IMG/VR virus record: IMGVR_UViG_3300027852_000024
DNA length: 40,168 nucleotides
Source: a virus
Direction: 5' to 3' (one strand)
In this document: positions 1 to 40,168 of the stretch, piece after piece
Numbering within the stretch: position 1 is the first letter of the stretch
Layout of the letters: the number at the start of each line of letters is the position of its first letter
Translations under genes and position numbers: made by a program
Notes under the pieces: generated by a model
What the model was told of the DNA's origin: nothing
Databases searched by the model: none
The model's input: only the letters and a program-made list of their open reading frames with translations

Positions 1-127
1 AGTTTTCTATACTCTGACCTCTCAATCCTGTTCAGTCCCGGAAAATGCTCTTTAACCATTGCAGTCAAATCCTGCTTTTTCAGTTCGAGATCAGCACCTT
101 TTCTATAGAGCAAGTTCAGAGCAAACC
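1..127. repeat. Terminal overlap: 1-127 is identical to 40042-40168 (circular closure or terminal redundancy of the assembly); unit length 40,041 bp
   Basis: Base-by-base comparison of the first and last lines; identity runs to the window edge. Confidence 0.95.
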
Positions 128-326
128 AGATTGACGCCATCGACTCTAATTTAGACTCCGCATCAAGTGCTATTTTAGTCCATATAGTCTTCGCTTCCTC
201 GAAGGCATCGCATTCGGTGGCGTTAAGAATTGTTGATAATGGTGGTTTTATATTCATGTCATTATCATTGTCATTATCATTGTCATTGTCATTGTCATTG
301 TCATTGTCGCTGTTAGTTGTTTTCAT
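1..326 (-). CDS. N-terminal segment of an acidic repeat protein; the ORF leaves the left window edge and continues at 40041 down to 39462 (about 301 aa in total)
   Basis: ATG at 326 preceded by GGGGAG; in frame with ORF 39462..40154 once position 1 is mapped to 40042; begins MKTTNS(DN)x8. Confidence 0.7.
   Translation of the reverse strand, partial: MKTTNSDNDNDNDNDNDNDNDNDMNIKPPLSTILNATECDAFEEAKTIWTKIALDAESKLESMASIWFALNLLYRKGADLELKKQDLTAMVKEHFPGLNRIERSEYRK
261..308 (-). repeat. Hexanucleotide tandem repeat ATT(G/A)TC x8 encoding (Asp-Asn)x8
   Basis: Read directly; explains the SLSLSL artefact ORF 217..405 on the opposite strand. Confidence 0.9.
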
Positions 327-356
327 TGTGTGTCTCCCCTTTTATTATGGTCGCTA

Positions 357-1214
357 TTATGTGACCTCCACAGAATTGCCCGTCTGTCGTGAATCACCAG
401 ACTGAACCGAAGTCCCTGTTTGCCACGAGTTGCCAGATTGTATTGAATTCTCTGACTGAACAGACTGACCAAACTGGTGTGAGTGACCTCTTTGTATAGA
501 GTGTCCCATCTGCTTGGAGTTTCCAGACTGTTTAGAGTGCCCAGTCTGTACTGAATTACTGTACTGAGCTGAGTAACAATATTGTTGAGAGTTTCCACAC
601 TGCTTCGACTGCCCAAACTGTGTGGAATGACCTGACTGCACAGAGTTTTCGGATTGACTTGAATCACTGTACTGAGTTGACCACCCACACTGCTTCGAGT
701 TTCCAGACTGCATTGAGTGACCTAATTGCCTTGAATCATCTGTTTGAGTTGAGTTGCCAAACTGTCGGGAGCAGTCAAGTTGCTGTGATCGGCCTGATTG
801 AGTTGAAGCTCCATACTGTGACGAACAGTCCATTTGTTTAGAGTAATCAAGCTGTTTAGACTCACCATACTGAATTGAAAAATCCATTTGTTTGGAGTTG
901 CCCATCTGTTTAGAATTTCCATACTGTGCAGAGTTGTCAAAGCTCATAGCATTGTTGCTTGATGTGGCGTTTTCATATCGTCTCGACTCGCCAAACTGTG
1001 AAGCATCATCATACAACCAGCAATCACCCTCCTGACTTAGATTGTGAGCAGTCTCAACCCATCCACCAAGATCACCCTTGCTAATGTTTGAGAAGGATTT
1101 AAGAGCTACTATCCTATGTAGTGTAACAAACTCCTTTGTTGTCGGGTGTTTTATGATCTTGGTCTCACCCGACAATGTGTACTTGTCGGTGCTATTGTTA
1201 GTATTAGTCATCAT
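357..1214 (-). CDS. Hexapeptide-repeat (beta-helix-like) protein; first gene of the leftward early operon
   Basis: AAGGAGGGG before ATG 1214. N-terminal segment ...KGDLGGWVE..NLSQEGDCWLYDDA... resembles the start of phage left-handed beta-helix repeat proteins. It is followed by about 30 consecutive S-x-Q-x-G-x hexapeptides (18-nt DNA period, about 360-940). Confidence 0.75.
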   Translation of the reverse strand: MMTNTNNSTDKYTLSGETKIIKHPTTKEFVTLHRIVALKSFSNISKGDLGGWVETAHNLSQEGDCWLYDDASQFGESRRYENATSSNNAMSFDNSAQYGNSKQMGNSKQMDFSIQYGESKQLDYSKQMDCSSQYGASTQSGRSQQLDCSRQFGNSTQTDDSRQLGHSMQSGNSKQCGWSTQYSDSSQSENSVQSGHSTQFGQSKQCGNSQQYCYSAQYSNSVQTGHSKQSGNSKQMGHSIQRGHSHQFGQSVQSENSIQSGNSWQTGTSVQSGDSRQTGNSVEVT

Positions 1215-1285
1215 TGTGCCCCTCCTTGTGTGTGTTTATGTAATAAATAACAAATAATAAATAATAAAAGTTAATGTTGAGAACA

Positions 1286-1314
1286 GATATAGCACGGTGG
1301 AATCAGTGTGTCAA
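1286..1314 (-). promoter_or_regulatory. Sigma70-type early promoter (TTGACA-17 bp-TATATC) reading leftward
   Basis: -35 at 1309-1314 and -10 at 1286-1291 on the minus strand, about 70 nt upstream of ATG 1214, flanked by AT-rich DNA. Confidence 0.6.
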
Positions 1315-1450
1315 CTATTTTATTGAAAAAAGTTTAAATAATATGCGAATAACATGCGAATAAGGTGTGATTGACACTAGTAGCAGTCCACAACACTTTG
1401 TGTTATCAAGGTGTTACGGTGTTTTACGAGGCTATAACAAAAAGTGTTAT

Positions 1451-1500
1451 TAGGTGTTTTTGGGTGTTTTTGGGTGTTTTTGGGTGTTTTTAGGTGTTTT
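1451..1500 (+). repeat. 10-bp tandem repeat T(A/G)GGTGTTTT x5 (helically phased T-tracts)
   Basis: Read directly from line 1441. Confidence 0.9.
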
Positions 1501-1507
1501 AAGGGGG

Positions 1508-1606
1508 TGATGAGGCTACAACAAAAAGTGTTATTAGGTGTTTTAAGGGGTTGATGAGGCTACAACAAAAAGTGTTATTAGGTGTTTATTAGGTGTTTTA
1601 AGGGTT
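1508..1606 (+). repeat. About 44-bp direct repeat x2 (TGATGAGGCTACAACAAAAAGTGTTATTAGGTGTTTTAAGGGG), each carrying one iteron
   Basis: Copies start at 1508 and 1552. A further repeat pair (GGGCATTTAGGAGAG.TTTACAACAC) lies at about 1610 and 1667. Confidence 0.8.
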
Positions 1607-1984
1607 TATTGGGCATTTAGGAGAGGTTTACAACACTTTTTGTTATGGGTGTTTTAAGTGTTTATCGGGCATTTAGGAGAGATTTACAACACTCTTTGTT
1701 ATTGGAGGCAAAATTGCCTACAACAAATAGTGTTGTAGATTGTGGCTGTGGGGAGCTGAGAGCTGTGTAACACTTTATGCTTGCACGGTGATTTGGATGT
1801 GCATAATTGAGCGTTGTGTGCACACGAGTTGGCTTAAGTTGTTGAAAACATTAATGTTGTTAGTGTTGTTAGTAGATAGTATATTCTTTTAACCTTCTAT
1901 AATAAATCATATACCACATTGTGACACTTTGTACTTTTTTTTTTTAGACCCCCAAATGGAATTGATTTTACTAGCAACACTCAC

Positions 1985-2109
1985 AACATGAATGATATCA
2001 AGCACTTAACTAGACACACTACTCGTCACAAATGAAAAAGGCAAGGAAATCAGCTATTTAACTCACAACATGAATGATATTAGATACTTAGAAGGAACAT
2101 GAATGATAT
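1985..2109 (+). repeat. Three copies of AACATGAATGATAT
   Basis: At 1985-1998, 2067-2080 and 2096-2109; no Shine-Dalgarno sequence precedes any of the ATGs. Confidence 0.8.
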
Positions 2110-2190
2110 CAAGGACTTAGCTGAAACACGCTCAAAACTCACTCCGACTCACTCAGCGGCTCACCTTGAAGCAGTGCGAAGCACTCACCG

Positions 2191-2304
2191 ACACACTCAG
2201 CATGTTTTGTTTACCCACCGACTCACTCAGCTTGATTTGTCTACTCGACACACTCAGCATGTTTTGTTTACTCACCAACACACTCAGCTTGATCTGTTTA
2301 CTCA
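2191..2304 (+). repeat. 57-bp tandem repeat x2 in C/A-rich non-coding DNA
   Basis: ACACACTCAGCATGTTTTGTTTAC at 2191 and 2248; CACTCAGCTTGAT at 2224 and 2281. Confidence 0.85.
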
Positions 2305-2344
2305 GCCACCACTTATGACCGGAGTGCCGACACCACGACACTCA

Positions 2345-2363
2345 GATTGCCACTGCGACAATC
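2345..2363. repeat. PAL-A dyad, degenerate copy (GATTGCCACTGCGACAATC)
   Basis: Non-coding hub; outer arms GATTG/CAATC retained. Confidence 0.6.
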
Positions 2364-2385
2364 TAACTGCCAACACCCAAACACT

Positions 2386-2505
2386 CTGGCTCCACACTGA
2401 ACACCGCCAACCACACCTAACTACCCTGGCTCCACACCGAACACCGCCAACCACACTGCTACTCTGGCTCCACACTGAATACCAAACCACACTGCTACTA
2501 CACAC
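2386..2505 (+). repeat. 38-40-bp tandem repeat x3 (CTGGCTCCACAC.GAA(C/T)ACC...CCACAC)
   Basis: CTGGC at 2386, 2426 and 2464; G-poor stretch. Confidence 0.8.
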
Positions 2506-2582
2506 AGCCTCACCAACACCACCACGTCCACGCTGAGCCACTCAAATGATGTAGCCATGTGTCGGTGAGGGTCAGGATACTC

Positions 2583-2627
2583 GGATTGCCACTGAGCATT
2601 GTGGCAATCCATAACACTTGGTGTTGT
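2583..2627. repeat. Composite module: PAL-A variant (GGATTGCCAC-N8-GTGGCAATCC, 2583-2610) directly abutting an iteron (2611-2627)
   Basis: 10-bp perfect arms; iteron ATAACACTTGGTGTTGT starts at the next base. Confidence 0.85.
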
Positions 2628-2639
2628 AGACAAGGGTGT

Positions 2640-2676
2640 GATTGCCACTGTGACAATCCACAACACTTAATGTTAT
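2640..2676. repeat. Composite module: PAL-A variant (GATTGCCACTGTGACAATC, 2640-2658) plus iteron (2660-2676)
   Basis: Same arrangement as 2583-2627. Confidence 0.8.
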
Positions 2677-2826
2677 TAGACAACCCTAACATTACTCATC
2701 ACCTCTAAGTTGGTTAGAGGTGGTGAATATTATTAGAAAGGCCGGTGGGGGGTAAGAGGGGGCTACCCCCAAAACAGATGAGGCATAATTGAGTATACGT
2801 ACCTACGCAGGCATTCCGTAAAATTT

Positions 2827-2960
2827 CAGCTTTTCTATTTTTCAGCTTTTCTATTTTTCAGCTTTTCTATTTTTCGGCCACATAAAATTTCAGCTTTTAT
2901 ATTTTTCAGCTTTTTATATTTTTCAGCTTTTTCTATTTTTCAGCTTTTCTATTTTTCAGC
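2827..2960 (+). repeat. 16-17-bp tandem array CAGCTTTT(T)CTATTTTT, 3 units (2827-2874) plus 5 units (2891-2960)
   Basis: CAGC recurs at 2827, 2843 and 2859 (degenerate at 2875), then at 2891, 2907, 2924, 2941 and 2957. Confidence 0.9.
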
Positions 2961-2963
2961 AGC

Positions 2964-2983
2964 ACTGCCACCAGTGGCTATCC
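2964..2983. repeat. PAL-A dyad, degenerate copy (ACTGCCACCAGTGGCTATCC)
   Basis: Core GCCACCAGTGGC intact. The right flank reads CTATCCACA, an 8/9 match to the DnaA-box consensus TTATCCACA. Confidence 0.6.
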
Positions 2984-2998
2984 ACAAGTATCCCCTTC

Positions 2999-3035
2999 AT
3001 AACACTTTCTGTTGTGGATTGTCACAGTGGCAATC
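2999..3035. repeat. Composite module in mirrored order: iteron (2999-3015) plus PAL-A variant (GATTGTCACAGTGGCAATC, 3017-3035)
   Basis: Inverted relative to the modules at 2583 and 2640. Confidence 0.8.
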
Positions 3036-3255
3036 TAACTGTTCAGAGTTAGCAATCCCATCCTATTATATAAGCTCACAAGGTGGCGCACAAAACAAGC
3101 CCAGCGGTCAAGCCAGATAGACACACACGGGAGATCCAAAAAATCTCATACCATAGTACACCTTATATATTAAGACTGTCCAGCGGCCCTGTGACAATCA
3201 CCTGCAAGAATCATGCCAAGCCATACCGAAGCAATAAATAAAGATATGCAAAGGC

Positions 3256-3284
3256 TTGACAACACTACCACAATGTGGTATACT
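3256..3284 (+). promoter_or_regulatory. Consensus sigma70-type promoter TTGACA-17 bp-TATACT with TGn extended -10 and palindromic spacer CCACAATGTGG
   Basis: -35 at 3256-3261, -10 at 3279-3284; drives the terminase genes. Confidence 0.75.
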
Positions 3285-3306
3285 GTATTTAATAGATCAA
3301 GACCAG

Positions 3307-3326
3307 GATTGCCACTGGTGGCAGTC
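3307..3326. repeat. PAL-A dyad (GATTGCCACTGGTGGCAGTC) in the 5' leader between promoter 3256-3284 and ATG 3349
   Basis: Read directly. Confidence 0.9.
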
Positions 3327-3348
3327 AAAGAAAAGAGGGGAGACGATA

Positions 3349-3831
3349 ATGGACTTTGATTTTTTAACAGAGCAGATTGATGAAGAAACACAGCCAAAGT
3401 ATGTTGGCCCAAATATGAAGTCAGCGGTTAAGATGACACCACGTAAGTTTGCATCGTCAGTACTTGAGGTGTTTGACAAACTTGGTGGAGTGTCTTGGCT
3501 ATTGATAGAAGCACAAGCAGACCCTAAAGCGTTTCTTGCGTTGCTGTCTAAGATGATACCAAAGAGCGTGCAACTTGATGATCTAGCAGGTATAGCTGTA
3601 ACAGTAGTCGACCAATTTGGTAGACAAGTTAAAGCAGAAGCGGTAAACGCAAATAACCAAACACAAATTGCTGCCACAATACCTTCTGAAGGCACGGAGT
3701 CCGGTCAACTCCAGATTGCCACTGGTGGCAGCCAGACTCCCCGGGCGGTTCTCTCCTCCTCACCTGGGGAGTCACCCCCAACTGATGTTGATATAACAGA
3801 CATATTTAAGAAGGGGGTTGATGATGAATAA
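3349..3831 (+). CDS. Candidate small terminase subunit (160 aa)
   Basis: GAGGGGAG RBS before ATG 3349; lies immediately upstream of and overlaps the large terminase; assigned by position only. Confidence 0.45.
   Translation: MDFDFLTEQIDEETQPKYVGPNMKSAVKMTPRKFASSVLEVFDKLGGVSWLLIEAQADPKAFLALLSKMIPKSVQLDDLAGIAVTVVDQFGRQVKAEAVNANNQTQIAATIPSEGTESGQLQIATGGSQTPRAVLSSSPGESPPTDVDITDIFKKGVDDE
3714..3733. repeat. PAL-A dyad inside a CDS (GATTGCCACTGGTGGCAGCC, encodes IATGG)
   Basis: Read directly. Confidence 0.9.
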
Positions 3832-5236
3832 TGACTACTTAGAAGAAGCTGCTAAGGGTAGGATAACAATACCATACAATTTCCATCCTCGTGAGTATCA
3901 GAAGGATGTGTACAACGCACTGCCACTCGGGTTTAAACGCGGTGTAGTGATATGGCATAGACGAGCAGGCAAGGACAAGACATTCATAAACATACTTGCG
4001 CGTGAAGCCTTTAAGAAAAGAGGTACTTACTTCTATATACTACCTTATTATAAGCAAGCACGATTGATTATATGGGAAGGTATGGACTCGTCGGGCTTTA
4101 GATTCATTGATCATTTTCCAGATAAGCTTGTTAAGCGTAGAGAGAACCAACAGATGGTCTTAGAGCTAACAAATGGGTCTGTTATAAGAATGGTTGGGTC
4201 TGATAATATTGATTCGATTGTTGGGACAAACCCAATAGGCGTAATATTTTCCGAGTTCTCACTGCACAAGTCAGCAGCGTGGAACTATTTACGGCCTATC
4301 TTACTCGAAAATGGTGGGTGGGCGCTGTTCAACGGTACTCCACGTGGGAAGAACCCATTGTGGAAAATGTACCAACATGCTAAGAAGGATAAAACATGGT
4401 TCAGTGAGATATTGACAATTAATGACACCACAAAAGAGGACAACACACCAGTTATAACAGAAGAAGACATACAAGTTGAGCTTCAATCAGGGATGCCAAA
4501 AGAACTGATCCAACAAGAGTACTATTGTTCCTTTGATGCTGGTCTTGTTGGGTCTATAGTGGGTGATCTGATGGCCAATGCGAGGGAAGAGGGGCGTATC
4601 GCAAGGATACCTTGGGAGCCTGAGTTAAGAGTAACAACTGCGTGGGATTTGGGATTTGATGACACCAACACTATTTGGTTCGCGCAGTTCTCTGGCAAAG
4701 AAGTATGGCTGATAGACTGCTATAGCAACAACAGGAAGCCAGCACCACACTATGTTAACGTACTTAACCAGAAACCGTACACATATGAGGAACACTTCTT
4801 CCCACATGATGTGGAGGTGCATGAGTACAGCACTGGGCTTACAAGGAGGGAGACGTTTGAGAACTTAGGGCTAAAGAATATAATAACAATTCCGCGAACC
4901 GGGGTCGCTGATAAAGGCCAGTTGTCAGAAGGACACAACGCTATGAGGCAGACTATACCAAAGTGCTTCTTTGATAAAGTAAAGTGTGATGATGGCATTG
5001 AGGCATTAAAATCGTACAGGCGGGAGTGGGAGGAGAAGAAGGAGAAGTTCTCTGACTCACCTGTTCGTGATTGGAGTAAGCATTTTGCTGATGCGTTTAG
5101 ACAACTTGCATGTGGTCTTGGGATAAGGCGGACAGGTAATATGCCTATAAGTCAGTATGCGTCGCAGAGTTACAATGAGCTTGATGGACTCGAAGACGAT
5201 AATCTTAACTACGATCCATTTGAGGACTACTTGTAA
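3821..5236 (+). CDS. terL: Terminase large subunit
   Basis: Walker A-like HRRAGKDKT, Walker B-like GVIFSEF, nuclease-domain-like AWDLGFDDTNTIWF; AAGGGGG RBS; the track start at 3818 is TTG and the first ATG is 3821. Confidence 0.85.
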   Translation: MMNNDYLEEAAKGRITIPYNFHPREYQKDVYNALPLGFKRGVVIWHRRAGKDKTFINILAREAFKKRGTYFYILPYYKQARLIIWEGMDSSGFRFIDHFPDKLVKRRENQQMVLELTNGSVIRMVGSDNIDSIVGTNPIGVIFSEFSLHKSAAWNYLRPILLENGGWALFNGTPRGKNPLWKMYQHAKKDKTWFSEILTINDTTKEDNTPVITEEDIQVELQSGMPKELIQQEYYCSFDAGLVGSIVGDLMANAREEGRIARIPWEPELRVTTAWDLGFDDTNTIWFAQFSGKEVWLIDCYSNNRKPAPHYVNVLNQKPYTYEEHFFPHDVEVHEYSTGLTRRETFENLGLKNIITIPRTGVADKGQLSEGHNAMRQTIPKCFFDKVKCDDGIEALKSYRREWEEKKEKFSDSPVRDWSKHFADAFRQLACGLGIRRTGNMPISQYASQSYNELDGLEDDNLNYDPFEDYL

Positions 5237-5254
5237 CTATCTATTTTAAAACGC

Positions 5255-5283
5255 TTGACAAGTATACCACATTGTGGTATACT
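5255..5283 (+). promoter_or_regulatory. Second consensus promoter TTGACA-17 bp-TATACT with spacer palindrome CCACATTGTGG
   Basis: -35 at 5255-5260, -10 at 5278-5283; nearly identical to 3256-3284. Confidence 0.75.
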
Positions 5284-5329
5284 CGTACTCATAAATAAAA
5301 GTGCGCTAAAAATTAAGGGAGGATGAACT

Positions 5330-5539
5330 ATGAGTGGAGTTTTTGATTTTATATCGAACAAAGGGGATGGTGATGAGATTGCCACTGGTGGCGATCAGAC
5401 AGACCCTGGGGCCATCACGGAAGAAATGAAAGAAGAGGCAAAGAAACTTGCTGCGTCTTCAAAAGGTCTTGACATAGCTGAGTTCCAAAAGAAGCATAAA
5501 ATACACATACTCAATGTTGACGAACTCTTAAAGGGATAA
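5330..5539 (+). CDS. Small acidic hypothetical protein (69 aa)
   Basis: AAGGGAGG RBS; lies between terL and the portal gene. Confidence 0.6.
   Translation: MSGVFDFISNKGDGDEIATGGDQTDPGAITEEMKEEAKKLAASSKGLDIAEFQKKHKIHILNVDELLKG
5377..5396. repeat. PAL-A dyad inside a CDS (GATTGCCACTGGTGGCGATC, encodes IATGG)
   Basis: Read directly. Confidence 0.9.
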
Positions 5540-5541
5540 AT

Positions 5542-7200
5542 ATGAGAGCTACACAAACTGACATAGAGACTCATATAACGCAGAAACAATCGTTAGTTGT
5601 GTCAAGAGGGATGTTTGATTCTCACTGGCAGGAAATTGGCGAGCTTATATATCCAGAACACGCTAACTTTACCTTTACCCCAGCACCTGGGGAGAAGAGG
5701 CTGTCTAAAGTATTTGACTCTGTTCCGACACATGCTAATCAGTTATTAGCTTCCGGCCTGTTCTCGTTGCTAACAAGTTCAGCAAGCCCTTGGTTCCATC
5801 TTAGACCAGTTAACCTGATGATGGCGAAGTCTCGTGAAGTGAATGTGTATCTCGATGAAGTGTCGTCCATAATGTATCATGAGATAAACAATCCTGTAGC
5901 TGGGTTTTCTTCTGCTATACACGAGGGTTACTTAGAATATGGTGCGTTTGGTAATATGACTATACTACTCGAAGAAAACTTAGAGCAGTCTTCTTTACGT
6001 TTTATGTCTTTACCATTGTATGAGTGTCATTTTATCGAAAACGCCCAGGGCGTAATCGATACTCTATACAGAACTTATGATAGGTCTGTAGGATTCTTGA
6101 TGCGTAAATTTGGCGTTGAAAACTTATCCGAAGCAGCTAAAAAGTTTATAGAAGAGGACAAACTTGACACAATAATAAAAGGATTGCACGTCATCCTTCC
6201 AAGGGACTTAATCGATCATTACTCTATCAAGTCAACTGATTTGCCTTTTGCATCTATGTACATAGATATCACCAATACACACTTGATGCATGAAGGTGGA
6301 TTCCATGAGTTGCCTTTTATGGCAGCAAGATTCTATAAATCGACTAATGAGGTGTACGGTCGTGGCCCAGGATCGACAGCTTTACCAGATACAAAGATGC
6401 TTATGCGAGTTGTTCAGGTGACTATAAGGGCAGCACAAAAGACAGTTGATCCACCAATGATACTACCAGATAGTGGGTTTTTACGCCCGTTACGTACTGT
6501 GCCTGGTGGGCTGAACTACTACCAGCGTGGGAGACTGAACTCGAAAAAAGATATCGACATCATCCCTACTGGAAACCCTGGATTTGGTGTTGACTATTCT
6601 AAATTATTGCACGAAAAGATACGAGAGATATTTTTTGTAAATCAGCTACAACTTGATACCGGCCCGCAAATGACAGCAACAGAAGTAATGCAGAGAACAG
6701 AAGAGAAGTTACGCTTGCTTGGCCCACTTCTTGGGCGTGTGCAGACTGAGTTGCTTGGCCCACTTATTAGAAGGGCGTACGGTCTACTAATGAGAGCAGG
6801 TAAGCTGCCTGAACCACCAGCAGTATTAGGAGACGCAAAGTTAAAAATAACATATACGTCCCCAATAGCAAGAGCGCAAGAGCAAGTTGAGGCTAATGGG
6901 CTAATGAGGGCGCTCGGTATACTCGAACCAATGCTCAAGTACAGCCCAGAAACAGCAGATATATTTGACACTGATGCTATGGGTCGTGGAGTTTTTAACA
7001 TGTATAGCATAAGCCAAAAGTATCTTAAAGACGAGAAGCAGGTTAAGGCTATTCGTAGCTCACGAGCTAAAGCGGAACAAGACCGGCAAGAAGCAGAGAA
7101 TCTAAGAGCGACTGGACAGGGTGCCGATTCCATGGCGAGAGCAGGAGCAACAGTGCAAGAAGCTGGACTCGGCTCTGGTGATTTTGGGCCACTACAATAA
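5542..7200 (+). CDS. Portal (head-tail connector) protein
   Basis: 552 aa, follows terL and precedes scaffold and capsid; size and synteny as in T7 gp8-type portals. Confidence 0.75.
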   Translation: MRATQTDIETHITQKQSLVVSRGMFDSHWQEIGELIYPEHANFTFTPAPGEKRLSKVFDSVPTHANQLLASGLFSLLTSSASPWFHLRPVNLMMAKSREVNVYLDEVSSIMYHEINNPVAGFSSAIHEGYLEYGAFGNMTILLEENLEQSSLRFMSLPLYECHFIENAQGVIDTLYRTYDRSVGFLMRKFGVENLSEAAKKFIEEDKLDTIIKGLHVILPRDLIDHYSIKSTDLPFASMYIDITNTHLMHEGGFHELPFMAARFYKSTNEVYGRGPGSTALPDTKMLMRVVQVTIRAAQKTVDPPMILPDSGFLRPLRTVPGGLNYYQRGRLNSKKDIDIIPTGNPGFGVDYSKLLHEKIREIFFVNQLQLDTGPQMTATEVMQRTEEKLRLLGPLLGRVQTELLGPLIRRAYGLLMRAGKLPEPPAVLGDAKLKITYTSPIARAQEQVEANGLMRALGILEPMLKYSPETADIFDTDAMGRGVFNMYSISQKYLKDEKQVKAIRSSRAKAEQDRQEAENLRATGQGADSMARAGATVQEAGLGSGDFGPLQ

Positions 7201-7210
7201 CATAAAAGGA

Positions 7211-7230
7211 GACTGCCACTGGTGGCAATC
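7211..7230. repeat. PAL-A dyad (GACTGCCACTGGTGGCAATC) lying between AAGGAG (7206-7211) and ATG 7231
   Basis: Read directly. Confidence 0.9.
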
Positions 7231-7482
7231 ATGATTAATAACTTGCTTAATAAAAAAATACACAGAGCGTACCAAGATGTTTTCGACGCTGGTGCGCCAC
7301 AAGTAAAATTAGTACTCAGCGATCTATGCAAAGCACATGGGGTATTCGACGGAGGCTTTGATCCTAACCCACATATTAATGCTTTCAACAGCGGTGAGAG
7401 AAATGTAATACTAAGGATATTGACCATATTAAAAATGAAACCAGCTGATATTATAAATTTAGCAGATAATGGAGGAGTATAA
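7231..7482 (+). CDS. Hypothetical virion-module protein (83 aa; alternative GTG start at 7222)
   Basis: ORF between portal and scaffold; stop overlaps the next start (TAATG). Confidence 0.55.
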   Translation: MINNLLNKKIHRAYQDVFDAGAPQVKLVLSDLCKAHGVFDGGFDPNPHINAFNSGERNVILRILTILKMKPADIINLADNGGV

Positions 7483-8360
7483 TGCAACCAACAACCACAC
7501 CAACAGCAGAGACACAAGCACCACCAGCACCACCAGCACCACCAGCAGAGCCACCAGCACCAGCACAACCAGCACAACCAGCACCACATGAGACTTGGAG
7601 AGACAGTTTGCCTGAGGACATGAGGGGATTACCAACTCTTGAGAAGTTCAAAGATGAAACCGAAATGGTGCGGATGCCGGTCAATGTAGCTCGTAGCTAC
7701 ATTAACGCCGAGCAGCTAATTGGTAGGGACAAGTTGCCTATACCGAAAACACAAGAAGAGTGGGACAGTACTTACGAGCGACTTGGGAAACCAAAGAGTA
7801 AGGAATTGTACGTCTTCCCTGTAAAAGAAGGCACAGACCAAAGATTAGTAGATGAGTTGACTAAGGACGCTGAGTGGTTTAGAGACAAAGCATTTGAACT
7901 CGGCCTGAGTGAGAAGCAAGCAACTGAATTATTCTCATCTTTCACAGACAATACAGTGGCTAACATTGAAAATATGCAGTCAACTGGAGCTGCCGAAAAG
8001 CTCAATGCAGAAGTTAAACTACGTTCAGAATTTGGTGCCGCTTATGATGGCAAGATGGTTCTGGCTGGCAGAGCTGCAAGGGAACTTGGAGGGCCAGAGC
8101 TTATTGAACTGCTTGACAAGACAGGAGTTGGGAACCACCCTGCTTTTATAAAGTACAATATGAAGGTAGGGGCTATGATGGCAGAAGACTTAGGTCTTGA
8201 CAAGAATACAGGCGAGCTATTACAGTCGACGGAGTCAGTCAAGGATAAAATTTTGGGCATCCAAACTTCACCTGAGTACACAGATGCTACCAACCCCGCG
8301 CATGCAAACGCGGTGGCTAAGGTAGCAAAATTGATGGAACACCTATATGGTGGAAAATAA
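7482..8360 (+). CDS. Putative scaffolding protein
   Basis: GGAGG RBS; Pro/Ala-rich N-terminus, then a charged, helical-looking sequence; lies between portal and capsid. Confidence 0.55.
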   Translation: MQPTTTPTAETQAPPAPPAPPAEPPAPAQPAQPAPHETWRDSLPEDMRGLPTLEKFKDETEMVRMPVNVARSYINAEQLIGRDKLPIPKTQEEWDSTYERLGKPKSKELYVFPVKEGTDQRLVDELTKDAEWFRDKAFELGLSEKQATELFSSFTDNTVANIENMQSTGAAEKLNAEVKLRSEFGAAYDGKMVLAGRAARELGGPELIELLDKTGVGNHPAFIKYNMKVGAMMAEDLGLDKNTGELLQSTESVKDKILGIQTSPEYTDATNPAHANAVAKVAKLMEHLYGGK

Positions 8361-8481
8361 TCACAGCAGACAAGCATAAAGCCCTGCACACAATAGCATT
8401 TGGGCCTCCTTAGCATAGGAGACAACCCGTTGGTTAATGGGAAGAATCTTATAAACAAACACAACAATGAAGGAGGCTGAA

Positions 8482-9351
8482 ATGTCAGCTGAAATAACGA
8501 CCGCAATGGTCGAACAGTACAAGAGCAATGTGGCATTATTGTCGCAGCAAAAGGGATCGAGATTGCGTGGTGCTGTCCGTACTGAAAGTATTGATGGTGA
8601 GAATGTATACTTCGAGCAGATAGGCGCTACATCTGCACAGAAGAAAACCTCAAGGCATATGGATACACCACAGATAGACACTCCGCACCACCGCCGTAAA
8701 GTATCCGCCGACGATTATGTATGGGCGGATTTCGTAGACAAAGAGGATTTAATCCGCACTATCATTGATCCGACAAGCCCGTATGCAGTCAATGCTGTTA
8801 ACGCTTTCGGCCGATCAATTGATGACGTGATAATTGCAGCGGCAAGTGGAACAGCTTACACAGGGAAAACTGGTGGTACAGCAGTAACTCTGGGTACTGG
8901 ACAGCAAATTGCTGAGGGTAATGTCGGCATGACTGTAGAAAAACTTGTTGAGGCGAAAGGTATATTCTGGAGCAACGATATAGACGAGGATATCCCGCTA
9001 CATATAGTTATGTCATCTCAGCAGTATCAGGATTTGCTAAACATAACTGAGGTCACAAGCGCAGATTACAACTCAATTAAGGCTCTTGTCAAAGGCGAGA
9101 TCAATGAGTTCATGGGGTTCACCTTCCACCGTACGCAGAGGCTTTCTGTTGACGCGAGTGATATTCGTACATGTTTTGCATGGGCGCAGGATGGCATACT
9201 TCTTGGACTTGGTGCCGATATACACACAAAAATATCTGAGAGAGACGACAAGAATTATCTCACACAGGTATGGTGCGGAATGACTATTGGCGCAACACGT
9301 ATGGAAGAGAAGAAAGTTGTCGAAATATTCTGTGACGAAACCCCTGATTAA
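8482..9351 (+). CDS. Major capsid protein
   Basis: AAGGAGG at 8470-8476 favours ATG 8482 over 8467; 289 aa; synteny. Confidence 0.7.
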   Translation: MSAEITTAMVEQYKSNVALLSQQKGSRLRGAVRTESIDGENVYFEQIGATSAQKKTSRHMDTPQIDTPHHRRKVSADDYVWADFVDKEDLIRTIIDPTSPYAVNAVNAFGRSIDDVIIAAASGTAYTGKTGGTAVTLGTGQQIAEGNVGMTVEKLVEAKGIFWSNDIDEDIPLHIVMSSQQYQDLLNITEVTSADYNSIKALVKGEINEFMGFTFHRTQRLSVDASDIRTCFAWAQDGILLGLGADIHTKISERDDKNYLTQVWCGMTIGATRMEEKKVVEIFCDETPD

Positions 9352-9360
9352 TAAACCTGT

Positions 9361-9380
9361 GATTGCCACCAGTGGCAATC
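9361..9380. repeat. PAL-A dyad (GATTGCCACCAGTGGCAATC), perfect arms
   Basis: Between stop 9351 and AAGGAG/ATG 9406. Confidence 0.95.
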
Positions 9381-9405
9381 ACACCACATATAAGGAGATA
9401 CAAAC

Positions 9406-9891
9406 ATGGCTACTTTTTATTCAGAGCAGGTAACAAAGCTCGACTCTGTTCCTGCGGAACCAATAAATGTCGATGAACTACACGGCAAAGTAAGAATCGC
9501 AAGATTCGATTATACCCAAGTAGCTGAGGGAGCGGCTGATAGTGTGATTCAACTATGTAAAATTCCTGCTGGTAGAATACGTATCCTCGGCAAAGAGAGT
9601 GCTGTGTACCATAACTTGACAACCGGTACTGTCGATCTTGATATAGGATGGGCGGCGCATACTGATTTTGCTGGTGACGCAGTCGCTGCAGACGAGGATG
9701 GTCTTGACGATAATATTGATTGCGAAACAGCAGGAGTCATAAGGGTTGGTACTGTTGCAGCAGTACTGGCTGAGTGCCAGTCAAAAGTCCTTGAGTCACA
9801 GGCTGGCGTTACAATTACAGCCACAGTTAAGACTGCGGTAATTGCCGCAGACGACACTCTGAAAGGATATATCGCTTACGTGCTGGACTAA
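9406..9891 (+). CDS. Putative head decoration/cement protein (161 aa)
   Basis: Lies immediately after the major capsid gene; no motif recognised. Confidence 0.35.
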   Translation: MATFYSEQVTKLDSVPAEPINVDELHGKVRIARFDYTQVAEGAADSVIQLCKIPAGRIRILGKESAVYHNLTTGTVDLDIGWAAHTDFAGDAVAADEDGLDDNIDCETAGVIRVGTVAAVLAECQSKVLESQAGVTITATVKTAVIAADDTLKGYIAYVLD

Positions 9892-9926
9892 TAATAACCC
9901 TCAATCCGTTGCAGTTAGTTCAGCAC

Positions 9927-9956
9927 TGTCCCCATGAAAATTGTTTTGTGGGGACA
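9927..9956 (+). other. Stem-loop TGTCCCCA-N14-TGGGGACA after the capsid/decoration genes (no U-tract)
   Basis: 8-bp GC-rich stem read directly; possible attenuator or mRNA 3' stabiliser. Confidence 0.35.
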
Positions 9957-9987
9957 CTGAGGCACTAACAAATAAAAGGAGAGTATT

Positions 9988-10545
9988 ATGTCATCAGAAG
10001 TAGAAATTTGTAACGAAGCGTTGACAGCTATTGGTGCGAATACTATACTATCACTGTCAGATAACATAAAGACCGCACGTTTATGTAGTCTAAAATACGC
10101 TAATAAAAGAGATTATTTATTACGCAGGTATATATGGAACTTTGCAACAAAAAGGGCTGTTTTATCATCTGATGTGGACACACCTGATTTCGAGTTCAGT
10201 AAACAATTCACATTGCCATCTGATTGTGTGCAGTTCAGAGAACTATACCCAAACAATATAGCATACAGCATAGAAGGACGTAAGATTCTATGTGAGGAGT
10301 CAGTACTATATATGAAGTACACAGCGCAGGTAACAGACACTAACGAAATGGACACCACTTTTCGTGAGGCGTTATCAGCATTATTAGCCAGAGAGTTGGC
10401 TATACCACTTGCGGATAGTGTAAACTTGTACTCTCAGATGGACGAGCTGTACGAAGTAAAACTGGCAGAAGCAAAATTTGCTGGGTCAATCGAACAGGAC
10501 ACAGAAGCAATAGAAGCAACCGATTGGGAAAATTCACGAAATTAG
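9988..10545 (+). CDS. Tail tubular protein A-like / head-tail adaptor (185 aa)
   Basis: Size and position match T7 gp11-type genes preceding the large nozzle protein; AAAGGAG RBS. Confidence 0.5.
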   Translation: MSSEVEICNEALTAIGANTILSLSDNIKTARLCSLKYANKRDYLLRRYIWNFATKRAVLSSDVDTPDFEFSKQFTLPSDCVQFRELYPNNIAYSIEGRKILCEESVLYMKYTAQVTDTNEMDTTFREALSALLARELAIPLADSVNLYSQMDELYEVKLAEAKFAGSIEQDTEAIEATDWENSRN

Positions 10546-10565
10546 GATTGCCACTGGTGGCAATC
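10546..10565. repeat. PAL-A dyad (GATTGCCACTGGTGGCAATC), perfect arms
   Basis: Starts right after stop 10545 and is followed at once by AGGAGG and ATG 10576. Confidence 0.95.
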
Positions 10566-10575
10566 AGGAGGAACA

Positions 10576-13251
10576 ATGAAGTTTGACGCCATACAAAGTA
10601 GTTTCACATCCGGAGAAGTAAGCCCCAAATTCAGGGGGCAAGTGGAGACAGATGCTTACGCAGCAGGTGTTGGGCGGTCGGAGAATATGATAGTACAACC
10701 GCACGGAGGACTAATATACCGTGGTGGTTTTCATTATGTTGCCGAAGTAAAAGATCCAGCTAAGAAACCTATATTAGTTGGGTTTGATTACAAGAGTTTG
10801 TACTCATACATCTTAGAATTCGGAGAAAATTATATTAGGGTGTATGTGGACACTGAGCAAGTACAGGATGGCGCGTCGGCTTACGAAATAGGATCGACAT
10901 ACGCTCATTCGGAGTTACAAGATTTGTGCTTTAACCAAGACGACGACACTCTGTATATCACACACCCAAACCACCATCCAGCAAAATTAGTAAGAACTGC
11001 TGATGACGACTGGACTCTTTCAGATATCTCTTTTATGTTTGATCCAGTGTGGGCGCTAAAAAACACACCAGCAGATAACGATTGGAAATCAATTTGTTGG
11101 AGTCCTGAGCTATCTCTGTTAGTAATTGTCGCAAGTTCTGGCACAGGAAACAGAGTAATGACTTCACCTGACGGACTAACTGGTTCGCTACAAACTTCTG
11201 CTGCCGACAATGATTGGCGTTCTGTTTGTTGGAGTCCAGAATTATCCTTGTTCGCTGCTGTAGCAAATAACGGGACAAGCGATGGTGTCATGACATCACC
11301 TGATGGGGTTAATTGGACTTCGAGAACCGCTGCTACAGTTAGCGTTTGGGAGTCAGTTTGTTGGGGCGCTACTGCTGGGCTATTCGTAGCAGTATCTGGT
11401 TCTGGGACTGCTAATAGAGTTATGACTTCACCAGACGGGATTACGTGGACTACAAGAACATCTGCTGCTGACAACTATTGGAAGTCAGTCTGTTGGGCCG
11501 CAGAGTTGGCGCTGTTTGTAGTAGTATCTGCGAGTGGTACTGCTGACAGAGTAATGACTTCACCAGATGGAATAACATGGACTTCAAGAACTTCTGCTGC
11601 TGACAGAGGATGGGAGTCGGTGTGCTGGAGTCCTGAGTTGACTCTATTCGTAGCAGTTGCGGGTGATGGAATAGGCGATGGTGTTATGACTTCACCTGAT
11701 GGTATAACGTGGACTTCGAGAACTCCCGCGACTGATACTGTTTGGAAGTCAGTCTGTTGGAGTCCTGAGTTAGGGATATTTGTAGCCGTTTCTGGTTCGG
11801 GTAGTGGTAACAGGACTATGACTTCACCTGATGGTATAACATGGACTACAAGAACTTCACCAGCGAACAATTATTGGGAATCAGTTTGCTGGAGTCCAGA
11901 GTTAGCACTATTTGCCGCTGTTTCGAGTACAGGTGTTGATAATAGAGCAATGACTTCAAGCATCGGAAGGGAGGCGTGGAGAGTCGGCAACTATCCAGCG
12001 CTAAATTTTTTCTTTGAACAGCGTCATATATTCGCATCAACTCCATCTACTCTTAATGGTGTGTGGGGTAGCTGGTCTGGCGAATACAATAATATGACAT
12101 TAGGCACAGGTCTCGACAATCAAGGACTTGAGTTTATTATAAAAGCGGCGGTTAAATTTGTGTGGGCGTCACCTGGTCAAGAATTGATACTTGGTGGGAC
12201 AAACGCAGAGTTTAAAATTGGTGCTAATGCTGCAAACGAGGCTCTTACCCCAAGCAATATTAGGCCGACAATAGTGACGAGTTATGGTAGTTCAGCTAAA
12301 CACCCAGTAAGAATAGACGATAGTGTTGTATTTTTACAGAAAGGCGAAAGGGTATTCAGAAGGCTTGTAGCCAATAATAGATCAGGTGGGTACTCTGATT
12401 CTTATTCTGCGGAGAACTTGACAATACTTAGTGACCATATAGCAAAGAACGGTGTAAACAGCATAACTTATTCTTTACTACCAAGTTCTATTATGTGGGT
12501 AGCACGTACTGACGGAGAACTTGTAGGTCTAACTTACGAACCAGACCACAAGATTTTCGGGTGGCATCGCCACACACTTGGCGGAACAGACTCAAAAGTA
12601 CACTGGGTCGCAACTGCGAATGCTGTAGGTGAGTCACGAAAAGACGAGGTATGGGCAGTTGTAGAAAAGACTATAGATGGCAGTACTGTGTGCTATATCG
12701 AGTATATGGTAGAGGGGCTGTCAGACGAAGACGATATAGAAGACTCATTTTTTGTTGATTCAGGGGTCACGGTGACAGGCAGCCAGTTTACTTCTGTGCC
12801 TGACTTAGATCATTTAGAAGGTGAAGAAGTCAGTATATTCGGCGACGGAGCGATGCAAGCTTCTAAGACTGTATCAGGCGGACTTATAGTATTAGACACC
12901 GCTGTCGACAAAGCACAGATTGGGCAAGCATATGAGGGCGTTGTAGAGACACTACCAATAGAAGGTGGTAACGCAATCGGGACATCACAAGGAGTAATGA
13001 AGAGAATCAATTCTGTGTCCTTACGCTTGGACAGGTCTTTAGGGTTTAGCTTTGGTGGGCTTGTTGGGCCGCTTGACGAGTACTACTTTGGCCCGGCGAT
13101 AATGGACTCACCACTTGAATTGTTTACTGGTGACACAGAACCATCACCATTCTCTGGTGATTTTGACAGATCGTCAGTGTTAAAAGTATCACACGCTACT
13201 CCAATACCTTTTAATTTATTAGCAATAATGTACGAAGCGAGGACAAAATGA
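10576..13251 (+). CDS. Tail tubular protein B-like / nozzle protein with an inserted 7-bladed Asp-box beta-propeller
   Basis: 891 aa; synteny; residues about 170-477 form seven 44-aa repeats W.SVCWSPEL.LFVAV...G...RVMTSPDGITWT.RT. Confidence 0.6.
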   Translation: MKFDAIQSSFTSGEVSPKFRGQVETDAYAAGVGRSENMIVQPHGGLIYRGGFHYVAEVKDPAKKPILVGFDYKSLYSYILEFGENYIRVYVDTEQVQDGASAYEIGSTYAHSELQDLCFNQDDDTLYITHPNHHPAKLVRTADDDWTLSDISFMFDPVWALKNTPADNDWKSICWSPELSLLVIVASSGTGNRVMTSPDGLTGSLQTSAADNDWRSVCWSPELSLFAAVANNGTSDGVMTSPDGVNWTSRTAATVSVWESVCWGATAGLFVAVSGSGTANRVMTSPDGITWTTRTSAADNYWKSVCWAAELALFVVVSASGTADRVMTSPDGITWTSRTSAADRGWESVCWSPELTLFVAVAGDGIGDGVMTSPDGITWTSRTPATDTVWKSVCWSPELGIFVAVSGSGSGNRTMTSPDGITWTTRTSPANNYWESVCWSPELALFAAVSSTGVDNRAMTSSIGREAWRVGNYPALNFFFEQRHIFASTPSTLNGVWGSWSGEYNNMTLGTGLDNQGLEFIIKAAVKFVWASPGQELILGGTNAEFKIGANAANEALTPSNIRPTIVTSYGSSAKHPVRIDDSVVFLQKGERVFRRLVANNRSGGYSDSYSAENLTILSDHIAKNGVNSITYSLLPSSIMWVARTDGELVGLTYEPDHKIFGWHRHTLGGTDSKVHWVATANAVGESRKDEVWAVVEKTIDGSTVCYIEYMVEGLSDEDDIEDSFFVDSGVTVTGSQFTSVPDLDHLEGEEVSIFGDGAMQASKTVSGGLIVLDTAVDKAQIGQAYEGVVETLPIEGGNAIGTSQGVMKRINSVSLRLDRSLGFSFGGLVGPLDEYYFGPAIMDSPLELFTGDTEPSPFSGDFDRSSVLKVSHATPIPFNLLAIMYEARTK
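11083..12006 (+). repeat. Seven tandem 132-bp coding repeats (beta-propeller blades)
   Basis: ATGACTTCACC.GA.GG recurs near 11158, 11290, 11423, 11554, 11686, 11818 and 11950. Confidence 0.85.
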
Positions 13252-13709
13252 TAACTTACAAGCAGGAAGGGTATACCGATGTGCTTGGCGAAATGAAGAA
13301 CCTATTCAAGTCACAATGGGAAGAGGTTGGGCTAAACGCTCTGAGCGACCGCAACAGGGTACTTGACCCTAATTGGTCGATGTATGAGGCTCTGGACGGC
13401 GCCGGTAATTTACACGTGTACACCGCCAGGATTGCCACCAGTGGCAATCTCGTAGGCCACTGCATGTCCGTTGTGTACCCGCACCCGCACAGCAAGAATG
13501 TAATAGCTGCCGAAAATGACTTCCTGTACTTATCACCGAAGTATAGAACAGGATTCACGGGGGTTGGGCTTATAAATTTTGCTGTAGAAGAATTGAAAAA
13601 AGTAGCTGAGATAATCTTTTTTAACACGCATGTGCATAATTCATTTTTCCCTATACTACATAAGTTGGGGTTTAAACTTATAGAGCATAGGGCTATGCTG
13701 GAGGTTTAA
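13248..13709 (+). CDS. GNAT-family N-acetyltransferase-like protein
   Basis: ATGA overlap with the upstream gene; LSPKYRTGFTGVGLINFAVEELKK resembles GNAT motif A (R-x-x-G-x-G). Confidence 0.55.
   Translation: MITYKQEGYTDVLGEMKNLFKSQWEEVGLNALSDRNRVLDPNWSMYEALDGAGNLHVYTARIATSGNLVGHCMSVVYPHPHSKNVIAAENDFLYLSPKYRTGFTGVGLINFAVEELKKVAEIIFFNTHVHNSFFPILHKLGFKLIEHRAMLEV
13430..13449. repeat. PAL-A dyad inside a CDS (GATTGCCACCAGTGGCAATC, encodes IATSGN)
   Basis: Perfect arms. Confidence 0.95.
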
Positions 13710-13711
13710 CT

Positions 13712-14341
13712 ATGTCATCAGGACTTTCATTTGTGTCGAGCGCAGTAGGAGCTGTTGGGAGCTTATTTGGTAGTAGTTCATCAAGTAGCGCAGCAACAGC
13801 CCAAGCAAGACAAGCTACACGAGAAGAACAAATAGCCGCTGAACGTAAAGAACGAGAGCTACGTATACAGCGAGAACAGACAGATCGTGCGGCACGAGTA
13901 GCTGCTGAACAAGCTGAGTGGGAAGAGGGTGTGAGTTTAGAGAAAACAGTATTCACACAGGAACGAATACAAGAGGAAGCTGACGCAGTGAAAGCTTCCC
14001 AAATAGTAGGATACGCAGCAGCAGGTGTAAGCACACGCATTGGTTCTCCTGTATCAGTGATGGCCCGGACAGCTAAAACAGTACAAATTGAGAAAGAAGC
14101 TATAATGCGTGGTCATGAGCTAATGACAGAAGCACGCATGAAGGAAGTAGCCGAAATAGAAATGGGCGGCGAAGAAGCTTACAGATGGTTTACTGAAAGG
14201 ATAGAAGCAGAAACTGCGTACGAAATAGAAGGGCGTGAATCCGAAGCAAGTATGTATCGTAAACAAGCCTCGGATATAAAAATAGGCGGATGGATTTCAG
14301 CAGGATCGTCATTGTTGGGAGCCGCATCATCTTTATTTTAG
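13712..14341 (+). CDS. Internal virion / ejection protein A-like (209 aa)
   Basis: Gly/Ser/Ala-rich ends with a charged helical core; first of three genes in the T7 gp14-16 position. Confidence 0.45.
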   Translation: MSSGLSFVSSAVGAVGSLFGSSSSSSAATAQARQATREEQIAAERKERELRIQREQTDRAARVAAEQAEWEEGVSLEKTVFTQERIQEEADAVKASQIVGYAAAGVSTRIGSPVSVMARTAKTVQIEKEAIMRGHELMTEARMKEVAEIEMGGEEAYRWFTERIEAETAYEIEGRESEASMYRKQASDIKIGGWISAGSSLLGAASSLF

Positions 14342-14357
14342 TAAATAACATAGACAA

Positions 14358-14377
14358 GATTGCCACTGGTGGCAATC
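14358..14377. repeat. PAL-A dyad (GATTGCCACTGGTGGCAATC), perfect arms
   Basis: Between stop 14341 and GGGGAG/ATG 14394. Confidence 0.95.
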
Positions 14378-14393
14378 ACGGGGAGTTACAGTA

Positions 14394-16226
14394 ATGCCAA
14401 GAATACCACAATTACCGACATCAAAGGAATCCCATATAGGTGATTTTAAGATATCAACACCACGAGCAGCAAATATAAACGCACCAAGTGGACGACCAGC
14501 ACGTAACGCAGGAGGCGTAGGTGGTAGAGTGATTGGTGGTGCTGTCAAAGAACTGAGCGCAGTATTGAGAAAGATGTCACAGGAGTACTCTAAGAAAGAA
14601 GAGTTAACACGTATAGCGAATTCTCAGAAGTTACAATTCGAAATGAATGAGAAATTTAGGATTCGTAAAAAAGAAGAAGCAGAGAAAGTTGGGAGCCAAG
14701 CACTTGGGTTAGTAGAGAAGTTTAAACAAGATACAGAGGATTTAAGAGAAGGTTACATACCAGAAGACTTAGACCAAAGAACTTCTAACGAACTCAACCA
14801 GCATTTTAACTCGCAGTACAATTCACATGCTTCTTGGCTGGTAAACCACTCAATAAGACAGAGTTCTGTTGCTGACAGTGAGGCCCGGATACGTGCGATA
14901 CAAGACGCACATACCAATATAACTTCTATGGGTGTTGGCGACAGAGTTGGAATAGAGCGTGAGGTAATGAACACGCTTAAATTTGAGAAAGCTAGACACC
15001 CTGGCATAACAGAAGACCAGATGGAGACTAATGGCAGGTCGTTAAGAGAGGACTACTTAACTTTTGCGTTAACGAAGTGGGCCGCTGATAGTACTATTGG
15101 AGCATCTAATTTCTGGGAGAAGAACCAAGAGTATATAAAAAGCGCATTACCAAAAAACTATAATGTTATGGCAAAAAAGATGGAGATAGTTGAAGACGAT
15201 TCTACGTATGATATTGCGCTCGGAACTCTTGAGAGAATGTTTGGTGAAGACGATGCCGCAGCAGCTAAATTTGTAGACGAGGACACAGATGGCTTGCTAA
15301 AGTTGACCCCATCGCAACGATTAAAAATGTCGTCAACACTGTGGGCTAACAACAACCATAAGTTGGCGGAAGAAGAGCGCATAAAAAATAAGAAAGAAGA
15401 AGAGTATCTTATCAATAGCCATAATCGTTTCTTTGATCCCGAAACACGTACTCTTAACACCCCCGCAGCTTTGTCAGATCTTGAGCAGACATACAGATCA
15501 GGCGGAGTTGATTCCGCCATGTACGAGAGCAGACGTAAACAGTTGCTGACTGGTGGCGAGTTCAGCAACAGCCAAGCGCAAGATTTAATAAGAGATATTA
15601 ACAGCGTTGCGGTCACCACTAAAGGTGAAGTGCTGAATCGTATAGCAGGTACGAGCGCAAACCCCGCGCCGTTCTTCAGCGAGTTAAAGAAACGGCAAGA
15701 CCAGATATCCAGAGGTTTCACTTCTAACTGGTTTGATGTAGCGTATGACAAGTTCAACGCACTTGCGAGTATAAAGAAGAAGAAAGACTTACCATCAGAT
15801 GTGAAAGAAAAAGAATTACTTGTTAGCACAACAGAGCTACCAGCATTTAAAAAGCGTTTGGAAGAAGTTGCACGATGGGCTGGTTTGTCAGCTGGCGATC
15901 CAGAGATTGTTAACCTTGCTAACACCTTACTTGAGAGCGGCTGGTATTCTGACAAGCACCCATCATGGCACTCAGGCGGAGCCGCATGGAATGTATTTGG
16001 AGAGAAGTACCAGAGATTATGGGAGTTCCCTGAAGGTGAAGTTATGGAAGTATTACAGTCTCGTGGTCTTGAGACTGCCACTGGTGGCAGTCCCACTCTT
16101 TTCCAAAAGTACACTCCAGAAGAAGAAGAAGCTGTGGCAAGACTACATACTATGAATATACCAATCGACAGCACCAGTATAAAAAGAGCGCTCGAGATTA
16201 TAAAAATAGAAAAAGGTGGTGAATAA
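14394..16226 (+). CDS. Internal virion / ejection protein B-like (610 aa)
   Basis: Synteny; stop overlaps the next start. Confidence 0.45.
   Translation: MPRIPQLPTSKESHIGDFKISTPRAANINAPSGRPARNAGGVGGRVIGGAVKELSAVLRKMSQEYSKKEELTRIANSQKLQFEMNEKFRIRKKEEAEKVGSQALGLVEKFKQDTEDLREGYIPEDLDQRTSNELNQHFNSQYNSHASWLVNHSIRQSSVADSEARIRAIQDAHTNITSMGVGDRVGIEREVMNTLKFEKARHPGITEDQMETNGRSLREDYLTFALTKWAADSTIGASNFWEKNQEYIKSALPKNYNVMAKKMEIVEDDSTYDIALGTLERMFGEDDAAAAKFVDEDTDGLLKLTPSQRLKMSSTLWANNNHKLAEEERIKNKKEEEYLINSHNRFFDPETRTLNTPAALSDLEQTYRSGGVDSAMYESRRKQLLTGGEFSNSQAQDLIRDINSVAVTTKGEVLNRIAGTSANPAPFFSELKKRQDQISRGFTSNWFDVAYDKFNALASIKKKKDLPSDVKEKELLVSTTELPAFKKRLEEVARWAGLSAGDPEIVNLANTLLESGWYSDKHPSWHSGGAAWNVFGEKYQRLWEFPEGEVMEVLQSRGLETATGGSPTLFQKYTPEEEEAVARLHTMNIPIDSTSIKRALEIIKIEKGGE
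16073..16092. repeat. PAL-A dyad inside a CDS (GACTGCCACTGGTGGCAGTC, encodes TATGG), with both arms changed in a compensating way
   Basis: Read directly. Confidence 0.9.
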
Positions 16227-19200
16227 TGGCCACACAGAATTTGATATCGATGCTAAAAAAGCACGAGGGTTACAGGGCTAATATCTACAAAGACACACGA
16301 GGGTTTGATACTGTTGGGTATGGGCATAAAGTGACCTCACCAGAAGAGTACAGCAAAGGTGTTTCAGAAGCAGAAGCCGAAGCAATGCTTGTGCAAGACG
16401 CTGACAGAGCCAGGGCAGACGCAGAGAGAGTGTTCCCGAACTTGTCGAGCTACCCCTCTGAAAAACAAGATGCTTTTGTCAACATGACGTTTAACCTTGG
16501 CGCAAGCGGAGTTCTTGGATTCAAGAATATGCACACTGAACTACAAAAAGGCGACAAAACAGATTGGGATGTAGTCGGGCAACATATGTACGACAGCAAA
16601 TGGAGAGAACAAGTTGGCGACAGAAGCACTGAACTTATAGATATTATAAAGAAAAAAGAAGAAGCCGAAGCGGAGGTTAAAGAAGAAGCTGATTCTTTTG
16701 AAAAAATGAAGAAAGATTACGGTGTCGGTGACTCCTTCGAGAGAATGCAAGCTGAATACAAAACTCAGCAGATCATAGCGGAGGACCAAGGAATAGACGA
16801 GGACTACTTACTACCCGTAACAGCGGCTATAAGTGCATCGTCAGCTTTTTTGTTTGGGCTGCCAGCGGGGTTGGTAGCTGGTGGAGCGTCCCTGATAACA
16901 GAAGCAGGTAGCGCTATCTTGGGTAAGTTCGCAAAAAAGGTCGACCCTGCATTGGAGTTCCCTGTGTACTTTGCGTCACAGGTTGTTAGTGCTTTTTCTT
17001 TTGAGAACTGGCTGATTAATAACACTGTCAAAAAACTCGCAACTGCTGCTCCTAAATTCTGGACAAAAGAGTTCGCAGTAGCAGAAAGGAATGGGTGGCT
17101 GTCAAAAGAGTTTATCAGCGACACATCCGATATAGTCCGCAACATGGACATGGGGACAAAAGGCGCGAATAAAAAACTATTAAACCTGTACAAACAACAA
17201 GCGTACGACTACAGACTTGGAAAAGTAGGTAAGAGGTTGGAGAAATTAGAGAAAGTACCTTCAAAAGTAGCCGAAGCGAAGGACGTTATAACCCAACTCA
17301 GCAAGAAGAAAACTTTGCTTGATTCTGATTACCGTAGGTTAGCACGTATTGCTAAAGAGGATGCGTATATAGAGTATATGCCTAAGTTCAACAAGTTTAA
17401 AAACAATGCCGTAAATAAAGCAGCTAACGAGAAGTGGCAAGCATTACCAACACGAGACTTAGTGGAAGCCTTGAGAGCAGATGGTGGTATTCCTAAGAAC
17501 TACAAATTCGTTTCACCAGAGGTGGCAGAAGCTTTTGCAAAACGACATCCTGATTTGCTGAGTAAGACAGACAAAGCAGCACAACTTGAGAGTATAGCCA
17601 GAGGCTTTGACTACGAAAGCGTTGATGATGTTGTGCTTAGTGTGTTCAACACTCCAAACAAAAAACAGTTGCGTAGGATCGCATCTGCGGAATTGAAATC
17701 AGATTTTGATAAGGTGTTTATAAATGAAATATCTTCACGTGTAGCAGCTAAAGAAGCAGACTACCTGTATGAGTTGCACGGTAAAACAAAAGGATGGAAA
17801 GCTGGCCGGATATCTAAACAAAAACATATTGAGGCAACACGTAGATCAGAGGGGAAACTACCAGCAAAACTTGTTGCGATGGAAGTTAAGGCTGGTAAGA
17901 GAGCAACGTCTAAGTTGTTGGAAATACTGCAGAAGACAACAAAAAAAGATATTACACATCTACAGAGGGCGCACGCACAAAAGTTGGCTGAGTTCCAAGC
18001 CGCTGTTAGAGTAGAGAGAAAACTAAAAGTTATAAATAGAAGGCTACAAAGAAGCATTGGTATAGACGGCGAGTATGGCGCTCAACTTGACAAGTTGTTA
18101 GCCCCATTGTACAACAAGGCAGCAGGTAGACCAGCAGAGCATATGTGGAAGTTCTTGACTCGAAAGTACTATGATGAGGTGTCAATAGGAGCCGATATAC
18201 TAATCAAAAGATACAACGACTTGTTACAGACTTTACCTTTTACTGGTCGTACTTTTTTAGACCTTACTTACAACCAAGCTAAAGACCTTGACAACTTTGT
18301 CCGTGCTTTCAAATTTGTCGCCGAGAATGACAGATGGATAACCAGAATAGGTGAGAAGTATCGTTTAAAGCATCTTGTTTCCGAGATATACAACACCGCC
18401 AAGACAACTATTCCAAAGGCTAAGTTACTACAACCACGTGTTACAGGTTCACAGCTTGAGGAGTTATCAAGAGGCAGCCTTGGTAAGCTTGCTAATGCAA
18501 GAGAGTCTCTTGCTGATGTGGCTGGTGGGGCGCTTGCGTCATTAAAAAGGATTGAACCAATTTGTATACAGTTGGATGGTTTTAAAAATTTTGGCCCAGC
18601 ATGGAAAAATATATTCAACAGAACAGTGCAAGCGGAGACAGCAAAAGAAGCTTTGGGTTCTAAAGTATTTGGTAAATACGAAGAAATATTTGCAGCACAT
18701 AAAGCAGCTACCGGACTGAAACCTTCTAAATACTGGACTGCCACCAGTGGCAATCTTAATGGGTTAGCAATAAACAAAGAAACTGCTGTTCTGATGGCGC
18801 TAAATTCTAAGCACCCTAATAATATGGAAGCTATGCTAAGTGGGCTGAGGGTGTCTAAAGAAGCTATGATAAATTTTCTCGACGGAGCGATGTCAACTGC
18901 TGACAAAAAACTTGTTAACGATGTACTCGACACACTCGACGAATTGTACCCACTACTCGCTGAGATATACAAAAAGAAAACTGGTCTTGTACTACCACGG
19001 CCAGAAGGGGGTAGGTACTTCCCAATACTTAGGGACAGCAACTTCTCCAATATAAGCGAGAGTATTGATGATGTGTTCCTCGATACTGGTTCTGATTTAT
19101 TCTACACAGAGGTTAAGAAGACTTTTATGAAAGCCAGAGTAGGTGGAGTAAAAGCAGTGAAACTTGACTTTAGAGGACTGACGCAACACCTGGCGGATAT

Positions 19201-20392
19201 AGTACACTACGCTACCCATTGGGAGGCGTTGAACGACATACAAAAAATAACCAAGAACGCCAAGTTTAAAGAAGCAGTCGAATCATCTATGGGTAAAGGA
19301 GTATACCAACAGTTTGATCCGTGGATAAAAAATATGGCACGACCTTCTCGTACTAAAATAGATACATTTATGGGTAAAGCAAGACGCAACGTAACCTTCG
19401 CTTCACTTGCTTTTGTGCCCAAGATTGCGGTAAAGCAGACTCTATCTTTTGTAACGGCGATGCCAGAAATAGGATACGGTAACGCTATTAAAGCCGTAAA
19501 AGACTTTGCTCGTAGACCTCGCGAGATACGTGACGCAATAGCAGCAGCGTCACCAGAAATGGCTAACAGGTCTAAAACATGGAATAGGGACTTGATAGAA
19601 CTGATGTCAGAGATGACAGAATCGGGCACCAAAGCAACACTGATGAAAGCAGGATTCCTGATGATACACAAAGTTGATGAAATTACTGCATCAGTTGTGT
19701 GGCATGGCGGATACGAACAAGGTCTTAAACTGTTCAAAGGCAATGCTGAGTTAGCAGTAAACCACGCTAACAGATTAGTTAGAAAAACTCAGCCGGCTTC
19801 TTCTGCTAAAGACACACCTCGTATAATGCGGTCTGGCGAAGGGTGGAGAGCAGTGTCAATGTTCTATTCGTACTGGTCTGTTTTCCACAATCAGGTTGGT
19901 GAAGTAGTAGCAAAAGGTCTGTCAGGTAAGATGTCAGCAACAGAAACAATAGGTACTTTAGCATGGTTAACTATCGCCCCCGCTGTGGCACAACAGCTAA
20001 CATCAGCAGCTTGGAACACACTGACTGGCAGAGAGCAAGAAATAGAACACGGCAAAGAGGTGGCGACTGGAGCAGCATTGAACGCAATTGGTGGACTTCC
20101 GGTGCTAAGAGACATAGGAGCATCCGCACTCAGTGGGTTTGATTACCAAGTATCACCAATTGTTGCGGCACCAAAAGCAGCTTCGTCTGTGATAAAGACG
20201 CCATTCAAACTTTTCGATGACGAAGCAGAATTTAGTAAATACGACGCTGAATCTGCAGCCAAGATGCTAAGTTACTTCACGATATTTCCATCAAAAGCTG
20301 CCATAACCGCAGTGGAAGGTGCTTTACGAATATACGAAGACGACACAGATGATTATTTTGAGTTAATAGATAGACCACCATATGAAAAATAA
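16226..20392 (+). CDS. Large internal virion / ejection protein with N-terminal GH24 (T4-type) lysozyme domain
   Basis: LKKHEGYRANIYKDTRGFDTVGYGH matches the E-D-T lysozyme signature; 1388 aa in the position of T7 gp16. Confidence 0.75.
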   Translation: MATQNLISMLKKHEGYRANIYKDTRGFDTVGYGHKVTSPEEYSKGVSEAEAEAMLVQDADRARADAERVFPNLSSYPSEKQDAFVNMTFNLGASGVLGFKNMHTELQKGDKTDWDVVGQHMYDSKWREQVGDRSTELIDIIKKKEEAEAEVKEEADSFEKMKKDYGVGDSFERMQAEYKTQQIIAEDQGIDEDYLLPVTAAISASSAFLFGLPAGLVAGGASLITEAGSAILGKFAKKVDPALEFPVYFASQVVSAFSFENWLINNTVKKLATAAPKFWTKEFAVAERNGWLSKEFISDTSDIVRNMDMGTKGANKKLLNLYKQQAYDYRLGKVGKRLEKLEKVPSKVAEAKDVITQLSKKKTLLDSDYRRLARIAKEDAYIEYMPKFNKFKNNAVNKAANEKWQALPTRDLVEALRADGGIPKNYKFVSPEVAEAFAKRHPDLLSKTDKAAQLESIARGFDYESVDDVVLSVFNTPNKKQLRRIASAELKSDFDKVFINEISSRVAAKEADYLYELHGKTKGWKAGRISKQKHIEATRRSEGKLPAKLVAMEVKAGKRATSKLLEILQKTTKKDITHLQRAHAQKLAEFQAAVRVERKLKVINRRLQRSIGIDGEYGAQLDKLLAPLYNKAAGRPAEHMWKFLTRKYYDEVSIGADILIKRYNDLLQTLPFTGRTFLDLTYNQAKDLDNFVRAFKFVAENDRWITRIGEKYRLKHLVSEIYNTAKTTIPKAKLLQPRVTGSQLEELSRGSLGKLANARESLADVAGGALASLKRIEPICIQLDGFKNFGPAWKNIFNRTVQAETAKEALGSKVFGKYEEIFAAHKAATGLKPSKYWTATSGNLNGLAINKETAVLMALNSKHPNNMEAMLSGLRVSKEAMINFLDGAMSTADKKLVNDVLDTLDELYPLLAEIYKKKTGLVLPRPEGGRYFPILRDSNFSNISESIDDVFLDTGSDLFYTEVKKTFMKARVGGVKAVKLDFRGLTQHLADIVHYATHWEALNDIQKITKNAKFKEAVESSMGKGVYQQFDPWIKNMARPSRTKIDTFMGKARRNVTFASLAFVPKIAVKQTLSFVTAMPEIGYGNAIKAVKDFARRPREIRDAIAAASPEMANRSKTWNRDLIELMSEMTESGTKATLMKAGFLMIHKVDEITASVVWHGGYEQGLKLFKGNAELAVNHANRLVRKTQPASSAKDTPRIMRSGEGWRAVSMFYSYWSVFHNQVGEVVAKGLSGKMSATETIGTLAWLTIAPAVAQQLTSAAWNTLTGREQEIEHGKEVATGAALNAIGGLPVLRDIGASALSGFDYQVSPIVAAPKAASSVIKTPFKLFDDEAEFSKYDAESAAKMLSYFTIFPSKAAITAVEGALRIYEDDTDDYFELIDRPPYEK
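18736..18755. repeat. PAL-A dyad inside a CDS (GACTGCCACCAGTGGCAATC, encodes TATSGN)
   Basis: Read directly. Confidence 0.9.
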
Positions 20393-20395
20393 CGA

Positions 20396-20415
20396 GATTG
20401 CCACTGGTGGCAATC
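20396..20415. repeat. PAL-A dyad (GATTGCCACTGGTGGCAATC), perfect arms
   Basis: Between stop 20392 and AGGAG/ATG 20432. Confidence 0.95.
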
Positions 20416-20431
20416 ACAATAGGAGCATATT

Positions 20432-21769
20432 ATGACAGTATCAGGAGGCCTTGCAAGAAACGATTATAACGGCAATGATATAACTACTGAGTTTGCTGTG
20501 ACTTTTAAATTTATTTTAAACTCAGATGTGCAAGCTATTTTATATAACGCTGTTACTGCTGTTGAAACTACTCTTGTTGAGAGTACTAACTATACTTTAA
20601 CAGGGGCTGGTGAAGAATCAGGTGGAACTCTAACAATGCTCGTGGCACCAACATCTGACGAGACTCTTACTTTTGTAAGGAATTTAGTATTCTCTCAAAC
20701 ATACGATTATATAGAGCATACCACATTCCCAGCTGAATCACACGAAACTGCTCTTGACAAGTTGACAATGCTACTGCAACAATTGGACGAGTCAATGACA
20801 CGGGTTCTTAGACAGTCCGTATCACAGTCTGGATCGTTGGAGTTGCCAATAGCTATCGCCGATATGTTTCTTAGGTGGTCAGCGGATGGCAGTTTAGTTA
20901 ATTTCGATATAGCTGATCTTGGTGCGTATAGTGTAACACCATACGCCGAAACAATATTAGAGTGTGTGACTTCCTCAGAAGCCAGGGGAGTCCTCGAAAT
21001 AGACGCAACCTATGCTGTTACCGCACAAGCAGTGCCAGATAGAACAGTTACTATTTCTGAGTTGGTTGTGTTCTTTGGTAGCAGCAGAGTCGATTACGAA
21101 GGGATAGCGGCCGCCGATATGGGGACAGGTGGTGACTTTGAGACATCAACCCTCACAGCTTCGTACTACAACAAGCTCCTATTTACTCTTGATTCGTCTG
21201 GTACTCTTAATTCACACGAGGGTACAGCGTCCGCCACGATTGGTGGGGTGGTGGAACCAACATTACCAAGCGACGAATTCCCTATTTGTGTGATACTGTT
21301 CCAAGATGATGGCAGTGCTACTCCTGGCACAATTTTGGCTATATCACAAACAGCAATAACACAAACTCTACGTATTAATTCAGCACAGTTTTCAGAAGTA
21401 GTTAAGGACACTACCCCACAACTTGGTGGTGAGTTAGACGCACAAGCGCACTCAATAGGGTTTACTCTACAAGTAGCAACAGGTGGTGGGGCTACCACAG
21501 TGGACTGGAAATTAGGTAATAAAGCAAAGCACACTTTTGGGGCACAAAATGAAACATTTACATTCACTGCTCCATCTAAGCCATGTAGCTTAATGCTTAT
21601 GCTGGTGCAAGATGCTGTTGGCTCCAGGACAGTAACATGGCCAGTGTCAGTAAAATGGCCAAGTGGTATAGCACCAATTATCAGCACAGATCCAAATAGC
21701 GTGGATATAATAAGCTTCTTTTATGATGGCACAAACTACAACGGAGCAGCGAGTCTTGATTTCCAATAG
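20432..21769 (+). CDS. Putative tail fibre / receptor-binding protein (445 aa)
   Basis: Lies after the ejection proteins; N-terminus (Y.G.G..TEF.V.F....SDV...) resembles podovirus fibre N-termini. Confidence 0.5.
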   Translation: MTVSGGLARNDYNGNDITTEFAVTFKFILNSDVQAILYNAVTAVETTLVESTNYTLTGAGEESGGTLTMLVAPTSDETLTFVRNLVFSQTYDYIEHTTFPAESHETALDKLTMLLQQLDESMTRVLRQSVSQSGSLELPIAIADMFLRWSADGSLVNFDIADLGAYSVTPYAETILECVTSSEARGVLEIDATYAVTAQAVPDRTVTISELVVFFGSSRVDYEGIAAADMGTGGDFETSTLTASYYNKLLFTLDSSGTLNSHEGTASATIGGVVEPTLPSDEFPICVILFQDDGSATPGTILAISQTAITQTLRINSAQFSEVVKDTTPQLGGELDAQAHSIGFTLQVATGGGATTVDWKLGNKAKHTFGAQNETFTFTAPSKPCSLMLMLVQDAVGSRTVTWPVSVKWPSGIAPIISTDPNSVDIISFFYDGTNYNGAASLDFQ

Positions 21770-21778
21770 GAGTACATT

Positions 21779-22711
21779 ATGGGTTTAAGATACGGTAGTG
21801 GAATAGACGGCGATGTAACGATATCAGTAGATACTGTTCTGACTGAGGATAAGAATTATTATAATTTGTCAATCGCTGTAGACAAAACTCTTGATACCGC
21901 AGGGTATATTGTTAGGGTTAAAAATGTACTAAACAACTTAGGAACTATAACTAACAATAGTTCAAACGCAGGCGGTGATGCTACTTCTGGAGGAGCTACA
22001 ACAACCTCTGAGGGTGACGGAGAAGCTGGAGTAGACGGTAGAGTTGGTGGTAGTGGCGCCGGTGTGAGCGGTGGGAGTGGGGGTGCAGGCGCTTGCCAGC
22101 ATCACCAACCACCAGTTGGCGACACCCTACACACAGACGGCGGAGCGGGTGGTGATGGTGGAGCAGGTGGTAGATATGGCGGAACAGTAGATGTCTACGC
22201 AAGAACACTAACTAACACAGGTAGTATCGACGCCAATGGCGGAGATGGTGGAGATGGAGGCAATGGTGATGATGGTGAGTTTGAGGAAGGAGTGGCAAGA
22301 AATTCACCAGAACAAGAACCGTACCAAATCGATATTGCGTCTGGCGGCGGCGGCGGCGGTGGCGGCGGCTGCGGAGGCAATGGGGGTGTAGTTACATTAT
22401 ACTACGACAACAGAACTGAGGGTACTGTCACAGCTGCAGCAGGTGGAGGTGGCGCTGGCGGAACTGGTGGTTCGGGCTTTACTTGCAGTCATCTCACACC
22501 CGGAGGCACGACGTACTCAGGAGGCGTATACGGTGCTGGCGGCGGCTCAGAGGCGAACGACGGTGGTTGCGGTGGTGATGGCGTCGAAGCAACAGGTGCG
22601 TCTGGTGATGGTGATGATGGCGTGTGTGGTGAGGATGGCTCAGCAGGTAGTATTTCGTGGAACTACGAACAGGCTTCTTCTGGTGCGTTGTTCTTTGGTG
22701 CTAACTTTTAA
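21779..22711 (+). CDS. Glycine-rich (GGxGG) putative fibre / beta-solenoid protein (310 aa)
   Basis: AGGAG RBS; runs such as GGDGGDGGNGDDG, GGGGGGGGCGGNGG and AAGGGGAGGTGGSG. Confidence 0.5.
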   Translation: MGLRYGSGIDGDVTISVDTVLTEDKNYYNLSIAVDKTLDTAGYIVRVKNVLNNLGTITNNSSNAGGDATSGGATTTSEGDGEAGVDGRVGGSGAGVSGGSGGAGACQHHQPPVGDTLHTDGGAGGDGGAGGRYGGTVDVYARTLTNTGSIDANGGDGGDGGNGDDGEFEEGVARNSPEQEPYQIDIASGGGGGGGGGCGGNGGVVTLYYDNRTEGTVTAAAGGGGAGGTGGSGFTCSHLTPGGTTYSGGVYGAGGGSEANDGGCGGDGVEATGASGDGDDGVCGEDGSAGSISWNYEQASSGALFFGANF

Positions 22712-22716
22712 CTCAA

Positions 22717-22736
22717 GATTGCCACTGGTGGCAGTC
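22717..22736. repeat. PAL-A dyad (GATTGCCACTGGTGGCAGTC)
   Basis: Between stop 22711 and GGGGGA/ATG 22751. Confidence 0.9.
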
Positions 22737-22750
22737 TGAATAGGGGGATT

Positions 22751-22978
22751 ATGGATGATTGGATTAGGATTGTGTGCTCTGCTATTGCCGCTTCTGTGCT
22801 GACAGTACTTGGTTTTGCTCCTCGCCTTAGCAGAGTTGAAAGGGATGTTAATGATAAGTTGGACAAAGAAGTTTTCATAGAAGTACGAAGACACATTGAC
22901 GACAAGTTCAAAGCACAAGAAGAGTTGTTAAAAGTTATTCATGCTTCAATAAAAGATAAGAAAGGAGGTGGGGTGTAG
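22751..22978 (+). CDS. Small single-pass membrane protein (75 aa), holin-like candidate
   Basis: N-terminal hydrophobic helix IVCSAIAASVLTVLGF, then a charged helical tail. Confidence 0.5.
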   Translation: MDDWIRIVCSAIAASVLTVLGFAPRLSRVERDVNDKLDKEVFIEVRRHIDDKFKAQEELLKVIHASIKDKKGGGV

Positions 22979-23038
22979 GAAGTATTTCTGGTTTTGTTAG
23001 TTATCTTATAATCTATTAAACACAAAAGGGAATAAAAT

Positions 23039-23593
23039 ATGAAAAAGTTTCTTGTAGTACAAATTGTTGCACTGGTTGTTTTGCTTTGTTCGTCTATTAA
23101 CAGTTTCGCTGAACTTAGCGTACTTAATTATATCAGGGCGACGCACTTTTATACGTGTATGTATAACAAACCGGGAGAAGCTGCTGGCTTGGAGTATTGG
23201 GCTACGGATATAGTGAACAGGGGTGAAGAAGCAGTTGCCGAATCATTTGTTAACTGTGTAGAACTCGATATAGGCGCAATGAATAATGCCCAGTTCATCA
23301 CAAGAATGTATGTTATGGCCTTAAACAGGATGCCGGACGAAGAAGGGCTTGATTACTGGATTCAAAGAGCGAACTCAACAACAAAAGGAACTTTGATGCG
23401 TGAGTTTATAGGGGGCATTATAAACTCTCGCGACAACCACCCTGACGATGATCTGTTCGCTAACAAGGTAACTGTTGGTATCGTATACGGATGGGCGCAA
23501 GAAATACCTGATGTATGCCCAACTAACTATTATAGCTATTTGGGGGTTACAGAAGACCTTGCTACAGTGCAAGCGGCGATAGACCAATTCTAA
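23039..23593 (+). CDS. Secreted DUF4214-like protein (184 aa)
   Basis: Signal-peptide-like N-terminus; MYVMALNRMPDEEGLDYWIQRA matches the DUF4214 repeat pattern. Confidence 0.55.
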   Translation: MKKFLVVQIVALVVLLCSSINSFAELSVLNYIRATHFYTCMYNKPGEAAGLEYWATDIVNRGEEAVAESFVNCVELDIGAMNNAQFITRMYVMALNRMPDEEGLDYWIQRANSTTKGTLMREFIGGIINSRDNHPDDDLFANKVTVGIVYGWAQEIPDVCPTNYYSYLGVTEDLATVQAAIDQF

Positions 23594-23600
23594 CATAACC

Positions 23601-23628
23601 GGTGGGCGTAAAAGCCCACCACATCTTT
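23601..23628 (+). terminator. Weak intrinsic-terminator-like hairpin GGTGGGC-GTAAAA-GCCCACC followed by ACATCTTT
   Basis: 7-bp GC stem with a poor U-tract. Confidence 0.3.
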
Positions 23629-23640
23629 GAAAGGCGAACA

Positions 23641-23844
23641 ATGCGAAAGTTATACGAAGAAGCAGAGAAGTTGGCAAGACAAGCTACTGCACTTGGGGAT
23701 GATTTATTCTATCATAGCCCTGGGGCAGTTCGTGTTGATGATGTGGCTAAGACTCTGCATGATATTGGTGCCGAATACGGAAACTTGAGTATGTTGTTTA
23801 ATAATCTTAGAGTAAAAATATTGAACCATAGGGAGTCGTCATGA
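23641..23844 (+). CDS. Hypothetical protein (67 aa)
   Basis: First ATG of the ORF, preceded by GAAAGG; stop overlaps the next start (ATGA). Confidence 0.5.
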   Translation: MRKLYEEAEKLARQATALGDDLFYHSPGAVRVDDVAKTLHDIGAEYGNLSMLFNNLRVKILNHRESS

Positions 23845-24218
23845 CAATAGCAGCTACGATGCCAGTAACAAGAATAGTTGACTATAAGTACTCAGTGCTA
23901 ACTGAACCTTTTAGATGCTATTCTAAAGTGCTACAAAAATGGATCACTATCCCTGTTGGCTTCCACACTGATTGGGAGTCTGTTCCGCTTATAAAAGGAA
24001 CTTCTAAAGTCTCTGGCCTTGTACATGATTATCTTTGCAGGATAGATAGTAATCCCGTAGTTGACAAGAAGACAGCAGCAAAAGTGTACTTGGAATTTAT
24101 GAAGTACAGGGGAACTTCGTTTGTTAGACGATTAGTTAAATACTTAGCTGTATGTATAGCAGTTGGATATTTTCATAAGTTGCACACGCAAGATAAACTT
24201 AGCATACGTAAACATTAG
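23841..24218 (+). CDS. DUF1353-like protein (125 aa)
   Basis: GFHTDWESVP...HDYLC resembles the DUF1353 signature. Confidence 0.5.
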   Translation: MTIAATMPVTRIVDYKYSVLTEPFRCYSKVLQKWITIPVGFHTDWESVPLIKGTSKVSGLVHDYLCRIDSNPVVDKKTAAKVYLEFMKYRGTSFVRRLVKYLAVCIAVGYFHKLHTQDKLSIRKH

Positions 24219-24233
24219 AAAAGGAGTTCAATC

Positions 24234-24539
24234 ATGAGTGGACACAGAAACACAGTATTAGTCGCATGTGGTACTTGGATAAACAATATACTGAACGTAA
24301 CAGTTGGCGATGCGACCTGGACGGCGATTACTCTTGGTGGTACTGATAAGTGCAGAGCTATAGAAGCGGGTCTTCGTTCAGGTGGCGTATGGAAATTATC
24401 AAATGCCGATGATGGAGCTACCTACAGAACTGTAGATAGCAATATAGCAATGGACATTATAAAAGAATCCGACAAAACACTATTCTACGCACAAACAGAT
24501 TCTGGTGCGGATACTTTAGAGTGTATACTGTTGGATTAG
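24234..24539 (+). CDS. Hypothetical protein (101 aa)
   Basis: AAAGGAG RBS. Confidence 0.55.
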   Translation: MSGHRNTVLVACGTWINNILNVTVGDATWTAITLGGTDKCRAIEAGLRSGGVWKLSNADDGATYRTVDSNIAMDIIKESDKTLFYAQTDSGADTLECILLD

Positions 24540-24556
24540 TGAAAAGGGAGTTTAGG

Positions 24557-25342
24557 ATGACTCATTTACGAAAGTATCTAAACACACATATCAGAACACC
24601 TAATATTTGGGGCGGCGGTGCACCTGAACTTGAGTTTACCAATGCAGGTGCAACTCTATCTCCTACTATACAGGTAACCGGAACTCCTGAGATCCTCTGG
24701 ACTTGGAGTGACGGCACAACAGATAATGTTGCTAATCCCGGTGAGAAGACACTTACAGGGACGCATACACTGCTGGTCACACCTTGGTCTGCTGTTACAA
24801 GAATTCTATTCAATGGAGATGGCTTAACTGGGCCATTTGAAACTAAAGAGTGGGAAAATATAGAACATCTTGTGCTCTATGAAAATGCTAATACTGGCAA
24901 GTTTGTCACCTACGCATGGGAGGATATAAAATACTTATGGATTTTTGATAATGATTTTGATGGTGAGCTTGTTACCCACCCATGGGAAAATATGCTGGAA
25001 ATGTGGATGTATGGCCTTGATGTTACAGGTAACTTCGCTTTTCACCCTTGGGTTAACTTAATTAAACTCTATCTACAAGGTAATAATCATTCTTCTGTGT
25101 CTGGTAGTTTGCAAACGCAAATAAAAATGACTGTGCTTTACTTATCTGGTAATAATGTTTCTTCACAGGTAGAAATAGACAAAGTATATTCTGACCTACT
25201 TGTTAATGCTGCTGACGCTGGTCGTGTGTCTGTGTGTACTGTCAACACATCTGGAGCTAACATGTCGGCCCCTTCCGCAGCAGGTATAGCTGATGCAGCA
25301 ACACTGGTAACGACTTACGGTTGGACAGTAACTCACGCATAA
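24557..25342 (+). CDS. Leucine-rich-repeat-like protein (261 aa)
   Basis: GGGAG RBS before ATG 24557; about 24-aa repeats W-E-N-(I/M)-x-x-L-x-(L/I/M)-x-x-N-x-x-x-G-x-(F/L)-V-T and LYLQGNN / LYLSGNN. Confidence 0.55.
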   Translation: MTHLRKYLNTHIRTPNIWGGGAPELEFTNAGATLSPTIQVTGTPEILWTWSDGTTDNVANPGEKTLTGTHTLLVTPWSAVTRILFNGDGLTGPFETKEWENIEHLVLYENANTGKFVTYAWEDIKYLWIFDNDFDGELVTHPWENMLEMWMYGLDVTGNFAFHPWVNLIKLYLQGNNHSSVSGSLQTQIKMTVLYLSGNNVSSQVEIDKVYSDLLVNAADAGRVSVCTVNTSGANMSAPSAAGIADAATLVTTYGWTVTHA

Positions 25343-25353
25343 AGGAGGTAACA

Positions 25354-25746
25354 ATGGCTGTACCTGAAGTAATAACAGAAATAATACAAGATAGACCAAC
25401 TTCTAAGACTCTTACAAAAGAAAAGTCTTGGAGATTAGTTTACGGTAGTAATAATGAGGTCACTAATTTATTCGAAAGCGCTGGTGTGACTTATGCACCC
25501 AACTTCATGAAGTGCTTTGAGACAAATGAAGAAGCTGGTCTTTATATCGAAAGCGAATATTTAAAATGTCATAAGGCTGTGATAAAAGACGGAGTTGTTG
25601 AGAGTTTAACAGAGATTAAAACTAACATGGCCGTAACATTAAAAATAGGTGAATACGCTTTCTACTCTGCTGATCTCGATGATTTTAGAACACACGCACG
25701 TGAACAAAAGTGGGATATTGAGAAGGTTATAGATATACTGTACTAA
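25354..25746 (+). CDS. Hypothetical protein (130 aa), last gene of the rightward arm
   Basis: AAAGGAGG RBS before ATG 25354. Confidence 0.6.
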   Translation: MAVPEVITEIIQDRPTSKTLTKEKSWRLVYGSNNEVTNLFESAGVTYAPNFMKCFETNEEAGLYIESEYLKCHKAVIKDGVVESLTEIKTNMAVTLKIGEYAFYSADLDDFRTHAREQKWDIEKVIDILY

Positions 25747-25756
25747 ACCTAAACAC

Positions 25757-25792
25757 AAAAAGCAGACTGCCACCAGTGGCAGTCTGCTTTTT
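25757..25792. terminator. Bidirectional intrinsic terminator built on an extended PAL-A dyad (AGCAGACTGCCACCAGTGGCAGTCTGCT)
   Basis: 12-bp arms, A5 upstream and T5 downstream; sits exactly where the converging arms meet (stops at 25746 and 25794). Confidence 0.85.
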
Positions 25793-25793
25793 C

Positions 25794-26651
25794 TTACTTT
25801 AACTTTGCCTCTACATCCTTCAACCAGTCTTTATCTATCGACTGCATCTTAGGAACCCCACGTACTTTAGTATAATCTTGGAATCGTATTTTTATAGTTT
25901 CGCCAATAAAATATTCTCTGTGTTTCCACAGCAGATTCCGTTGATTATCTGTCGGGCCGGAACCTACTGAGAACCATTCGTTTCCATAAGTTACACAAGT
26001 GAAAGATCCGAAAGTACCCTTTGGTTCGCCTTCTATCGACTTTTCTTCTTCAACATCTATTATACTAAAAGACTCGCTTACTCTTGGCTTCAACTTTAGT
26101 AGTGTTGATACTTTCCTCCGCTTGTACCCAGCTTTATATTCGCGTATGATTACACCCTCATAACCCTGGGTTACAAAAGCATCGTAGTATCTCTGTAATC
26201 CTTCTAAAGTGTACACTTGATACACGGGAACGTATTTTAAGTATCTGAAATTATACTTCTTAAAAATCTTACCTAAGTATCTGCTCCGTTCGTATTGTTT
26301 GTTGCTTGCAACTACGTCGAACACATGGTACTGTATCAACTTATGGTCAGGGTGTATGTTTTTTGTCCTGCTTACTATACTCCTGATCTCACTATGCCGC
26401 ATACCATGCCTGTACAACTCACCATCTAACTCAATGTTCATAAGCTTTGATTTAGCTATTTCATCCCCAATATGTGGCACACTGATTATTTCCTTACAAC
26501 CAGAACTTAGTAATCTTATATCCTCGGGGGTTATCTTAGCCCTCAACCTGTCACCCTCTATCTTTGCTTGGACGAGTACAGGCTTTTCCATCTTGTTAAA
26601 AAGTTTCTCAGTAAACATTGAAGCCAGCATTATACCAGTTCTTTTACTCAT
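25794..26651 (-). CDS. ATP-dependent DNA ligase
   Basis: Motif I KIEGDR, motif III ELDGELY, motif IV EGVIIRE, motif V LLKLKP. Confidence 0.85.
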   Translation of the reverse strand: MSKRTGIMLASMFTEKLFNKMEKPVLVQAKIEGDRLRAKITPEDIRLLSSGCKEIISVPHIGDEIAKSKLMNIELDGELYRHGMRHSEIRSIVSRTKNIHPDHKLIQYHVFDVVASNKQYERSRYLGKIFKKYNFRYLKYVPVYQVYTLEGLQRYYDAFVTQGYEGVIIREYKAGYKRRKVSTLLKLKPRVSESFSIIDVEEEKSIEGEPKGTFGSFTCVTYGNEWFSVGSGPTDNQRNLLWKHREYFIGETIKIRFQDYTKVRGVPKMQSIDKDWLKDVEAKLK

Positions 26652-26660
26652 GACAACCTC

Positions 26661-29396
26661 CTATTGTAGATCATATATTTCATTAGAAAACTCCAAGCCC
26701 AAAGATGTTGCTGGAACCAAACCAGCAATCAGTGCTGTAACTTTGTCGCCCACCCTGTGTCTCTCAACACGCAGATAAGGGAACAGTGTTTTTATACTAC
26801 GGATAGAAGCTCTCTTTTGCACCAGTCCCTCCTTAGTAGGTTGTCCTATCCGAAGACAAAAAGCTCTAAAGTACATAGTGAAGTCCCGTTGTTCAACCCA
26901 CTCACTTTTTCCAGAACAGGCGTCTACCTTATAGTAATTGTTTATGTACGACTTCAAAGGGTCTATCTGTTCCATTAACGAAACTTTGGCAACAATGCCC
27001 TTCTCTGGTTCAGCAAACCTCTTTCGCTTGCTCAAGCGTTCAAGTCCTGTCATATGCCATCGTATGATTTTCGCCAACCCTTCTTCGACTATCAACCTAT
27101 CTAAGCCTAATATTTCGTCAGATGTCCCACGAAATTCTTTCGTGAAAGTGGCCATCATTAGCCTTTGGGCTAAAGCACCAGTGTCATCTGGCAGTACTGG
27201 CGTTTTATTTGTCAGCATTATAAGTTTGCATTCTAACAACTCTGTAGTTATACTGACCCCCTTGTCCTCCGAATCCACATAATCCTGGCCTATGACTTTC
27301 AATAGCACGGGTACTATAGCTTTTAGTATATTAAAATCTATTGTTCTTGCTTCGGACATAACCGCCAACTTTTTACCTGGCAGAGTACCAAGGCCGAATC
27401 TCCCTGTTAACTTCTCCATAGATACCGCAGAGTGATAATTAGAACCCACACAAGATTGAAGAACTTTTGCTAATATACTTTTACCACTACCCGGTACGCC
27501 CTCTATGATGAGCATCTTGTGTAAATAGTAGGAGTCAGCTAAGATATACCCGCCGTATTCTCGTATCAATTCAACAGTCTCCAAGTCTTCTTCGCACGAG
27601 GCCACTAAAAAATCTATATATCTTTCGGGCTGCTTGCCATCTGAGTCCACCCATTCTTTGTATGTTATTGGTAACTCTTTGTATATACAATCCTCCTTTT
27701 TTAAAGTTCTTACTGACTTACTGGATAGCCACTGGTGGCTATCCGAAAAGATATCACGCATAATAATACCGTACCTGCCACCTTTGAAGGCCCACCCACT
27801 GCCCTTCGGAAACTCTGCCATCGACAGACACGCTTCCCGCATTATGATGTTAGCCAGTTGTTCAGTTTTGCTGTACCCGATTTCTACTTTGATTGGTATG
27901 GCAGCATGTATGTGGTTGTAAACAAAAGCTTTTGTTTGTGTGCTGTTACAGCACATCCATATCTTAGTATCCGAGAAGTAGCACCAGAACTCACCTGATA
28001 TAGTCTTGTGTCTTGAATATATAATTCTTTGCCTCTTAAATATACTCGCCATATGCCTCAGATTAGCGTCTGGATCGTACACATCACTGTGCGAAGCTTG
28101 ATCTTTTCTCAAGTTCTTCCAAGAGCTTTTTAATGCTGTAATACTTACTTTTTTTGTTTGTGTTTTTATAGCCGTGAACAGTCGCTCACGTGATAATTCT
28201 GTGAGGTGTAAGTCGTACATGTCCTGTATTATACTATCGATGATCCTTCTGTTGTCGCCCTTATACCCTCCTTCTGTTAGCCATTCGGTGCGATATATTA
28301 GTTCCTGTTGGACTTCATCTTGGTACACTGTGTCGTTGAGTACTGCTTGATTCAGCATGAACTCAAACTCTTTCAGGATACCAGGGTCTTCATTTTTGTT
28401 GAGGATTGCCCAATTGTACGCCACATCATAGGCGTTAAGACTTTTCCTTTTGTTCTTGAAAGTCTTTTCTATTATCTGATTTATCGGATCGCCATCGTGA
28501 TGTGAAAATATATACCCATTGTCAAAAACTATAACTCCCGGTATACCAGTTTCGGAACTCGGTGCAAGGTATCTATTTTCTTCGATATGCGTGTACCCCA
28601 TTGATGTGAGTACTACTTCTGGCAATACCCTTCTGCAGAATGAGCCTACCTTCCCAGGTAAACTCATAGCTGTTGGCATATCGCCGAACGAAATTGATTG
28701 CTTTGGAGCAAAGTACGGCTGCCACCCTGTTGGGACATGGGATTTATCTTTTTTAACGTAACTCAACCTCGGAAAATGTGGGTCTTTTAAACTCAATGGA
28801 TCAACAAGATTAGACCACAGAGGTTTAGCTGTGAAAATTGGTTGTGTTAGATTGAAATAAAATGTGGCGTCAACAGGTATGTTATCTTTTTTAATCCACA
28901 TACCTATCTCTCGTGGATACTGCGGTTCTTCGAGCATAAAAATAATATGGCATCTTAGACACGGAGTCTCTTTGAGTAGAAAAGAAGAACTAAAGCATAG
29001 TGTGTACGTTGTGTTATTAAACTCAGGTGGCAGATATTCTTTTATAAATTTATCTACTTCTTTCACTGATTGTTTATAATCTTTTTTATGTACGTTCTTC
29101 ACCTCATACTTGTCTAAATCAAGTATGAGGTGTGACACAGGTTCTTCCTCAAAATTCTTAAGTGTTCTATCTGTGTCTATTATCTCCGGTCGTGTAGCTG
29201 TACCCATAACAGTACAGGTATTAGGGGTGTCAAGTAGCATAGAACACAGGCTGAACATATCCTCTGGCGTGTTGGATATTGTTTGTAGCCCTATGTCGTT
29301 ACTCCAAGTCGGGCCAAGATATTTGCCATCCGTTTTGCAATATGGCCTCCCCTTAATACGTGATCGTACAAGAGTTATAGTGCATTTATTTTCCAT
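26661..29396 (-). CDS. DNA primase/helicase (SF3, D5/P4-type P-loop NTPase with large N-terminal domain)
   Basis: 911 aa; Walker A GVPGSGKS; lies in the replication module. Confidence 0.7.
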   Translation of the reverse strand: MENKCTITLVRSRIKGRPYCKTDGKYLGPTWSNDIGLQTISNTPEDMFSLCSMLLDTPNTCTVMGTATRPEIIDTDRTLKNFEEEPVSHLILDLDKYEVKNVHKKDYKQSVKEVDKFIKEYLPPEFNNTTYTLCFSSSFLLKETPCLRCHIIFMLEEPQYPREIGMWIKKDNIPVDATFYFNLTQPIFTAKPLWSNLVDPLSLKDPHFPRLSYVKKDKSHVPTGWQPYFAPKQSISFGDMPTAMSLPGKVGSFCRRVLPEVVLTSMGYTHIEENRYLAPSSETGIPGVIVFDNGYIFSHHDGDPINQIIEKTFKNKRKSLNAYDVAYNWAILNKNEDPGILKEFEFMLNQAVLNDTVYQDEVQQELIYRTEWLTEGGYKGDNRRIIDSIIQDMYDLHLTELSRERLFTAIKTQTKKVSITALKSSWKNLRKDQASHSDVYDPDANLRHMASIFKRQRIIYSRHKTISGEFWCYFSDTKIWMCCNSTQTKAFVYNHIHAAIPIKVEIGYSKTEQLANIIMREACLSMAEFPKGSGWAFKGGRYGIIMRDIFSDSHQWLSSKSVRTLKKEDCIYKELPITYKEWVDSDGKQPERYIDFLVASCEEDLETVELIREYGGYILADSYYLHKMLIIEGVPGSGKSILAKVLQSCVGSNYHSAVSMEKLTGRFGLGTLPGKKLAVMSEARTIDFNILKAIVPVLLKVIGQDYVDSEDKGVSITTELLECKLIMLTNKTPVLPDDTGALAQRLMMATFTKEFRGTSDEILGLDRLIVEEGLAKIIRWHMTGLERLSKRKRFAEPEKGIVAKVSLMEQIDPLKSYINNYYKVDACSGKSEWVEQRDFTMYFRAFCLRIGQPTKEGLVQKRASIRSIKTLFPYLRVERHRVGDKVTALIAGLVPATSLGLEFSNEIYDLQ
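27724..27743. repeat. PAL-A dyad variant inside the primase CDS (GATAGCCACTGGTGGCTATC), with both arms changed in a compensating way
   Basis: Perfect dyad; encodes DSHQWLS on the minus strand. Confidence 0.85.
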
Positions 29397-29520
29397 TGTC
29401 GCCTCTATTTTCTATTATTTGGATTGCCACTGGGGCTGTCCGAGAGTAAACTGTGAGTATTTTTCTGCACCGATTGCATTGATACACTGATTTAATCTTA
29501 GTCTTCAACACCCGAATCAT
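29383..29520 (-). CDS. Possible small ORF (45 aa, MIRVLKTKIKSVYQCNRCRK...) overlapping the primase start
   Basis: GGAGG 4 nt before ATG 29520; below the ORF-track size cut-off; translated by hand. Confidence 0.35.
29421..29441. repeat. PAL-A dyad, degenerate copy (GGATTGCCACTGGGGCTGTCC)
   Basis: Upstream of AGAGG/ATG 29396. Confidence 0.65.
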
Positions 29521-29546
29521 ACTACCTCCACAATTTTTGTGTTGCA

Positions 29547-31019
29547 TCATATCACTCCTTTTTTATATTTTTTTAGCGCCCTTAACAACCCGTTTTGTGT
29601 GGCCTCCTTGCTCTTTAATACTCTTGAGACCACTTCATCAATAGTATTTCGGAACAAAAGACTATGTACGAAGACAGTTTTCTCTTGCCTCTGCCTGTAT
29701 AGTCTGTCGATCAACTGCAAGAATTGTTCTAAGTTCCAAGTTAAACTGTACCACAATAACTGATTGCCACCTAACTGTAGATTCAAACCGTGTGGGTCAC
29801 TCGCGGGGTTGTAAAGTAGGATAGGAATCTGTTTAAGATTCCATTGTTTTATGTACTCCATTGATTGCTTATCAGTCGTGTCTCCATCTATTGACGGAGC
29901 GTCAGGGAAAATACTTTTAAGATCATCACGCTCGAACTTGAAATTGTATGCGATGATACAGTTACCAACTCCTTCAAGTATTCGTGTAGACCCCTTTGAT
30001 GTGTCCACCATATCTTTTAGCATACTAAGCTTTTCATTATGTATGTCGATAACTACTCTCTCTTTCCCTACGCCGTTGTATAATTTTCCTTGCAGAAATT
30101 GGCGCAACTTCATTGAAAGAGTTGATGAGGAAAACGCTTCAATTTTAGCGTTTCCTAACTCAAGAAAAAAAGTATCCTCAAGTTCTTGGTATTGCTCCCT
30201 GTGTTTTTCAGGTAAGTCCATTTTTATTTCATTGAATACTATAGGCGGCAACTCGACATAATCTTGCTTCCTCATACTTATTACTCTTGTTTTTATCCTT
30301 CTCGATATAGACTCGCCAGCCCCTTTCCGTGGGTGATAGACAGAATGTTCTCTGTTGGCTACAAAGAATCTATCACGAAAACTTGTAAGAGTTGTACCAA
30401 GACTTCTGCCTAAATCATTTACGAACATCTGCCCAAATAAGTCCATCAACCCATTTGGTATTGGTGTTCCAGTCATAGGGTATCTGTACACAAATCTGCC
30501 CATGAAGGGCTTAAAACTCTCGAATCGTTTTGAGGTTGAGTGCTTCATCTTAGTAGACTCATCGTAGAAAACGCAGTCAAATGGTAGTAGTCTGTTGCTG
30601 TATAATGCTTTAAATTTTTTTGACAGCCAAGGTAGCCCTTCATAATTTATAAGAAAAACATTTGCTTTTGTATTCAACAGATTTCTACTCCTGACATACT
30701 CTGCTGAACCCTTGGCCGCATCACCGTGCAGGATAGAAAACTCAAGATACTTTGTGTGTTTCCATAGCTTGGCTTCTTGTCGCCACGTATTGAACATCGC
30801 TTTTTTCGTGCATACTATAAGCGCACTTCTTATACGTTTCCGTTTTAGCAACTGGTCAATGATAGTTAGACTTATGATAGTTTTACCAAGACCAGTTCCG
30901 AGAAATATCGCTGTGTGTCTCCTGTCCATTGCCGTAAAAATAGCTCTCTTTTGGTACTCGTGCATATCTTTTTCAATTGTCAGTATCATAATATTCAGCC
31001 GGAACTCCAGCACCTCCAT
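29547..31019 (-). CDS. SNF2/SWI2-family helicase
   Basis: Motif I LGTGLGKT, motif II YDEST; C-terminal helicase-lobe-like region; start is ambiguous (31019, 30989 or 30965). Confidence 0.75.
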   Translation of the reverse strand: MEVLEFRLNIMILTIEKDMHEYQKRAIFTAMDRRHTAIFLGTGLGKTIISLTIIDQLLKRKRIRSALIVCTKKAMFNTWRQEAKLWKHTKYLEFSILHGDAAKGSAEYVRSRNLLNTKANVFLINYEGLPWLSKKFKALYSNRLLPFDCVFYDESTKMKHSTSKRFESFKPFMGRFVYRYPMTGTPIPNGLMDLFGQMFVNDLGRSLGTTLTSFRDRFFVANREHSVYHPRKGAGESISRRIKTRVISMRKQDYVELPPIVFNEIKMDLPEKHREQYQELEDTFFLELGNAKIEAFSSSTLSMKLRQFLQGKLYNGVGKERVVIDIHNEKLSMLKDMVDTSKGSTRILEGVGNCIIAYNFKFERDDLKSIFPDAPSIDGDTTDKQSMEYIKQWNLKQIPILLYNPASDPHGLNLQLGGNQLLWYSLTWNLEQFLQLIDRLYRQRQEKTVFVHSLLFRNTIDEVVSRVLKSKEATQNGLLRALKKYKKGVI

Positions 31020-31206
31020 GTATTAGTTCACTCGCAAGAGCAGTTGATATCTGCTCAACATATTGTATGTGGTAATCAACAGTGTGTTCACGAACCCATT
31101 TAGCTGGTGATATATCAGTCACTACAGCTTTATATTCAACAGAAAATTTCAGATCCATGAAGTCCCTTAAATCACATCTGTAGGATATAAACCATCGTTC
31201 TTCCAT
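30973..31206 (-). CDS. Hypothetical protein (77 aa)
   Basis: ATG 31206 overlaps the VRR-NUC stop (TAATG) and is preceded by GGGGAG. Confidence 0.5.
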   Translation of the reverse strand: MEERWFISYRCDLRDFMDLKFSVEYKAVVTDISPAKWVREHTVDYHIQYVEQISTALASELIHGGAGVPAEYYDTDN

Positions 31207-31508
31207 TATATACGCTTCTCCCCTTTTAGTCTTTCCTCCCAATAATCTATGATATCGTCAATCATTTGCTTAGAGTTCACCCAATACGTCCACTGGTCTA
31301 AATTAGTCAATCGTGAGGCTTCTCTACTCTGAGCGTCTGTTAAATACTTGTCAGTTGCTTTACACTCAACGAAAAAGACGTGACCATGCACAACACATAG
31401 CCTGTCGGGTACAGCCCTTCTGCCAGGTGACGTGAACTTGTAAGCCATACCTTTTAGTTTTGATCGTACTTTATCACATAGATATTTTTCTATTTGTTTT
31501 TCAAGCAT
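31206..31508 (-). CDS. VRR-NUC domain nuclease
   Basis: PDRLCV...VFFVECKA fits the D-(n)-E-x-K motif; 100 aa. Confidence 0.75.
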   Translation of the reverse strand: MLEKQIEKYLCDKVRSKLKGMAYKFTSPGRRAVPDRLCVVHGHVFFVECKATDKYLTDAQSREASRLTNLDQWTYWVNSKQMIDDIIDYWEERLKGEKRI

Positions 31509-31750
31509 GCCAGAACTCCTTTAGATGTAAGTTTATTTAGCTTGTTGAATCTACCAACGGCCCTTTTTAGCAGACTATTGTTACTCCTTCTATCTGCTGC
31601 TAAGTACCATATAAGTTTTATAATTGTTTCCATATCATAAGAGCTTAAGCGTGAGCAGTACAGCCCCCAGTCTGAGCAGATACTAATGAATTTATCGCGC
31701 TCCCCCTCTGTCACAATAACTTCATTTAGTATCCTTTCAATTTCTTTCAT
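31490..31750 (-). CDS. Hypothetical protein (86 aa)
   Basis: ATGA overlap with the upstream gene. Confidence 0.5.
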   Translation of the reverse strand: MKEIERILNEVIVTEGERDKFISICSDWGLYCSRLSSYDMETIIKLIWYLAADRRSNNSLLKRAVGRFNKLNKLTSKGVLACLKNK

Positions 31751-32034
31751 AGCACCTCCTTCCTGTTTAATATTTTTCTTAATGCTATAATTTTTTTTGT
31801 GTACTGTAATTTTTTCTTGTCCAGTCTGTCCTCAACTCCTTTGAAGTACATTATCCTACCTATTACAGCGCCAGCCCACGTAGTAGGCCACCTGCTTTTC
31901 CTGAACTTTCGTATCCCCCAAAAGGCCAAAGGCGGAGTTTCATCACTAACAGGCACATAAAAGTCTTCGTCGTCTTCATCGTCTTTAACTTCAAGGGAGT
32001 GTACCTTTCCTAAGTGGAACTTATATATATTCAT
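31747..32034 (-). CDS. Hypothetical protein (95 aa)
   Basis: AAAGGA RBS before ATG 32034; the longer track ORF starts at a TTG inside the dyad. Confidence 0.5.
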   Translation of the reverse strand: MNIYKFHLGKVHSLEVKDDEDDEDFYVPVSDETPPLAFWGIRKFRKSRWPTTWAGAVIGRIMYFKGVEDRLDKKKLQYTKKIIALRKILNRKEVL

Positions 32035-32049
32035 AGTTAATCCTTTTGT

Positions 32050-32069
32050 GATTGCCACTGGTGACAATC
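32050..32069. repeat. PAL-A dyad (GATTGCCACTGGTGACAATC)
   Basis: Between the polymerase stop (32081) and the RBS/ATG 32034 on the minus arm. Confidence 0.9.
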
Positions 32070-32080
32070 ACGTTTAGTAT

Positions 32081-34042
32081 TTAATCTTTTCTGTATCTGT
32101 CAGCTATATAACCATCAGCCCTTAGTGGTATTGATTCAGCCCATGGTTGCCTTAAACATAGTAGTTCGCAAAACTCATTCGGGTCTTCACACGCACTCTC
32201 TGCTATAGCTTCATCATGCACAGACGCAACTATTTTGTACCCTGAATGTTCAGCACACATCATGCCATAGGTGAGTAAGTCTCTCGCTAACGCTTGTATA
32301 ATATTCTCGACCATCATTCCTGGGTGTGTACCTATTCTAAGCCACGCTCCATTTCTTACCCCCATGTAGCTTATTTCAGAATCCATCTTAACAGGCTTCC
32401 CCTTGACTTTAATCCACCACACAGCATTTAGTTTTACTTGTGGGTACGACAACCGTCTGCCGGATGGAAGTAGTATAAACAGGTACCCACCGGCGCATCT
32501 AAATTCTAACCGCGTTGTTGGTGTCGACAGTACTTGTGGGCTTTTTGTGGCTATTGCAGTTTTGGCGCAGTTGAAAACATTACGCCATAACTTGGGTATC
32601 AAATGATACTTTCTTCTATAAAATTGTACCCTACTCTGTGCTTCGCCTTTTGGCAACACCTGACCGTACCCCGCCGCAACACTTATCAACGCTCTCCATC
32701 CACCACCATACCCAAGCCCCAATACATCGGGCTTTGATTGTGCGCGTTGTTCTTTTGTTACTTTATCGTACGGAATCCCTAATCTTGACGCTGAGTAAGT
32801 TTTATATTGGTCAACTCCGTTTCTAAAATCCATCGTGGTTTCAGCGTCACCTGCGGCCCAATGAAGCACAACATTTTCCACACTCGTGTAATCAGCAACT
32901 ACCAAACGCCGGCCAATCGAAGCAGTTATCATTGGCCTAACTAACGCAGAGGCAGTCTCATTCAAGTTCGGATAAATCTCTATTAGGTCGGCGTATGGTA
33001 ACTTATTGAAGTCATCTATAACAGCTTGCGGATCAGCAACACTTGCTCTTGGTAGATTATGAACTTGTATACCACGCCCAGCAAATCTCCCAGTATGACT
33101 CCCGTAGTATACTAAGTTCCCTCTTATCCTACCGTCATACTCACACATCTGATCCATTTTTCTAAACTTTGCTACGCTACTGTGAGCTAATTGTTTACGT
33201 AGCTCTAAAACTTCTCGGCACACTGCCGGTATCGGCGTATCCAAATACTTATCAACTGTTTCTTTTCTGAGATTTGGTATATCCAGACCCATTTTATACA
33301 GAAAATTTTTTAAGTTTTCTATTTGTCTCGGAGTTTCCACACTACCACAAGTGGCTTCCGAAAATTCCCACTCTTTACGTTCTTTGAAAGTAATTAACTT
33401 GTTGCGTATGTTACGAACACTCGCTATATCTATCTTAATACCTCTTTTGTTCTGTATAGCAGTATGCCCCCATACATACTGCTCAAGTTTAGATAGCTCG
33501 TCTATTGGTAGTCTTTTAACGGCGTCTCGCATGACAACTACATCCTGCACACAGTACTTATATAAAGCATCAAAATATTCTGGTGCTGTATTTGGGAACC
33601 ACCTACCAGAAACATTTTTTATAGTTTTCTTTTGTGGTTTACATAATTTGTTTATCAACTTTTTACCATTCACGTCTTTAGATACGGGCATGCCCATAGC
33701 TTTACAGAATGCATCCAACCCACGTGGGTACCCAAAAGTTGCGGCTAAAGACGCAGTATCAACAAACCTTTTATAAGGTATATCATGCCCAAGCCTACCA
33801 AGAACACAACGCTCAAACTCTGCCCCGTGTGCGTATATTTTTGTGCCGCTGTCGCACAGTGATGCTAACAGTTTATCAGGGAATTGGTCTGGATGCACCC
33901 ATAACGATACTTCATCGTCGTTCACCGCGTATGCTGAACACCATGCTAAAAATGACGGATGCGCCACGTATTTGTGCATACCAACTTTTTGTATATCCAA
34001 GTCACTATAAGTCTCGAAGTCCATCCAAAGTTTAGCAGTCAT
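32081..34042 (-). CDS. Family A DNA polymerase with 3'-5' exonuclease domain
   Basis: Exo I MDFETYS; motif B-like SKPDVLGLGYGGG; motif C SVHDEA; 653 aa. Confidence 0.85.
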   Translation of the reverse strand: MTAKLWMDFETYSDLDIQKVGMHKYVAHPSFLAWCSAYAVNDDEVSLWVHPDQFPDKLLASLCDSGTKIYAHGAEFERCVLGRLGHDIPYKRFVDTASLAATFGYPRGLDAFCKAMGMPVSKDVNGKKLINKLCKPQKKTIKNVSGRWFPNTAPEYFDALYKYCVQDVVVMRDAVKRLPIDELSKLEQYVWGHTAIQNKRGIKIDIASVRNIRNKLITFKERKEWEFSEATCGSVETPRQIENLKNFLYKMGLDIPNLRKETVDKYLDTPIPAVCREVLELRKQLAHSSVAKFRKMDQMCEYDGRIRGNLVYYGSHTGRFAGRGIQVHNLPRASVADPQAVIDDFNKLPYADLIEIYPNLNETASALVRPMITASIGRRLVVADYTSVENVVLHWAAGDAETTMDFRNGVDQYKTYSASRLGIPYDKVTKEQRAQSKPDVLGLGYGGGWRALISVAAGYGQVLPKGEAQSRVQFYRRKYHLIPKLWRNVFNCAKTAIATKSPQVLSTPTTRLEFRCAGGYLFILLPSGRRLSYPQVKLNAVWWIKVKGKPVKMDSEISYMGVRNGAWLRIGTHPGMMVENIIQALARDLLTYGMMCAEHSGYKIVASVHDEAIAESACEDPNEFCELLCLRQPWAESIPLRADGYIADRYRKD

Positions 34043-34602
34043 TACAGTCTCCTTCTAAACACTCCTTCAAGCAAAATTAAATAATTTATACTATCACCAA
34101 TCTTTTCGTCAATCATTTCGTCAGTTATCTTGACATTACCCTCAATCATGTCCATAACACATACCTCATGCTTGACCATCATACCTTTAAGCGCGGCTTC
34201 TGGTGAGCAATTAATCATCCTTCCAGCAACATCAAAGTTATGAAAACGATTATCACCATGTGCGTATTCACACTCTTTCTCCGCTAATACCTTTTGTATT
34301 TTAGCTATGCGATTTTCAAGTACAGTGCCAAAAGCTGTCTTTGGTTTTGTCACTGTAGCTTTATTTGGCGCCTTCGCTCTTGCGCTAACGTGTTGGCTTA
34401 GTTCTCCAGAATTTATACCGCAGTATTTATGCCGTGCTTGGGTGTTCTTCGGAGCCTCGACACCACATTTATGCTCCCTTAAACACTTTTCTACTACGCT
34501 AATCGCCTCGCCCCATACTACATAGCGCGCGCCATTAGTTGTTTCATTACGTTTTTTACGCAACACCTGTATAATATCTACCAATACTTTTTTTGTCTCC
34601 AT
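34042..34602 (-). CDS. Hypothetical protein (186 aa)
   Basis: AAAGGAG RBS; stop overlaps the polymerase start (TAATG). The C-terminal half faintly recalls MazG/DUF1599-like helical domains, which I cannot verify. Confidence 0.5.
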   Translation of the reverse strand: METKKVLVDIIQVLRKKRNETTNGARYVVWGEAISVVEKCLREHKCGVEAPKNTQARHKYCGINSGELSQHVSARAKAPNKATVTKPKTAFGTVLENRIAKIQKVLAEKECEYAHGDNRFHNFDVAGRMINCSPEAALKGMMVKHEVCVMDMIEGNVKITDEMIDEKIGDSINYLILLEGVFRRRL

Positions 34603-34623
34603 TTTTCACTCCTTTAATATAAG

Positions 34624-34655
34624 AGCAGACTGCCACCAGTGGCAGTCTGCTTTTT
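34624..34655. terminator. Extended PAL-A hairpin identical to the one at 25761-25788; its T5 tract lies on the plus (antisense) side only
   Basis: AGCAGACTGCCACCAGTGGCAGTCTGCT followed by TTTTT. In the sense (minus) direction it is followed by CTTATATT and then the RBS of the next gene. Confidence 0.6.
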
Positions 34656-34715
34656 AAGTTTGTCCTACATAAAGTTGAAGTCTGCTTTTTAAGTTTGTCC
34701 TACATAAAGTTGAAG
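34646..34715. repeat. Perfect 35-bp tandem duplication (TCTGCTTTTTAAGTTTGTCCTACATAAAGTTGAAG x2)
   Basis: 34646-34680 equals 34681-34715; copy 2 holds the SSB stop and its last codons. Confidence 0.95.
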
Positions 34716-35425
34716 TCTTCCATCGGTTCTTTTTTACCCACGCCCTCGCTAACGGCTCCGTTACCTGATTGGTCATCCACAGAATCCTCTGTATTATTTT
34801 CAGAGAACATCCCGGAGGCCTCGTCAGCGAAGTCAGAAAAAGCGGCGGACGCTTCTGATGTAGAAGTACCAGCCCCAAGGTTTTCGCCGTCTCTTGTCTT
34901 CATAATCGCCTCAAGAGAAGTGCTTATACCTTTGTTGCCAGCAGTGTCGTAGTACCAAAACTCAAGCATCACTCTGTAGTACGCACCCGAGTACACATCA
35001 TCGAGGGTCAAAATTGATGGGGGTACGGGTTTACCCATCGCGCCTATAACATGTGGCTGTCTGAAACGGTTGTTTGTGTTGATAAAATAGCAACCTTTCA
35101 ATTGTTCCGAGTTTGATAAAGCCGCTGAGTCTTCGGGCTTATCCCCATCACGAACAGGAAAAGAATTTTTGTTGAGTATAGCTTGCGCCACGTCTTTTGC
35201 CTTCTCTTTACCAAATTTGTCCATCAGAACTTTTGCGTACACCTGTTTCAGGTCATCCACCCACTGCTCGACTACAGGAGATTTTTTAAAAACACACTGC
35301 ATCCCCCAGGCCAGTACGTCACTCTGTGGTAGAGGACGCGCCTCAAGTATATTTACATAACTCCCACGACACTCTGGTGTCACACATCCTTTACCAGCCA
35401 CATTGATGTTGTATCCTTTTGACAT
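34700..35425 (-). CDS. DUF2815-type phage ssDNA-binding protein
   Basis: Pattern ...PVRDGDKPE...GCYFINTNN...PHVIG...VYSGAYYRVMLEFWYYDTAGNKGISTSLEAIM..RDGE.LG and acidic C-terminal tip EDFNFM. Confidence 0.7.
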   Translation of the reverse strand: MSKGYNINVAGKGCVTPECRGSYVNILEARPLPQSDVLAWGMQCVFKKSPVVEQWVDDLKQVYAKVLMDKFGKEKAKDVAQAILNKNSFPVRDGDKPEDSAALSNSEQLKGCYFINTNNRFRQPHVIGAMGKPVPPSILTLDDVYSGAYYRVMLEFWYYDTAGNKGISTSLEAIMKTRDGENLGAGTSTSEASAAFSDFADEASGMFSENNTEDSVDDQSGNGAVSEGVGKKEPMEDFNFM

Positions 35426-35464
35426 GTTATAACTCCCTTATACTACTGTTTGATTATATCTGTT

Positions 35465-37171
35465 TTATTTTATTGTAATAGTCCCATCAGAATAAACCTC
35501 GTACCCATACCCATCACGCTCATTAAGATACCTAAGATGCATCTTTACCATGTTTACGGTGCAATCAAGTTGCAAGGATATGTCTCTTAAATTCAAGCCA
35601 TTCTGTGCCATTTCCAAAACTTTGCGTCTTTTTGTGCCTTTCTTTGGTAATTTTGGTGAGTCCTCCCTTTTCTCACCGCTTGATACCAAAGTTACTTTTT
35701 CGTTGTGTACTTCTTCCCCAATTCTACCCACAAGTCTCCCCATTTGTCCGCCGCCATCATCACCACCATCATCGCCGCCGTCATCATCATCGCCGCCATC
35801 ATCATCGCCGCCATCATCATCCCACATACTCATACGCTCAAGAACACTGAGCTTCTTCTTCTCCCCAACTGACTCCGACCCGTCCTGCTCATGCCCTTCT
35901 ACCATAATAGGCACTCCCTTAGCTTCAAATACACTGGACTTGCTGTCGTCATTGTCGTCATTGTCGTCATTGCTGTCTGCAAACTCTTTAAATGCTTTTT
36001 CTTTCTCCTTTTCCTCATTAATATTTATTTCGTTGCGTTTGTCGGACTCAACGACAAGAGTCGGAGAGCCTTTTGGTTTGGTTATGTAGTCCGCCAAGTT
36101 GATTTCTTTTGCGGCTTTTTTACCAATACTTTTCTCTGCTTTTGATGGCGATATGAGCTTTTTCTCAAAAGGTTCGGTGTCGTTAGCCAAAAGAAAATTA
36201 GCGATCTGCTTGTCCTCAACTTTCCATTTTCTGTTTGACCTACCTTCAACCAATTTATACCCTGGCACTCTTTCACCAGATAGTGCTTCTTTCAAAATGT
36301 GTTCATTAATACCATCCATCCAGCTTCGTATGAACCCAAACTTTGATTTAAGTTTGGCCATATCAGCAAGACTCAATACTTTTTTATCCTCCGTATCTAC
36401 TTCACCCGGTGGGTCTTCTCCTGTAAAAGGCGCAAAAGCCCTTGCGGAATCGGCCATAGCTTTATTGGCCCTCGCAACACATCCGTCTACCCTGCACCAT
36501 TTGCATTGTTTGACCCCAGGGTTGCATGGTAGCTTTGACGGTTCACCTCTTTTATGCGCCTTAAGCACTGGTGCTAAAATATTTTTTGCAAAATCATTCA
36601 GCTCCGCCCTTGTGTATTCGTGTTTACGTATAGGGTTTGGAGTTCTTGGTTGTATTATATAAGTAACTATATGGTTCGGTTTCAACGAATATTTTTGCAT
36701 CAGCCATATAAGACAACCTATAGCGTATATTTTTAATTGGGTATTTTCCTCTGCGCTAACGACCACACCCGCCCCCATCTTTAAATCAATAGGGATCAAC
36801 GTGTCCTTGTTCCATAGCATCGCATCAACTGTCCCCCAACATTGGTCTGTTATAACTACTTTGTTCTCGATGCGTCCTCCGATCGCACCATATTCTTTTG
36901 ATATCCCCTTTACTTCATCGATATACATTTGTATGCCATCAGTTAGCTCTTGCGTAATAGCCACGCCATCAATAAGCTTACCTGTAAATTGCGACGCTTG
37001 CGCTATGTTCTTAGTCAAGCACTTTTCAGCTAAACTGTGGCACACTGTACCTTCCTTGGCAAACGATGATGTTGTGTTTTTACATTTTTCAGATAAGTAT
37101 AAACTTGCGGGGCATTCCAACCATCTGCTTGACGACGAGGGTGAAAAGTACGCATGTTGTTCGTCTCCCAT
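35465..37171 (-). CDS. DUF2800/Cas4-like PD-(D/E)XK nuclease with Cys cluster and a long acidic C-terminal extension ending in an HTH-like segment
   Basis: N-terminal FSPSSSSRWLECPAS; CNPGVKQCKWCRVDGC; D/G and D/N runs; AGGAGG RBS. Confidence 0.7.
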   Translation of the reverse strand: MGDEQHAYFSPSSSSRWLECPASLYLSEKCKNTTSSFAKEGTVCHSLAEKCLTKNIAQASQFTGKLIDGVAITQELTDGIQMYIDEVKGISKEYGAIGGRIENKVVITDQCWGTVDAMLWNKDTLIPIDLKMGAGVVVSAEENTQLKIYAIGCLIWLMQKYSLKPNHIVTYIIQPRTPNPIRKHEYTRAELNDFAKNILAPVLKAHKRGEPSKLPCNPGVKQCKWCRVDGCVARANKAMADSARAFAPFTGEDPPGEVDTEDKKVLSLADMAKLKSKFGFIRSWMDGINEHILKEALSGERVPGYKLVEGRSNRKWKVEDKQIANFLLANDTEPFEKKLISPSKAEKSIGKKAAKEINLADYITKPKGSPTLVVESDKRNEININEEKEKEKAFKEFADSNDDNDDNDDSKSSVFEAKGVPIMVEGHEQDGSESVGEKKKLSVLERMSMWDDDGGDDDGGDDDDGGDDGGDDGGGQMGRLVGRIGEEVHNEKVTLVSSGEKREDSPKLPKKGTKRRKVLEMAQNGLNLRDISLQLDCTVNMVKMHLRYLNERDGYGYEVYSDGTITIK

Positions 37172-37204
37172 AATTCTTAAATCCTCCTAACAGTTATTGT
37201 TATA

Positions 37205-37230
37205 CCGGATTGCCACTTATAGCAATCCGG
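37205..37230. repeat. PAL-A dyad variant (CCGGATTGC-CACTTATA-GCAATCCGG)
   Basis: 9-bp outer arms kept, centre replaced; between the ParB-like stop (37249) and the RBS/ATG 37171. Confidence 0.7.
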
Positions 37231-37248
37231 TCGTTGTTAAAAACTACA

Positions 37249-38352
37249 CTATATACCTAAACTGTCGATACCTTCTGATTCTGGTTCCAGTTCCGGTTCC
37301 GGTTCTGGTTCGTCAAGGGTCTCAACGACAAGGGTAATTCCTTCCTTTATCCGGTCGATGTCCTCAACACTCAGGTTTGATCTCTCCCTGGTAATCACAT
37401 CCAGCACCTTTTCAAGCGCAATCTGTACTTTTTCAACTGCCTCTTTTGGCGCTGGTTTATTAGCAGTGGAATCCTCTCTGGCTTTCTGCATTGCTTTCTG
37501 CATTGCTTCCTTTTTGCCAGCGACTACCTCAGCAATTGCCGCAAGTGGGTCAGGGCCGTTTTCATTATCCTTACTGATTTTTACAGCTTCTTCAACTTCG
37601 GAGCGTGTAAGATTTTCTTTCACTATCTTATCCGCCACCTTCTGCTGAGTAACTTCATCGAACATTTCGACAACTTTACTCTTGCCTTTGCCATCTACAC
37701 TCTTGGTCACAAGCTTTTGAAACCTGTTAGCAAGGGTCACAGAAGGTAACTTTTGGGCCAATTTAAAAGTTGCTTCGTCGTTTTCCAAGACCTGCAGAGC
37801 GTCCTGAATAGTCTGCCTACTCCATGTGTCCCCGAGGAACTGAGCTATAATTGAGGCTCCTACCCCGTTGTTACGCATACGTGTGAAAGACCGGGAGTCA
37901 ACTTTCAATGCTCCTGAATCACCAACTTTTTTCAAGAACTGATCCTTGTCTTTGCTTGCTCTCACAAGCCCTTCAAGATGCGCCTGTAACTGTAGAACTG
38001 TCATGCACAAGTTCTGTGGGTTTTCTCCCCAGTCGTCTTTGTTCTCCTGGGCAAATATCTTAAGCATCCTCTCATTTGTCAACTGATGTTCTGGCCGTAC
38101 ATTGATTTTTATCTCTTTGTAGTCCTCATTTCCATTGGCTACAATGCGTTTTAGAGCCTGTAATCTGTGGTGGCCGTAAGCAAGCTGTATTTTACCGTCT
38201 TTGGTTTGTCTGGCGAGCAGATTTTCCCAAAAAGAAGTGTCCCTGATTGACTCAGCAAGTGCCGCAATTTTGTCGTCGTCATAAACATAAGATTCATTGT
38301 TACGGTACGGATTGTCTTCTATTCTGTCAAGTTCAATTCTATTGAAACCCAT
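37249..38352 (-). CDS. ParB N-terminal-domain (ParB/Srx-fold) protein with a central HTH-like segment
   Basis: KIQLAYGHHRLQALKR fits the ParB box; VGASIIAQFLGDTWSRQTIQDAL looks like an HTH; AAGGA before ATG 38352 (the track start 38409 is TTG). Confidence 0.7.
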   Translation of the reverse strand: MGFNRIELDRIEDNPYRNNESYVYDDDKIAALAESIRDTSFWENLLARQTKDGKIQLAYGHHRLQALKRIVANGNEDYKEIKINVRPEHQLTNERMLKIFAQENKDDWGENPQNLCMTVLQLQAHLEGLVRASKDKDQFLKKVGDSGALKVDSRSFTRMRNNGVGASIIAQFLGDTWSRQTIQDALQVLENDEATFKLAQKLPSVTLANRFQKLVTKSVDGKGKSKVVEMFDEVTQQKVADKIVKENLTRSEVEEAVKISKDNENGPDPLAAIAEVVAGKKEAMQKAMQKAREDSTANKPAPKEAVEKVQIALEKVLDVITRERSNLSVEDIDRIKEGITLVVETLDEPEPEPELEPESEGIDSLGI

Positions 38353-38407
38353 GATATTATTTCCTTTTTTGTGTTTAAGAATTTTTTTTAAAAAAATTAA
38401 GTCGGTC

Positions 38408-38440
38408 AAAGTTTAAAGTCTAAAGTTTAAAAGTCTAAAG
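38408..38440. repeat. 14-15-bp direct repeat AAAGTTTAAA(A)GTCT x2 plus a partial third, upstream of the ParB-like gene
   Basis: Read directly. Confidence 0.75.
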
Positions 38441-38484
38441 TACGCACAATTATCATCGACCACCTCCCCTCTATAATGTTCTAT

Positions 38485-38506
38485 AATGTTCTATAAATAG
38501 AACATT
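38485..38506. promoter_or_regulatory. PAL-B palindrome AATGTTCTATAAATAGAACATT, preceded by direct half-site repeats CTATAATGTT x2 (38471-38490)
   Basis: Perfect 10-bp arms; lies in the 150-nt gap upstream of the ParB-like gene. Confidence 0.8.
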
Positions 38507-38634
38507 CAATTCTTTATAATATAGATCGCACCAGCGACTATTATTATAAGCACTATGTTGGATATTACTATCTGTAATGCTATCGCACACAAAACTACGA
38601 GTGCATCTCTGGCTGTTTCAAATACGTTTTTCAT
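38506..38634 (-). CDS. Tiny membrane protein (42 aa; alternative start 38694 gives 62 aa)
   Basis: GGGGAG before ATG 38634; hydrophobic LVVLCAIALQIVISNIVLIIIVAGAIYII. Confidence 0.45.
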   Translation of the reverse strand: MKNVFETARDALVVLCAIALQIVISNIVLIIIVAGAIYIIKN

Positions 38635-38644
38635 TGTCTCCCCT

Positions 38645-38666
38645 AATGTTCTATTTACAGAACATT
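38645..38666. promoter_or_regulatory. PAL-B palindrome variant AATGTTCTATTTACAGAACATT
   Basis: One arm mismatch; immediately upstream of GGGGAG/ATG 38634. Confidence 0.7.
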
Positions 38667-38671
38667 GCAGT

Positions 38672-38797
38672 CTAATAAATTGATCTGTCGTCATTCAACA
38701 ATGTGAAAAGTCCGGCCAAACAAGCAATTAAATATATCGGCCAATAAAATGCTACGGACACGGTGACCAAAAGAATTGTTTTAAATATATCTTTCAT
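38672..38797 (-). CDS. Tiny membrane protein (41 aa, MKDIFKTILLVTVSVAFYWPIYLIACLAGLFTLL...)
   Basis: AGGAG RBS before ATG 38797; translated by hand; below the ORF-track cut-off. Confidence 0.45.
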   Translation of the reverse strand: MKDIFKTILLVTVSVAFYWPIYLIACLAGLFTLLNDDRSIY

Positions 38798-38819
38798 TGT
38801 TTGCTCTCCTACATGCTGA

Positions 38820-39095
38820 TTAGTAGTTATCAATCACGACCCACTCGCCAGTTCCCTTGTTTTTGTATCTCACAAAGCAATGACCCTCAATTTTACCGTT
38901 GTCTCTTTTCAGCGTACCAAGTATAAGTTCTGCCTCGTAACCTTCTTTTTTCAGGTCTTGCCTGATTACGACCGCCCTGTCGACACAATCACCTTTCAAA
39001 AATGGGTTTATACGTGGTTCTCCGCTTCCACCTCCCTTGGCCCCTGCACATCCAAGAAAAAAGATGAACAGTGAAACAAGAAGTAATTTTTTCAT
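38820..39095 (-). CDS. Small lipoprotein with a transglutaminase-like (BTLCP/papain-fold) Cys-His-Asp pattern
   Basis: Lipobox FFLGC; GDCVDRA ... GHCFV ... VIDN in the order and spacing of BTLCP cores; start overlaps the upstream stop (TAATG). Confidence 0.6.
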   Translation of the reverse strand: MKKLLLVSLFIFFLGCAGAKGGGSGEPRINPFLKGDCVDRAVVIRQDLKKEGYEAELILGTLKRDNGKIEGHCFVRYKNKGTGEWVVIDNY

Positions 39096-39364
39096 TATCT
39101 TTTTCCCCCTCTGTATGGTAGCCTGGCATCTTTTTTGGTCATTATCCCCAATACTTTATGTATTGACTTCTGAACTTTTCTCCCTCCCACATCAACTCCC
39201 TCTGTGAATATCTCGAAAGGTATATTACTTATAGATGTGTTCGCAAAGTCAAAGTTTCTGTTAAGTGTAGCGTGGTGAAACAACTCAGTACCATTAATCC
39301 TTTTAAAACCAAGTGGTTCGAGAGCTTTATCTTTTGCGCTCTCATTTTTATCTCCTTGTGTCAT
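39095..39364 (-). CDS. Hypothetical protein (89 aa)
   Basis: GGAGA RBS before ATG 39364; the longer track ORF starts at the TTG of the predicted -35 box. Confidence 0.5.
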   Translation of the reverse strand: MTQGDKNESAKDKALEPLGFKRINGTELFHHATLNRNFDFANTSISNIPFEIFTEGVDVGGRKVQKSIHKVLGIMTKKDARLPYRGGKR

Positions 39365-39377
39365 TTTGTTGTCTCCA

Positions 39378-39406
39378 ATCATATCATGATGTTTAAAGTG
39401 AGTCAA
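39378..39406 (-). promoter_or_regulatory. Sigma70-type promoter TTGACT-17 bp-TATGAT reading leftward
   Basis: -35 at 39401-39406 and -10 at 39378-39383 on the minus strand. Confidence 0.55.
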
Positions 39407-39428
39407 GCGTTTTGTTTTTTATTTGTTT

Positions 39429-39452
39429 GAATGTTCTATTTATAGAACATTC
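39429..39452. promoter_or_regulatory. PAL-B palindrome GAATGTTCTATTTATAGAACATTC (11-bp perfect arms)
   Basis: Centred about 35 bp upstream of the -35 box of promoter 39378-39406. Confidence 0.8.
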
Positions 39453-39461
39453 CCGTAAAGT

Positions 39462-40168
39462 TTAAACAGCGAGCTGAATATCCTCGTCAAGATTATTAAG
39501 GTGCGCTATTGTTGTTGTCAAATGTTTTTCAATAGCCGCAAGTTGTTCAACATTGAACCGGCCCGTATTGTACTTTGTCTTGACCATGTTGCAGATAAAA
39601 CCGATTTGTTCGGCCACTTCACTTGCTGTCAGTTCATCCGGTTTAACGATGTTGTCAAAGCCTCCTTTGTTAGGTCTTAAATTATCTCCTGTCCAGTCGA
39701 GTTCGTCGAGTTCGTCGAGTTCGTCGAGTTCGTCGAGTTCGTCGAGTTCGTCGAGTTCGTCGTCGTCTAAATCACCACGCAAGAACATATCAGTAAGTTC
39801 CTTGACGCTTGTCTCTTTAATTTCGGGCACTACGGGTGTAGGCGCAAGCTTTGGCGTTTCGGTCTTTAGCTTTGGCCTGGCCCCAACACCGTCCTTTTTA
39901 CTTAGCTCTTTTTCAATCTGTTCACATGCTAAACAGTCTTCTTTTAAAGCTTTGGCCCATTTGTTAACCAAGTAAGTTGGATTGCCTGATTTAATAGAGT
40001 ACTCTGCAACAAACGCCTTGATGTGCTCAAAGTTCTTATCAAGTTTTCTATACTCTGACCTCTCAATCCTGTTCAGTCCCGGAAAATGCTCTTTAACCAT
40101 TGCAGTCAAATCCTGCTTTTTCAGTTCGAGATCAGCACCTTTTCTATAGAGCAAGTTCAGAGCAAACC
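39462..40168 (-). CDS. C-terminal part of the junction-spanning acidic repeat protein (continues from 1-326)
   Basis: ORF is open to the right window edge; contains (Asp-Glu-Leu)x7; see feature 1..326. Confidence 0.7.
   Translation of the reverse strand, partial: FALNLLYRKGADLELKKQDLTAMVKEHFPGLNRIERSEYRKLDKNFEHIKAFVAEYSIKSGNPTYLVNKWAKALKEDCLACEQIEKELSKKDGVGARPKLKTETPKLAPTPVVPEIKETSVKELTDMFLRGDLDDDELDELDELDELDELDELDELDWTGDNLRPNKGGFDNIVKPDELTASEVAEQIGFICNMVKTKYNTGRFNVEQLAAIEKHLTTTIAHLNNLDEDIQLAV
39697..39759 (-). repeat. 9-bp tandem repeat TCGAGTTCG x7 encoding (DEL)x7
   Basis: Counted directly. Confidence 0.9.

Follow-up and report, generated by a model that had tools for sequence, protein, structure and literature searches.

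The window analysed here, a 40,168-nucleotide stretch of virus DNA, represents the 40,041-bp, circularly assembled genome of a podovirus that has a T7-like structural module, lacks an RNA polymerase (RNAP) gene, and carries a replication module of DUF2800, Enc34 SSB, PolA, and DUF5906. The first 127 bases of the window are identical to its last 127 and are located within a gene; given this overlap and the circular assembly, the window ends are uninformative about the physical genome ends. The sole large gap without genes in the genome, at positions 1215-3348 (2.1 kb; hereafter, the hub), appears to be a non-coding junction that links the early/replication arm to the structural arm and is conserved in a phage family. 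We rejected a 145-aa ORF (2099-2536) as a gene, because it is located in G-poor repeats and has neither a tblastn match in relatives nor a Pfam match. All 15 related phage hubs examined, 0.96-2.1 kb in size, are likewise without genes, and the hubs of four relatives were also left empty by gene callers, bearing out the preliminary description of an ORF-free stretch. Similarity between hubs was present in all six reading frames, indicating conservation at the DNA rather than the protein level. The hub yielded no Rfam match, either at the gathering score or at E ≤ 1, no tRNA or tmRNA was found, and a CRISPR-like array was dismissed because the hub arrays run head-to-tail without spacers.

Repeats were called with Tandem Repeats Finder (TRF) and a repeat finder, and those listed below cover 54% of the hub. 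A denotes the 20-bp palindrome GATTGCCACTGGTGGCAATC, and B denotes the 17-bp dyad AYAACAC-N3-GTGTTRT.

1286-1314, minus strand: P_L, predicted leftward early sigma-70 promoter, TTGACA-17-TGcTATATC
1364-1406, no strand: left A+B composite, degenerate A-type arms (GATTGACAC...GCAGTCC) abutting the first B dyad (repeat finder)
1390-1736, no strand: seven B dyads in both orientations, inside 44-bp and 56-bp direct repeats (TRF, repeat finder, motif search)
1444-1500, no strand: phased T-tract array (GTGTTTTTGG), 10 bp x 5.7 (TRF)
1484-1587: 44-bp x 2.4 repeat (TRF/repeat finder)
1592-1702: 56-bp x 2 repeat (TRF/repeat finder)
1846-1950, no strand: AT-rich core with a duplex of low stability; T11 at 1935-1945
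1899-1927, minus strand: incomplete copy of the late-promoter core (TGTCACAATGTGGTATATG) following A11 (repeat finder, promoter scan)
1979-2119, plus strand: three 30-nt copies of ACAACATGAATGATATCARGCACTTA (ACAACATGAATGATAT...) (repeat finder)
2135-2332, plus strand: C/A-rich, G-poor tandem repeats with 30-bp and 57-bp units (TRF, repeat finder)
2345-2369, no strand: A variant (GATTGCCACTGCGACAATC) followed by TAACTG (repeat finder; same element in relative L186)
2373-2518, plus strand: C/A-rich tandem of 38-40 bp, three copies (2386-2498) (TRF, repeat finder)
2584-2676, plus strand: two A+B composites, 2584-2627 (8-nt spacer in A) and 2640-2676 (repeat finder, motif search)
2686-2736, plus strand: inverted repeat with 23-nt arms, terminator-like score on the plus strand
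2741-2775, minus strand: G-rich run and GGGGGCTACCCCCAAAA; read on the minus strand, TTTGGGGGTA then C runs
2824-2960, no strand: 16-bp x 8.4 array (TTTCAGCTTTTCTATT, i.e., TTTTC every 8 bp) (TRF)
2963-2982, no strand: A palindrome (genome-wide palindrome search)
2999-3061, minus strand: B+A composite (2640-2676 inverted), then a TAACTGTTCAGAGTTA dyad and a third A arm (repeat finder)
3174-3199, minus strand: A-type arms with a 12-nt spacer, directly downstream of the sigma-54 motif (9/10 aligned relatives)
3203-3219, minus strand: sigma-54-type promoter motif TTGGCATGATTCTTGCA (-24 GG, -12 GC), pointing into the hub
3256-3284, plus strand: P_R, predicted rightward sigma-70 promoter of the structural operon, TTGACA-17-TGgTATACT
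3307-3326, no strand: A palindrome, before the ribosome-binding site of the presumed small-terminase gene (terS) (palindrome search)

Nearly all of the repeat systems given in the preliminary description were recovered at the same positions or within a few bases of them. The 10-bp x 5 T-tract array (1451-1500), predicted to be intrinsically bent DNA, was called as 5.7 units starting at 1444; the 44-bp and 57-bp direct repeats were found as 44-bp x 2.4 and 56-bp x 2; the three-copy repeat lies at 1979-2119; the C/A-rich tandems (57-bp x 2 and 38-40-bp x 3) lie at 2183-2304, where 30-bp x 4 is an alternative parsing, and 2386-2498; and the 16-17-bp x 8 array (2827-2960) was called as 8.4 units of 16 bp from 2824. 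An exception is the reported T12 at 1935-1946, which is one base shorter, a T11 at 1935-1945. The three-copy motif AATGATATCAGGCACTTAA is also present three times in L186, with related copies in L171, L005, and L194, and the position of the C/A-rich tandems is occupied in L186 by other simple C-rich tandems. An array is found at the position of the TTTTC array in 10 of the 15 hubs, with differing unit and period, and is absent from the other five.

The order of elements is the same across the 15 related hubs, even as the repeat sequences vary from phage to phage. An ordered hub layout is thus common to this family of uncultivated T7-like podoviruses, as judged from sequence comparison, a conservation that the preliminary description did not include. 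It also bears on the view that the hub is a hypervariable spacer, prone to slippage, that does little more than carry its two outward promoters: repeat units, periods, and copy numbers do differ freely, and not every phage has every module, but the maintained order and the conserved blocks (the sigma-54 motif, the TTTGGGGGTA box, the A+B+TAACTGT composite, and AATGATATCARGCACTTA) make such a spacer highly improbable.

The hub is flanked by the outward consensus promoters described previously, leftward at 1286-1314 and rightward at 3256-3284, both of which are conserved in relatives. P_L (TTGACA-17-TATATC, with TG upstream) fails the T6 rule of the promoter scanner, and its counterpart precedes the first early gene in L005, L186, L193, and L194. 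P_R agrees with the consensus at 11 of 12 positions, with an extended -10 element; it contains the dyad TACCACAATGTGGTA (3266-3280) and has a twin at 5255-5283. Motif quality and conservation together establish, at the sequence level, two outward host sigma-70 promoters, of which P_L would drive the early genes and P_R would drive terS, the large-terminase gene (TerL), and the structural genes.

The A palindrome occurs at 18 sites genome-wide (0 expected); about 7 copies or variants are in the hub, and 16 more lie between and within genes. The five dyad variants noted in the preliminary description are thus present in the hub, but they are not specific to it, being local copies of a genome-wide palindrome, and their membership in this network is new. 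The palindrome is kept in relatives, and its half-sites vary independently among 223 distinct sites (pair counts at position 3: TA 108, CG 23, TG 38, and CA 46), which is consistent with a duplex DNA site bound by a dimer rather than a hairpin. A sites are found in promoter-proximal positions: the copy at 3307-3326 is ~16-35 nt downstream of the predicted P_R transcription start, and most relatives have an A site between P_R and terS.

A candidate ligand of A is encoded by the phage itself. The protein encoded at 37249-38409 is modelled with a ParB/Noc/KorB fold (pLDDT 87), matches Noc, ParB, and KorB (E = 2e-7 to 3e-4; ~195-300 aligned columns; PDB matches include KorB, 8qa8, and 8qa9), combines a ParB N-terminal (CTPase-fold) domain with a following helix-turn-helix (HTH) DNA-binding domain, and has a GHHRLQA motif. 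It is 47-81% identical within the family. We infer that A is the operator of this protein, which would act as a KorB-like global regulator through A sites in the late-operon leader and beside the early promoter. The closest parallel is the KorB-OB/KorA-OA network of plasmid RK2, in which KorB is a ParB-family CTPase clamp with 12 dispersed palindromic operators. In both systems, a protein pairs the ParB N-terminal domain with an HTH fold, one palindrome recurs at many dispersed positions, whether near promoters or far from them, and a second dyad type directly adjoins the palindrome. They differ in that RK2 is a plasmid with a 13-bp palindrome, whereas here a lytic-type phage has a 20-bp palindrome and binding is predicted. 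Unlike RK2, which has a ParA/IncC partner, the phage had no ParA-type match among its scanned proteins, and the system therefore resembles KorB or Noc more than it does a partition system.

The second dyad type, B, has 12 matches (0.94 expected, with up to 3 mismatches allowed). The seven 17-bp iterons previously placed at 1390-1736 are there, but the hub holds 10 B dyads in all, in both orientations, the others being at 2611, 2660, and 2999, such that two clusters lie ~1 kb apart. B dyads are hub-restricted in this phage and in L186, L005, and L007, reach up to 18 copies in relatives (14-18 in L186), and near-B dyads overlap late promoters. The B sequence differs from phage to phage; within any one phage, the iteron array and the composite element change in step. 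The iteron array of L186 is opened by an equivalent A+B composite, and the inverted composite at 2999-3061, which is 89% complementary to 2640-2676, is the best-conserved block among relatives. B dyads would be sites of a second, lineage-specific dimeric protein, often bound directly beside an A site, and A and B together would assemble a large protein-DNA complex on the hub, which is the densest cluster of the two kinds of protein-binding-type dyads.

An inward-pointing element, absent from the preliminary description, is the predicted sigma-54-type promoter at 3203-3219. It fits the consensus TGGCAC-N5-TTGCW, the -24 GG and the -12 GC being separated by exactly 10 bp; TTGGCATGATTCTTGCA is the sole exact match to TGGCAY-N5-TTGCA in the genome. 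The motif is present in 14 of the 15 hubs at the same place and in the same orientation, with invariant columns TTGG.A.G...CTTGCA, a variable spacer, and TTGGCACGATTCTTGCA at the motif in several relatives; the whole module is missing from L186, the closest relative by TerL. No gene lies downstream. The path inward leads instead through A-type arms and the TTTTC-type array to the TTTGGGGGTA box, the hub's most conserved box, which is found (≤1 mismatch) in 14 of the 15 hubs, 110-470 nt downstream of the motif. As the arrays are absent from five hubs and the sigma-54 module from L186, neither can be indispensable. To our knowledge, sigma-54 promoters have rarely been reported in lytic phages. 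Protein scans identified no phage-encoded sigma-54 activator of the Sigma54_activat AAA+ type, and the host may supply one. The TGGCA of the motif is shared with the A arm, and hence the motif could be a protein-binding site rather than a promoter.

A conserved promoter without a downstream ORF might instead produce a regulatory non-coding RNA of 200-470 nt from the minus strand (~3190 down to ~2740), which would use its repeated GAAAA-type units and A-type stems to sequester an RNA-binding protein of the host or the phage. The A-rich repeated units on the transcribed strand in 10 of the 15 hubs and the conserved box at a fairly constant distance downstream fit such a product. We nonetheless consider it decidedly unlikely: RNAalifold recovered only the A-type stems and next to no covariation, with one both-sides change among 13 predicted pairs, and the independent variation of A half-sites indicates no selection for base pairing. 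Furthermore, no terminator follows the TTTGGGGGTA box, the arrays have no RNA motif shared across phages, and even the permissive Rfam threshold gave no match.

The promoters and the A and B sites alone have direct sequence support, which could mean that the hub serves transcription control only, with divergent promoters and operator arrays for a KorB/KorA-like regulator pair, and that packaging and replication signals lie elsewhere, for instance in a headful pac site inside terS. The promoter-proximal A sites agree with this reading, TerL has no match to a Pfam terminase class (its matches are the generic phrog_2 and, weakly, P74-26 TerL), and the circular assembly fits a circularly permuted genome equally well. 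Promoter control, however, needs far less than 1-2 kb, and the reading leaves unexplained the conserved TTTGGGGGTA box, the gene-less inward promoter, and fast-evolving tandem arrays at a fixed position; in characterised podoviruses of two-arm layout, moreover, the ends lie at this same junction. We regard control alone as rather unlikely. The previously proposed master control region is, in itself, well supported by the conserved outward promoters, the dense two-type dyad cluster, and the predicted sigma-54-type promoter.

In T7 and the RNAP-less cobaviruses, the direct terminal repeat (DTR) lies in an ORF-free junction between the arms, with a G+C-rich box near the repeat 5' end, flanking short-repeat arrays, and gene-less promoters. 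By sequence comparison, the hub has candidate counterparts of all of these features: the ORF-free region between the arms exists and is conserved in relatives, and a G+C-rich box (TTTGGGGGTA plus C runs) is present in 14 of the 15 hubs, with an adjacent array in 10. The T7 concatemer junction, with its SRL/SRR short-repeat arrays, phiOL/phiOR, leftward A0, and early promoters A1-A3, resembles the hub in having more than 1 kb without genes between the packaging end and the early genes, a G5/C5 inverted repeat with short C/A- or T-rich repeat arrays, strong host early promoters directed outward, and gene-less promoters directed at the junction; the T7 record shows CCCCCATAGGGGG in the terminal repeat, ACCTAAAG arrays, the leftward A0 promoter, and the phiOL promoter. 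The differences are that the inward promoter is of the phage-RNAP type in T7 but of the predicted host sigma-54 type in the hub, that the terminase genes here are transcribed away from the hub, that the box reads G5..C5 rather than C5..G5, that T7 is without an A or B dyad network, and that the terminal repeat present in T7 is in the hub a candidate by analogy.

Cobaviruses (Lentibacter phage ICBM1 and SIO1; Zobellviridae) are RNAP-less podoviruses with a T7-like structural module, in which, as here, two gene arms run outward from a junction without ORFs and meet at a bidirectional terminator; the ICBM1 record shows the DTR as the point from which its two arms depart in opposite directions. 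The C-run box CCACCCCCTAACCCCCCTTCCCGCCCC at the 5' end of the ICBM1 DTR compares with GCCCCCTCTTACCCCCCACC on the hub minus strand. Cobavirus DTRs measure 159-173 bp, lie in an ORF-free region between gene modules, and have a conserved G+C-rich 5' end (PMC6775973). The hub is twice as long as that ORF-free region and far more repeat-rich, the replication module differs, and TerL and the portal protein had no BLASTP similarity to their ICBM1 counterparts. By analogy, the sigma-54 unit would be the counterpart of the right end of the T7/cobavirus concatemer junction, where a gene-less promoter and arrays of short repeats accompany a G+C-rich box at which the terminal repeat starts; this would place the genome ends or the packaging start near 2740-2830. 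No termini were detected in the circular assembly, and the contig ends of relatives that fall in the hub are scattered, mostly inside tandem arrays. Genome ends in the hub are, on this comparison, plausible.

An origin in the hub is compatible with the same data, the best candidate probably being the AT-rich core at 1846-1950 together with the iterons. Iteron origins have three or more repeated initiator-binding sites beside an AT-rich unwinding element; the hub has 10 dyads with an adjoining AT-rich stretch, and three of the genome's least stable duplex stretches are in it (including 1846-1950 and 2812-2960). We therefore weighed the possibility that the hub is primarily an iteron-type origin, a reading compatible with, and not exclusive of, the junction reading. 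The initiator acting on B would be a phage protein, whether an early protein or the 911-aa DUF5906 primase-helicase. The T-tract would bend the DNA, the AT-rich core or the 2824-2960 array would melt, and transcription from the internal promoters would activate or prime replication, in the manner of the T7 primary origin or lambda ori. The alpha protein of phage P4 is a comparable primase-helicase that binds its own origin, and the two separated B clusters recall P4 ori and crr; repeated dyad sites, (predicted) bent DNA, and an adjoining AT-rich stretch are likewise shared with iteron origins such as lambda ori, which has four dyad iterons and an AT-rich region. Co-variation of the dyad sequence within each phage is as expected for an initiator and its sites. 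The cumulative GC skew has its minimum near the hub and its maximum at the convergent junction near 25.7 kb, but gene orientation is a confounder, and the skew within the hub runs opposite to that of the arms, with the local skew flipping sign in the AT-rich core. Unlike iteron origins, the hub has sites in both orientations, at irregular spacing and in up to 18 copies in relatives, and no recognised initiator gene encloses or adjoins it; the 14-18-copy dyad arrays of L186 look more like centromere or titration arrays than like origins. DnaA-box-like ATCCACA motifs of the hub are not conserved in relatives, a 301-aa early protein has a poor model (pLDDT 58) without a fold match, and the primase-helicase is an initiator candidate only. 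A primarily iteron-type origin is, in our judgement, a genuine possibility that we lean against.

The reading we modestly favour combines these lines: the hub would be a transcription-control hub at a T7/cobavirus-like junction, with a terminal repeat or packaging signals and probably an origin, and by analogy it is the likeliest place of both the genome ends and the origin. If this holds, the family offers at least 15 comparable natural variants of one phage junction region, in which packaging signals, an origin, the early/late switch, and a ParB-family regulator would be gathered within 1-2 kb. In practice, the TTTGGGGGTA box and the sigma-54 motif can serve as landmarks that may help in orienting metagenomic genomes of the family and fixing their start coordinate. 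A more specific proposal, which we consider unlikely as a whole, is that a gene-less host sigma-54 promoter fires into packaging or terminal-repeat signals, alongside a KorB-like clamp with ~25 sites and a fast-evolving second regulator. If true, RNAP-less T7-like podoviruses would have a host-polymerase counterpart of the T7 phiOR/concatemer-junction mechanism, and a lytic phage would deploy a ParB-family clamp from ~25 palindromes, with the dyad arrays of the second regulator filling the hub. A gene-less sigma-54 promoter aimed at a conserved box would tie host enhancer-dependent transcription to phage DNA processing, and a ParB/KorB-type operator network spanning a phage genome would carry over to phages a mechanism so far characterised on plasmids.

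The first and last 127 bp of the window (1-127 and 40042-40168) are identical and lie inside a gene for a 301-aa early protein, which shows that the assembly is circularised and the genome 40,041 bp long; the window ends are thus uninformative on the physical genome ends. The structure model of the 301-aa protein was of low confidence and gave no fold match. The repeat-packed stretch at 1215-3348, hereafter the hub, is the sole large gap without genes in the genome and separates two arms.

Arms of the genome, from gene annotation
3349 to 25746, plus strand: T7-like podovirus structural module, in the order terS (presumed), TerL, portal, scaffold, major capsid protein, tail tubular proteins A and B, internal virion proteins, tail fibre
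25794 around the assembly junction to 1214, minus strand: replication/early arm, with genes for DNA ligase, a 911-aa DUF5906 primase-helicase, an SNF2 helicase, family A DNA polymerase (PolA), an SSB of the Enc34/gp2.5 type, a DUF2800 exonuclease, a ParB-like protein and small early proteins

The terS gene is presumed by position only, its weak match being solely to an unannotated PHROG family. No gene for an RNA polymerase was detected in the genome. The first early gene (357-1214, minus strand) encodes a 285-aa product in which about 25 degenerate heptad repeats (xSxQxGx) come after a YdcK-like N-terminal region; relatives have no homologue at that position. The tail tubular B-like gene (11290-11958) contains about 4 internal tandem repeats of 132 bp (44 aa) with 72-77% identity. 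A small endonuclease-like ORF (phrog_93; 31206-31508, minus strand) and an ORF with a weak GIY-YIG (SegE-like) match (25321-25746, plus strand) may be homing-type nucleases.

Every repeat system listed in the preliminary description was recovered by TRF and a repeat finder at, or within a few bases of, its original position, and repeats make up 54% of the hub. The 17-bp dyads (element B), described as seven iterons, are real but number ten, the extra three lying at 2611, 2660 and 2999, and the T12 run reported near 1935-1946 is T11 (1935-1945). The leftward early sigma-70 promoter (P_L), called consensus, fails the scanner rule (-10 of TATATC, TG upstream), but relatives have kept it. The region had been said to hold no credible gene, and this stands: the 145-aa ORF at 2099-2536 occupies G-poor tandem repeats, in which stop codons are few, and matches nothing in relatives or in Pfam, and coding potential was likewise rejected for the other hub ORFs, which lack homologues and Pfam matches. 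Searches of the hub with blastn against GenBank phages, against Rfam (at the gathering score and at E ≤ 1) and with tRNA and tmRNA scanners found nothing.

Relatives were gathered from IMG/VR, JGI, ENA, Logan and NCBI by searches anchored on TerL and the ParB-like protein, which yielded many contigs with 69-87% identity to the window phage in TerL and 47-81% in the ParB-like protein. Many are 38-45 kb long, and examples from Logan derive from SRR13892601 and ERR10503174. All 15 distinct hubs compared (0.96-2.1 kb) are gene-free, and independently run gene callers likewise placed no gene in the hubs of relatives. Similarity between hubs extends over every frame and both strands and is therefore similarity at the DNA level. 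The order of elements is identical across the 15 hubs, while the repeat sequences differ and some elements are missing from some hubs. In the list below, A is a 20-bp palindrome, and composites are adjoining A and B sites.

Order of hub elements, from the early-gene side to the terS side
1, early promoter
2, A+B composite
3, B-dyad array
4, AT-rich core
5, AATGATATCARGCACTTA, about 3 copies
6, A site, then TAACTG
7, C-rich tandem repeats of low complexity
8, A+B composites, at least 1
9, G-rich/GGGGnTACCCCCAAA box
10, short tandem array
11, A site
12, B+A composite, then TAACTGT
13, A-type arms with long spacers
14, sigma-54-type motif
15, late promoter
16, A site
17, terS

The earlier suggestion of a master control region is well supported, and specific parts can now be assigned to it. 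In the closest relative (L186; TerL identity 87%), the same positions hold 14 perfect TAACACTAAGTGTTA dyads versus 7 dyads in the window, and a 15-bp x14 array versus one of 16 bp x8. Scanning IMG/VR for a 15-mer of the composite element was uninformative, chance matches predominating. The contig of one near-complete relative (L193; NCBI JAAEPM010002073.1, 43,460 bp) begins within hub repeats that adjoin an A site and the early promoter. It has been binned in a MAG with the label Gammaproteobacteria, which is the only, and weak, hint of a host.

Element A (GATTGCCACTGGTGGCAATC), which includes what had been described as dyad variants, extends far beyond the hub: the genome holds 18 sites at ≤3 mismatches versus 0 expected, spanning 3307-37227 at spacings of 1-3 kb (for example, 7211, 9361, 10546, 14358, 20396 and 22717), with five further variants of altered spacing in the hub. 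About 10 sites lie in intergenic gaps, often immediately 5' of the ribosome-binding sites of structural genes, and the palindrome is kept in all relatives. An exact scan of GTDB genomes returned four single, unrelated matches, so A is not a bacterial host repeat and gives no clue to the host. Across 223 distinct sites, variation in one arm is independent of that in the other: the counts of position-3 pairs (TA 108, CG 23, TG 38, CA 46) lie near the values expected from multiplying the marginal frequencies. We therefore rejected a hairpin reading; the pattern of variation argues for A as a duplex DNA site that would be bound by a dimer. A candidate binder is the conserved ParB-like protein (37249-38409, minus strand), whose confident structure model (pLDDT 87) has Noc, ParB and RK2 KorB as its top structural matches, covering both the N-terminal and HTH domains. 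Neither ParA nor an integrase or repressor was detected in the phage carrying it, and the missing ParA partner places the protein nearer KorB or Noc than a partition system.

Several A copies have particular settings. Two extended versions (AAAAAGCAGACTGCCACCAGTGGCAGTCTGCTTTTT; 25755-25794 and 34619-34656) resemble bidirectional intrinsic terminators, one of them precisely where the two arms converge, and two copies (3714-3733 and 5377-5396) are in frame within ORFs, both encoding IATGG in apparent linker regions of the proteins. At 38470-38680, among the most AT-rich spots of the genome, a third dyad family (ATGTTCTATTTATAGAACAT, with TCTATAATGT x2.7) flanks a pair of small hydrophobic ORFs that lie upstream of the ParB-like gene.

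Element B (AYAACAC-N3-GTGTTRT) is confined to the hub in the window phage, L186 and two further relatives (L005 and L007). Its sequence differs by lineage (AACAC..GTGTT in that of the window, AAAACA.TGTTTT in L007 and TTAACA..TGTTAA in another relative, L009), and in each phage one variant is common to the left array and the composite adjoining A. This matching implies, from sequence comparison, that B would be bound by a co-evolving, lineage-specific protein. A near-B dyad (TACCACAWTGTGGTA) occurs within the rightward late sigma-70 promoter (P_R; 3256-3284) and within a twin promoter at 5255-5283, with a partial third copy at 1927-1899 (minus strand) behind an A11 run. The twin (plus strand; GCTTGACA-N4-TACCACATTGTGGTATACT) lies directly 3' of TerL, and 94 nt downstream of it is an A site within a 69-aa ORF.

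The sigma-54-type motif (TTGGCATGATTCTTGCA; 3203-3219, minus strand, by sequence match) is the sole exact match to TGGCAY-N5-TTGCA in the genome. It occurs in 14 of the 15 hubs, in every case directed inward and flanked by the late promoter and the A-type arms, with invariant GG and CTTGCA and a variable spacer; the module is absent from L186. No coding sequence lies downstream. The most conserved box of the hub, TTTGGGGGTA followed by C runs, is found 110-470 nt downstream of the motif (14/15 hubs), and a tandem array, usually TTTTC-based, lies between the two in 10/15. The pentamer TGGCA of the motif also occurs in the A arm. No phage-encoded sigma-54 activator was found, nor anything of direct relevance in the literature on sigma-54 promoters in phages. 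RNAalifold applied to the RNA downstream recovered A stems only, with essentially no covariation. Other readings were rejected: a CsrA (GGA)/Hfq sponge formed by the arrays, because the phages do not share the motif; a tRNA-like GCGGG...CCCGCACCA in L009, which is not conserved; and a pause motif of T7 class II (ATCTGTT) preceding the G box, which occurs in the window only and is thus a coincidence.

A replication origin in the hub is plausible. The dyad iterons, a 10-bp phased T-tract and three of the least stable duplex stretches of the genome lie there, and the genome-wide skew pattern fits initiation at the hub but is confounded with gene orientation. DnaA boxes (ATCCACA at A/B joints) were rejected as not conserved in relatives, and so was the gap at 38410-38819 as an alternative origin, since it encodes small membrane-type ORFs.

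Genome ends in the hub are plausible by analogy with other podoviruses. In the T7 record, the terminal repeat contains CCCCCATAGGGGG and is followed by ACCTAAAG arrays; the gene-less phiOL and a leftward host promoter, A0, are also located there, both upstream of the early promoters. The cobaviruses, podoviruses without an RNAP, have 159-173-bp direct terminal repeats (DTRs) with a conserved, G+C-rich 5' end, within an ORF-free region between two gene modules (PMC6775973). In the record of the cobavirus ICBM1, two arms diverge from the DTR and a C-run box resembles that of the window, whereas its TerL and portal have no detectable similarity to those of the window phage. Contig ends of relatives in the hub are scattered, mostly in tandem arrays, with others in an A arm, in the AT-rich core and close to P_R, and were rejected as a proxy for termini; two that lie no more than about 40 nt from the G box are suggestive but were noticed post hoc. 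Pfam, PDB and PHROGs were uninformative on the TerL packaging class, and no passage of relevance was found in the PaP3 TerS paper.

We give a combined junction model for the hub a slightly better than even chance of being correct. Two features of these phages are unusual: a sigma-54-type promoter without a gene, and a genome-wide network of palindromes tied to a ParB-family protein.

Follow-up and report, generated by a model that had tools for sequence, protein, structure and literature searches.

Evenly spaced copies of a symmetric DNA word in an uncultured podovirus family, and a candidate ParB-like reader

The window analysed here, a stretch of 40,168 nucleotides, is a complete podovirus genome of about 40 kb without a close cultured relative. 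A short dyad, GATTGCCAC-YR-GTGGCAATC, is scattered across it, which raises the question of what this element does. The original prediction offered three roles, namely an operator set for a dimeric DNA-binding protein, RNA stem-loops analogous to the RNase III sites between T7 genes, and DNA-level landmarks, and held that sequence alone cannot separate them. Comparison across related phages separates them in part.

The dyad set and its placement

A scan of the window with the query GATTGCCACYRGTGGCAATC, accepting up to 3 mismatches, returned 19 copies against 0.01 expected, and none of 100 dinucleotide shuffles reached 19 matches. Thus, the dispersed 20-bp dyad is real and not expected by chance, as had been claimed. 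The dyad reaches out to 22 bp, with a purine before G1 (A in 68%, G in 23%, C never) and a base other than G after C20. In this uncultured phage family a single mirror-symmetric DNA word of 20-22 bp recurs about 20 times, at even intervals. All 15 starts first listed as near-perfect are correct, with 0-2 mismatches each. The description of the eight sites first listed as degenerate needed revision. The copy at 27724 has just 2 mismatches, placed symmetrically, and is therefore equal in quality to the near-perfect set; three starts were off (2964 becomes 2963, 29421 becomes 29422 and 37205 becomes 37208); and the remaining sites differ in their centres, with 1-nt centres in the 19-bp variants at 2345, 2640 and 3017, and an 8-nt centre in the site given as 2583, which spans 2584-2609. 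An extra 3-mismatch copy, at 1369, had been overlooked. The variant-spacing dyads lie in the control region, alongside several arrays of tandem repeats and a second dyad present in about 10 copies. The sites and their surroundings are as follows.

1215-3255: non-coding control region, 2 kb, between the divergent arms
1369-1388: degenerate dyad, 3 mismatches; control region; adjoins the second dyad, ACAACACTTTGTGTTAT
2345-2363: 19-bp variant, 1-nt centre; control region
2584-2609: variant, 8-nt centre; control region; second dyad next
2640-2658: 19-bp variant, 1-nt centre; second dyad next
2963-2982: degenerate dyad, 3 mismatches; end of a 16-bp tandem repeat array
3017-3035: 19-bp variant, 1-nt centre; second dyad just before; inverted partner of 2640-2676
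3256-3284, plus strand: sigma70-like promoter, TTGACA-17-TATACT with extended -10 (TG); start of the structural arm
3307-3326: dyad, 1 mismatch; 23 nt 3' of promoter 3256-3284 and 22 nt 5' of ATG 3349 (putative small terminase); syntenic counterpart in c9105, L056 and L052
3714-3733: dyad, 2 mismatches; within the putative small-terminase gene, translated QIATGGSQ; syntenic in 5 relatives
5255-5283, plus strand: second sigma70-like promoter, identical in form
5377-5396: dyad, 1 mismatch; within small ORF 5330-5539, 3' of promoter 5255-5283; syntenic in 4 relatives
7211-7230: dyad, 1 mismatch; between the portal stop and ATG 7231
9361-9380: perfect dyad; 3' of the capsid gene; TGT/ACA flanks lengthen the palindrome by 3 bp
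10546-10565: perfect dyad; follows the TAG stop of the tail tubular protein A gene and precedes AGGAGG/ATG 10576
13430-13449: perfect dyad; within gene 13248-13709, translated RIATSGNL
14358-14377: perfect dyad; intergenic, ATG 14394 follows 16 nt later
16073-16092: dyad GACTGCC..GGCAGTC; within gene 14394-16226; syntenic copy in c17527 has a flipped centre
18736-18755: dyad; middle of the gene for a 1388-aa internal virion protein, translated WTATSGNL; syntenic in c17527
20396-20415: perfect dyad; intergenic, 5' of the tail-fibre ATG 20432
22717-22736: dyad, 1 mismatch; intergenic, 5' of ATG 22751
25757-25792: dyad 25765-25784 within a 16-bp stem flanked by A5/T5, where the arms converge (-25.5 kcal/mol, z -7.65); predicted hairpin resembling a bidirectional intrinsic terminator
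27724-27743: dyad, symmetric T>A / A>T; within the primase gene, translated DSHQWLSS; syntenic copy in c17527 changed in one arm only
29422-29441: decayed copy, left half intact, 6 mismatches in all; good copy at this position in c17527 and L052; c9105, L056, L060 and L059 have theirs near window coordinate 29540, roughly 100 bp off
32050-32069: dyad, 1 mismatch; minus arm, between the PolA stop and the next gene
34624-34651, minus strand: dyad 34628-34647 with GCA/TGC stem extension, 3' of the SSB gene; predicted terminator- or attenuator-like on that strand; syntenic in 4 relatives (c9105, L060, L059 with two copies, L052)
37208-37227: degenerate dyad, 3 mismatches; between the ParB-like stop and the DUF2800 start; kept in 6 relatives

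The proposed order of stop codon, dyad and Shine-Dalgarno/ATG holds for 11 of the 17 copies outside the control region; these fall in about 1.4 kb of intergenic DNA, and the remaining six lie in genes. Both centre orientations are found on each transcription arm, as first described. The dyads are spaced much more evenly than chance, with a spacing CV of 0.50-0.57 against 0.93 by chance in three genomes (P 0.0008-0.017), and of 0.43 against 0.92 when the null is limited to gene junctions (P 0.0002). Among deep in-gene copies, 31 of 37 share one codon phase, which reads (I/T)AT(G/S)G(N/S), a benign reading frame; together with the synteny of many copies across relatives, this points to selection on the DNA word.

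On both arms the dyads recur evenly, about every 2 kb and regardless of gene junctions, and they could also be landmarks that work through DNA structure or strand breakage: nicks, sites of lagging-strand priming or helicase loading for the primase, or hot spots at which the DUF2800 nuclease / Enc34-type SSB module would recombine DNA. Site-specific nicks occur in T5, phiKMV, LUZ24 and tf, and this phage encodes a ligase, a primase-helicase, a PD-(D/E)XK nuclease and an SSB. The apparently symmetric, strand-independent function and the persistence of in-gene copies would suit such a role as well. Yet neither a nickase nor an HNH enzyme was found among the phage proteins, and known phage nick consensus sequences are asymmetric and lie on one strand only. 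A recognition protein would still be required, leading again to the ParB-like candidate discussed below. The sequence itself carries no information on nicks or priming, and we consider a landmark role unlikely.

Conservation in relatives and absence as a repeat from cellular genomes

The identical dyad word occurs in 34 IMG/VR stretches, from relatives at about 65-70% DNA identity, with 13-21 copies per genome; many copies are syntenic, some with centre flips. Its primary sequence does not change even among relatives whose proteins share no more than about 50% identity, and in L056 it is unchanged though the ParB-like protein is 47% identical. Hence, homologous phages retain the motif, and more distant sister lineages carry a compensating dyad of different sequence. 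Across 596 Gb from 185,579 bacterial and archaeal species genomes there were just 17 single, unrelated copies, none as a repeat. The dyad is therefore phage-specific and not a host REP element, the possibility against which the original prediction had set its host comparison. Binning placed one relative with a gammaproteobacterial MAG.

A word that stays invariant while phage proteins diverge to about 50% would be easily explained by a slowly evolving host reader: the phage might recruit or titrate a conserved nucleoid protein or transcription factor of its host, and sister lineages with other dyads could infect other hosts. However, none of the 185,579 species genomes has the exact 20-mer more than once, which means that it does not serve a host regulon in this form, and the dyad is not known to match any bacterial operator consensus. 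A host reader is thus the least probable of the explanations considered.

Duplex site or RNA stem

The arm substitutions had been read as covarying, with pairing as the conserved property. For the window's phage family the first claim does not hold and the second is not supported. In the window, changes hit both arms symmetrically in 4 cases and a single arm in 7, and in a pooled set of 206 dyad copies from the family the arms vary almost independently: at position 3/18, 40 copies are changed on the left only, 36 on the right only and 29 on both sides (21.8 expected), and at position 7/14 the counts are 13, 15 and 1 (1.1 expected). Sense-strand departures of G·U type (58(+5)) and C·A type (65(+7)) are equally common, and in 111 of 117 pairs the half-sites are separated by 2 bp. 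The flanks are no more complementary than chance, except that 19 of 205 copies have at least 4 extra pairs, against 3.6 expected. No asymmetric flanking signals were found around the pooled copies. On this comparative evidence, a double-stranded DNA site for a dimer fits, and an mRNA stem does not. We favour the dimer site because the arms are independent, G·U and C·A changes show no asymmetry, the spacer is 2 bp, the spacing is even and the reading frame is benign; among the roles first proposed, the operator set is thus best supported, with its independent half-sites, its fixed spacer and a sequence kept intact in relatives with strongly diverged proteins.

Nevertheless, part of the data points towards RNA. 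In polycistronic mRNAs each dyad could form a stem of 8-9 bp closed by a tetraloop, and so cut operons into 1-3 kb units and tune flanking genes, as a processing site, a 3' or 5' stabiliser, or the target of a hairpin-binding protein or nuclease. The 11 copies between stop codon and next start would be well placed for this, and all copies fold as predicted. The 1-nt and 8-nt centre variants of the control region conserve the arms, and fit a hairpin or a flexible binder more easily than a rigid dimer. About 9% of copies family-wide form a terminator-like subclass with extra flank pairs, in line with the excess noted above, and a T run; 25765 and 34628 are its members in the window. Relative to transcription direction, CA centres outnumber TG centres 63:29 among intergenic copies (a raw count that includes shared descent), a bias that would not be expected of a purely symmetric DNA site and that counts against the DNA-site reading. 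Some copies in sister lineages A and B form subclasses whose extended stems covary, and a G/C swap in lineage D affects both arms with perfect symmetry, so hairpin formation matters for some copies at least; the covarying extensions in B and D likewise speak for an RNA role.

As a general explanation, however, we judge the RNA role unlikely. The arms vary independently, and C·A changes are as common as G·U changes; 95% of copies share a fixed loop length; and the exact sequence is frozen at about 50% protein divergence, where a plain structural hairpin would drift. One-third of copies lie in genes, and many junctions have none, such as those among seven small genes at 22.9-25.7 kb. The classical substrate of E. 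coli RNase III, as at the T7 sites, needs a stem longer than 8-9 bp. T7-like stem-loops are therefore not supported as the general role, leaving the terminator-like minority. The dyads have no match in Rfam.

A candidate ParB-like binder

If the dyads are duplex sites, one phage gene stands out as the likely source of their reader.

37249-38352, minus strand: orphan ParB/Noc/KorB-like gene, 367 aa, candidate binder

Its product is the sole phage protein with a recognisable sequence-specific DNA-binding domain. It combines an N-terminal ParB-CTPase fold (NPxR, YGHHRxxA, ENxxD), a central HTH, IAQFLGDTWSRQTIQDALQVLE, and long C-terminal helices, and the best PDB matches of its model (pLDDT 88.8) are Noc-DNA, ParB-parS, ParB-CDP and KorB (260-298 columns, E 1e-6 to 1e-5). 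The NPxR, GHHRxxA and EN motifs are invariant across the family, and the HTH block, residues 161-186, is near-invariant wherever the dyad is invariant. Dyad copies directly flank the gene in relatives, upstream in 6 genomes and downstream in 6; the window has no copy upstream, though 6 relatives do. We put the chance at roughly two in five that the dyads are operator- or parS-like double-stranded DNA sites for a phage-encoded dimer, for which the ParB-like protein is the most likely candidate.

We infer that the protein may bind the dyads, bind nucleotide and slide, with the following consequences. Produced from the early arm, it would read each 9-bp half-site (GA[T/C]TGCCAC) with its HTH, on a single helix face, as the half-site centres lie 11 bp from each other. 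The N-terminal nucleotide-binding domains would then close as a clamp, leave the site and slide, as in ParB, Noc and KorB. Loading sites at intervals of ~2 kb along both arms could let it cover the entire phage chromosome. The outcome might be that transcription is controlled genome-wide, with silencing in the manner of KorB or road-blocks where genes meet, and/or that replicating phage DNA is organised. Some copies may have gained extra flank pairs and a T run, and so double as intrinsic terminators. KorB itself is a CTP clamp loaded at dispersed OB palindromes for long-range silencing (PMC11790492), and orphan ParB-CTPase proteins are common among phages (PMC12704722). The closest precedent for the sites is in Cluster O mycobacteriophages, whose 17-bp dyad has an unexplained function.

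Several observations temper the assignment. The GERR box reads GHHR here, with the catalytic E and first R replaced, so CTP binding or hydrolysis is uncertain. Of 36 other phage loci with distant ParB-like homologues, 35 have no multi-copy dyad; hence, a protein of this family is not in general a sign of dispersed sites. What ties the protein to the site is circumstantial, since all core genes of the phage family co-occur with the dyad.

Sister lineages share the genome architecture and differ in both the dispersed dyad and the recognition helix. In L075 the dyad is GTGAAACGTTTCAC, with 18 copies in 18.2 kb, and the helix WAEGDIRNAV; in L197 it is CGA(G/C)TCTGTAG..CTACAGA(C/G)TCG, with 8 copies, and the helix WTITAISYLL; the helix of the window's family is WSRQTIQDAL. 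Thus, HTH and dyad change together between lineages.

Occurrence of the dyad in the window and its relatives

The dyad GATTGCCAC-YR-GTGGCAATC occurs 19 times in the window at three or fewer mismatches, against 0.01 copies expected. The original prediction had listed 15 near-perfect and 8 degenerate copies; a mismatch scan of the window placed every one of the 15 near-perfect copies exactly where it had been reported, whereas the degenerate set needs small corrections. The sequence logo widens the element to 22 bp, with a purine ahead of G1 and a non-G base past C20, and the flanks in this logo hold no asymmetric signal, i.e. no -35/-10 and no general T run.

The exact 20-mer is found in 34 IMG/VR stretches, all from relatives that are about 65-70% identical to the window in nucleotide sequence. 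Three near-complete relatives carry 21, 13 (a partial genome) and 16 copies, and in contigs fetched via homologues (down to 47% identity) of the ParB-like protein encoded at 37249-38352 the dyad is unchanged, at about one copy per 1.5-2 kb. Thus, the homologous phages do not lack the motif, as the original prediction had allowed that they might. It had also considered a motif equally dense in the host chromosome, which did not hold up in bacterial and archaeal DNA: across 185,579 species (596 Gb; one genome per species, and the window's host may not be among them), the exact dyad was found as 17 single copies in unrelated DNA, none of them phage-related. A host REP/BIME-like repeat, which should reach high copy number in the host, was rejected on these 17 lone copies. 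In a literature search for the dyad sequence, 9-mers matched unrelated primers only and the 14-mer core was found nowhere. Also dropped were a sigma-54 promoter, as the dyad spacing does not suit -24/-12 elements, and recombinase sites, as recombination among at least 15 sites of mixed orientation would leave the genome scrambled. A restriction site was dropped as well, since we know of no enzyme with a matching site.

The two ends of the window (1-127 and 40042-40168) are an identical 127 bp, and we therefore read it as a contig that closes into a circle of about 40,041 bp. The repeat could have arisen where a circular assembly overlaps itself, or it could be a short direct terminal repeat; because it falls within the open reading frame 39462-40154, we favour the former, and with it a circularly permuted or closed genome. 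The genome consists of two divergent arms, the minus arm running on to 357-1214, with the following features:

~3.3-25.7 kb, plus strand: plus arm, a T7-like structural module (large terminase, portal, scaffold/protease-like protein, capsid, tail tubular proteins A and B, internal virion proteins, tail fibre)
25.8-40 kb, minus strand: minus arm (ATP-dependent ligase, DUF5906 primase-helicase, SNF2 helicase, family A polymerase, Enc34-type SSB, DUF2800 PD-(D/E)XK nuclease, ParB-like protein)
1215-3255: control region of 2 kb between the divergent arms, non-coding and repeat-rich
3256 and 5255: strong sigma70-like promoters with extended -10

One internal virion protein, of 1388 aa, contains a lysozyme domain. 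Pfam and PHROG scans of the window's genes found no phage RNA polymerase, integrase, repressor or ParA, and Rfam and tRNA scans gave no match. Megablast of 23 kb of the window against GenBank phages returned no match, and hence no close cultured relative, as did a tblastn search for cultured relatives with the ParB-like protein. The closest match to the window's portal is that of Pelagibacter phage HTVC010P, at 38% identity.

A double-stranded site or an RNA stem

Of the window's 17 copies outside the control region, 11 are intergenic; as the intergenic DNA totals about 1.4 kb, this is an enrichment of roughly 46-fold. The other 6 lie in genes. Many gene junctions have no dyad, for example among the seven small genes at 22.9-25.7 kb, and this, together with the internal copies in long genes, argues that the dyad is not a per-gene translation signal. 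In-gene copies keep to a single codon phase (5/6 in the window, 31/37 family-wide), nnG-AYT-GCC-ACY-RGT-GGC-ART-Cnn, which encodes (I/T)-A-T-(G/S)-G-(N/S); this is expected if a DNA word is imposed on the protein at least cost. Because HSPs between motif copies mislead, synteny was mapped with the motif masked. Syntenic dyads were found in relatives for the copies at 3307, 3714, 5377, 7211, 10546, 14358, 16073, 18736, 20396, 27724, 34628 and 37208; among the positions compared, some centres are flipped, and other copies have been gained or lost. The copies are also much more evenly spaced than chance would have it. In three genomes the coefficient of variation (CV) of dyad spacing is 0.50-0.57 versus 0.93 by chance (P 0.0008-0.017), and in the window it is 0.43 versus 0.92 under a null that admits intergenic copies at gene junctions only (P 0.0002).

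A repeated intergenic element of this kind could act in the transcript, as do the RNase III sites of T7, and the likeness is real: both are repeated hairpin-formers between genes of long polycistronic transcripts, and the window shares the T7-like structural gene order. If the dyad were a conserved RNA stem, changes in one arm should be matched in the other. We therefore pooled 206 non-redundant copies, each oriented by the local direction of transcription, and compared the two arms. At positions 7/14, 13 copies are changed on the left only, 15 on the right only and 1 on both sides (1.1 expected); at positions 4/17 the corresponding counts are 10, 14 and 3. Positions 3/18 show some coupling: 40 copies are changed on the left only, 36 on the right only and 29 on both sides, where 21.8 were expected (odds ratio 2.0). 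Among transition departures on the sense strand, G·U-type (58, plus 5 ambiguous) and C·A-type (65, plus 7) are similarly frequent, which argues against RNA pairing, as this should tolerate only G·U. In 111 of 117 pairs, a spacer of exactly 2 bp separates the half-sites, and the 6 exceptions, with 1-nt or 8-nt centres, are confined to the control regions of the window and the two relatives nearest to it. At the centre, 189 of the 206 copies have CA or TG, 10 have CG and 4 have TA; this amounts to one flexible pyrimidine-purine step in either orientation. Finally, complementarity of the flanks is at chance level overall, although 19 of 205 copies have at least 4 extra Watson-Crick pairs where 3.6 were expected.

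Two of the window's copies have such extended stems and are terminator-like: 25765, where the arms converge, has a 16-bp stem with A5/T5 flanks, and 34628 follows the SSB gene. As Rho-independent terminators, only the bidirectional structure at 25757-25792 qualifies in full and that at 34624-34651 in part; dyads in general do not. The last plus-arm gene, 25321-25746, has a weak match to a SegE-type GIY-YIG endonuclease domain (E 0.007, below threshold), and its product could be a homing endonuclease beside the terminator dyad.

The T7 RNase III sites are irregular stems, some 20 bp long or longer and interrupted by internal loops; they are strand-specific, and what is conserved in them is the structure, not the exact sequence. 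The window's dyads differ in having an 8-9 bp stem, which is short for an RNase III substrate, a frozen sequence with independent arms, a fixed spacer, neither covariation nor tolerance of G·U, and a third of their copies in genes. Judged by these patterns of substitution, a general RNA stem-loop does not fit, and a minority of copies appears to have been co-opted as hairpin terminators. Taken together, the independence of the arms, the wobble counts, the spacer, the flanks and the centre point to a double-stranded site of fixed geometry for two identical subunits. That a dimer encoded by the phage reads the dyads as operator- or parS-like sites has, in our estimate, a probability of about 0.6. 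Even coverage at intervals of about 2 kb suggests a distance-dependent process, and with the independent half-sites and the fixed 2-bp spacer it indicates a mechanism at the level of DNA.

The central dinucleotide shows one departure from symmetry. Family-wide, intergenic copies read CA on the sense strand 63 times and TG 29 times, and in-gene copies 20 and 15 times, uncorrected for shared descent; the window by itself has no such bias. The 63:29 ratio may reflect only shared descent, or avoidance on mRNA of the SD-like GGTGG that the TG orientation creates.

The ParB-like protein and its sister lineages

Among the window's proteins, the only recognisable sequence-specific DNA-binding domain is that of the 367-aa product of 37249-38352 (minus strand). 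It matches Pfam ParB_N at E 4.5e-4, below the gathering score, and HTH_ParB weakly, and its family profile matches H. pylori ParB, Noc and Spo0J in the PDB. An AlphaFold model (pLDDT 88.8) compared with the PDB by Foldseek matched Noc-DNA (7ol9, top), ParB-parS, ParB-CDP and KorB (8qa8, 8qa9), in alignments of 260-298 columns (E 1e-6 to 1e-5) that cover both the N-terminal nucleotide-binding domain and the helix-turn-helix (HTH). The N-terminal domain has the ParB/Srx fold, and its nucleotide-binding boxes (NPxQPR-like, GxxRxxA/GERR, ENxxR) are present in altered form, as NPxR, YGHHRxxA in place of GERRxRA, and ENxxD; N14-P15-R17, G60-H61-H62-R63-A66 and E103-N104 are invariant or nearly so in the family. 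With H-H in place of the E and first R of GERR, the protein may handle nucleotides differently. The ligand of a ParB-fold protein can be CTP, ATP or GTP, and orphan ParB-like proteins are common on mobile elements and phages (PMC12704722). Pfam and PHROG scans found no ParA-like ATPase in the window, and none lies beside the ParB-like gene in relatives, so we class the protein as an orphan. A canonical ParABS system does not fit, as neither a ParA partner nor integrase or plasmid-maintenance genes were seen.

The HTH follows the N domain in the predicted model (helices 166-173 and 179-190). Its block 161-186 (..GVGASIIAQFLGDTWSRQTIQDAL..) is near-invariant, while the rest of the protein is 47-100% identical across the family; in the alignments, this invariance parallels that of the dyad. 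Dyads also flank the gene in relatives, directly upstream in 6 genomes and downstream in 6. In the window, the upstream stretch 38353-38510 (minus strand) is without the dyad that six relatives have there. In its place are short direct repeats, two copies each of GAACATTATA and ACTTTAGACTTT(T)AA, together with a weak sigma70-like site, TTGACC-17-AAAAAT; it appears that the window's gene has had its regulatory region replaced.

More distant phages offer a comparison in which both protein and site have changed. Besides the window family (lineage A), three lineages have dispersed dyads of their own: B (L075), C (L108) and D (L197). L075 and L197 share the window's architecture, with the ParB-like gene beside DUF2800 and divergent arms; L108 is a short fragment. 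L075 (IMGVR_UViG_3300037755_000785, 18,235 bp; grouped with L184 and L189) is 43% identical to the window in TerL, 27% in portal and 28% in the ParB-like protein. Its dyad, (GGG)GTGAAAC|GTTTCAC(CCC), occurs 18 times over 18.2 kb; the copies occupy the same junction slots, among them those on both sides of the ParB-like gene, and 5 of the 18 have long covarying stem extensions. The core of this dyad consists of what we take to be canonical parS halves (TGTTTCAC|GTGAAACA) in swapped order. L197 (JGI 3300033153 Ga0366824_1006150) has 8 copies of CGA(G/C)TCTGTAG-N2-3-CTACAGA(C/G)TCG between 1747 and 7510, at early-arm junctions and in the control region only, again flanking the ParB-like gene. One arm position carries a symmetric G/C swap in both arms in 7 of the 8 copies, i.e. 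perfect covariation. No dyad of this type was found in the structural arm (L198) or in L199. L108 (IMGVR_UViG_3300033143_007077, 5.5 kb; TerL 53% identical to the window's) has 4 copies of ATGGGTGCCAYGTGGCACCCAT between 1100 and 3270, at the TerS, TerL and portal junctions; this dyad has the TGCCA..TGGCA core in common with the window's, with 2 bp fewer between the halves. Pattern scans of viral and metagenome sequences for ATGGGTGCCAYGTGGCACCCAT, in search of a longer lineage C contig, gave L108 itself and chance singles only. L199, the nearest portal relative of L108 (84%), is without its dyad, and L197 (portal 58% identical to that of L108) proved to belong to lineage D instead.

The predicted recognition helices are WSRQTIQDAL in the window family, WAEGDIRNAV in L075 and WTITAISYLL in L197. 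Judging from these predictions, helix and dyad differ together, the pattern expected of a co-evolving protein-site pair, but other lineage-specific genes, or a change of host, could account for it too. An HTH that is invariant where the dyad is invariant, a helix that differs in lineages B and D, and copies that flank the gene are the indirect hints that sequence comparison offers for binding of the dyad by this protein. We tentatively name it as the most likely reader, at somewhat less than even odds overall.

A ParB-like gene does not imply dispersed dyads, a rule we tried and rejected. Among 36 loci encoding distant ParB-like homologues (members of L066-L102), only L075 has a multi-copy dyad, and the other loci have the ParB-like gene alone in common with the window; these 35, in phages otherwise unrelated to it, are a weak control. 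About 75 TerL-related loci (41-53% identity) have neither dyads nor a ParB-like gene, and are likewise a weak control because the whole early module is missing too. Apparent dyads in two unrelated phage contigs, both retrieved through distant ParB-like homologues, proved to be tandem arrays. One, at L086 6431-6737, is an 18-bp tandem repeat. The other, at L095 19818-20700, is CRISPR- or TIGR-like in appearance, with about 15 or more units at a 36-bp period, conserved AGCGAGCTA...GAGAAATCC and variable spacers.

Known dispersed sites and a possible clamp

The closest precedent, as a phenomenon, is in the Cluster O mycobacteriophages. In the genome of the non-temperate Corndog, an invariant 17-bp dyad with an asymmetric centre, 5'-TGTTCGGNNNCCGAACA, is repeated in 34 copies; many are intergenic, about one third lie in genes, most are not at promoters, and there is no clear orientation relative to transcription (PMC4351075). 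The window's dyads likewise come in tens of copies, intergenic and in-gene, with no promoter link and no orientation. The Cluster O authors predicted a dimeric DNA-binding protein for the repeat and did not tie gp90 to it (PMC4351075). Corndog gp90 is a ParB-N-domain protein, a further likeness to the window phage, yet it has no similarity to the window's ParB-like protein past the ParB N domain (hhalign probability 0.9%). Cluster O phages differ in being siphoviruses of unrelated sequence and host, with 7-bp arms and a 3-bp centre, and their copies are denser toward one genome end, whereas those of the window are evenly spaced. Dispersed dyads of this type are thus a phenomenon rather than a homology family, since their sequences are unrelated.

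Cluster A stoperators (L5, TipsytheTRex) resemble the window's dyads in their placement at gene junctions. These repressor-binding sites are numerous and spread over the phage genome, as a rule within short gaps between genes, by start or stop codons, and they affect transcription elongation rather than initiation (PMC9283540). Stoperators are, however, asymmetric sites of 13-14 bp, bound by a monomeric immunity repressor and oriented with transcription, in temperate phages. The window's dyads have equivalent half-sites and both centre orientations on both arms, with only the intergenic centre bias by way of orientation, and no repressor or integrase was found.

For the predicted protein, plasmid and chromosomal relatives are more instructive. 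Noc, the orphan ParB paralogue of Bacillus subtilis, spreads from a palindrome (NBS) scattered many times over the replicon. It is the protein of the window model's top structural match, but it has a membrane-targeting N-terminal helix and controls cell division from a bacterial chromosome, and the window protein shows no sign of membrane binding. The OB operator of KorB, from plasmid RK2, is a 13-bp palindrome, TTTAGCSGCTAAA, against 20-22 bp for the window's dyad. With the dispersed OB palindromes as its loading sites, KorB works as a CTP-dependent sliding clamp and silences promoters over long distances, and an OB oligonucleotide is stated in the same paper (PMC11790492). Like the window protein, it is of orphan type with an N-terminal CTPase fold and an HTH, the window model matches its structures, and OB copies are dispersed over a mobile element, some far from promoters. 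KorB acts with KorA and IncC (a ParA), whereas in the window no ParA was found and GHHR stands for GERR; furthermore, RK2 is a plasmid and the window a lytic-type phage, whose protein is a candidate for dyad binding and nucleotide use.

By analogy with KorB and Noc, evenly spaced dyads would serve as loading sites from which the ParB-like protein could cover the whole phage genome. An orphan, nucleotide-dependent clamp of the ParB/KorB class would load at about 20 even, parS-like dyads and coat or patrol the viral chromosome, as a virus-encoded, genome-wide "self-marking" or silencing system. Recognition helix and dyad would then co-diversify, from GATTGCCAC..GTGGCAATC in lineage A to GTGAAAC|GTTTCAC in B and TCTGTAG..CTACAGA in D, and the same logic might explain the Cluster O dyads. 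As a whole, we consider this wider scheme rather unlikely. Already the reading of the dyads as sites for the ParB-like protein leaves unexplained, or is opposed by, the GHHR motif, the window's want of a dyad upstream of the ParB-like gene, the covarying stems in dyad subclasses and in lineage D, the variant-spacing copies in the control region and the 63:29 centre bias.

The system is a variation on a phenomenon already known from lytic phages of Cluster O but never explained, plus a concrete candidate mechanism. The window family makes the question testable, as it has a candidate reader of the ParB-CTPase class, natural "specificity swaps" in its sister lineages and the quantitative signatures of half-sites, spacer and spacing given above. 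If the ParB-like protein does load at the dyads, CTP-clamp biology, so far a matter of chromosome and plasmid segregation and plasmid gene silencing, would reach viral whole-genome management, and a compact 20-bp site and its protein would become available for synthetic long-range regulation. If the dyads instead act in RNA or mark nicks, they would still show how phages punctuate 20-kb operons that are served by host RNA polymerase and very few promoters.

The control region has further repeats. A second dyad, A(C/T)AACA(C/A)WWNNTGTT(A/G)T, unrelated to the main one, has about 10 copies there and nowhere else in the window (1384-1740 and 2605-3015). It abuts degenerate or variant-spacing copies of the main dyad at four places, 1369-1406, 2584-2627, 2640-2676 and, inverted, 2999-3035; the pairing is kept in the closest relative (L052, 5123-5157) and is missing from more distant ones. 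The arrangement recalls the OB/OA pairing of KorB and KorA, and by that analogy the paired elements would act like OB-OA pairs. Possibly a second protein has its operator in this second dyad, in a manner comparable to KorA/OA beside KorB/OB, or the dyad may be an origin iteron. The same region has tandem units GGTGTTTTT at 1450-1500 (repeat stretch 1440-1500), eight units of 16-17 bp, TTTTCTATTTTTCAGC, at 2815-2960, and, at 2135-2520 (repeat stretch 2130-2520), direct repeats of 57 bp and 40 bp in which CACTCAGC and CTGGCTCCACAC abound. A 145-aa open reading frame at 2099-2536, which lies wholly inside repeats and has no homologue, is probably not a gene.

Follow-up and report, generated by a model that had tools for sequence, protein, structure and literature searches.

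The window, the whole stretch of 40,168 nucleotides that was analysed, is a complete podophage genome of about 40 kb, assembled as a circle with a 127-bp overlap. Its leftward replication operon and its rightward structural operon are separated by a non-coding control region of 2.1 kb (1215-3348) that holds members of two repeat families. One is a 17-bp near-palindromic iteron, confined to the control region and differing in sequence between lineages. The other, here called the dyad, is a 20-bp palindrome with the consensus GAYTGCCAC-YR-GTGGCARTC, present in about 24 copies throughout the genome, mostly in short intergenic gaps. Where the two operons diverge, an AT-rich stretch (1235-1345) adjoins an array of seven iterons, and the minimum of the cumulative GC skew coincides with this point. 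The control region also contains two promoters, one of them a predicted sigma-54 promoter with the pattern TGGCAC-N5-TTGCW, including the invariant GG and GC at their fixed spacing; it occupies a syntenic place in at least 14 relatives, among which only the 5-nt spacer varies.

A megablast comparison of the control region with 50,697 GenBank phages gave no match, and no tRNAs were found. The primase-helicase of the phage belongs to the P4 family. Among the scanned proteins there was no sign of lysogeny functions, neither a repressor nor an integrase being detected. The closest annotated relative by TerL, MW202510 (45% identity), lacks the dispersed palindrome, which makes the comparison with it uninformative; in the related contigs that do carry the dyad, TerL is 70-80% identical. 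All features are listed in Table 1.

Table 1. Repeats, promoters and candidate reader genes in the window, in order of position.
Feature	Position	Strand	Remarks
gB, 5' part	1-327	-	
Degenerate dyad, 2-bp spacer, GATTGACAC-TA-GTAGCAGTC	1369-1388	none	Gene-proximal border of iteron array
Iteron 1, ACAACACTTTGTGTTAT	1390-1406	+	Composite with 1369-1388 dyad through a single C
Iteron 2	1434-1450	-	
Iteron 3	1518-1534	-	
Iteron 4	1562-1578	-	
Iteron 5	1630-1646	+	
Iteron 6	1686-1702	+	
Iteron 7	1720-1736	-	Last of array; one base (A) before a GATTG... remnant
Degenerate dyad, 1-bp spacer, GATTGTGGCTGTGGGGAGC	1738-1756	none	Distal border of iteron array
Dyad, 1-bp spacer, GATTGCCACTGCGACAATC, then TAACTG	2345-2369	none	Same unit in L070, L071
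Composite 1, dyad, 8-bp spacer, GGATTGCCAC-N8-GTGGCAATCC	2583-2610	none	Also in L070, L071, L073, L083 as dyad(8)-C-iteron
Composite 1, iteron, ATAACACTTGGTGTTGT	2611-2627	+	Abuts 2583-2610 dyad
Composite 2, dyad, 1-bp spacer, GATTGCCACTGTGACAATC	2640-2658	none	Followed by C, then iteron
Composite 2, iteron, ACAACACTTAATGTTAT	2660-2676	+	
Dyad, 2-bp spacer, CACTGCCAC-CA-GTGGCTATC, then CACAAG	2963-2982	none	
Composite 3, iteron, ATAACACTTTCTGTTGT	2999-3015	+	The 'mirrored' module; followed by G, then dyad
Composite 3, dyad, 1-bp spacer, GATTGTCACAGTGGCAATC, then TAACTG	3017-3041	none	Dyad itself 3017-3035
Isolated half-site, TTAGCAATC	3049-3057	none	After inverted repeat TAACTG..CAGTTA; kept in L005, L009, L063
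Degenerate dyad, 8-bp spacer, GACTGTCCA-N8-GTGACAATC	3176-3199	none	Overlaps predicted sigma-54 transcript start
Predicted sigma-54-type promoter, TGGCATGATTCTTGCA	3203-3218	-	Leftward; sole exact match in window
Sigma-70 promoter of structural operon, TTGACA-17-TATACT	3256-3284	+	Extended -10; 11/12 positions; kept in relatives
Canonical dyad	3307-3326	none	Just downstream of sigma-70 promoter, upstream of TerS
Dyad in 3' part of TerS-like gene	3714-3733	none	Encodes IATGGS; same place in relatives
Dispersed canonical dyad	5377-5396	none	
Dispersed dyad	7211-7230	none	After portal gene; right half overlaps start of Bbp19-like gene
Dispersed canonical dyad	9361-9380	none	After capsid gene
Dispersed canonical dyad	10546-10565	none	Intergenic
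Dispersed canonical dyad	13430-13449	none	In ORF
Dispersed canonical dyad	14358-14377	none	Intergenic
Dispersed dyad	16073-16092	none	In ORF
Dispersed dyad	18736-18755	none	In ORF
Dispersed canonical dyad	20396-20415	none	Intergenic
Dispersed dyad	22717-22736	none	Intergenic
Dyad, core of longer stem with T/A runs	25765-25784	none	Between convergent arms; -25.5 kcal/mol
Dyad variant, GATAGCCAC..GTGGCTATC	27724-27743	none	Inside primase-helicase gene
Degenerate dyad, 1-bp spacer	29422-29440	none	
Dispersed dyad	32050-32069	none	Intergenic, replication arm
Dyad, core of longer stem with T/A runs	34628-34647	none	
Dyad	37208-37227	none	Directly downstream of ParB-like gene
Orphan ParB/Noc/KorB-fold protein, 367 aa	37249-38352	-	Candidate dyad reader
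gB, 3' part	39462-40041	-	301-aa gene crossing the assembly junction; candidate iteron reader

A palindrome at gene boundaries

The dyad is a genome-wide and clade-wide palindrome, not an origin element. It is nearly invariant in at least 15 related contigs and present also in L077, L081 and L083; conservation exceeds 90% at 18 of its 20 positions, but not in its flanks. The 19-mer pattern of the dyad matches the window 8 times against 0.03 expected, and the half-site GATTGCCAC, allowing at most one mismatch, 48 times against 8.0 expected. Half-sites stand alone or in pairs, spaced by 1, 2, 8 or about 21 bp. Of the 17 copies beyond the control region, 11-12 fall within the 4.4% of the sequence that is non-coding. 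Within 596 Gb of bacterial genomes, the exact 20-mer turned up at 17 scattered places, always singly and away from phage genes, and none of 185,579 bacterial species carried more than a single chance copy; a host repeat or a prophage was therefore rejected as the source of the dyad. A REP-type repeat moved by a RAYT was rejected on the same single chance copies and because no Y1/HUH transposase was found among the scanned phage proteins. The 16-base core of the palindrome is absent from the searchable literature.

The placement of the dyads between a stop codon and the next ribosome-binding site, which holds on both arms of the genome, is the pattern of an RNA element and counts against a DNA-binding reading, as does the ability of the canonical copy to fold as an RNA hairpin of about -11 kcal/mol (-11.2). 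The dyads might accordingly be hairpins in RNA or single-stranded DNA, read by a hairpin-specific protein and serving in processing, 3' stabilisation, attenuation or priming; those fused to iterons would then be structured parts of long leader RNAs made from the sigma-54 and sigma-70 promoters. The copy with an 8-nt loop at 2583-2610 reaches -18.9 kcal/mol, the copies at 25765 and 34628 form the cores of longer A/T-flanked stems like those of bidirectional terminators, the observed spacers of 1, 2, 8 and about 21 bp would be natural as loops, and a concerted C-to-T and G-to-A change in L076 preserves pairing. The variation of the dyad, however, is not that of a paired stem. Position 3 varies independently between the two halves: on the transcribed strand we counted T..A 25 times, C..A 12 times, T..G 6 times and C..G 4 times, the last against 3.6 expected under independence. 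C..A mismatches are thus more frequent than either U.G or C-G pairs, and covariation that would preserve pairing is absent. A structural stem seldom has every position fixed, as all nine are here, and since a loop of 2 nt cannot form, one pair would have to open. The central YR step is not self-complementary. A U tract accompanies only 2 of the roughly 24 copies; in L008, L009 and L070 copies lie upstream of the promoter, others straddle the predicted sigma-54 start, and no Rfam family matched the region 1100-3500. This evidence favours a dyad read on DNA over a constraint on pairing, and we regard the hairpin explanation as unlikely.

Several known classes of site were considered and set aside. 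Intrinsic terminators were rejected on the scarcity of U tracts and because the changes at positions 3 and 4 are uncompensated, and RNase III-type sites because a stem of 8-9 bp is too short. The stoperators of mycobacteriophages do not fit, the dyad being palindromic and no repressor or integrase having been detected. Nor does their distribution suit pac or cos sites, which are confined to one locus near the terminase genes; the dyads do cluster near TerS, yet they are found genome-wide.

The dyads of the control region stand close to both promoters. A copy with the 8-bp spacer covers the predicted sigma-54 start in the window and in L008, and the dyad near the sigma-70 promoter lies on either side of it in relatives, at a distance that is not fixed, a point against reading the dyads as part of paired protein-binding sites. 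A host factor, either a sigma-54 enhancer-binding protein or some other regulator, could read the dyad and so tie phage expression to the state of the host. The conserved sigma-54 promoter beside the dyads speaks for it, together with the lack of an activator ATPase among the scanned phage proteins; the inner part, TGCCAC-N2-GTGGCA, loosely recalls NtrC-type sites, and a CTAC variant of the dyad found in one distant lineage might stem from a difference in host. Some 24 high-affinity copies would, however, titrate a host regulator, no bacterial species surveyed has the dyad beyond one chance copy, and the dyad changes together with a ParB-like protein of the phage. We therefore hold a host reader to be improbable.

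Fused modules of dyad and iteron

Iterons with at most one mismatch number 10 in the window, all within 1390-3015; at up to three mismatches there are 21 matches against 2.6 expected. Seven form the array at 1390-1736, and L070 has 12-13. These arrays adjoin the AT-rich stretch and a variable early gene, with gB as the neighbour in relatives, and the array is a probable origin, judged from this setting. Resemblances of the iteron to CtrA, LexA, NrdR and NifA sites were dropped, since its spacings do not fit theirs.

An earlier note on this DNA had described dyad and iteron as fused into composite modules, twice in direct orientation and once mirrored, and every sequence it quoted was found where it had been placed. 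The three modules are indeed present, but the account has to be extended and in one point corrected. Two further composites border the iteron array, a dyad-C-iteron unit at 1369-1406 and an iteron-A-degenerate dyad unit at 1720-1756, and at 2963-2986 a dyad is joined to the junction motif only. The internal AACACTTT asymmetry of the iteron at 2999 indicates no flip; dyad and iteron are both near-palindromes, and the arms 2640-2676 and 2999-3035 are 89% complementary over 37 nt. The GCAGTCC next to the iteron at 1390, which had been recognised as a half-site, closes a dyad that is complete, though degenerate. Likewise in the control region, the dyad region at 1738-1756 is complementary to 2334-2365.

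The juxtaposition is exact. Four iterons of the window stand precisely one base from a dyad, an outcome never reached when the 10 iterons were placed at random in the region 200,000 times, and even three one-base junctions arose in a fraction of only 7e-5. Across 11 lineages, 12 of 64 strict iteron-like sites lie exactly 1 nt from a half-site, the other distances being scattered, and the succession of dyad, one base and iteron recurs at syntenic positions in at least 11 lineages. The boundary dyad and iteron have syntenic counterparts in L071 (at 3201), in L073 (at 2281) and in L083; the unit iteron-G-dyad(1)-TAACTG is kept in 11 lineages; and a dyad after the tandem-repeat array, corresponding to 2963-2982, is found in L001, L002, L005, L009, L066 and L081. 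L083 keeps every type of junction despite a completely different iteron, ATAAAAGAATCTTTTAT. The proposal that two elements are read together is supported by this invariance of the 1-nt junction, which persists even where the iteron has changed, and in related phages the two motifs stay fused and do not assort independently.

The dyads in the composites form a distinct subtype that was absent from the earlier account: their spacer is 1 or 8 bp instead of 2, and the half next to the iteron is degenerate. At 2640-2658 the distal half is the canonical GATTGCCAC and the iteron-proximal half the variant GTGACAATC, a polarity matched in L005, L063, L066, L001 and L074. The dyad at 3017-3035 likewise has a degenerate iteron-proximal half and a canonical distal one.

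Two proteins had been suggested as readers of the composites, an initiator and an accessory factor, with host DnaA in view for the junction. The pairing of an initiator with an accessory factor remains viable, with iteron arrays beside an AT-rich stretch and a variable early gene. The dyad, being genome-wide and clade-wide, cannot be read as a local accessory site only. An origin at which host DnaA takes the AATCCACAA junction and a phage initiator takes the iteron would suit the arrays next to 1235-1345, the divergence of the operons and the skew minimum, and CTATCCACA at 2978-2986 is present as an 8/9 match to a DnaA box. This match, however, derives from the 2963-2982 dyad followed by CACAAG, and 9-mers resembling TTATCCACA are not enriched, with 17 in the window against 12.1 expected and two in the control region. 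The junction itself is a by-product of CAATC + C + ACAAC. Its motif is not conserved, being replaced by AATCCTTAAC, AATCCGTAAC or AATCATTAAC in relatives; where the composite as such is kept, it becomes CAATCCTTAAC, CAATCCGTAAC or CAATCATTAAC. We consider this combination of initiator and DnaA very improbable indeed.

The opposed composites 2640-2676 and 2999-3035 could instead flank the ends of the packaged genome, with dyads, half-sites, iteron and tandem repeats making up a pac or cos site and TerS reading the dyad, the iteron or both. Upstream of TerS, a stretch of about 400 bp contains at least 10 half-sites, a single conserved copy is found inside the TerS gene, and a tandem-repeat array and a conserved GGGG..CATACCCCCAAAA element separate the two oppositely oriented composites in all relatives. 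We sought physical ends from the ends of metagenomic contigs: L002 and L008 break near the GGGG..CCCCCAAAA element, the contig end of L082 is an AGGC repeat artefact, and no clear result emerged. No known pac or cos site, however, is spread like the dyad over gene boundaries of the whole genome. Phages with an identical dyad have TerS proteins of only 35-56% identity, arrays of 7-13 iterons stand 1.5-2 kb from TerS beside early genes, and the circular assembly gives no physical ends. Packaging is thus a quite unlikely purpose of these elements. The TerS of the lineage with the CTAC dyad was sought as a means of separating TerS from the ParB-like protein, but the 34-kb contig lacks TerS, TerL and the control region, which keeps TerS among the possible dyad readers.

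Candidate readers and related systems

The most likely reader of the dyad, as judged from sequence and a structure model, is an orphan ParB-like protein encoded in the replication arm. Its model has a pLDDT of 89, and the best fold matches, which span the N-terminal and helix-turn-helix domains, are Noc-DNA, ParB-parS, ParB-CTPgammaS and KorB or KorB-KorA-DNA. Noc gave the best structural matches (7ol9, 7nfu), and Foldseek aligned the model to Noc-DNA, ParB-parS and KorB-DNA over 260-298 columns at probability 1.0. The GxxRxxA nucleotide-binding box of the ParB N-terminal domain is present as GHHRLQA and is followed by a helix-turn-helix domain of the form SR...L..L, with the motif GASIIAQFLGDTWSRQTIQDALQVL. 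Pfam ParB_N was matched with an E value of 4.5e-4, which falls under the curated cut-off, and HTH_ParB weakly; PF02195 is precomputed for most of the 79 homologues of the protein. A tblastn search of 50,697 GenBank phages gave no homologue, and no ParA-like protein was found among the scanned phage proteins or the genes called in relatives.

Among phages with the CCAC-type dyad, the ParB-like protein is the most conserved protein of the replication arm (61-78% identity). In the distant lineage of L076 and L079 it falls to 36-37% identity and to the lower half of the conservation ranking, and there every copy of the dyad reads GAYTGCTAC-NN-GTAGCARTC; the putative recognition helix is SRQAIDFAI in place of SRQTIQDAL. 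This single switch of specificity, in one lineage, suggests that a trans-acting reader co-evolves with the dyad. The link between ParB-like protein and dyad is drawn from the fold, the pattern of conservation and this switch. A point against it is that the two halves, lying 1, 2, 8 or about 21 bp apart, are not kept on one face of the helix; a rigid dimer would not tolerate this, whereas a hairpin could have a loop of any size.

For the iteron, the most likely reader is gB, the variable first early protein. It is the first leftward gene in every lineage with its own iterons, and its acidic linker joins a helical N-terminal domain, which carries an HTH-like motif, to a C-terminal domain. The N-domain motif ERSEYRKL..KSGNPTYLVN is kept only together with iterons of the AACAC..GTGTT type, and L006 and L083 share both another gB subtype and an ATAAAA..TTTTAT iteron, a co-variation that is confounded with overall divergence. 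gB matched no Pfam, NCBIfam or PHROG family and no recognisable DNA-binding family; a word search gave 9 homologues and a search of 1.84 billion proteins 26 representatives, the distant members of which showed no informative Pfam domain. The gB model had a pLDDT of 63, and a fold search with it returned no matches. The neighbouring gA (357-1214) was rejected as a reader; it has a YdcK-like N-terminus followed by repeats and is absent from relatives.

Tentatively, we read the composites as conserved double protein-binding sites on double-stranded DNA, at which the ParB/KorB-like protein and the lineage-specific iteron binder gB, and not host DnaA, may well bind side by side. The dyad in a composite would be a specialised copy of the clade-wide palindrome, recognised by a sequence-specific trans-acting factor, which the ParB-like protein would supply, while gB would occupy the adjoining iteron. 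From the one-base gap, the degenerate proximal half and the 1-bp or 8-bp spacer we infer that the two proteins touch and bind cooperatively across the gap. The iteron-bound protein might then position, load or lock the ParB-like protein, capturing it beside the sigma-54 and sigma-70 promoters and at either edge of the iteron array, which is probably the origin. The process under control would be the initiation of replication, the switch from early to late transcription, or both.

In organising origin and promoter region together, the pair would resemble KorB and KorA on RK2. On this IncP-1 plasmid the KorB clamp is loaded at palindromic OB sites that are dispersed over the replicon, and it is locked at promoters by KorA bound to DNA (PMC11790492). 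Both systems combine a dispersed palindrome, read by a ParB-family protein on RK2 and, as proposed, in the phage, with a neighbouring palindromic operator of a second DNA-binding protein; RK2 likewise shows joint action at promoters and has an iteron-type origin, and our model matches the structures of KorB and of KorB-KorA-DNA. The present replicon is, however, a phage and not a plasmid, with no ParA/IncC partner found. Its palindrome has 20 bp with a 2-bp centre, and the roughly 24 copies lie mostly between cistrons and not at promoters. The partner site is fused at a distance of 1 nt, where the geometry of the dyad is altered, and the candidate partner gB is unrelated to KorA.

Orphan ParB-fold proteins are common in phages, their targets and roles being mostly unknown (PMC12704722). 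Noc with its NBS sites is likewise an orphan ParB paralogue without ParA that has many dispersed palindromic sites, but it acts in division-site control on a bacterial chromosome; its sites are not known to be fused to those of a partner, and they also occur away from gene boundaries. The linear plasmid-prophage N15 has scattered palindromic SopB sites that are reported to influence phage gene expression. N15 is a plasmid prophage with four such sites and a SopA partner, whereas the present phage has about 24, with neither ParA nor lysogeny functions in evidence.

The iteron arrays compare with iteron origins served by a dimeric initiator, those of lambda (ori and O), of plasmids (Rep) and of P4 (alpha), in having 7-13 near-palindromic repeats next to an AT-rich stretch and a variable early gene. 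The layout of gB, with its acidic linker between two domains, is reminiscent of lambda O, and as in the ori/crr of P4 there is a second, smaller iteron cluster 1-1.5 kb away, along with a primase-helicase of the P4 family. Unlike in those origins, gB has no homology to O, Rep or alpha, DnaA boxes are not enriched, and the array of L070 has an unusual period of 26 bp. In cluster A mycobacteriophages the stoperators are 13 bp long and asymmetric, point in the direction of transcription and bind the monomeric immunity repressor of a temperate phage (PMC9283540, PMC6550527). They share with the dyads a presence in tens of conserved copies in short intergenic gaps, one of them at a main promoter, and differ in that the dyad is a palindrome in a genome where no repressor or integrase module was seen.

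A more far-reaching proposal, which we think somewhat unlikely in its full form, is that the clade runs its own genome-wide clamp system of the ParB/KorB type, with about two dozen loading palindromes at gene boundaries and a lambda-O-like iteron protein that would capture the clamp at specialised composites, at the origin and at the sigma-54/sigma-70 pair. Replication, the early-late switch and possibly the compaction of the genome would thereby be coupled. If true, the KorB-KorA principle known from plasmids, in which a partner bound at its own site captures a sliding clamp, would apply to virulent-looking phages as well; the striking conservation of a repeat found all over the genome would have its explanation, and an orphan phage ParB would receive its first function together with its cis-acting sites. 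The clade offers for this a ParB-like protein with a probable site of 20 bp, natural variation in specificity between CCAC and CTAC, and a fused partner site that appears to co-evolve with a second protein.

As a separate observation, the conserved predicted sigma-54 promoter stands back to back with the sigma-70 late promoter, and finding such a promoter in this region is another trait uncommon in a phage.

Anatomy of the composite sites

The dyad, a palindrome of the form GAYTGCCAC-YR-GTGGCARTC, and the 17-bp iteron meet in a non-coding region of 2.1 kb (1215-3348), which is the divergence point of both operons and holds the composites. All sequences quoted in an earlier note on this DNA were found where it had placed them. 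The dyad pattern matched eight times (0.03 expected), its half-site 48 times (8.0 expected), and the iteron, with one mismatch allowed, 10 times, always within 1390-3015. Four iterons lay exactly one base from a dyad, a count reached by none of 200,000 random placements. The earlier note had listed two direct composites, a mirrored one and a solitary half-site abutting the iteron at 1390; this half-site is present but really belongs to a full composite (1369-1406). Another composite, with a degenerate dyad, lies at 1720-1756, and the 7-copy iteron array is therefore bracketed by composites.

To survey the junction we took 64 strict iteron-like 17-mers from the control regions of 11 lineages and located the nearest half-site within 40 nt. 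The distance was exactly 1 nt in 12 of the 64, with other distances scattered. Composites recur among relatives at four syntenic positions (Table), and the fixed juxtaposition that the note had proposed held up: the 1-nt junction is kept, throughout these positions even in L083, a related contig whose iteron sequence is unrelated. The note had also likened the junctions to DnaA boxes. TTATCCACA-like 9-mers are, however, not enriched (17 versus 12.1 expected), only two lie inside the control region, and the AATCCACAA junction is a by-product of CAATC + C + ACAAC that is swapped for other sequences in relatives retaining the composite. On both counts, a DnaA version of the modules is scarcely credible.

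The composite dyads have a polarity. Away from the iteron the half-site is canonical; towards it, nothing but the outer GATTG is retained, and the spacer is shorter by a base. Such polarity marks, to judge from the sequence, a site that has adapted to its neighbour, and we read the composites as sites at which two proteins would bind in an assisted, cooperative way. That dyads and composites serve instead as packaging signals seems to us quite unlikely.

The dispersed palindrome and its candidate reader

A search with free spacer length found about 24 copies of the 20-bp palindrome, with its 2-bp spacer, genome-wide. Outside the control region, the 4.4% of DNA that is non-coding holds 11-12 of 17 copies, typically between a stop codon and the following ribosome-binding site, in both arms; those at 25765 and 34628 each form the core of a longer stem bordered by A/T runs. 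Dyads with a 1-bp spacer (2345, 2640, 3017) or an 8-bp spacer (2584; also 3176, where the copy is degenerate) are almost confined to the control region.

Related contigs were fetched six ways: by TerL protein, the exact palindrome, its CTAC variant, TerS protein in metagenomes, ParB-like homologues, and contigs encoding those homologues. Because the palindrome is nearly unaltered in all of them (18 of 20 positions more than 90% conserved, flanks not conserved) at TerL identities of only 54-81%, because the exact 20-mer has only 17 isolated copies, without phage genes nearby, in 596 Gb of bacterial genomes, and because the dispersed palindrome is absent from a more distant TerL relative, the element is evidently specific to this phage clade and under strong sequence-specific selection. 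Neither of its 16-base cores occurs in any searchable paper.

Several observations favour a protein that would read the half-sites in double-stranded DNA. For the structural arm of 13 relatives, scored on the transcribed strand, the combination of position 3 with its partner was T..A 25 times, C..A 12, T..G 6 and C..G 4; since 3.6 C..G were expected, the halves vary independently, and pair-breaking mismatches outnumber wobble or compensated pairs. The central YR step is in most cases CA/TG, which is non-self-complementary, and half-sites are found singly and at spacings of 1, 2, 8 and ~21 bp. In relatives some copies lie upstream of the promoter, and a predicted transcription start falls inside one subtype. 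The main rival, that the dyads act as RNA or single-strand hairpins, is retained because their intercistronic placement is as expected of an RNA element, a canonical copy can fold (-11 kcal/mol), and spacers so varied do not sit easily with a rigid dimer. On balance this rival appears unlikely.

The best candidate for a protein reading the dyad is the ParB-like protein. Its model (pLDDT 89, built with 44 homologues) has as best structural matches Noc with its DNA site, ParB-parS, ParB-CTPgammaS, KorB and KorB-KorA-DNA, which cover both the N-terminal and HTH domains. Its sequence includes a GHHRLQA box, and its HTH shows SR...L..L, a ParB-like pattern; no ParA partner was found in the phage. 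The 79 homologues are all encoded on phage-like contigs, many of them ~40 kb long; GenBank phages yielded none. Phages commonly encode orphan ParB-fold proteins, for most of which neither sites nor roles have been assigned (PMC12704722). Among phages with the CCAC palindrome it is the most conserved replication-arm protein (61-78% identity), TerS identity being only 35-56%. In two contigs whose homologue is 36-37% identical, all palindromes read GAYTGCTAC-NN-GTAGCARTC and the putative recognition helix is SRQAIDFAI versus SRQTIQDAL; a 47%-identical homologue retains both helix motif and CCAC palindrome. Because all copies changed in concert, a trans-acting reader is demanded. The assignment to the ParB-like protein is correlative and draws on this one switch, in a lineage from which no TerS was recovered; a host factor as reader strikes us as improbable.

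The iteron, gB and a proposed mechanism

The iteron of the window, AYAACACTTTNTGTTRT, is a near-palindrome. Among related contigs, L070 has ATAACACTAAGTGTTAT (12-13 copies, 26-bp period), L009 TTAACAATTTTTGTTAA, L006 ATAAAACAATGTTTTAT and L083 ATAAAAGAATCTTTTAT. A homologue of gB is the first leftward gene beside the control region in every lineage. The gB family is small and clade-restricted (26 representatives among 1.84 billion proteins), and no link to families already known could be detected. Its N-terminal domain, which is helical, and its C-terminal domain are both conserved, and the acidic linker between them is variable. The motif ERSEYRKL..KSGNPTYLVN is retained only in lineages with AACAC..GTGTT iterons, and L006 and L083 have another gB subtype in common, with an ATAAAA..TTTTAT iteron. 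This match points to gB as the putative iteron binder, a correlation confounded with overall divergence; the P4-family primase-helicase is an alternative reader.

In the mechanism we propose, the ParB/KorB-like protein would bind the dispersed palindromes, and the iteron protein would bind the arrays, a probable origin, and also occupy a few single sites near promoters. At fused sites both would touch, the iteron protein positioning or locking the ParB-like protein. Of the systems worked out so far, the closest to such a pair is KorB-KorA of plasmid RK2, where KorB loads at dispersed OB sites and slides as a CTP clamp until operator-bound KorA latches it at promoters (PMC11790492). The system would then count as a further case of global regulation through a ParB-family protein and a partner site. 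Built on what we observed (the anatomy, statistics and conservation of the sites, the site switch and the protein fold), side-by-side binding as a whole, with its partners, cooperativity and controlled process, has in our estimate slightly less than an even chance.

In gB of the window, ATCATTGTC repeats encode a (DN)n run at the start (240-327) and the linker has a (DEL)n run; linker low-complexity sequence differs per lineage, with SP repeats in L070 and DT repeats in L083.

Genome layout and control-region elements

Because the first 127 nt recur at the end (1-127 identical to 40042-40168), the window represents a genome of 40,041 bp that was assembled as a circle; gB spans the assembly junction. 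No close relative was found among 50,697 GenBank phages. The plus-strand structural operon includes a lysozyme-domain protein of 1388 aa; the minus strand carries the replication genes, for ligase, P4-family primase-helicase, SNF2 helicase, DNA polymerase A, Enc34-type SSB, exonuclease and the ParB-like protein. No tRNA or Rfam family was found in the control region.

Features of the window, control region from left to right, then genes; the number after a dyad is its spacer in bp
Feature	Position	Strand	Remarks
Candidate early sigma-70 promoter, TTGACA-17-TATATC	near 1287-1315	-	read by eye
AT-rich stretch			
Composite position 1	1369-1406		gene-proximal border of iteron array
Dyad (that of position 1), then array of 7 iterons
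26-nt inverted repeat around T run	1848-1874, 1968-1995		strand composition flips
CA-rich repeat families
Dyad(1), then TAACTG	2345
Two direct composites (position 2)	2583-2627, 2640-2676		dyad(8)-C-iteron, dyad(1)-C-iteron
Hairpin, 23-bp arms	2686-2736
Conserved GGGG..CATACCCCCAAAA element
Tandem array, nine copies of 16-17-bp unit (TTTTCTATTTTTCAGC)	2815-2960
Dyad(2)			right of tandem array
Mirrored composite (position 3)	2999-3041		iteron-G-dyad(1)-TAACTG upstream of TerS; 11 lineages
Dyad(8)
Predicted sigma-54 promoter	3203-3218	-	leftward
Sigma-70 promoter	3256-3284	+	rightward
Dyad			right of sigma-70 promoter
Composite position 4			after sigma-70 promoter, some relatives
TerS-like	3349-3831	+	structural operon; right end of layout
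TerL	3818-5236	+	structural operon
Portal	5542-7200	+	structural operon
Capsid	8467-9351	+	structural operon
ParB-like protein, 367 aa	37249-38352	-	weak Pfam matches to ParB_N and HTH_ParB
gB	39462 across junction to 327		second gene in window

The N-terminus of gA, the first leftward gene (357-1214, minus strand), is YdcK-like; behind it an 11-residue repeat rich in Q, S and G recurs ~18 times. The gene is missing from every relative examined. The candidate early promoter is unlisted by our promoter scan because the scan demands a terminal T in the second hexamer; weak leftward sites were listed at 1283-1254 and 1927-1899.

The 26-nt inverted repeat (CATTAATGTTGTTAGTGTTGTTAGTA) flanks ~95 bp with an 11-T run and is kept in relatives. 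At this switch (1848-1995) the plus strand is GT-rich leftward and CA-rich rightward, opposite to the flanking-gene skew. Several more direct-repeat families occupy 1979-2119 and 2130-2520, among them a 30-nt unit in three copies (ACTCACAACATGAATGATATCAAGCACTTA) and CA-rich units of 57 and 40 nt; a 145-aa ORF created by the repeats (2099-2536) is probably not a gene. A tandem array occupies the corresponding place in all relatives, but its unit changes from one to the next (L001, 35 bp; L009, 10 bp; among others); a conserved GGGG..(G)GCATACCCCCAAAA (2745-2778 in the window) precedes it. Two metagenomic contigs (L002, L008) break within ~30 nt of this element, which may therefore be close to one end of the genome.

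The sigma-54-type promoter, TGGCAY-N5-TTGCA(TA), varies among relatives only in its 5-nt spacer and is syntenic in L002, L005, L006, L008, L009, L036, L052, L063, L066, L074, L077 and L081. It stands back to back with the structural-operon sigma-70 promoter, is directed into the repeat region, and has an 8-bp-spacer dyad 3-25 nt downstream; the phage encodes no activator ATPase. L005 has a second, rightward copy 8 nt after its composite (6634), and L081 one at 8555 on the minus strand. L081 also has an HNH/NUMOD4 homing-endonuclease gene (19596-20093) inserted in its replication arm.

The near-consensus sigma-70 promoter before TerS and another between TerL and the portal gene (5255-5283) have the palindromic spacer ACCACAWTGTGGT in common, and a related sequence lies at 1896-1923 on the minus strand. 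After the portal gene, AAGGAG precedes the dyad at 7211-7233, whose right half, GTGGCAATC, holds the sole possible start codon (GTG) of a Bbp19-like gene in several relatives, the palindrome apparently doubling as a translation-initiation region. Three copies of a third palindromic family, TGTTCTAT-WW-ATAGAACA, were counted against 0.02 expected (38487-38504, 38647-38664, 39432-39449), all in the early leftward operon and at least two in intergenic gaps; they look like operators. An 18-bp palindrome of L006, CTTATTACATGTAATAAG (4975-5000, 6525-6545), lies beside two leftward TTGACA promoters and looks like a further, lineage-specific operator.

Follow-up and report, generated by a model that had tools for sequence, protein, structure and literature searches.

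A dispersed palindrome in a T7-like phage genome, a candidate site for a dyad-symmetric DNA-binding protein

The genome of an uncultured T7-like phage (IMG/VR record IMGVR_UViG_3300027852_000024; the window is the whole stretch analysed, 40,168 nucleotides) carries about 20 copies of one palindrome of 20-22 bp, five of which lie within plus-strand genes and encode nearly the same peptide. What keeps this repeat in place: the peptide, the spread of an element, exchange between relatives, a hairpin, or a DNA site read by a protein?

The motif and its reading phase

The consensus 20-mer is GAYTGCCACYRGTGGCARTC, which becomes a 22-bp palindrome if the flanking A and T are included, and copies occur about once per 2 kb with marginal regularity of spacing (CV 0.66, P = 0.05). 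Allowing up to two mismatches, the 14-nt core is found 18 times in the window versus 0.32 expected, a count that none of 100 shuffles reached. Information content is 1.5-2.0 bits at most arm positions, the exception being the Y/R positions 3 and 18, and 166 of 168 copies have their half-sites 2 bp apart. A CA:TG step occupies the centre and is present in both orientations (92:62 relative to transcription), and the allowed variants are closed under reverse complement. Furthermore, in one sister lineage every copy has changed symmetrically, from TGCCAC/GTGGCA to TGCTAC/GTAGCA: contig 17613_460 has C7>T and G14>A in 13/13 copies, while 15 other contigs keep mainly C/G.

The motif is confined to one clade, being absent from 72 outgroup loci, which are Pelagiphage-like, and from the complete genome of Pelagibacter phage Baldr. 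It is not a host repeat: a scan of 596 Gb of genomes returned essentially singletons, and the motif is multi-copy in none of 185,579 species genomes.

We recounted the frames of the five plus-strand copies independently against the ORFs at 3349/3256-3831, 5330-5539, 13248-13709, 14394-16226 and 16226-20392. These copies lie at 3714..3733 in the terS candidate (3349-3831, +; QIATGGS), a label taken from gene position only, at 5377..5396 in a 69-aa gene (5330-5539, +; EIATGGD), at 13430..13449 in a 153-aa GNAT-like gene (13248-13709, +; RIATSGN), at 16073..16092 in a 610-aa internal-virion/ejection-type gene (14394-16226, +; ETATGGS) and at 18736..18755 in a 1388-aa gp16-like gene (16226-20392, +; WTATSGN). 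For all five, the distance from ORF start to motif start modulo 3 is 2, placing the first G at a third codon position (phase 3), so that the common phase and the peptide (I/T)-A-T-(G/S)-G described in the first-pass annotation are confirmed and phases are not mixed. The remaining two phases read DCH(W/Q)WQ and (R)LP(L/P)VA(I/V), matching the DCHWWQ and LPLVAI given there; both are stop-free for TG and CA centres, and the phase bias is therefore not due to stops.

The chance of 1 in 81 originally attached to this agreement is suggestive at best for the window alone, but the family-wide count is decisive. Among 60 orthology-clustered intragenic sites from about 30 related metagenomic phage contigs, 48 are in phase 3 and the three phases split 48:8:4 (p ~1e-13), and the split is 30:2:2 for copies away from gene ends in genes of at least 150 aa; the lineage with the switched motif likewise follows the rule. 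The residues E, P, K, Q and D are enriched around phase-3 copies, phase-2 copies (GLPLVAV) are placed in hydrophobic, signal-peptide-like N-termini, and phase-1 copies exchange TGC (Cys) for AGC (Ser), a mismatch to the motif. The rule is strong and not absolute: a degenerate self-complementary copy (27724..27743, GATAGCCACTGGTGGCTATC; GATAGCC..GGCTATC) in the primase-helicase gene (26661-29396, -) is in phase 1, reads DSHQWLS and is conserved in three orthologues.

Selection on DNA and the origin of coding copies

Recurrence of (I/T)ATGG in five unrelated proteins of the window could mean that the peptide itself is selected as a shared protein motif, of which the nucleotide repeat is a by-product. 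In the family proteomes the [IT]AT[GS]G peptide occurs 70 times versus 0.88 expected, an enrichment of about 80-fold, and all 70 instances are written in motif codons or a one-base variant of them, although GCC and GGC are rare (each 13% of its codon family). Because the peptide always comes in these codons, selection acts at the nucleotide level. Codon usage already refutes the peptide-first reading, to which we give virtually no credence; the majority of motif copies are non-coding, the host proteins are unrelated to one another, and motif-free orthologues have unrelated residues at the position. Homologues keep the same codons, which is not what protein-level selection alone would give. Accordingly, the earlier proposal, in which selection favours the nucleotide motif itself and genes tolerate it only where its peptide is small and flexible, is supported and can be generalised on the basis of codons, flanks and the phase-2 and phase-1 contexts.

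Next, we compared host proteins with motif-free homologues. TATSGN of the 1388-aa protein occupies the same six alignment columns as RKMQPE / KQMAPD of distant orthologues, with no indel. In the 153-aa protein, IATSGN stands in place of a length-variable DDK-K type beta-turn of orthologues (at most 49% identity), with two residues added, and a low-confidence AF2 model has a turn at S65-G66. The GNAT label of this protein is weakly supported, by the JGI name of a 59%-identical homologue and by the alignment pattern, with no Pfam hit. The terS-candidate copy is in a Pro/Ser-rich linker ahead of the C-terminal tail, at the same place in 11/11 orthologues, in agreement with the linker-like context first described; a sigma70-like promoter (5255-5283) lies about 95 nt upstream of the copy in the 69-aa gene, and the copy in the 610-aa gene is followed by the stop codon 134 nt further on. 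As judged by these alignments, the coding copies arose by substitution, not insertion, which does not support the suggestion of an element inserting in frame as Rickettsia palindromic elements (RPEs) do. RPEs are insertions of about 100-150 bp. REPs reside in host chromosomes, bear a GTAG or CGTC tag and come with RAYT transposases (PMC3733652). The motif resembles RPE and REP/SMAG palindromes as a short palindromic repeat that is sometimes translated in frame (PMC3733652), but its coding copies are substitutions, and it has no tag, transposase or host copies.

Copies between genes

Most copies are intergenic. In family contigs, 112 of 196 gaps hold one, with medians of 5 nt from the preceding stop codon and 17 nt to the following start, that is, between the stop and the ribosome-binding site. 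The first reading had missed both this intergenic majority and a ParB-family gene in the same genome.

In the window, the copy at 3307..3326 begins 22 nt past the -10 hexamer of a sigma70-like promoter (3256-3284) and lies just before a ribosome-binding site. It would be intragenic (phase 1) only with an unlikely TTG start at 3256; we assign it to the terS-candidate 5′ UTR, because orthologues begin at the ATG at 3349, which is served by a ribosome-binding site. At the junction of the portal gene and an 86-aa gene (7211..7230), the copy has the ribosome-binding site abutting its 5′ end, and it contains or is closely followed by a GTG/ATG start. Other copies are found between the major capsid gene and a 161-aa gene (9361..9380), ahead of the 610-aa gene (14358..14377), between the 1388-aa and tail-fibre genes (20396..20415), after a 310-aa gene (22717..22736) and, with one mismatch, after the minus-strand DNA polymerase gene (32050..32069). 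Degenerate or variant copies cluster in a non-coding control region (1369..3035; 1369-1388, 2345-2363, 2584-2609, 2640-2658, 2963-2982 and 3017-3035), where 2584-2609 has an 8-nt spacer between both retained arms. Further degenerate copies lie in the primase/helicase intergenic gap (29422..29441, left arm intact) and immediately past the stop codon of the gene for the ParB-like protein (37208..37227, GATTGCCACTTATAGCAATC).

The junction of the gp11-like and gp12-like genes (10546..10565) reads TAG, motif, AGGAGG and ATG. More than 55 outgroup loci have TAATG here, versus a stop, the motif and a new ribosome-binding site in the clade; on this one junction, intergenic copies look like additions. 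The clade junction is about 30 nt longer, and two clade members are still without the motif, as would be expected of a selfish miniature palindromic element (REP-, MITE- or RPE-like) mobilised in trans by a nuclease or transposase, with coding copies as surviving in-frame insertions. A duplicated junction in L166, with one and a half motifs around a small ORF, and a weak GIY-YIG (SegE-like) match at 25354-25746 point the same way. We nevertheless consider this origin improbable. Beyond the lack of an insertion signature in coding copies, there is no target-site duplication and no conservation past 1 nt on either side of the motif, and neither a RAYT nor another transposase gene was found. Moreover, orthologous copies are old and stable, with the centre at a given site shifting by point mutation via CG intermediates, and independent insertions do not yield a concerted lineage-wide base switch.

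The same duplicated junction, and the position of copies at gene boundaries and interdomain-like linkers, would also suit a shared boundary kept for homologous recombination, by which co-infecting relatives shuffle modules or domains. Genes for a Gp2.5-like annealing protein and an exonuclease are present in the phage, and PeSL cassettes of T4-type phages are a precedent. Another is the repeat-flanked gene 14 of Corndog, described in passages of a study whose authors also report few rearrangements at Cluster O repeats (PMC4351075). Such second-order selection for evolvability is unlikely to hold 18/20 positions near-invariant while the ParB-like proteins diverge to 47% identity across motif-bearing lineages, and it leaves the dyad symmetry, the fixed 2-bp spacing and the concerted symmetric switch unexplained; we rate it as very improbable.

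Two copies form the core of terminator-like hairpins, one bidirectional (25765..25784; aaaaagcaGAC..GTCtgcttttt) between convergent gene blocks, the other (34628..34647) after the SSB gene on the minus strand, an arrangement repeated in L164. The functional form may be a single-stranded hairpin (9-bp stem and 4-nt loop, including the flanking A-T pair) with a sequence-specific factor, either in mRNA, as a processing, stabilising or translational operator between stop and next ribosome-binding site, or on lagging-strand DNA, as a priming signal on either strand. The predicted RNA fold (-11.4 kcal/mol, z = -4.4) and the tight placement between stop and start are consistent with this, as are the control-region copy retaining its arms around an 8-nt loop and the C.G to T.A switch, which keeps pairing. 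Positions 3/18 covary in intergenic copies (complementary in 61/83 versus 46 expected) and 3/24 double mismatches are compensated versus about 0.5 expected, but quasi-palindrome template switching could yield such doubles without selection. Sense-strand C.A mismatches outnumber U.G wobbles (15 v 7, 25 v 20), and the near-random orientation and reverse-complement closure would give an mRNA loop of CUGG or CCAG. Furthermore, in contigs mixed for C/T and G/A at positions 7 and 14 (counted in 9105_17 and 22188_59), half-sites vary independently, with C,A the commonest variant (C,A 7; T,G 4; T,A 1), which argues against a constraint on hairpin stability. Within genes a copy has no start codon downstream that it could regulate, a non-coding control region holds a cluster of copies, and the motif has no match in Rfam. 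We therefore regard a hairpin as rather unlikely, though worth keeping in view.

A candidate reader and its precedents

Because the sister lineage changed every copy symmetrically, the switch implies, on sequence grounds, a co-evolving, sequence-specific, dyad-symmetric reader. We favour, at about even confidence, the reading that GAYTGCCACYRGTGGCARTC is a cis-acting double-stranded DNA site for a dyad-symmetric protein, the likeliest candidate being the phage's own ParB/Noc/KorB-family protein (367 aa; 37249..38352, -). From N to C terminus, this protein comprises a CTP-binding-type domain, a helix-turn-helix (HTH) and a coiled coil, and it has the sequence motifs GHHRLQA (GxxR) and EN. Its AF2 model (pLDDT 86) best matches Noc 7nfu (E = 4e-6), ParB 6t1f, 7bnr and 6sdk, and KorB 8qa9 over 260-296 columns in Foldseek, which shows a ParB-family fold at the level of the model. 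The HTH reads LGD-TWSRQTIQDAL and differs in the variant lineage (SRQAIDFAI). A search of 50,697 phage records gave no match to the protein; in a distant relative, whose ParB-like gene is 28% identical, another palindrome, GGGGTGAAACGTTTCACCCC, is present in about 13 copies. A phyletic match of motif and ParB-like gene is expected for any clade-specific gene. Counting against this reader, 26 other contigs with ParB_N-domain genes have no repeated palindrome, the phage encodes no ParA partner, and the 20-22 bp of the motif exceed the lengths of parS (16 bp), NBS (14 bp) and OB (13 bp).

Nearest among known systems are the KorB and Noc sites, the 17-bp Cluster O mycobacteriophage repeats and the bias of DNA uptake sequences towards particular frames. 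ParB-family proteins are CTP-dependent clamps whose dimers use palindromic loading sites scattered over a replicon; RK2 has 12 OB sites, there are about 70 NBS, and parS sites are often within genes. The 367-aa protein matches KorB (RK2), Noc (Bacillus) and ParB in its N-terminal and HTH domains, GxxR and EN included, whereas the sites here are far denser, the reader is predicted, and the replicon is an apparently lytic podovirus in which no KorA partner was found either.

According to passages of PMC4351075, Corndog and its Cluster O relatives have more than 30 genome-wide copies of an invariant inverted repeat, TGTTCGG-N3-CCGAACA, about one third of them in coding regions and with a central asymmetry unoriented with transcription. 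These phages are not obviously temperate and encode ParB-like domain proteins, and the authors predict a dimeric DNA-binding protein with a role other than promoter control (PMC4351075). The present motif is alike in being one genome-wide, partly intragenic, orientation-free inverted repeat with a short variable centre, beside a ParB-like gene, but differs from these repeats of Mycobacterium siphoviruses in sequence, arm length and spacer; those passages contain neither an analysis of reading phase nor any mention of a lineage-specific switch or of tight packing of the repeat between stop and RBS.

DNA uptake sequences of Haemophilus and Neisseria (9-12 nt, hundreds to thousands of copies in cellular chromosomes, competence-linked; Findlay & Redfield 2009, PMC2817400) are likewise DNA-selected motifs in genes, at favoured frames and poorly conserved positions, that inflate the encoded peptides. 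Theirs are enriched about 2-fold (PMC2817400), unlike those of this palindrome in a 40-kb virus. Stoperators of Cluster A mycobacteriophages (L5 gp71) are repressor sites that likewise recur many times across a phage genome, chiefly in short gaps between genes, and act away from promoters (PMC9283540, PMC6550527). They are asymmetric 13-mers of temperate phages, read by a monomer and oriented with transcription (PMC9283540, PMC6550527), unlike this freely oriented palindrome in a phage where no repressor or integrase was detected. The SAS/ESAS of Cluster K mycobacteriophages are conserved short repeats directly upstream of some gene starts (PMC3203893). The present motif shares this closeness to translation starts. 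SAS include the ribosome-binding site, are asymmetric and are tied to starts, unlike a palindrome with further copies deep inside genes and in terminators.

On the preferred reading, in which the candidate ParB-like protein would bind the motif, binding may serve to control or silence transcription, as with KorB, or to organise replicating DNA in the manner of Noc and ParB. Dimers would load on palindromes scattered over the phage replicon, and selection would favour many copies, about one per 2 kb. As there is hardly any DNA to spare in so compact a genome, copies would be wedged between stop codons and ribosome-binding sites. Within genes, copies were built through point substitution, and the encoded peptide would decide where they survive: in phase 3, as (E/Q/K)-(I/T)-A-T-(G/S)-G-(N/S), in hydrophilic loops and linkers; in phase 2, as G-L-P-L-V-A-V, in signal-peptide-like N-termini; and in phase 1 only with a Cys-to-Ser mismatch.

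Reading phase of the coding copies

The motif is a dyad-symmetric 20-mer, GAYTGCCACYRGTGGCARTC, whose palindrome grows to 22 bp (AGATTGCCACCAGTGGCAATCT) through an extra A before it and a T after it. Its 14-nt core, at no more than two mismatches, occurs 18 times in the window against 0.32 expected. Five copies lie within genes, starting at 3714 (terS candidate), 5377 (69-aa gene), 13430 (153-aa GNAT-like gene), 16073 (610-aa gene) and 18736 (1388-aa gene), and they encode QIATGGS, EIATGGD, RIATSGN, ETATGGS and WTATSGN, respectively. The first-pass annotation had placed these copies in one shared phase spelling (I/T)-A-T-(G/S)-G, which was borne out when we checked the ORF frames: the first G is a third codon position in 5/5 copies (hereafter phase 3). 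Because the other two phases contain no stop codons, stop codons do not explain this bias. A sixth, degenerate intragenic copy at 27724, in the minus-strand primase gene, is read in phase 1 as DSHQWLS. The copy at 3307 falls in the 5′ UTR of the terS candidate and is non-coding, because the start codon is the ATG at 3349, where a ribosome-binding site is present and the orthologues also start.

A search of IMG/VR for the exact pattern yielded 49 loci on about 30 contigs, all of them motif-rich and sharing 65-73% nucleotide identity with the window. Genes in these relatives were called with a codon-usage gene caller combined with orthology clustering; tblastx frame calling around the copies was dropped as too noisy, many contigs being 80-95% identical and giving matches in all frames. 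At no more than two mismatches we counted 234 copies, 185 of them non-redundant, with unique coding contexts distributed as 67 in phase 3, 10 in phase 2 and 6 in phase 1. Clustering of orthologous sites, after three further contigs had joined, gave 60 clusters, of which 48 are in phase 3, 8 in phase 2 and 4 in phase 1 (48/60, binomial against 1/3, p = 1.5e-13). The bias persists when over-split clusters are merged conservatively (35/45 in phase 3, p = 1e-9), and for sites away from the ends of genes of at least 150 aa the split between phases 3, 2 and 1 is 30:2:2.

Each phase has its own protein context. In the sequence next to phase-3 copies, E, P, K, Q and D are over-represented. Phase-2 copies, which spell G-L-P-L-V-A-V, mostly sit 31-37 nt into genes, within hydrophobic, signal-peptide-like N-termini, with L and I over-represented in their flanks. 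In phase 1 the copies read D-S-H-Q-W-Q-S, a T-to-A change turning Cys into Ser, and use the CA centre, so that Trp-Trp is avoided. One orthologue of the 69-aa gene, on the metagenomic locus L035, holds two copies 27 nt apart (2514-2533 and 2541-2560), both in phase 3 (EIATSGSPSEIATGGGP).

Next, we considered whether the peptide or the DNA is under selection. Across 130,438 residues we counted 70 instances of the pentapeptide [IT]AT[GS]G, where composition predicts 0.88; the exact motif core encodes 58 of them and one-base variants encode 12. In this clade of motif-bearing relatives GCC accounts for 13% of Ala codons and GGC for 13% of Gly codons; since these codons are rare and all instances of the pentapeptide use the motif core or a one-base variant of it, selection acts on the nucleotides. 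This supports the earlier suggestion that the nucleotide motif is selected for its own sake. An IATGG-like peptide conserved through different codons, which would have pointed to the protein level, was found in no homologue. Synonymous-codon identity is 0.76 at the motif and 0.53 in the flanks, a comparison that points the same way but is blurred by close relatives and by a misaligned 69-aa set, and the codon-usage argument is the stronger of the two.

The first-pass annotation had also raised an element that inserts in frame, like the Rickettsia palindromic elements. In the 1388-aa protein, TATSGN lines up, with zero indels, with the six columns in which distant orthologues have RKMQPE or KQMAPD, and alignment of the 610-aa protein to the metagenomic locus L037 is likewise free of indels. 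In the 153-aa protein, IATSGN stands in place of a DDK-K type turn between two strands, with two additional residues in a loop that is length-variable anyway; its orthologues have the motif at 66% and 59% identity and lack it at 49% or below. The terS candidate and the 69-aa protein carry the motif in every orthologue, within a P/S/E-rich linker. These alignments thus give no support to in-frame insertion for the coding copies. As for the GNAT label of the 153-aa gene, the name of a JGI homologue and the strand-turn-strand pattern speak for it, while Pfam gave no match; an AF2 model from a 3-sequence alignment (pLDDT 41) is unusable as evidence.

Intergenic copies and candidate identities

A copy is present in 112 of the 196 intergenic gaps of at least 20 nt. 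The upstream stop codon adjoins or overlaps the motif (median 5 nt), often as T-A-G with the G being motif base 1, and a ribosome-binding site follows directly, the start codon lying a median of 17 nt downstream of the motif. At the junction between the gp11-like and gp12-like genes, more than 55 pelagiphage-like outgroup loci have TAATG or TGATG, with the genes translationally coupled, whereas in the clade a stop, the motif, a new ribosome-binding site and a start take up 30-38 nt in total; two clade members retain the tight junction. As the outgroups have the tight form, the intergenic copy at this junction, the one tested, is an addition. On another contig (L166; NCBI JAAEPM010002073.1, 6230-6600), a small ORF with a hydrophobic, membrane-protein-like product lies between duplicated segments of about 60 nt, each made up of the upstream gene end, a partial motif (GCCACTGGTGGCA) and a full motif, an arrangement suggestive of a gene gained or duplicated at a junction that carries the motif.

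Several known kinds of repeat were weighed as the general identity of the motif. Two terminator-like hairpins have the copies at 25765 and 34628 as their core, and an extended stem with a T-run is found only for these copies and for the one at 9361 (minus strand); the other copies run straight into a ribosome-binding site or coding sequence, and we rejected intrinsic termination as the general identity. A phage-polymerase promoter was rejected given that annotation scans found no RNA polymerase gene in the window, that the site is palindromic and that a ribosome-binding site and start follow within 10-20 nt. Evenly spaced sites, as for priming or packaging, were likewise set aside, the regularity of spacing in the window being marginal (CV 0.66, P = 0.05) and the largest gap not unusual. 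A Chi-like site was rejected on inspection, the CTGGTGG heptamer occurring in one centre orientation only and the centre being variable.

Neither 72 outgroup loci (0.77 Mb) nor the complete genome of Pelagibacter phage Baldr contain the motif. Across 185,579 species genomes (596 Gb) we found no multi-copy occurrence, matches being essentially singletons bar two mis-binned phage contigs (L077 and L078), the only genome contigs with more than one copy. With no repeated copies on the other genome contigs, a DNA uptake sequence was rejected; so was a REP/RAYT palindrome, since in addition the motif starts (A)GAY, lacking a tag of the GTAG or CGTC type, and the scans found no transposase. A literature search with the exact core sequence turned up nothing but an unrelated plant paper. 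Six to seven of the 31 exact-motif matches are on Desulfobacteraceae, Desulfobacterales or delta-proteobacterial MAG contigs of 37-43% GC (singletons on genome contigs L050, L058, L065, L066, L069, L072 and L079). These are mostly intergenic, without homology to each other or, by tblastx, to the phage, and their neighbours, which on their ORF translations read as a HicAB-like pair and nrdD, reveal no common theme. They may be a hint at the host, or may belong to other mobile elements with the same site.

Six degenerate copies are grouped in the non-coding control region at 1215-3255, a 2-kb stretch that separates the divergent replication and structural blocks. This region is dense in tandem repeats: a 10-nt unit repeated 5.7 times (1444-1500), 44 nt 2.4 times (1484-1587), 56 nt twice (1592-1702), 30 nt 4.2 times (2183-2304), 40 nt three times (2386-2498) and 16 nt 8.4 times (2824-2960). 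A second palindrome, CCACAACACTTnGTGTTGT, trails several of the degenerate motif copies here. The stretch resembles an origin, or iterons, together with a control region. Of the sigma70-like promoters, the two best (3256-3284 and 5255-5283) match the consensus at 11/12 positions and have TTGACA..taCCACAaTGTGGTATACT in common; this common sequence therefore places a separate 15-bp palindrome within the promoter spacer, where it may serve as operator for another regulator.

The nature of the putative reader

Furthermore, we examined how the motif varies among copies. Arm positions mostly carry 1.5-2.0 bits, the exceptions being the Y/R positions 3 and 18, and the 2-bp spacing is kept in 166/168 copies. 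The centre is a CA:TG step, either way round, in 154 copies (rarely CG, 10, or TA, 2), oriented relative to transcription as 92 CA to 62 TG. In a 34-kb sister contig (JGI 3300017613), 13/13 copies have changed TGCCAC/GTGGCA symmetrically to TGCTAC/GTAGCA, giving the variant AGATTGCTACCAGTAGCAATCT, and fifteen other contigs in the main keep C/G at these positions. Such a symmetric, lineage-wide switch implies that the sites co-evolve with a trans-acting reader that is sequence-specific and two-fold symmetric. In a few contigs (IMGVR 3300009105_000017, 3300009314_000027 and 3300022188_000059; loci L001, L009, L027, L028 and L044-L047), C/T at position 7 and G/A at position 14 are mixed and do not go in pairs, and these lineages may represent a relaxed-specificity intermediate between the canonical and the fully switched motif.

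The mixed contigs also bear on whether the site acts as a duplex or as a single-stranded hairpin. In 3300009105_000017 and 3300022188_000059 the half-sites vary independently (C,A in 7 copies; T,G in 4; T,A in 1), which fits duplex half-site recognition better than hairpin stability, and no Rfam family matches anywhere in the window at gathering score. A hairpin as the functional form would draw on the covariation of positions 3 and 18 in intergenic copies, on the 3/24 double-mismatch copies that are compensated and on a stability of -11.4 kcal/mol; we consider it unlikely.

For a duplex reader, a candidate is the 367-aa product of 37249-38352 (minus strand). Its Pfam matches to ParB_N and HTH_ParB are weak only. 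An AF2 model from a 30-sequence alignment (pLDDT 86.4) has as its best Foldseek matches in the PDB Noc 7nfu (E = 4e-6), ParB 6t1f, 7bnr and 6sdk, and KorB 8qa9, over 260-296 columns that cover the two-domain chains (E-values 4e-6 to 3e-4). Conservation across 30 homologues extends to GHHRLQA (GxxRxxA) and an EN motif (ENKDDW), and the ParB-like helix-turn-helix LGD-TWSRQTIQDAL becomes SRQAIDFAI in the switched lineage. The protein is accordingly modelled with both hallmarks of the ParB family, a predicted N-terminal CTP-binding-type domain and a predicted helix-turn-helix after it. The ParA partner that would make up a ParABS partition system was not found, no frame of the window containing a KGGxGK[ST] motif and no annotated gene matching ParA.

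The palindrome varies with lineage among the relatives. Contigs whose ParB-like protein is 47-66% identical have the canonical motif, and the one at 37% identity is the switched lineage. In a distant relative (L182, IMGVR_UViG_3300037755_000785; ParB-like 28% and terL 43% identical) about 13 copies of a different palindrome, GGGGTGAAACGTTTCACCCC, occur in 13.7 kb. Within its 2744-12841 segment the half-sites of this palindrome (gGGGTGAAACGTTTCACCCc) resemble everted parS halves, and one copy is directly upstream of the ParB-like gene. Outgroup Baldr, a complete genome, has no ParB-like gene, and tblastn of the protein against 50,697 phage records gave no match. Locus searches with a single protein (ParB-like or exonuclease) recovered close relatives only, and the outgroup loci stop short of the ParB-like region. 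Against the link stand 26 other ParB_N-bearing contigs, none with a repeated palindrome, and the fact that any clade-specific gene would track the motif equally well. A further pelagiphage-like outgroup locus (L102, IMGVR_UViG_3300009134_000007, 3551-17106) is without the motif and has five copies of caYGGACAAAC-NN-GTTTGTCCrtg, similar in architecture with long arms and a 2-bp centre.

The preferred mechanistic reading, plausible and about as likely as not, is that the motif copies are genome-wide duplex binding sites for the phage's ParB/KorB/Noc-like protein. More tentatively, and short of an even chance, we propose a lytic, T7-like podovirus of marine or sediment origin that would use a CTP-dependent clamp of the ParB/KorB/Noc family with about 20 loading sites over 40 kb, the density of sites reshaping the genome. 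Demand for this density would have split translationally coupled gene junctions and, within proteins, given rise to loops of (I/T)ATGG and signal-peptide cores of GLPLVAV. The protein and its site would have co-evolved, with a complete symmetric C.G to T.A switch in the sister lineage, relaxed intermediates elsewhere and a different palindrome in the distant relative.

Genome setting and significance

The first 127 nt of the window are identical to the last 127 nt (1-127 = 40042-40168, an exact direct repeat), which makes the contig a complete genome, the repeat reflecting either overlap in a circular assembly or direct terminal repeats of the T7 type. PHROGs matches give the plus-strand structural block a T7-like layout, with terminase large subunit (3821-5236), portal (5542-7200), major capsid protein (8482-9351), tail tube protein (10576-13251) and internal-virion proteins (13712-20392), the 1388-aa member of the last having an N-terminal lysozyme motif. 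The minus-strand replication block encodes ligase, primase-helicase, an SNF2-type helicase, a family A DNA polymerase, a Gp2.5/Enc34-type SSB, a PD-(D/E)XK exonuclease and the ParB-like protein. The closest cultured relatives are Pelagibacter podophages (major capsid protein 55% identical), and megablast of 25 kb against the 50,697 phage records found no match at the DNA level. A 130-aa ORF ending the structural block (25354-25746, plus strand) has a weak, sub-threshold match to the GIY-YIG domain of a SegE-type homing endonuclease (E = 0.006). Near the left end, a (TGTCAT)x8.7 hexamer repeat (257-308) lies within an ORF that runs off the window start, and a 285-aa ORF (357-1214, minus strand) has an internal 54-nt repeat (x2.2) and PHROGs matches only to families of unknown function.

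Dispersed palindromic repeats are known in a few phage groups, of which the Cluster O mycobacteriophages are the best known, and their function is still unknown. The Cluster O repeat is a 17-bp dyad with more than 30 copies, one third of them in genes, orientation-free and of unknown function, in phages that also have proteins with ParB-like domains (PMC4351075). This is the closest described phenomenon, and the motif family fits the same class (an invariant inverted repeat in tens of copies, intergenic and coding, orientation-free), a class that is descriptive and not mechanistic; the nearest mechanistic models are KorB-OB, Noc-NBS and ParB-parS. Stoperators, known from Cluster A mycobacteriophages, are asymmetric, oriented and found in temperate phages (PMC9283540), whereas the motif is palindromic with both centre orientations, and PHROGs and Pfam scans of the window's proteins, a few short ORFs apart, matched no integrase or repressor family. 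A coding-frame bias has a precedent in DNA uptake sequences (PMC2817400), but it is far stronger in the motif family.

Collectively, these results show cleanly and very strongly that viral protein sequence can be dictated by a cis-acting DNA site: one pentapeptide is enriched roughly 80-fold, copies sit in loops or in signal peptides according to their phase, and in the least favourable of the phases a Cys to Ser "compromise" is tolerated. As a lineage marker, the motif serves to bin and annotate these uncultured phages; it also marks true gene boundaries and start codons, and annotators are cautioned that recurrent IATGG/TATSG peptides are no protein domain. The ParB/Noc/KorB-fold protein offers a concrete, testable candidate reader. 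If it is the reader, the natural series that runs from the canonical motif through the lineages relaxed at position 7/14 to the fully switched one, and on to a distant relative whose palindrome differs, could show a regulator and tens of its sites changing specificity together.
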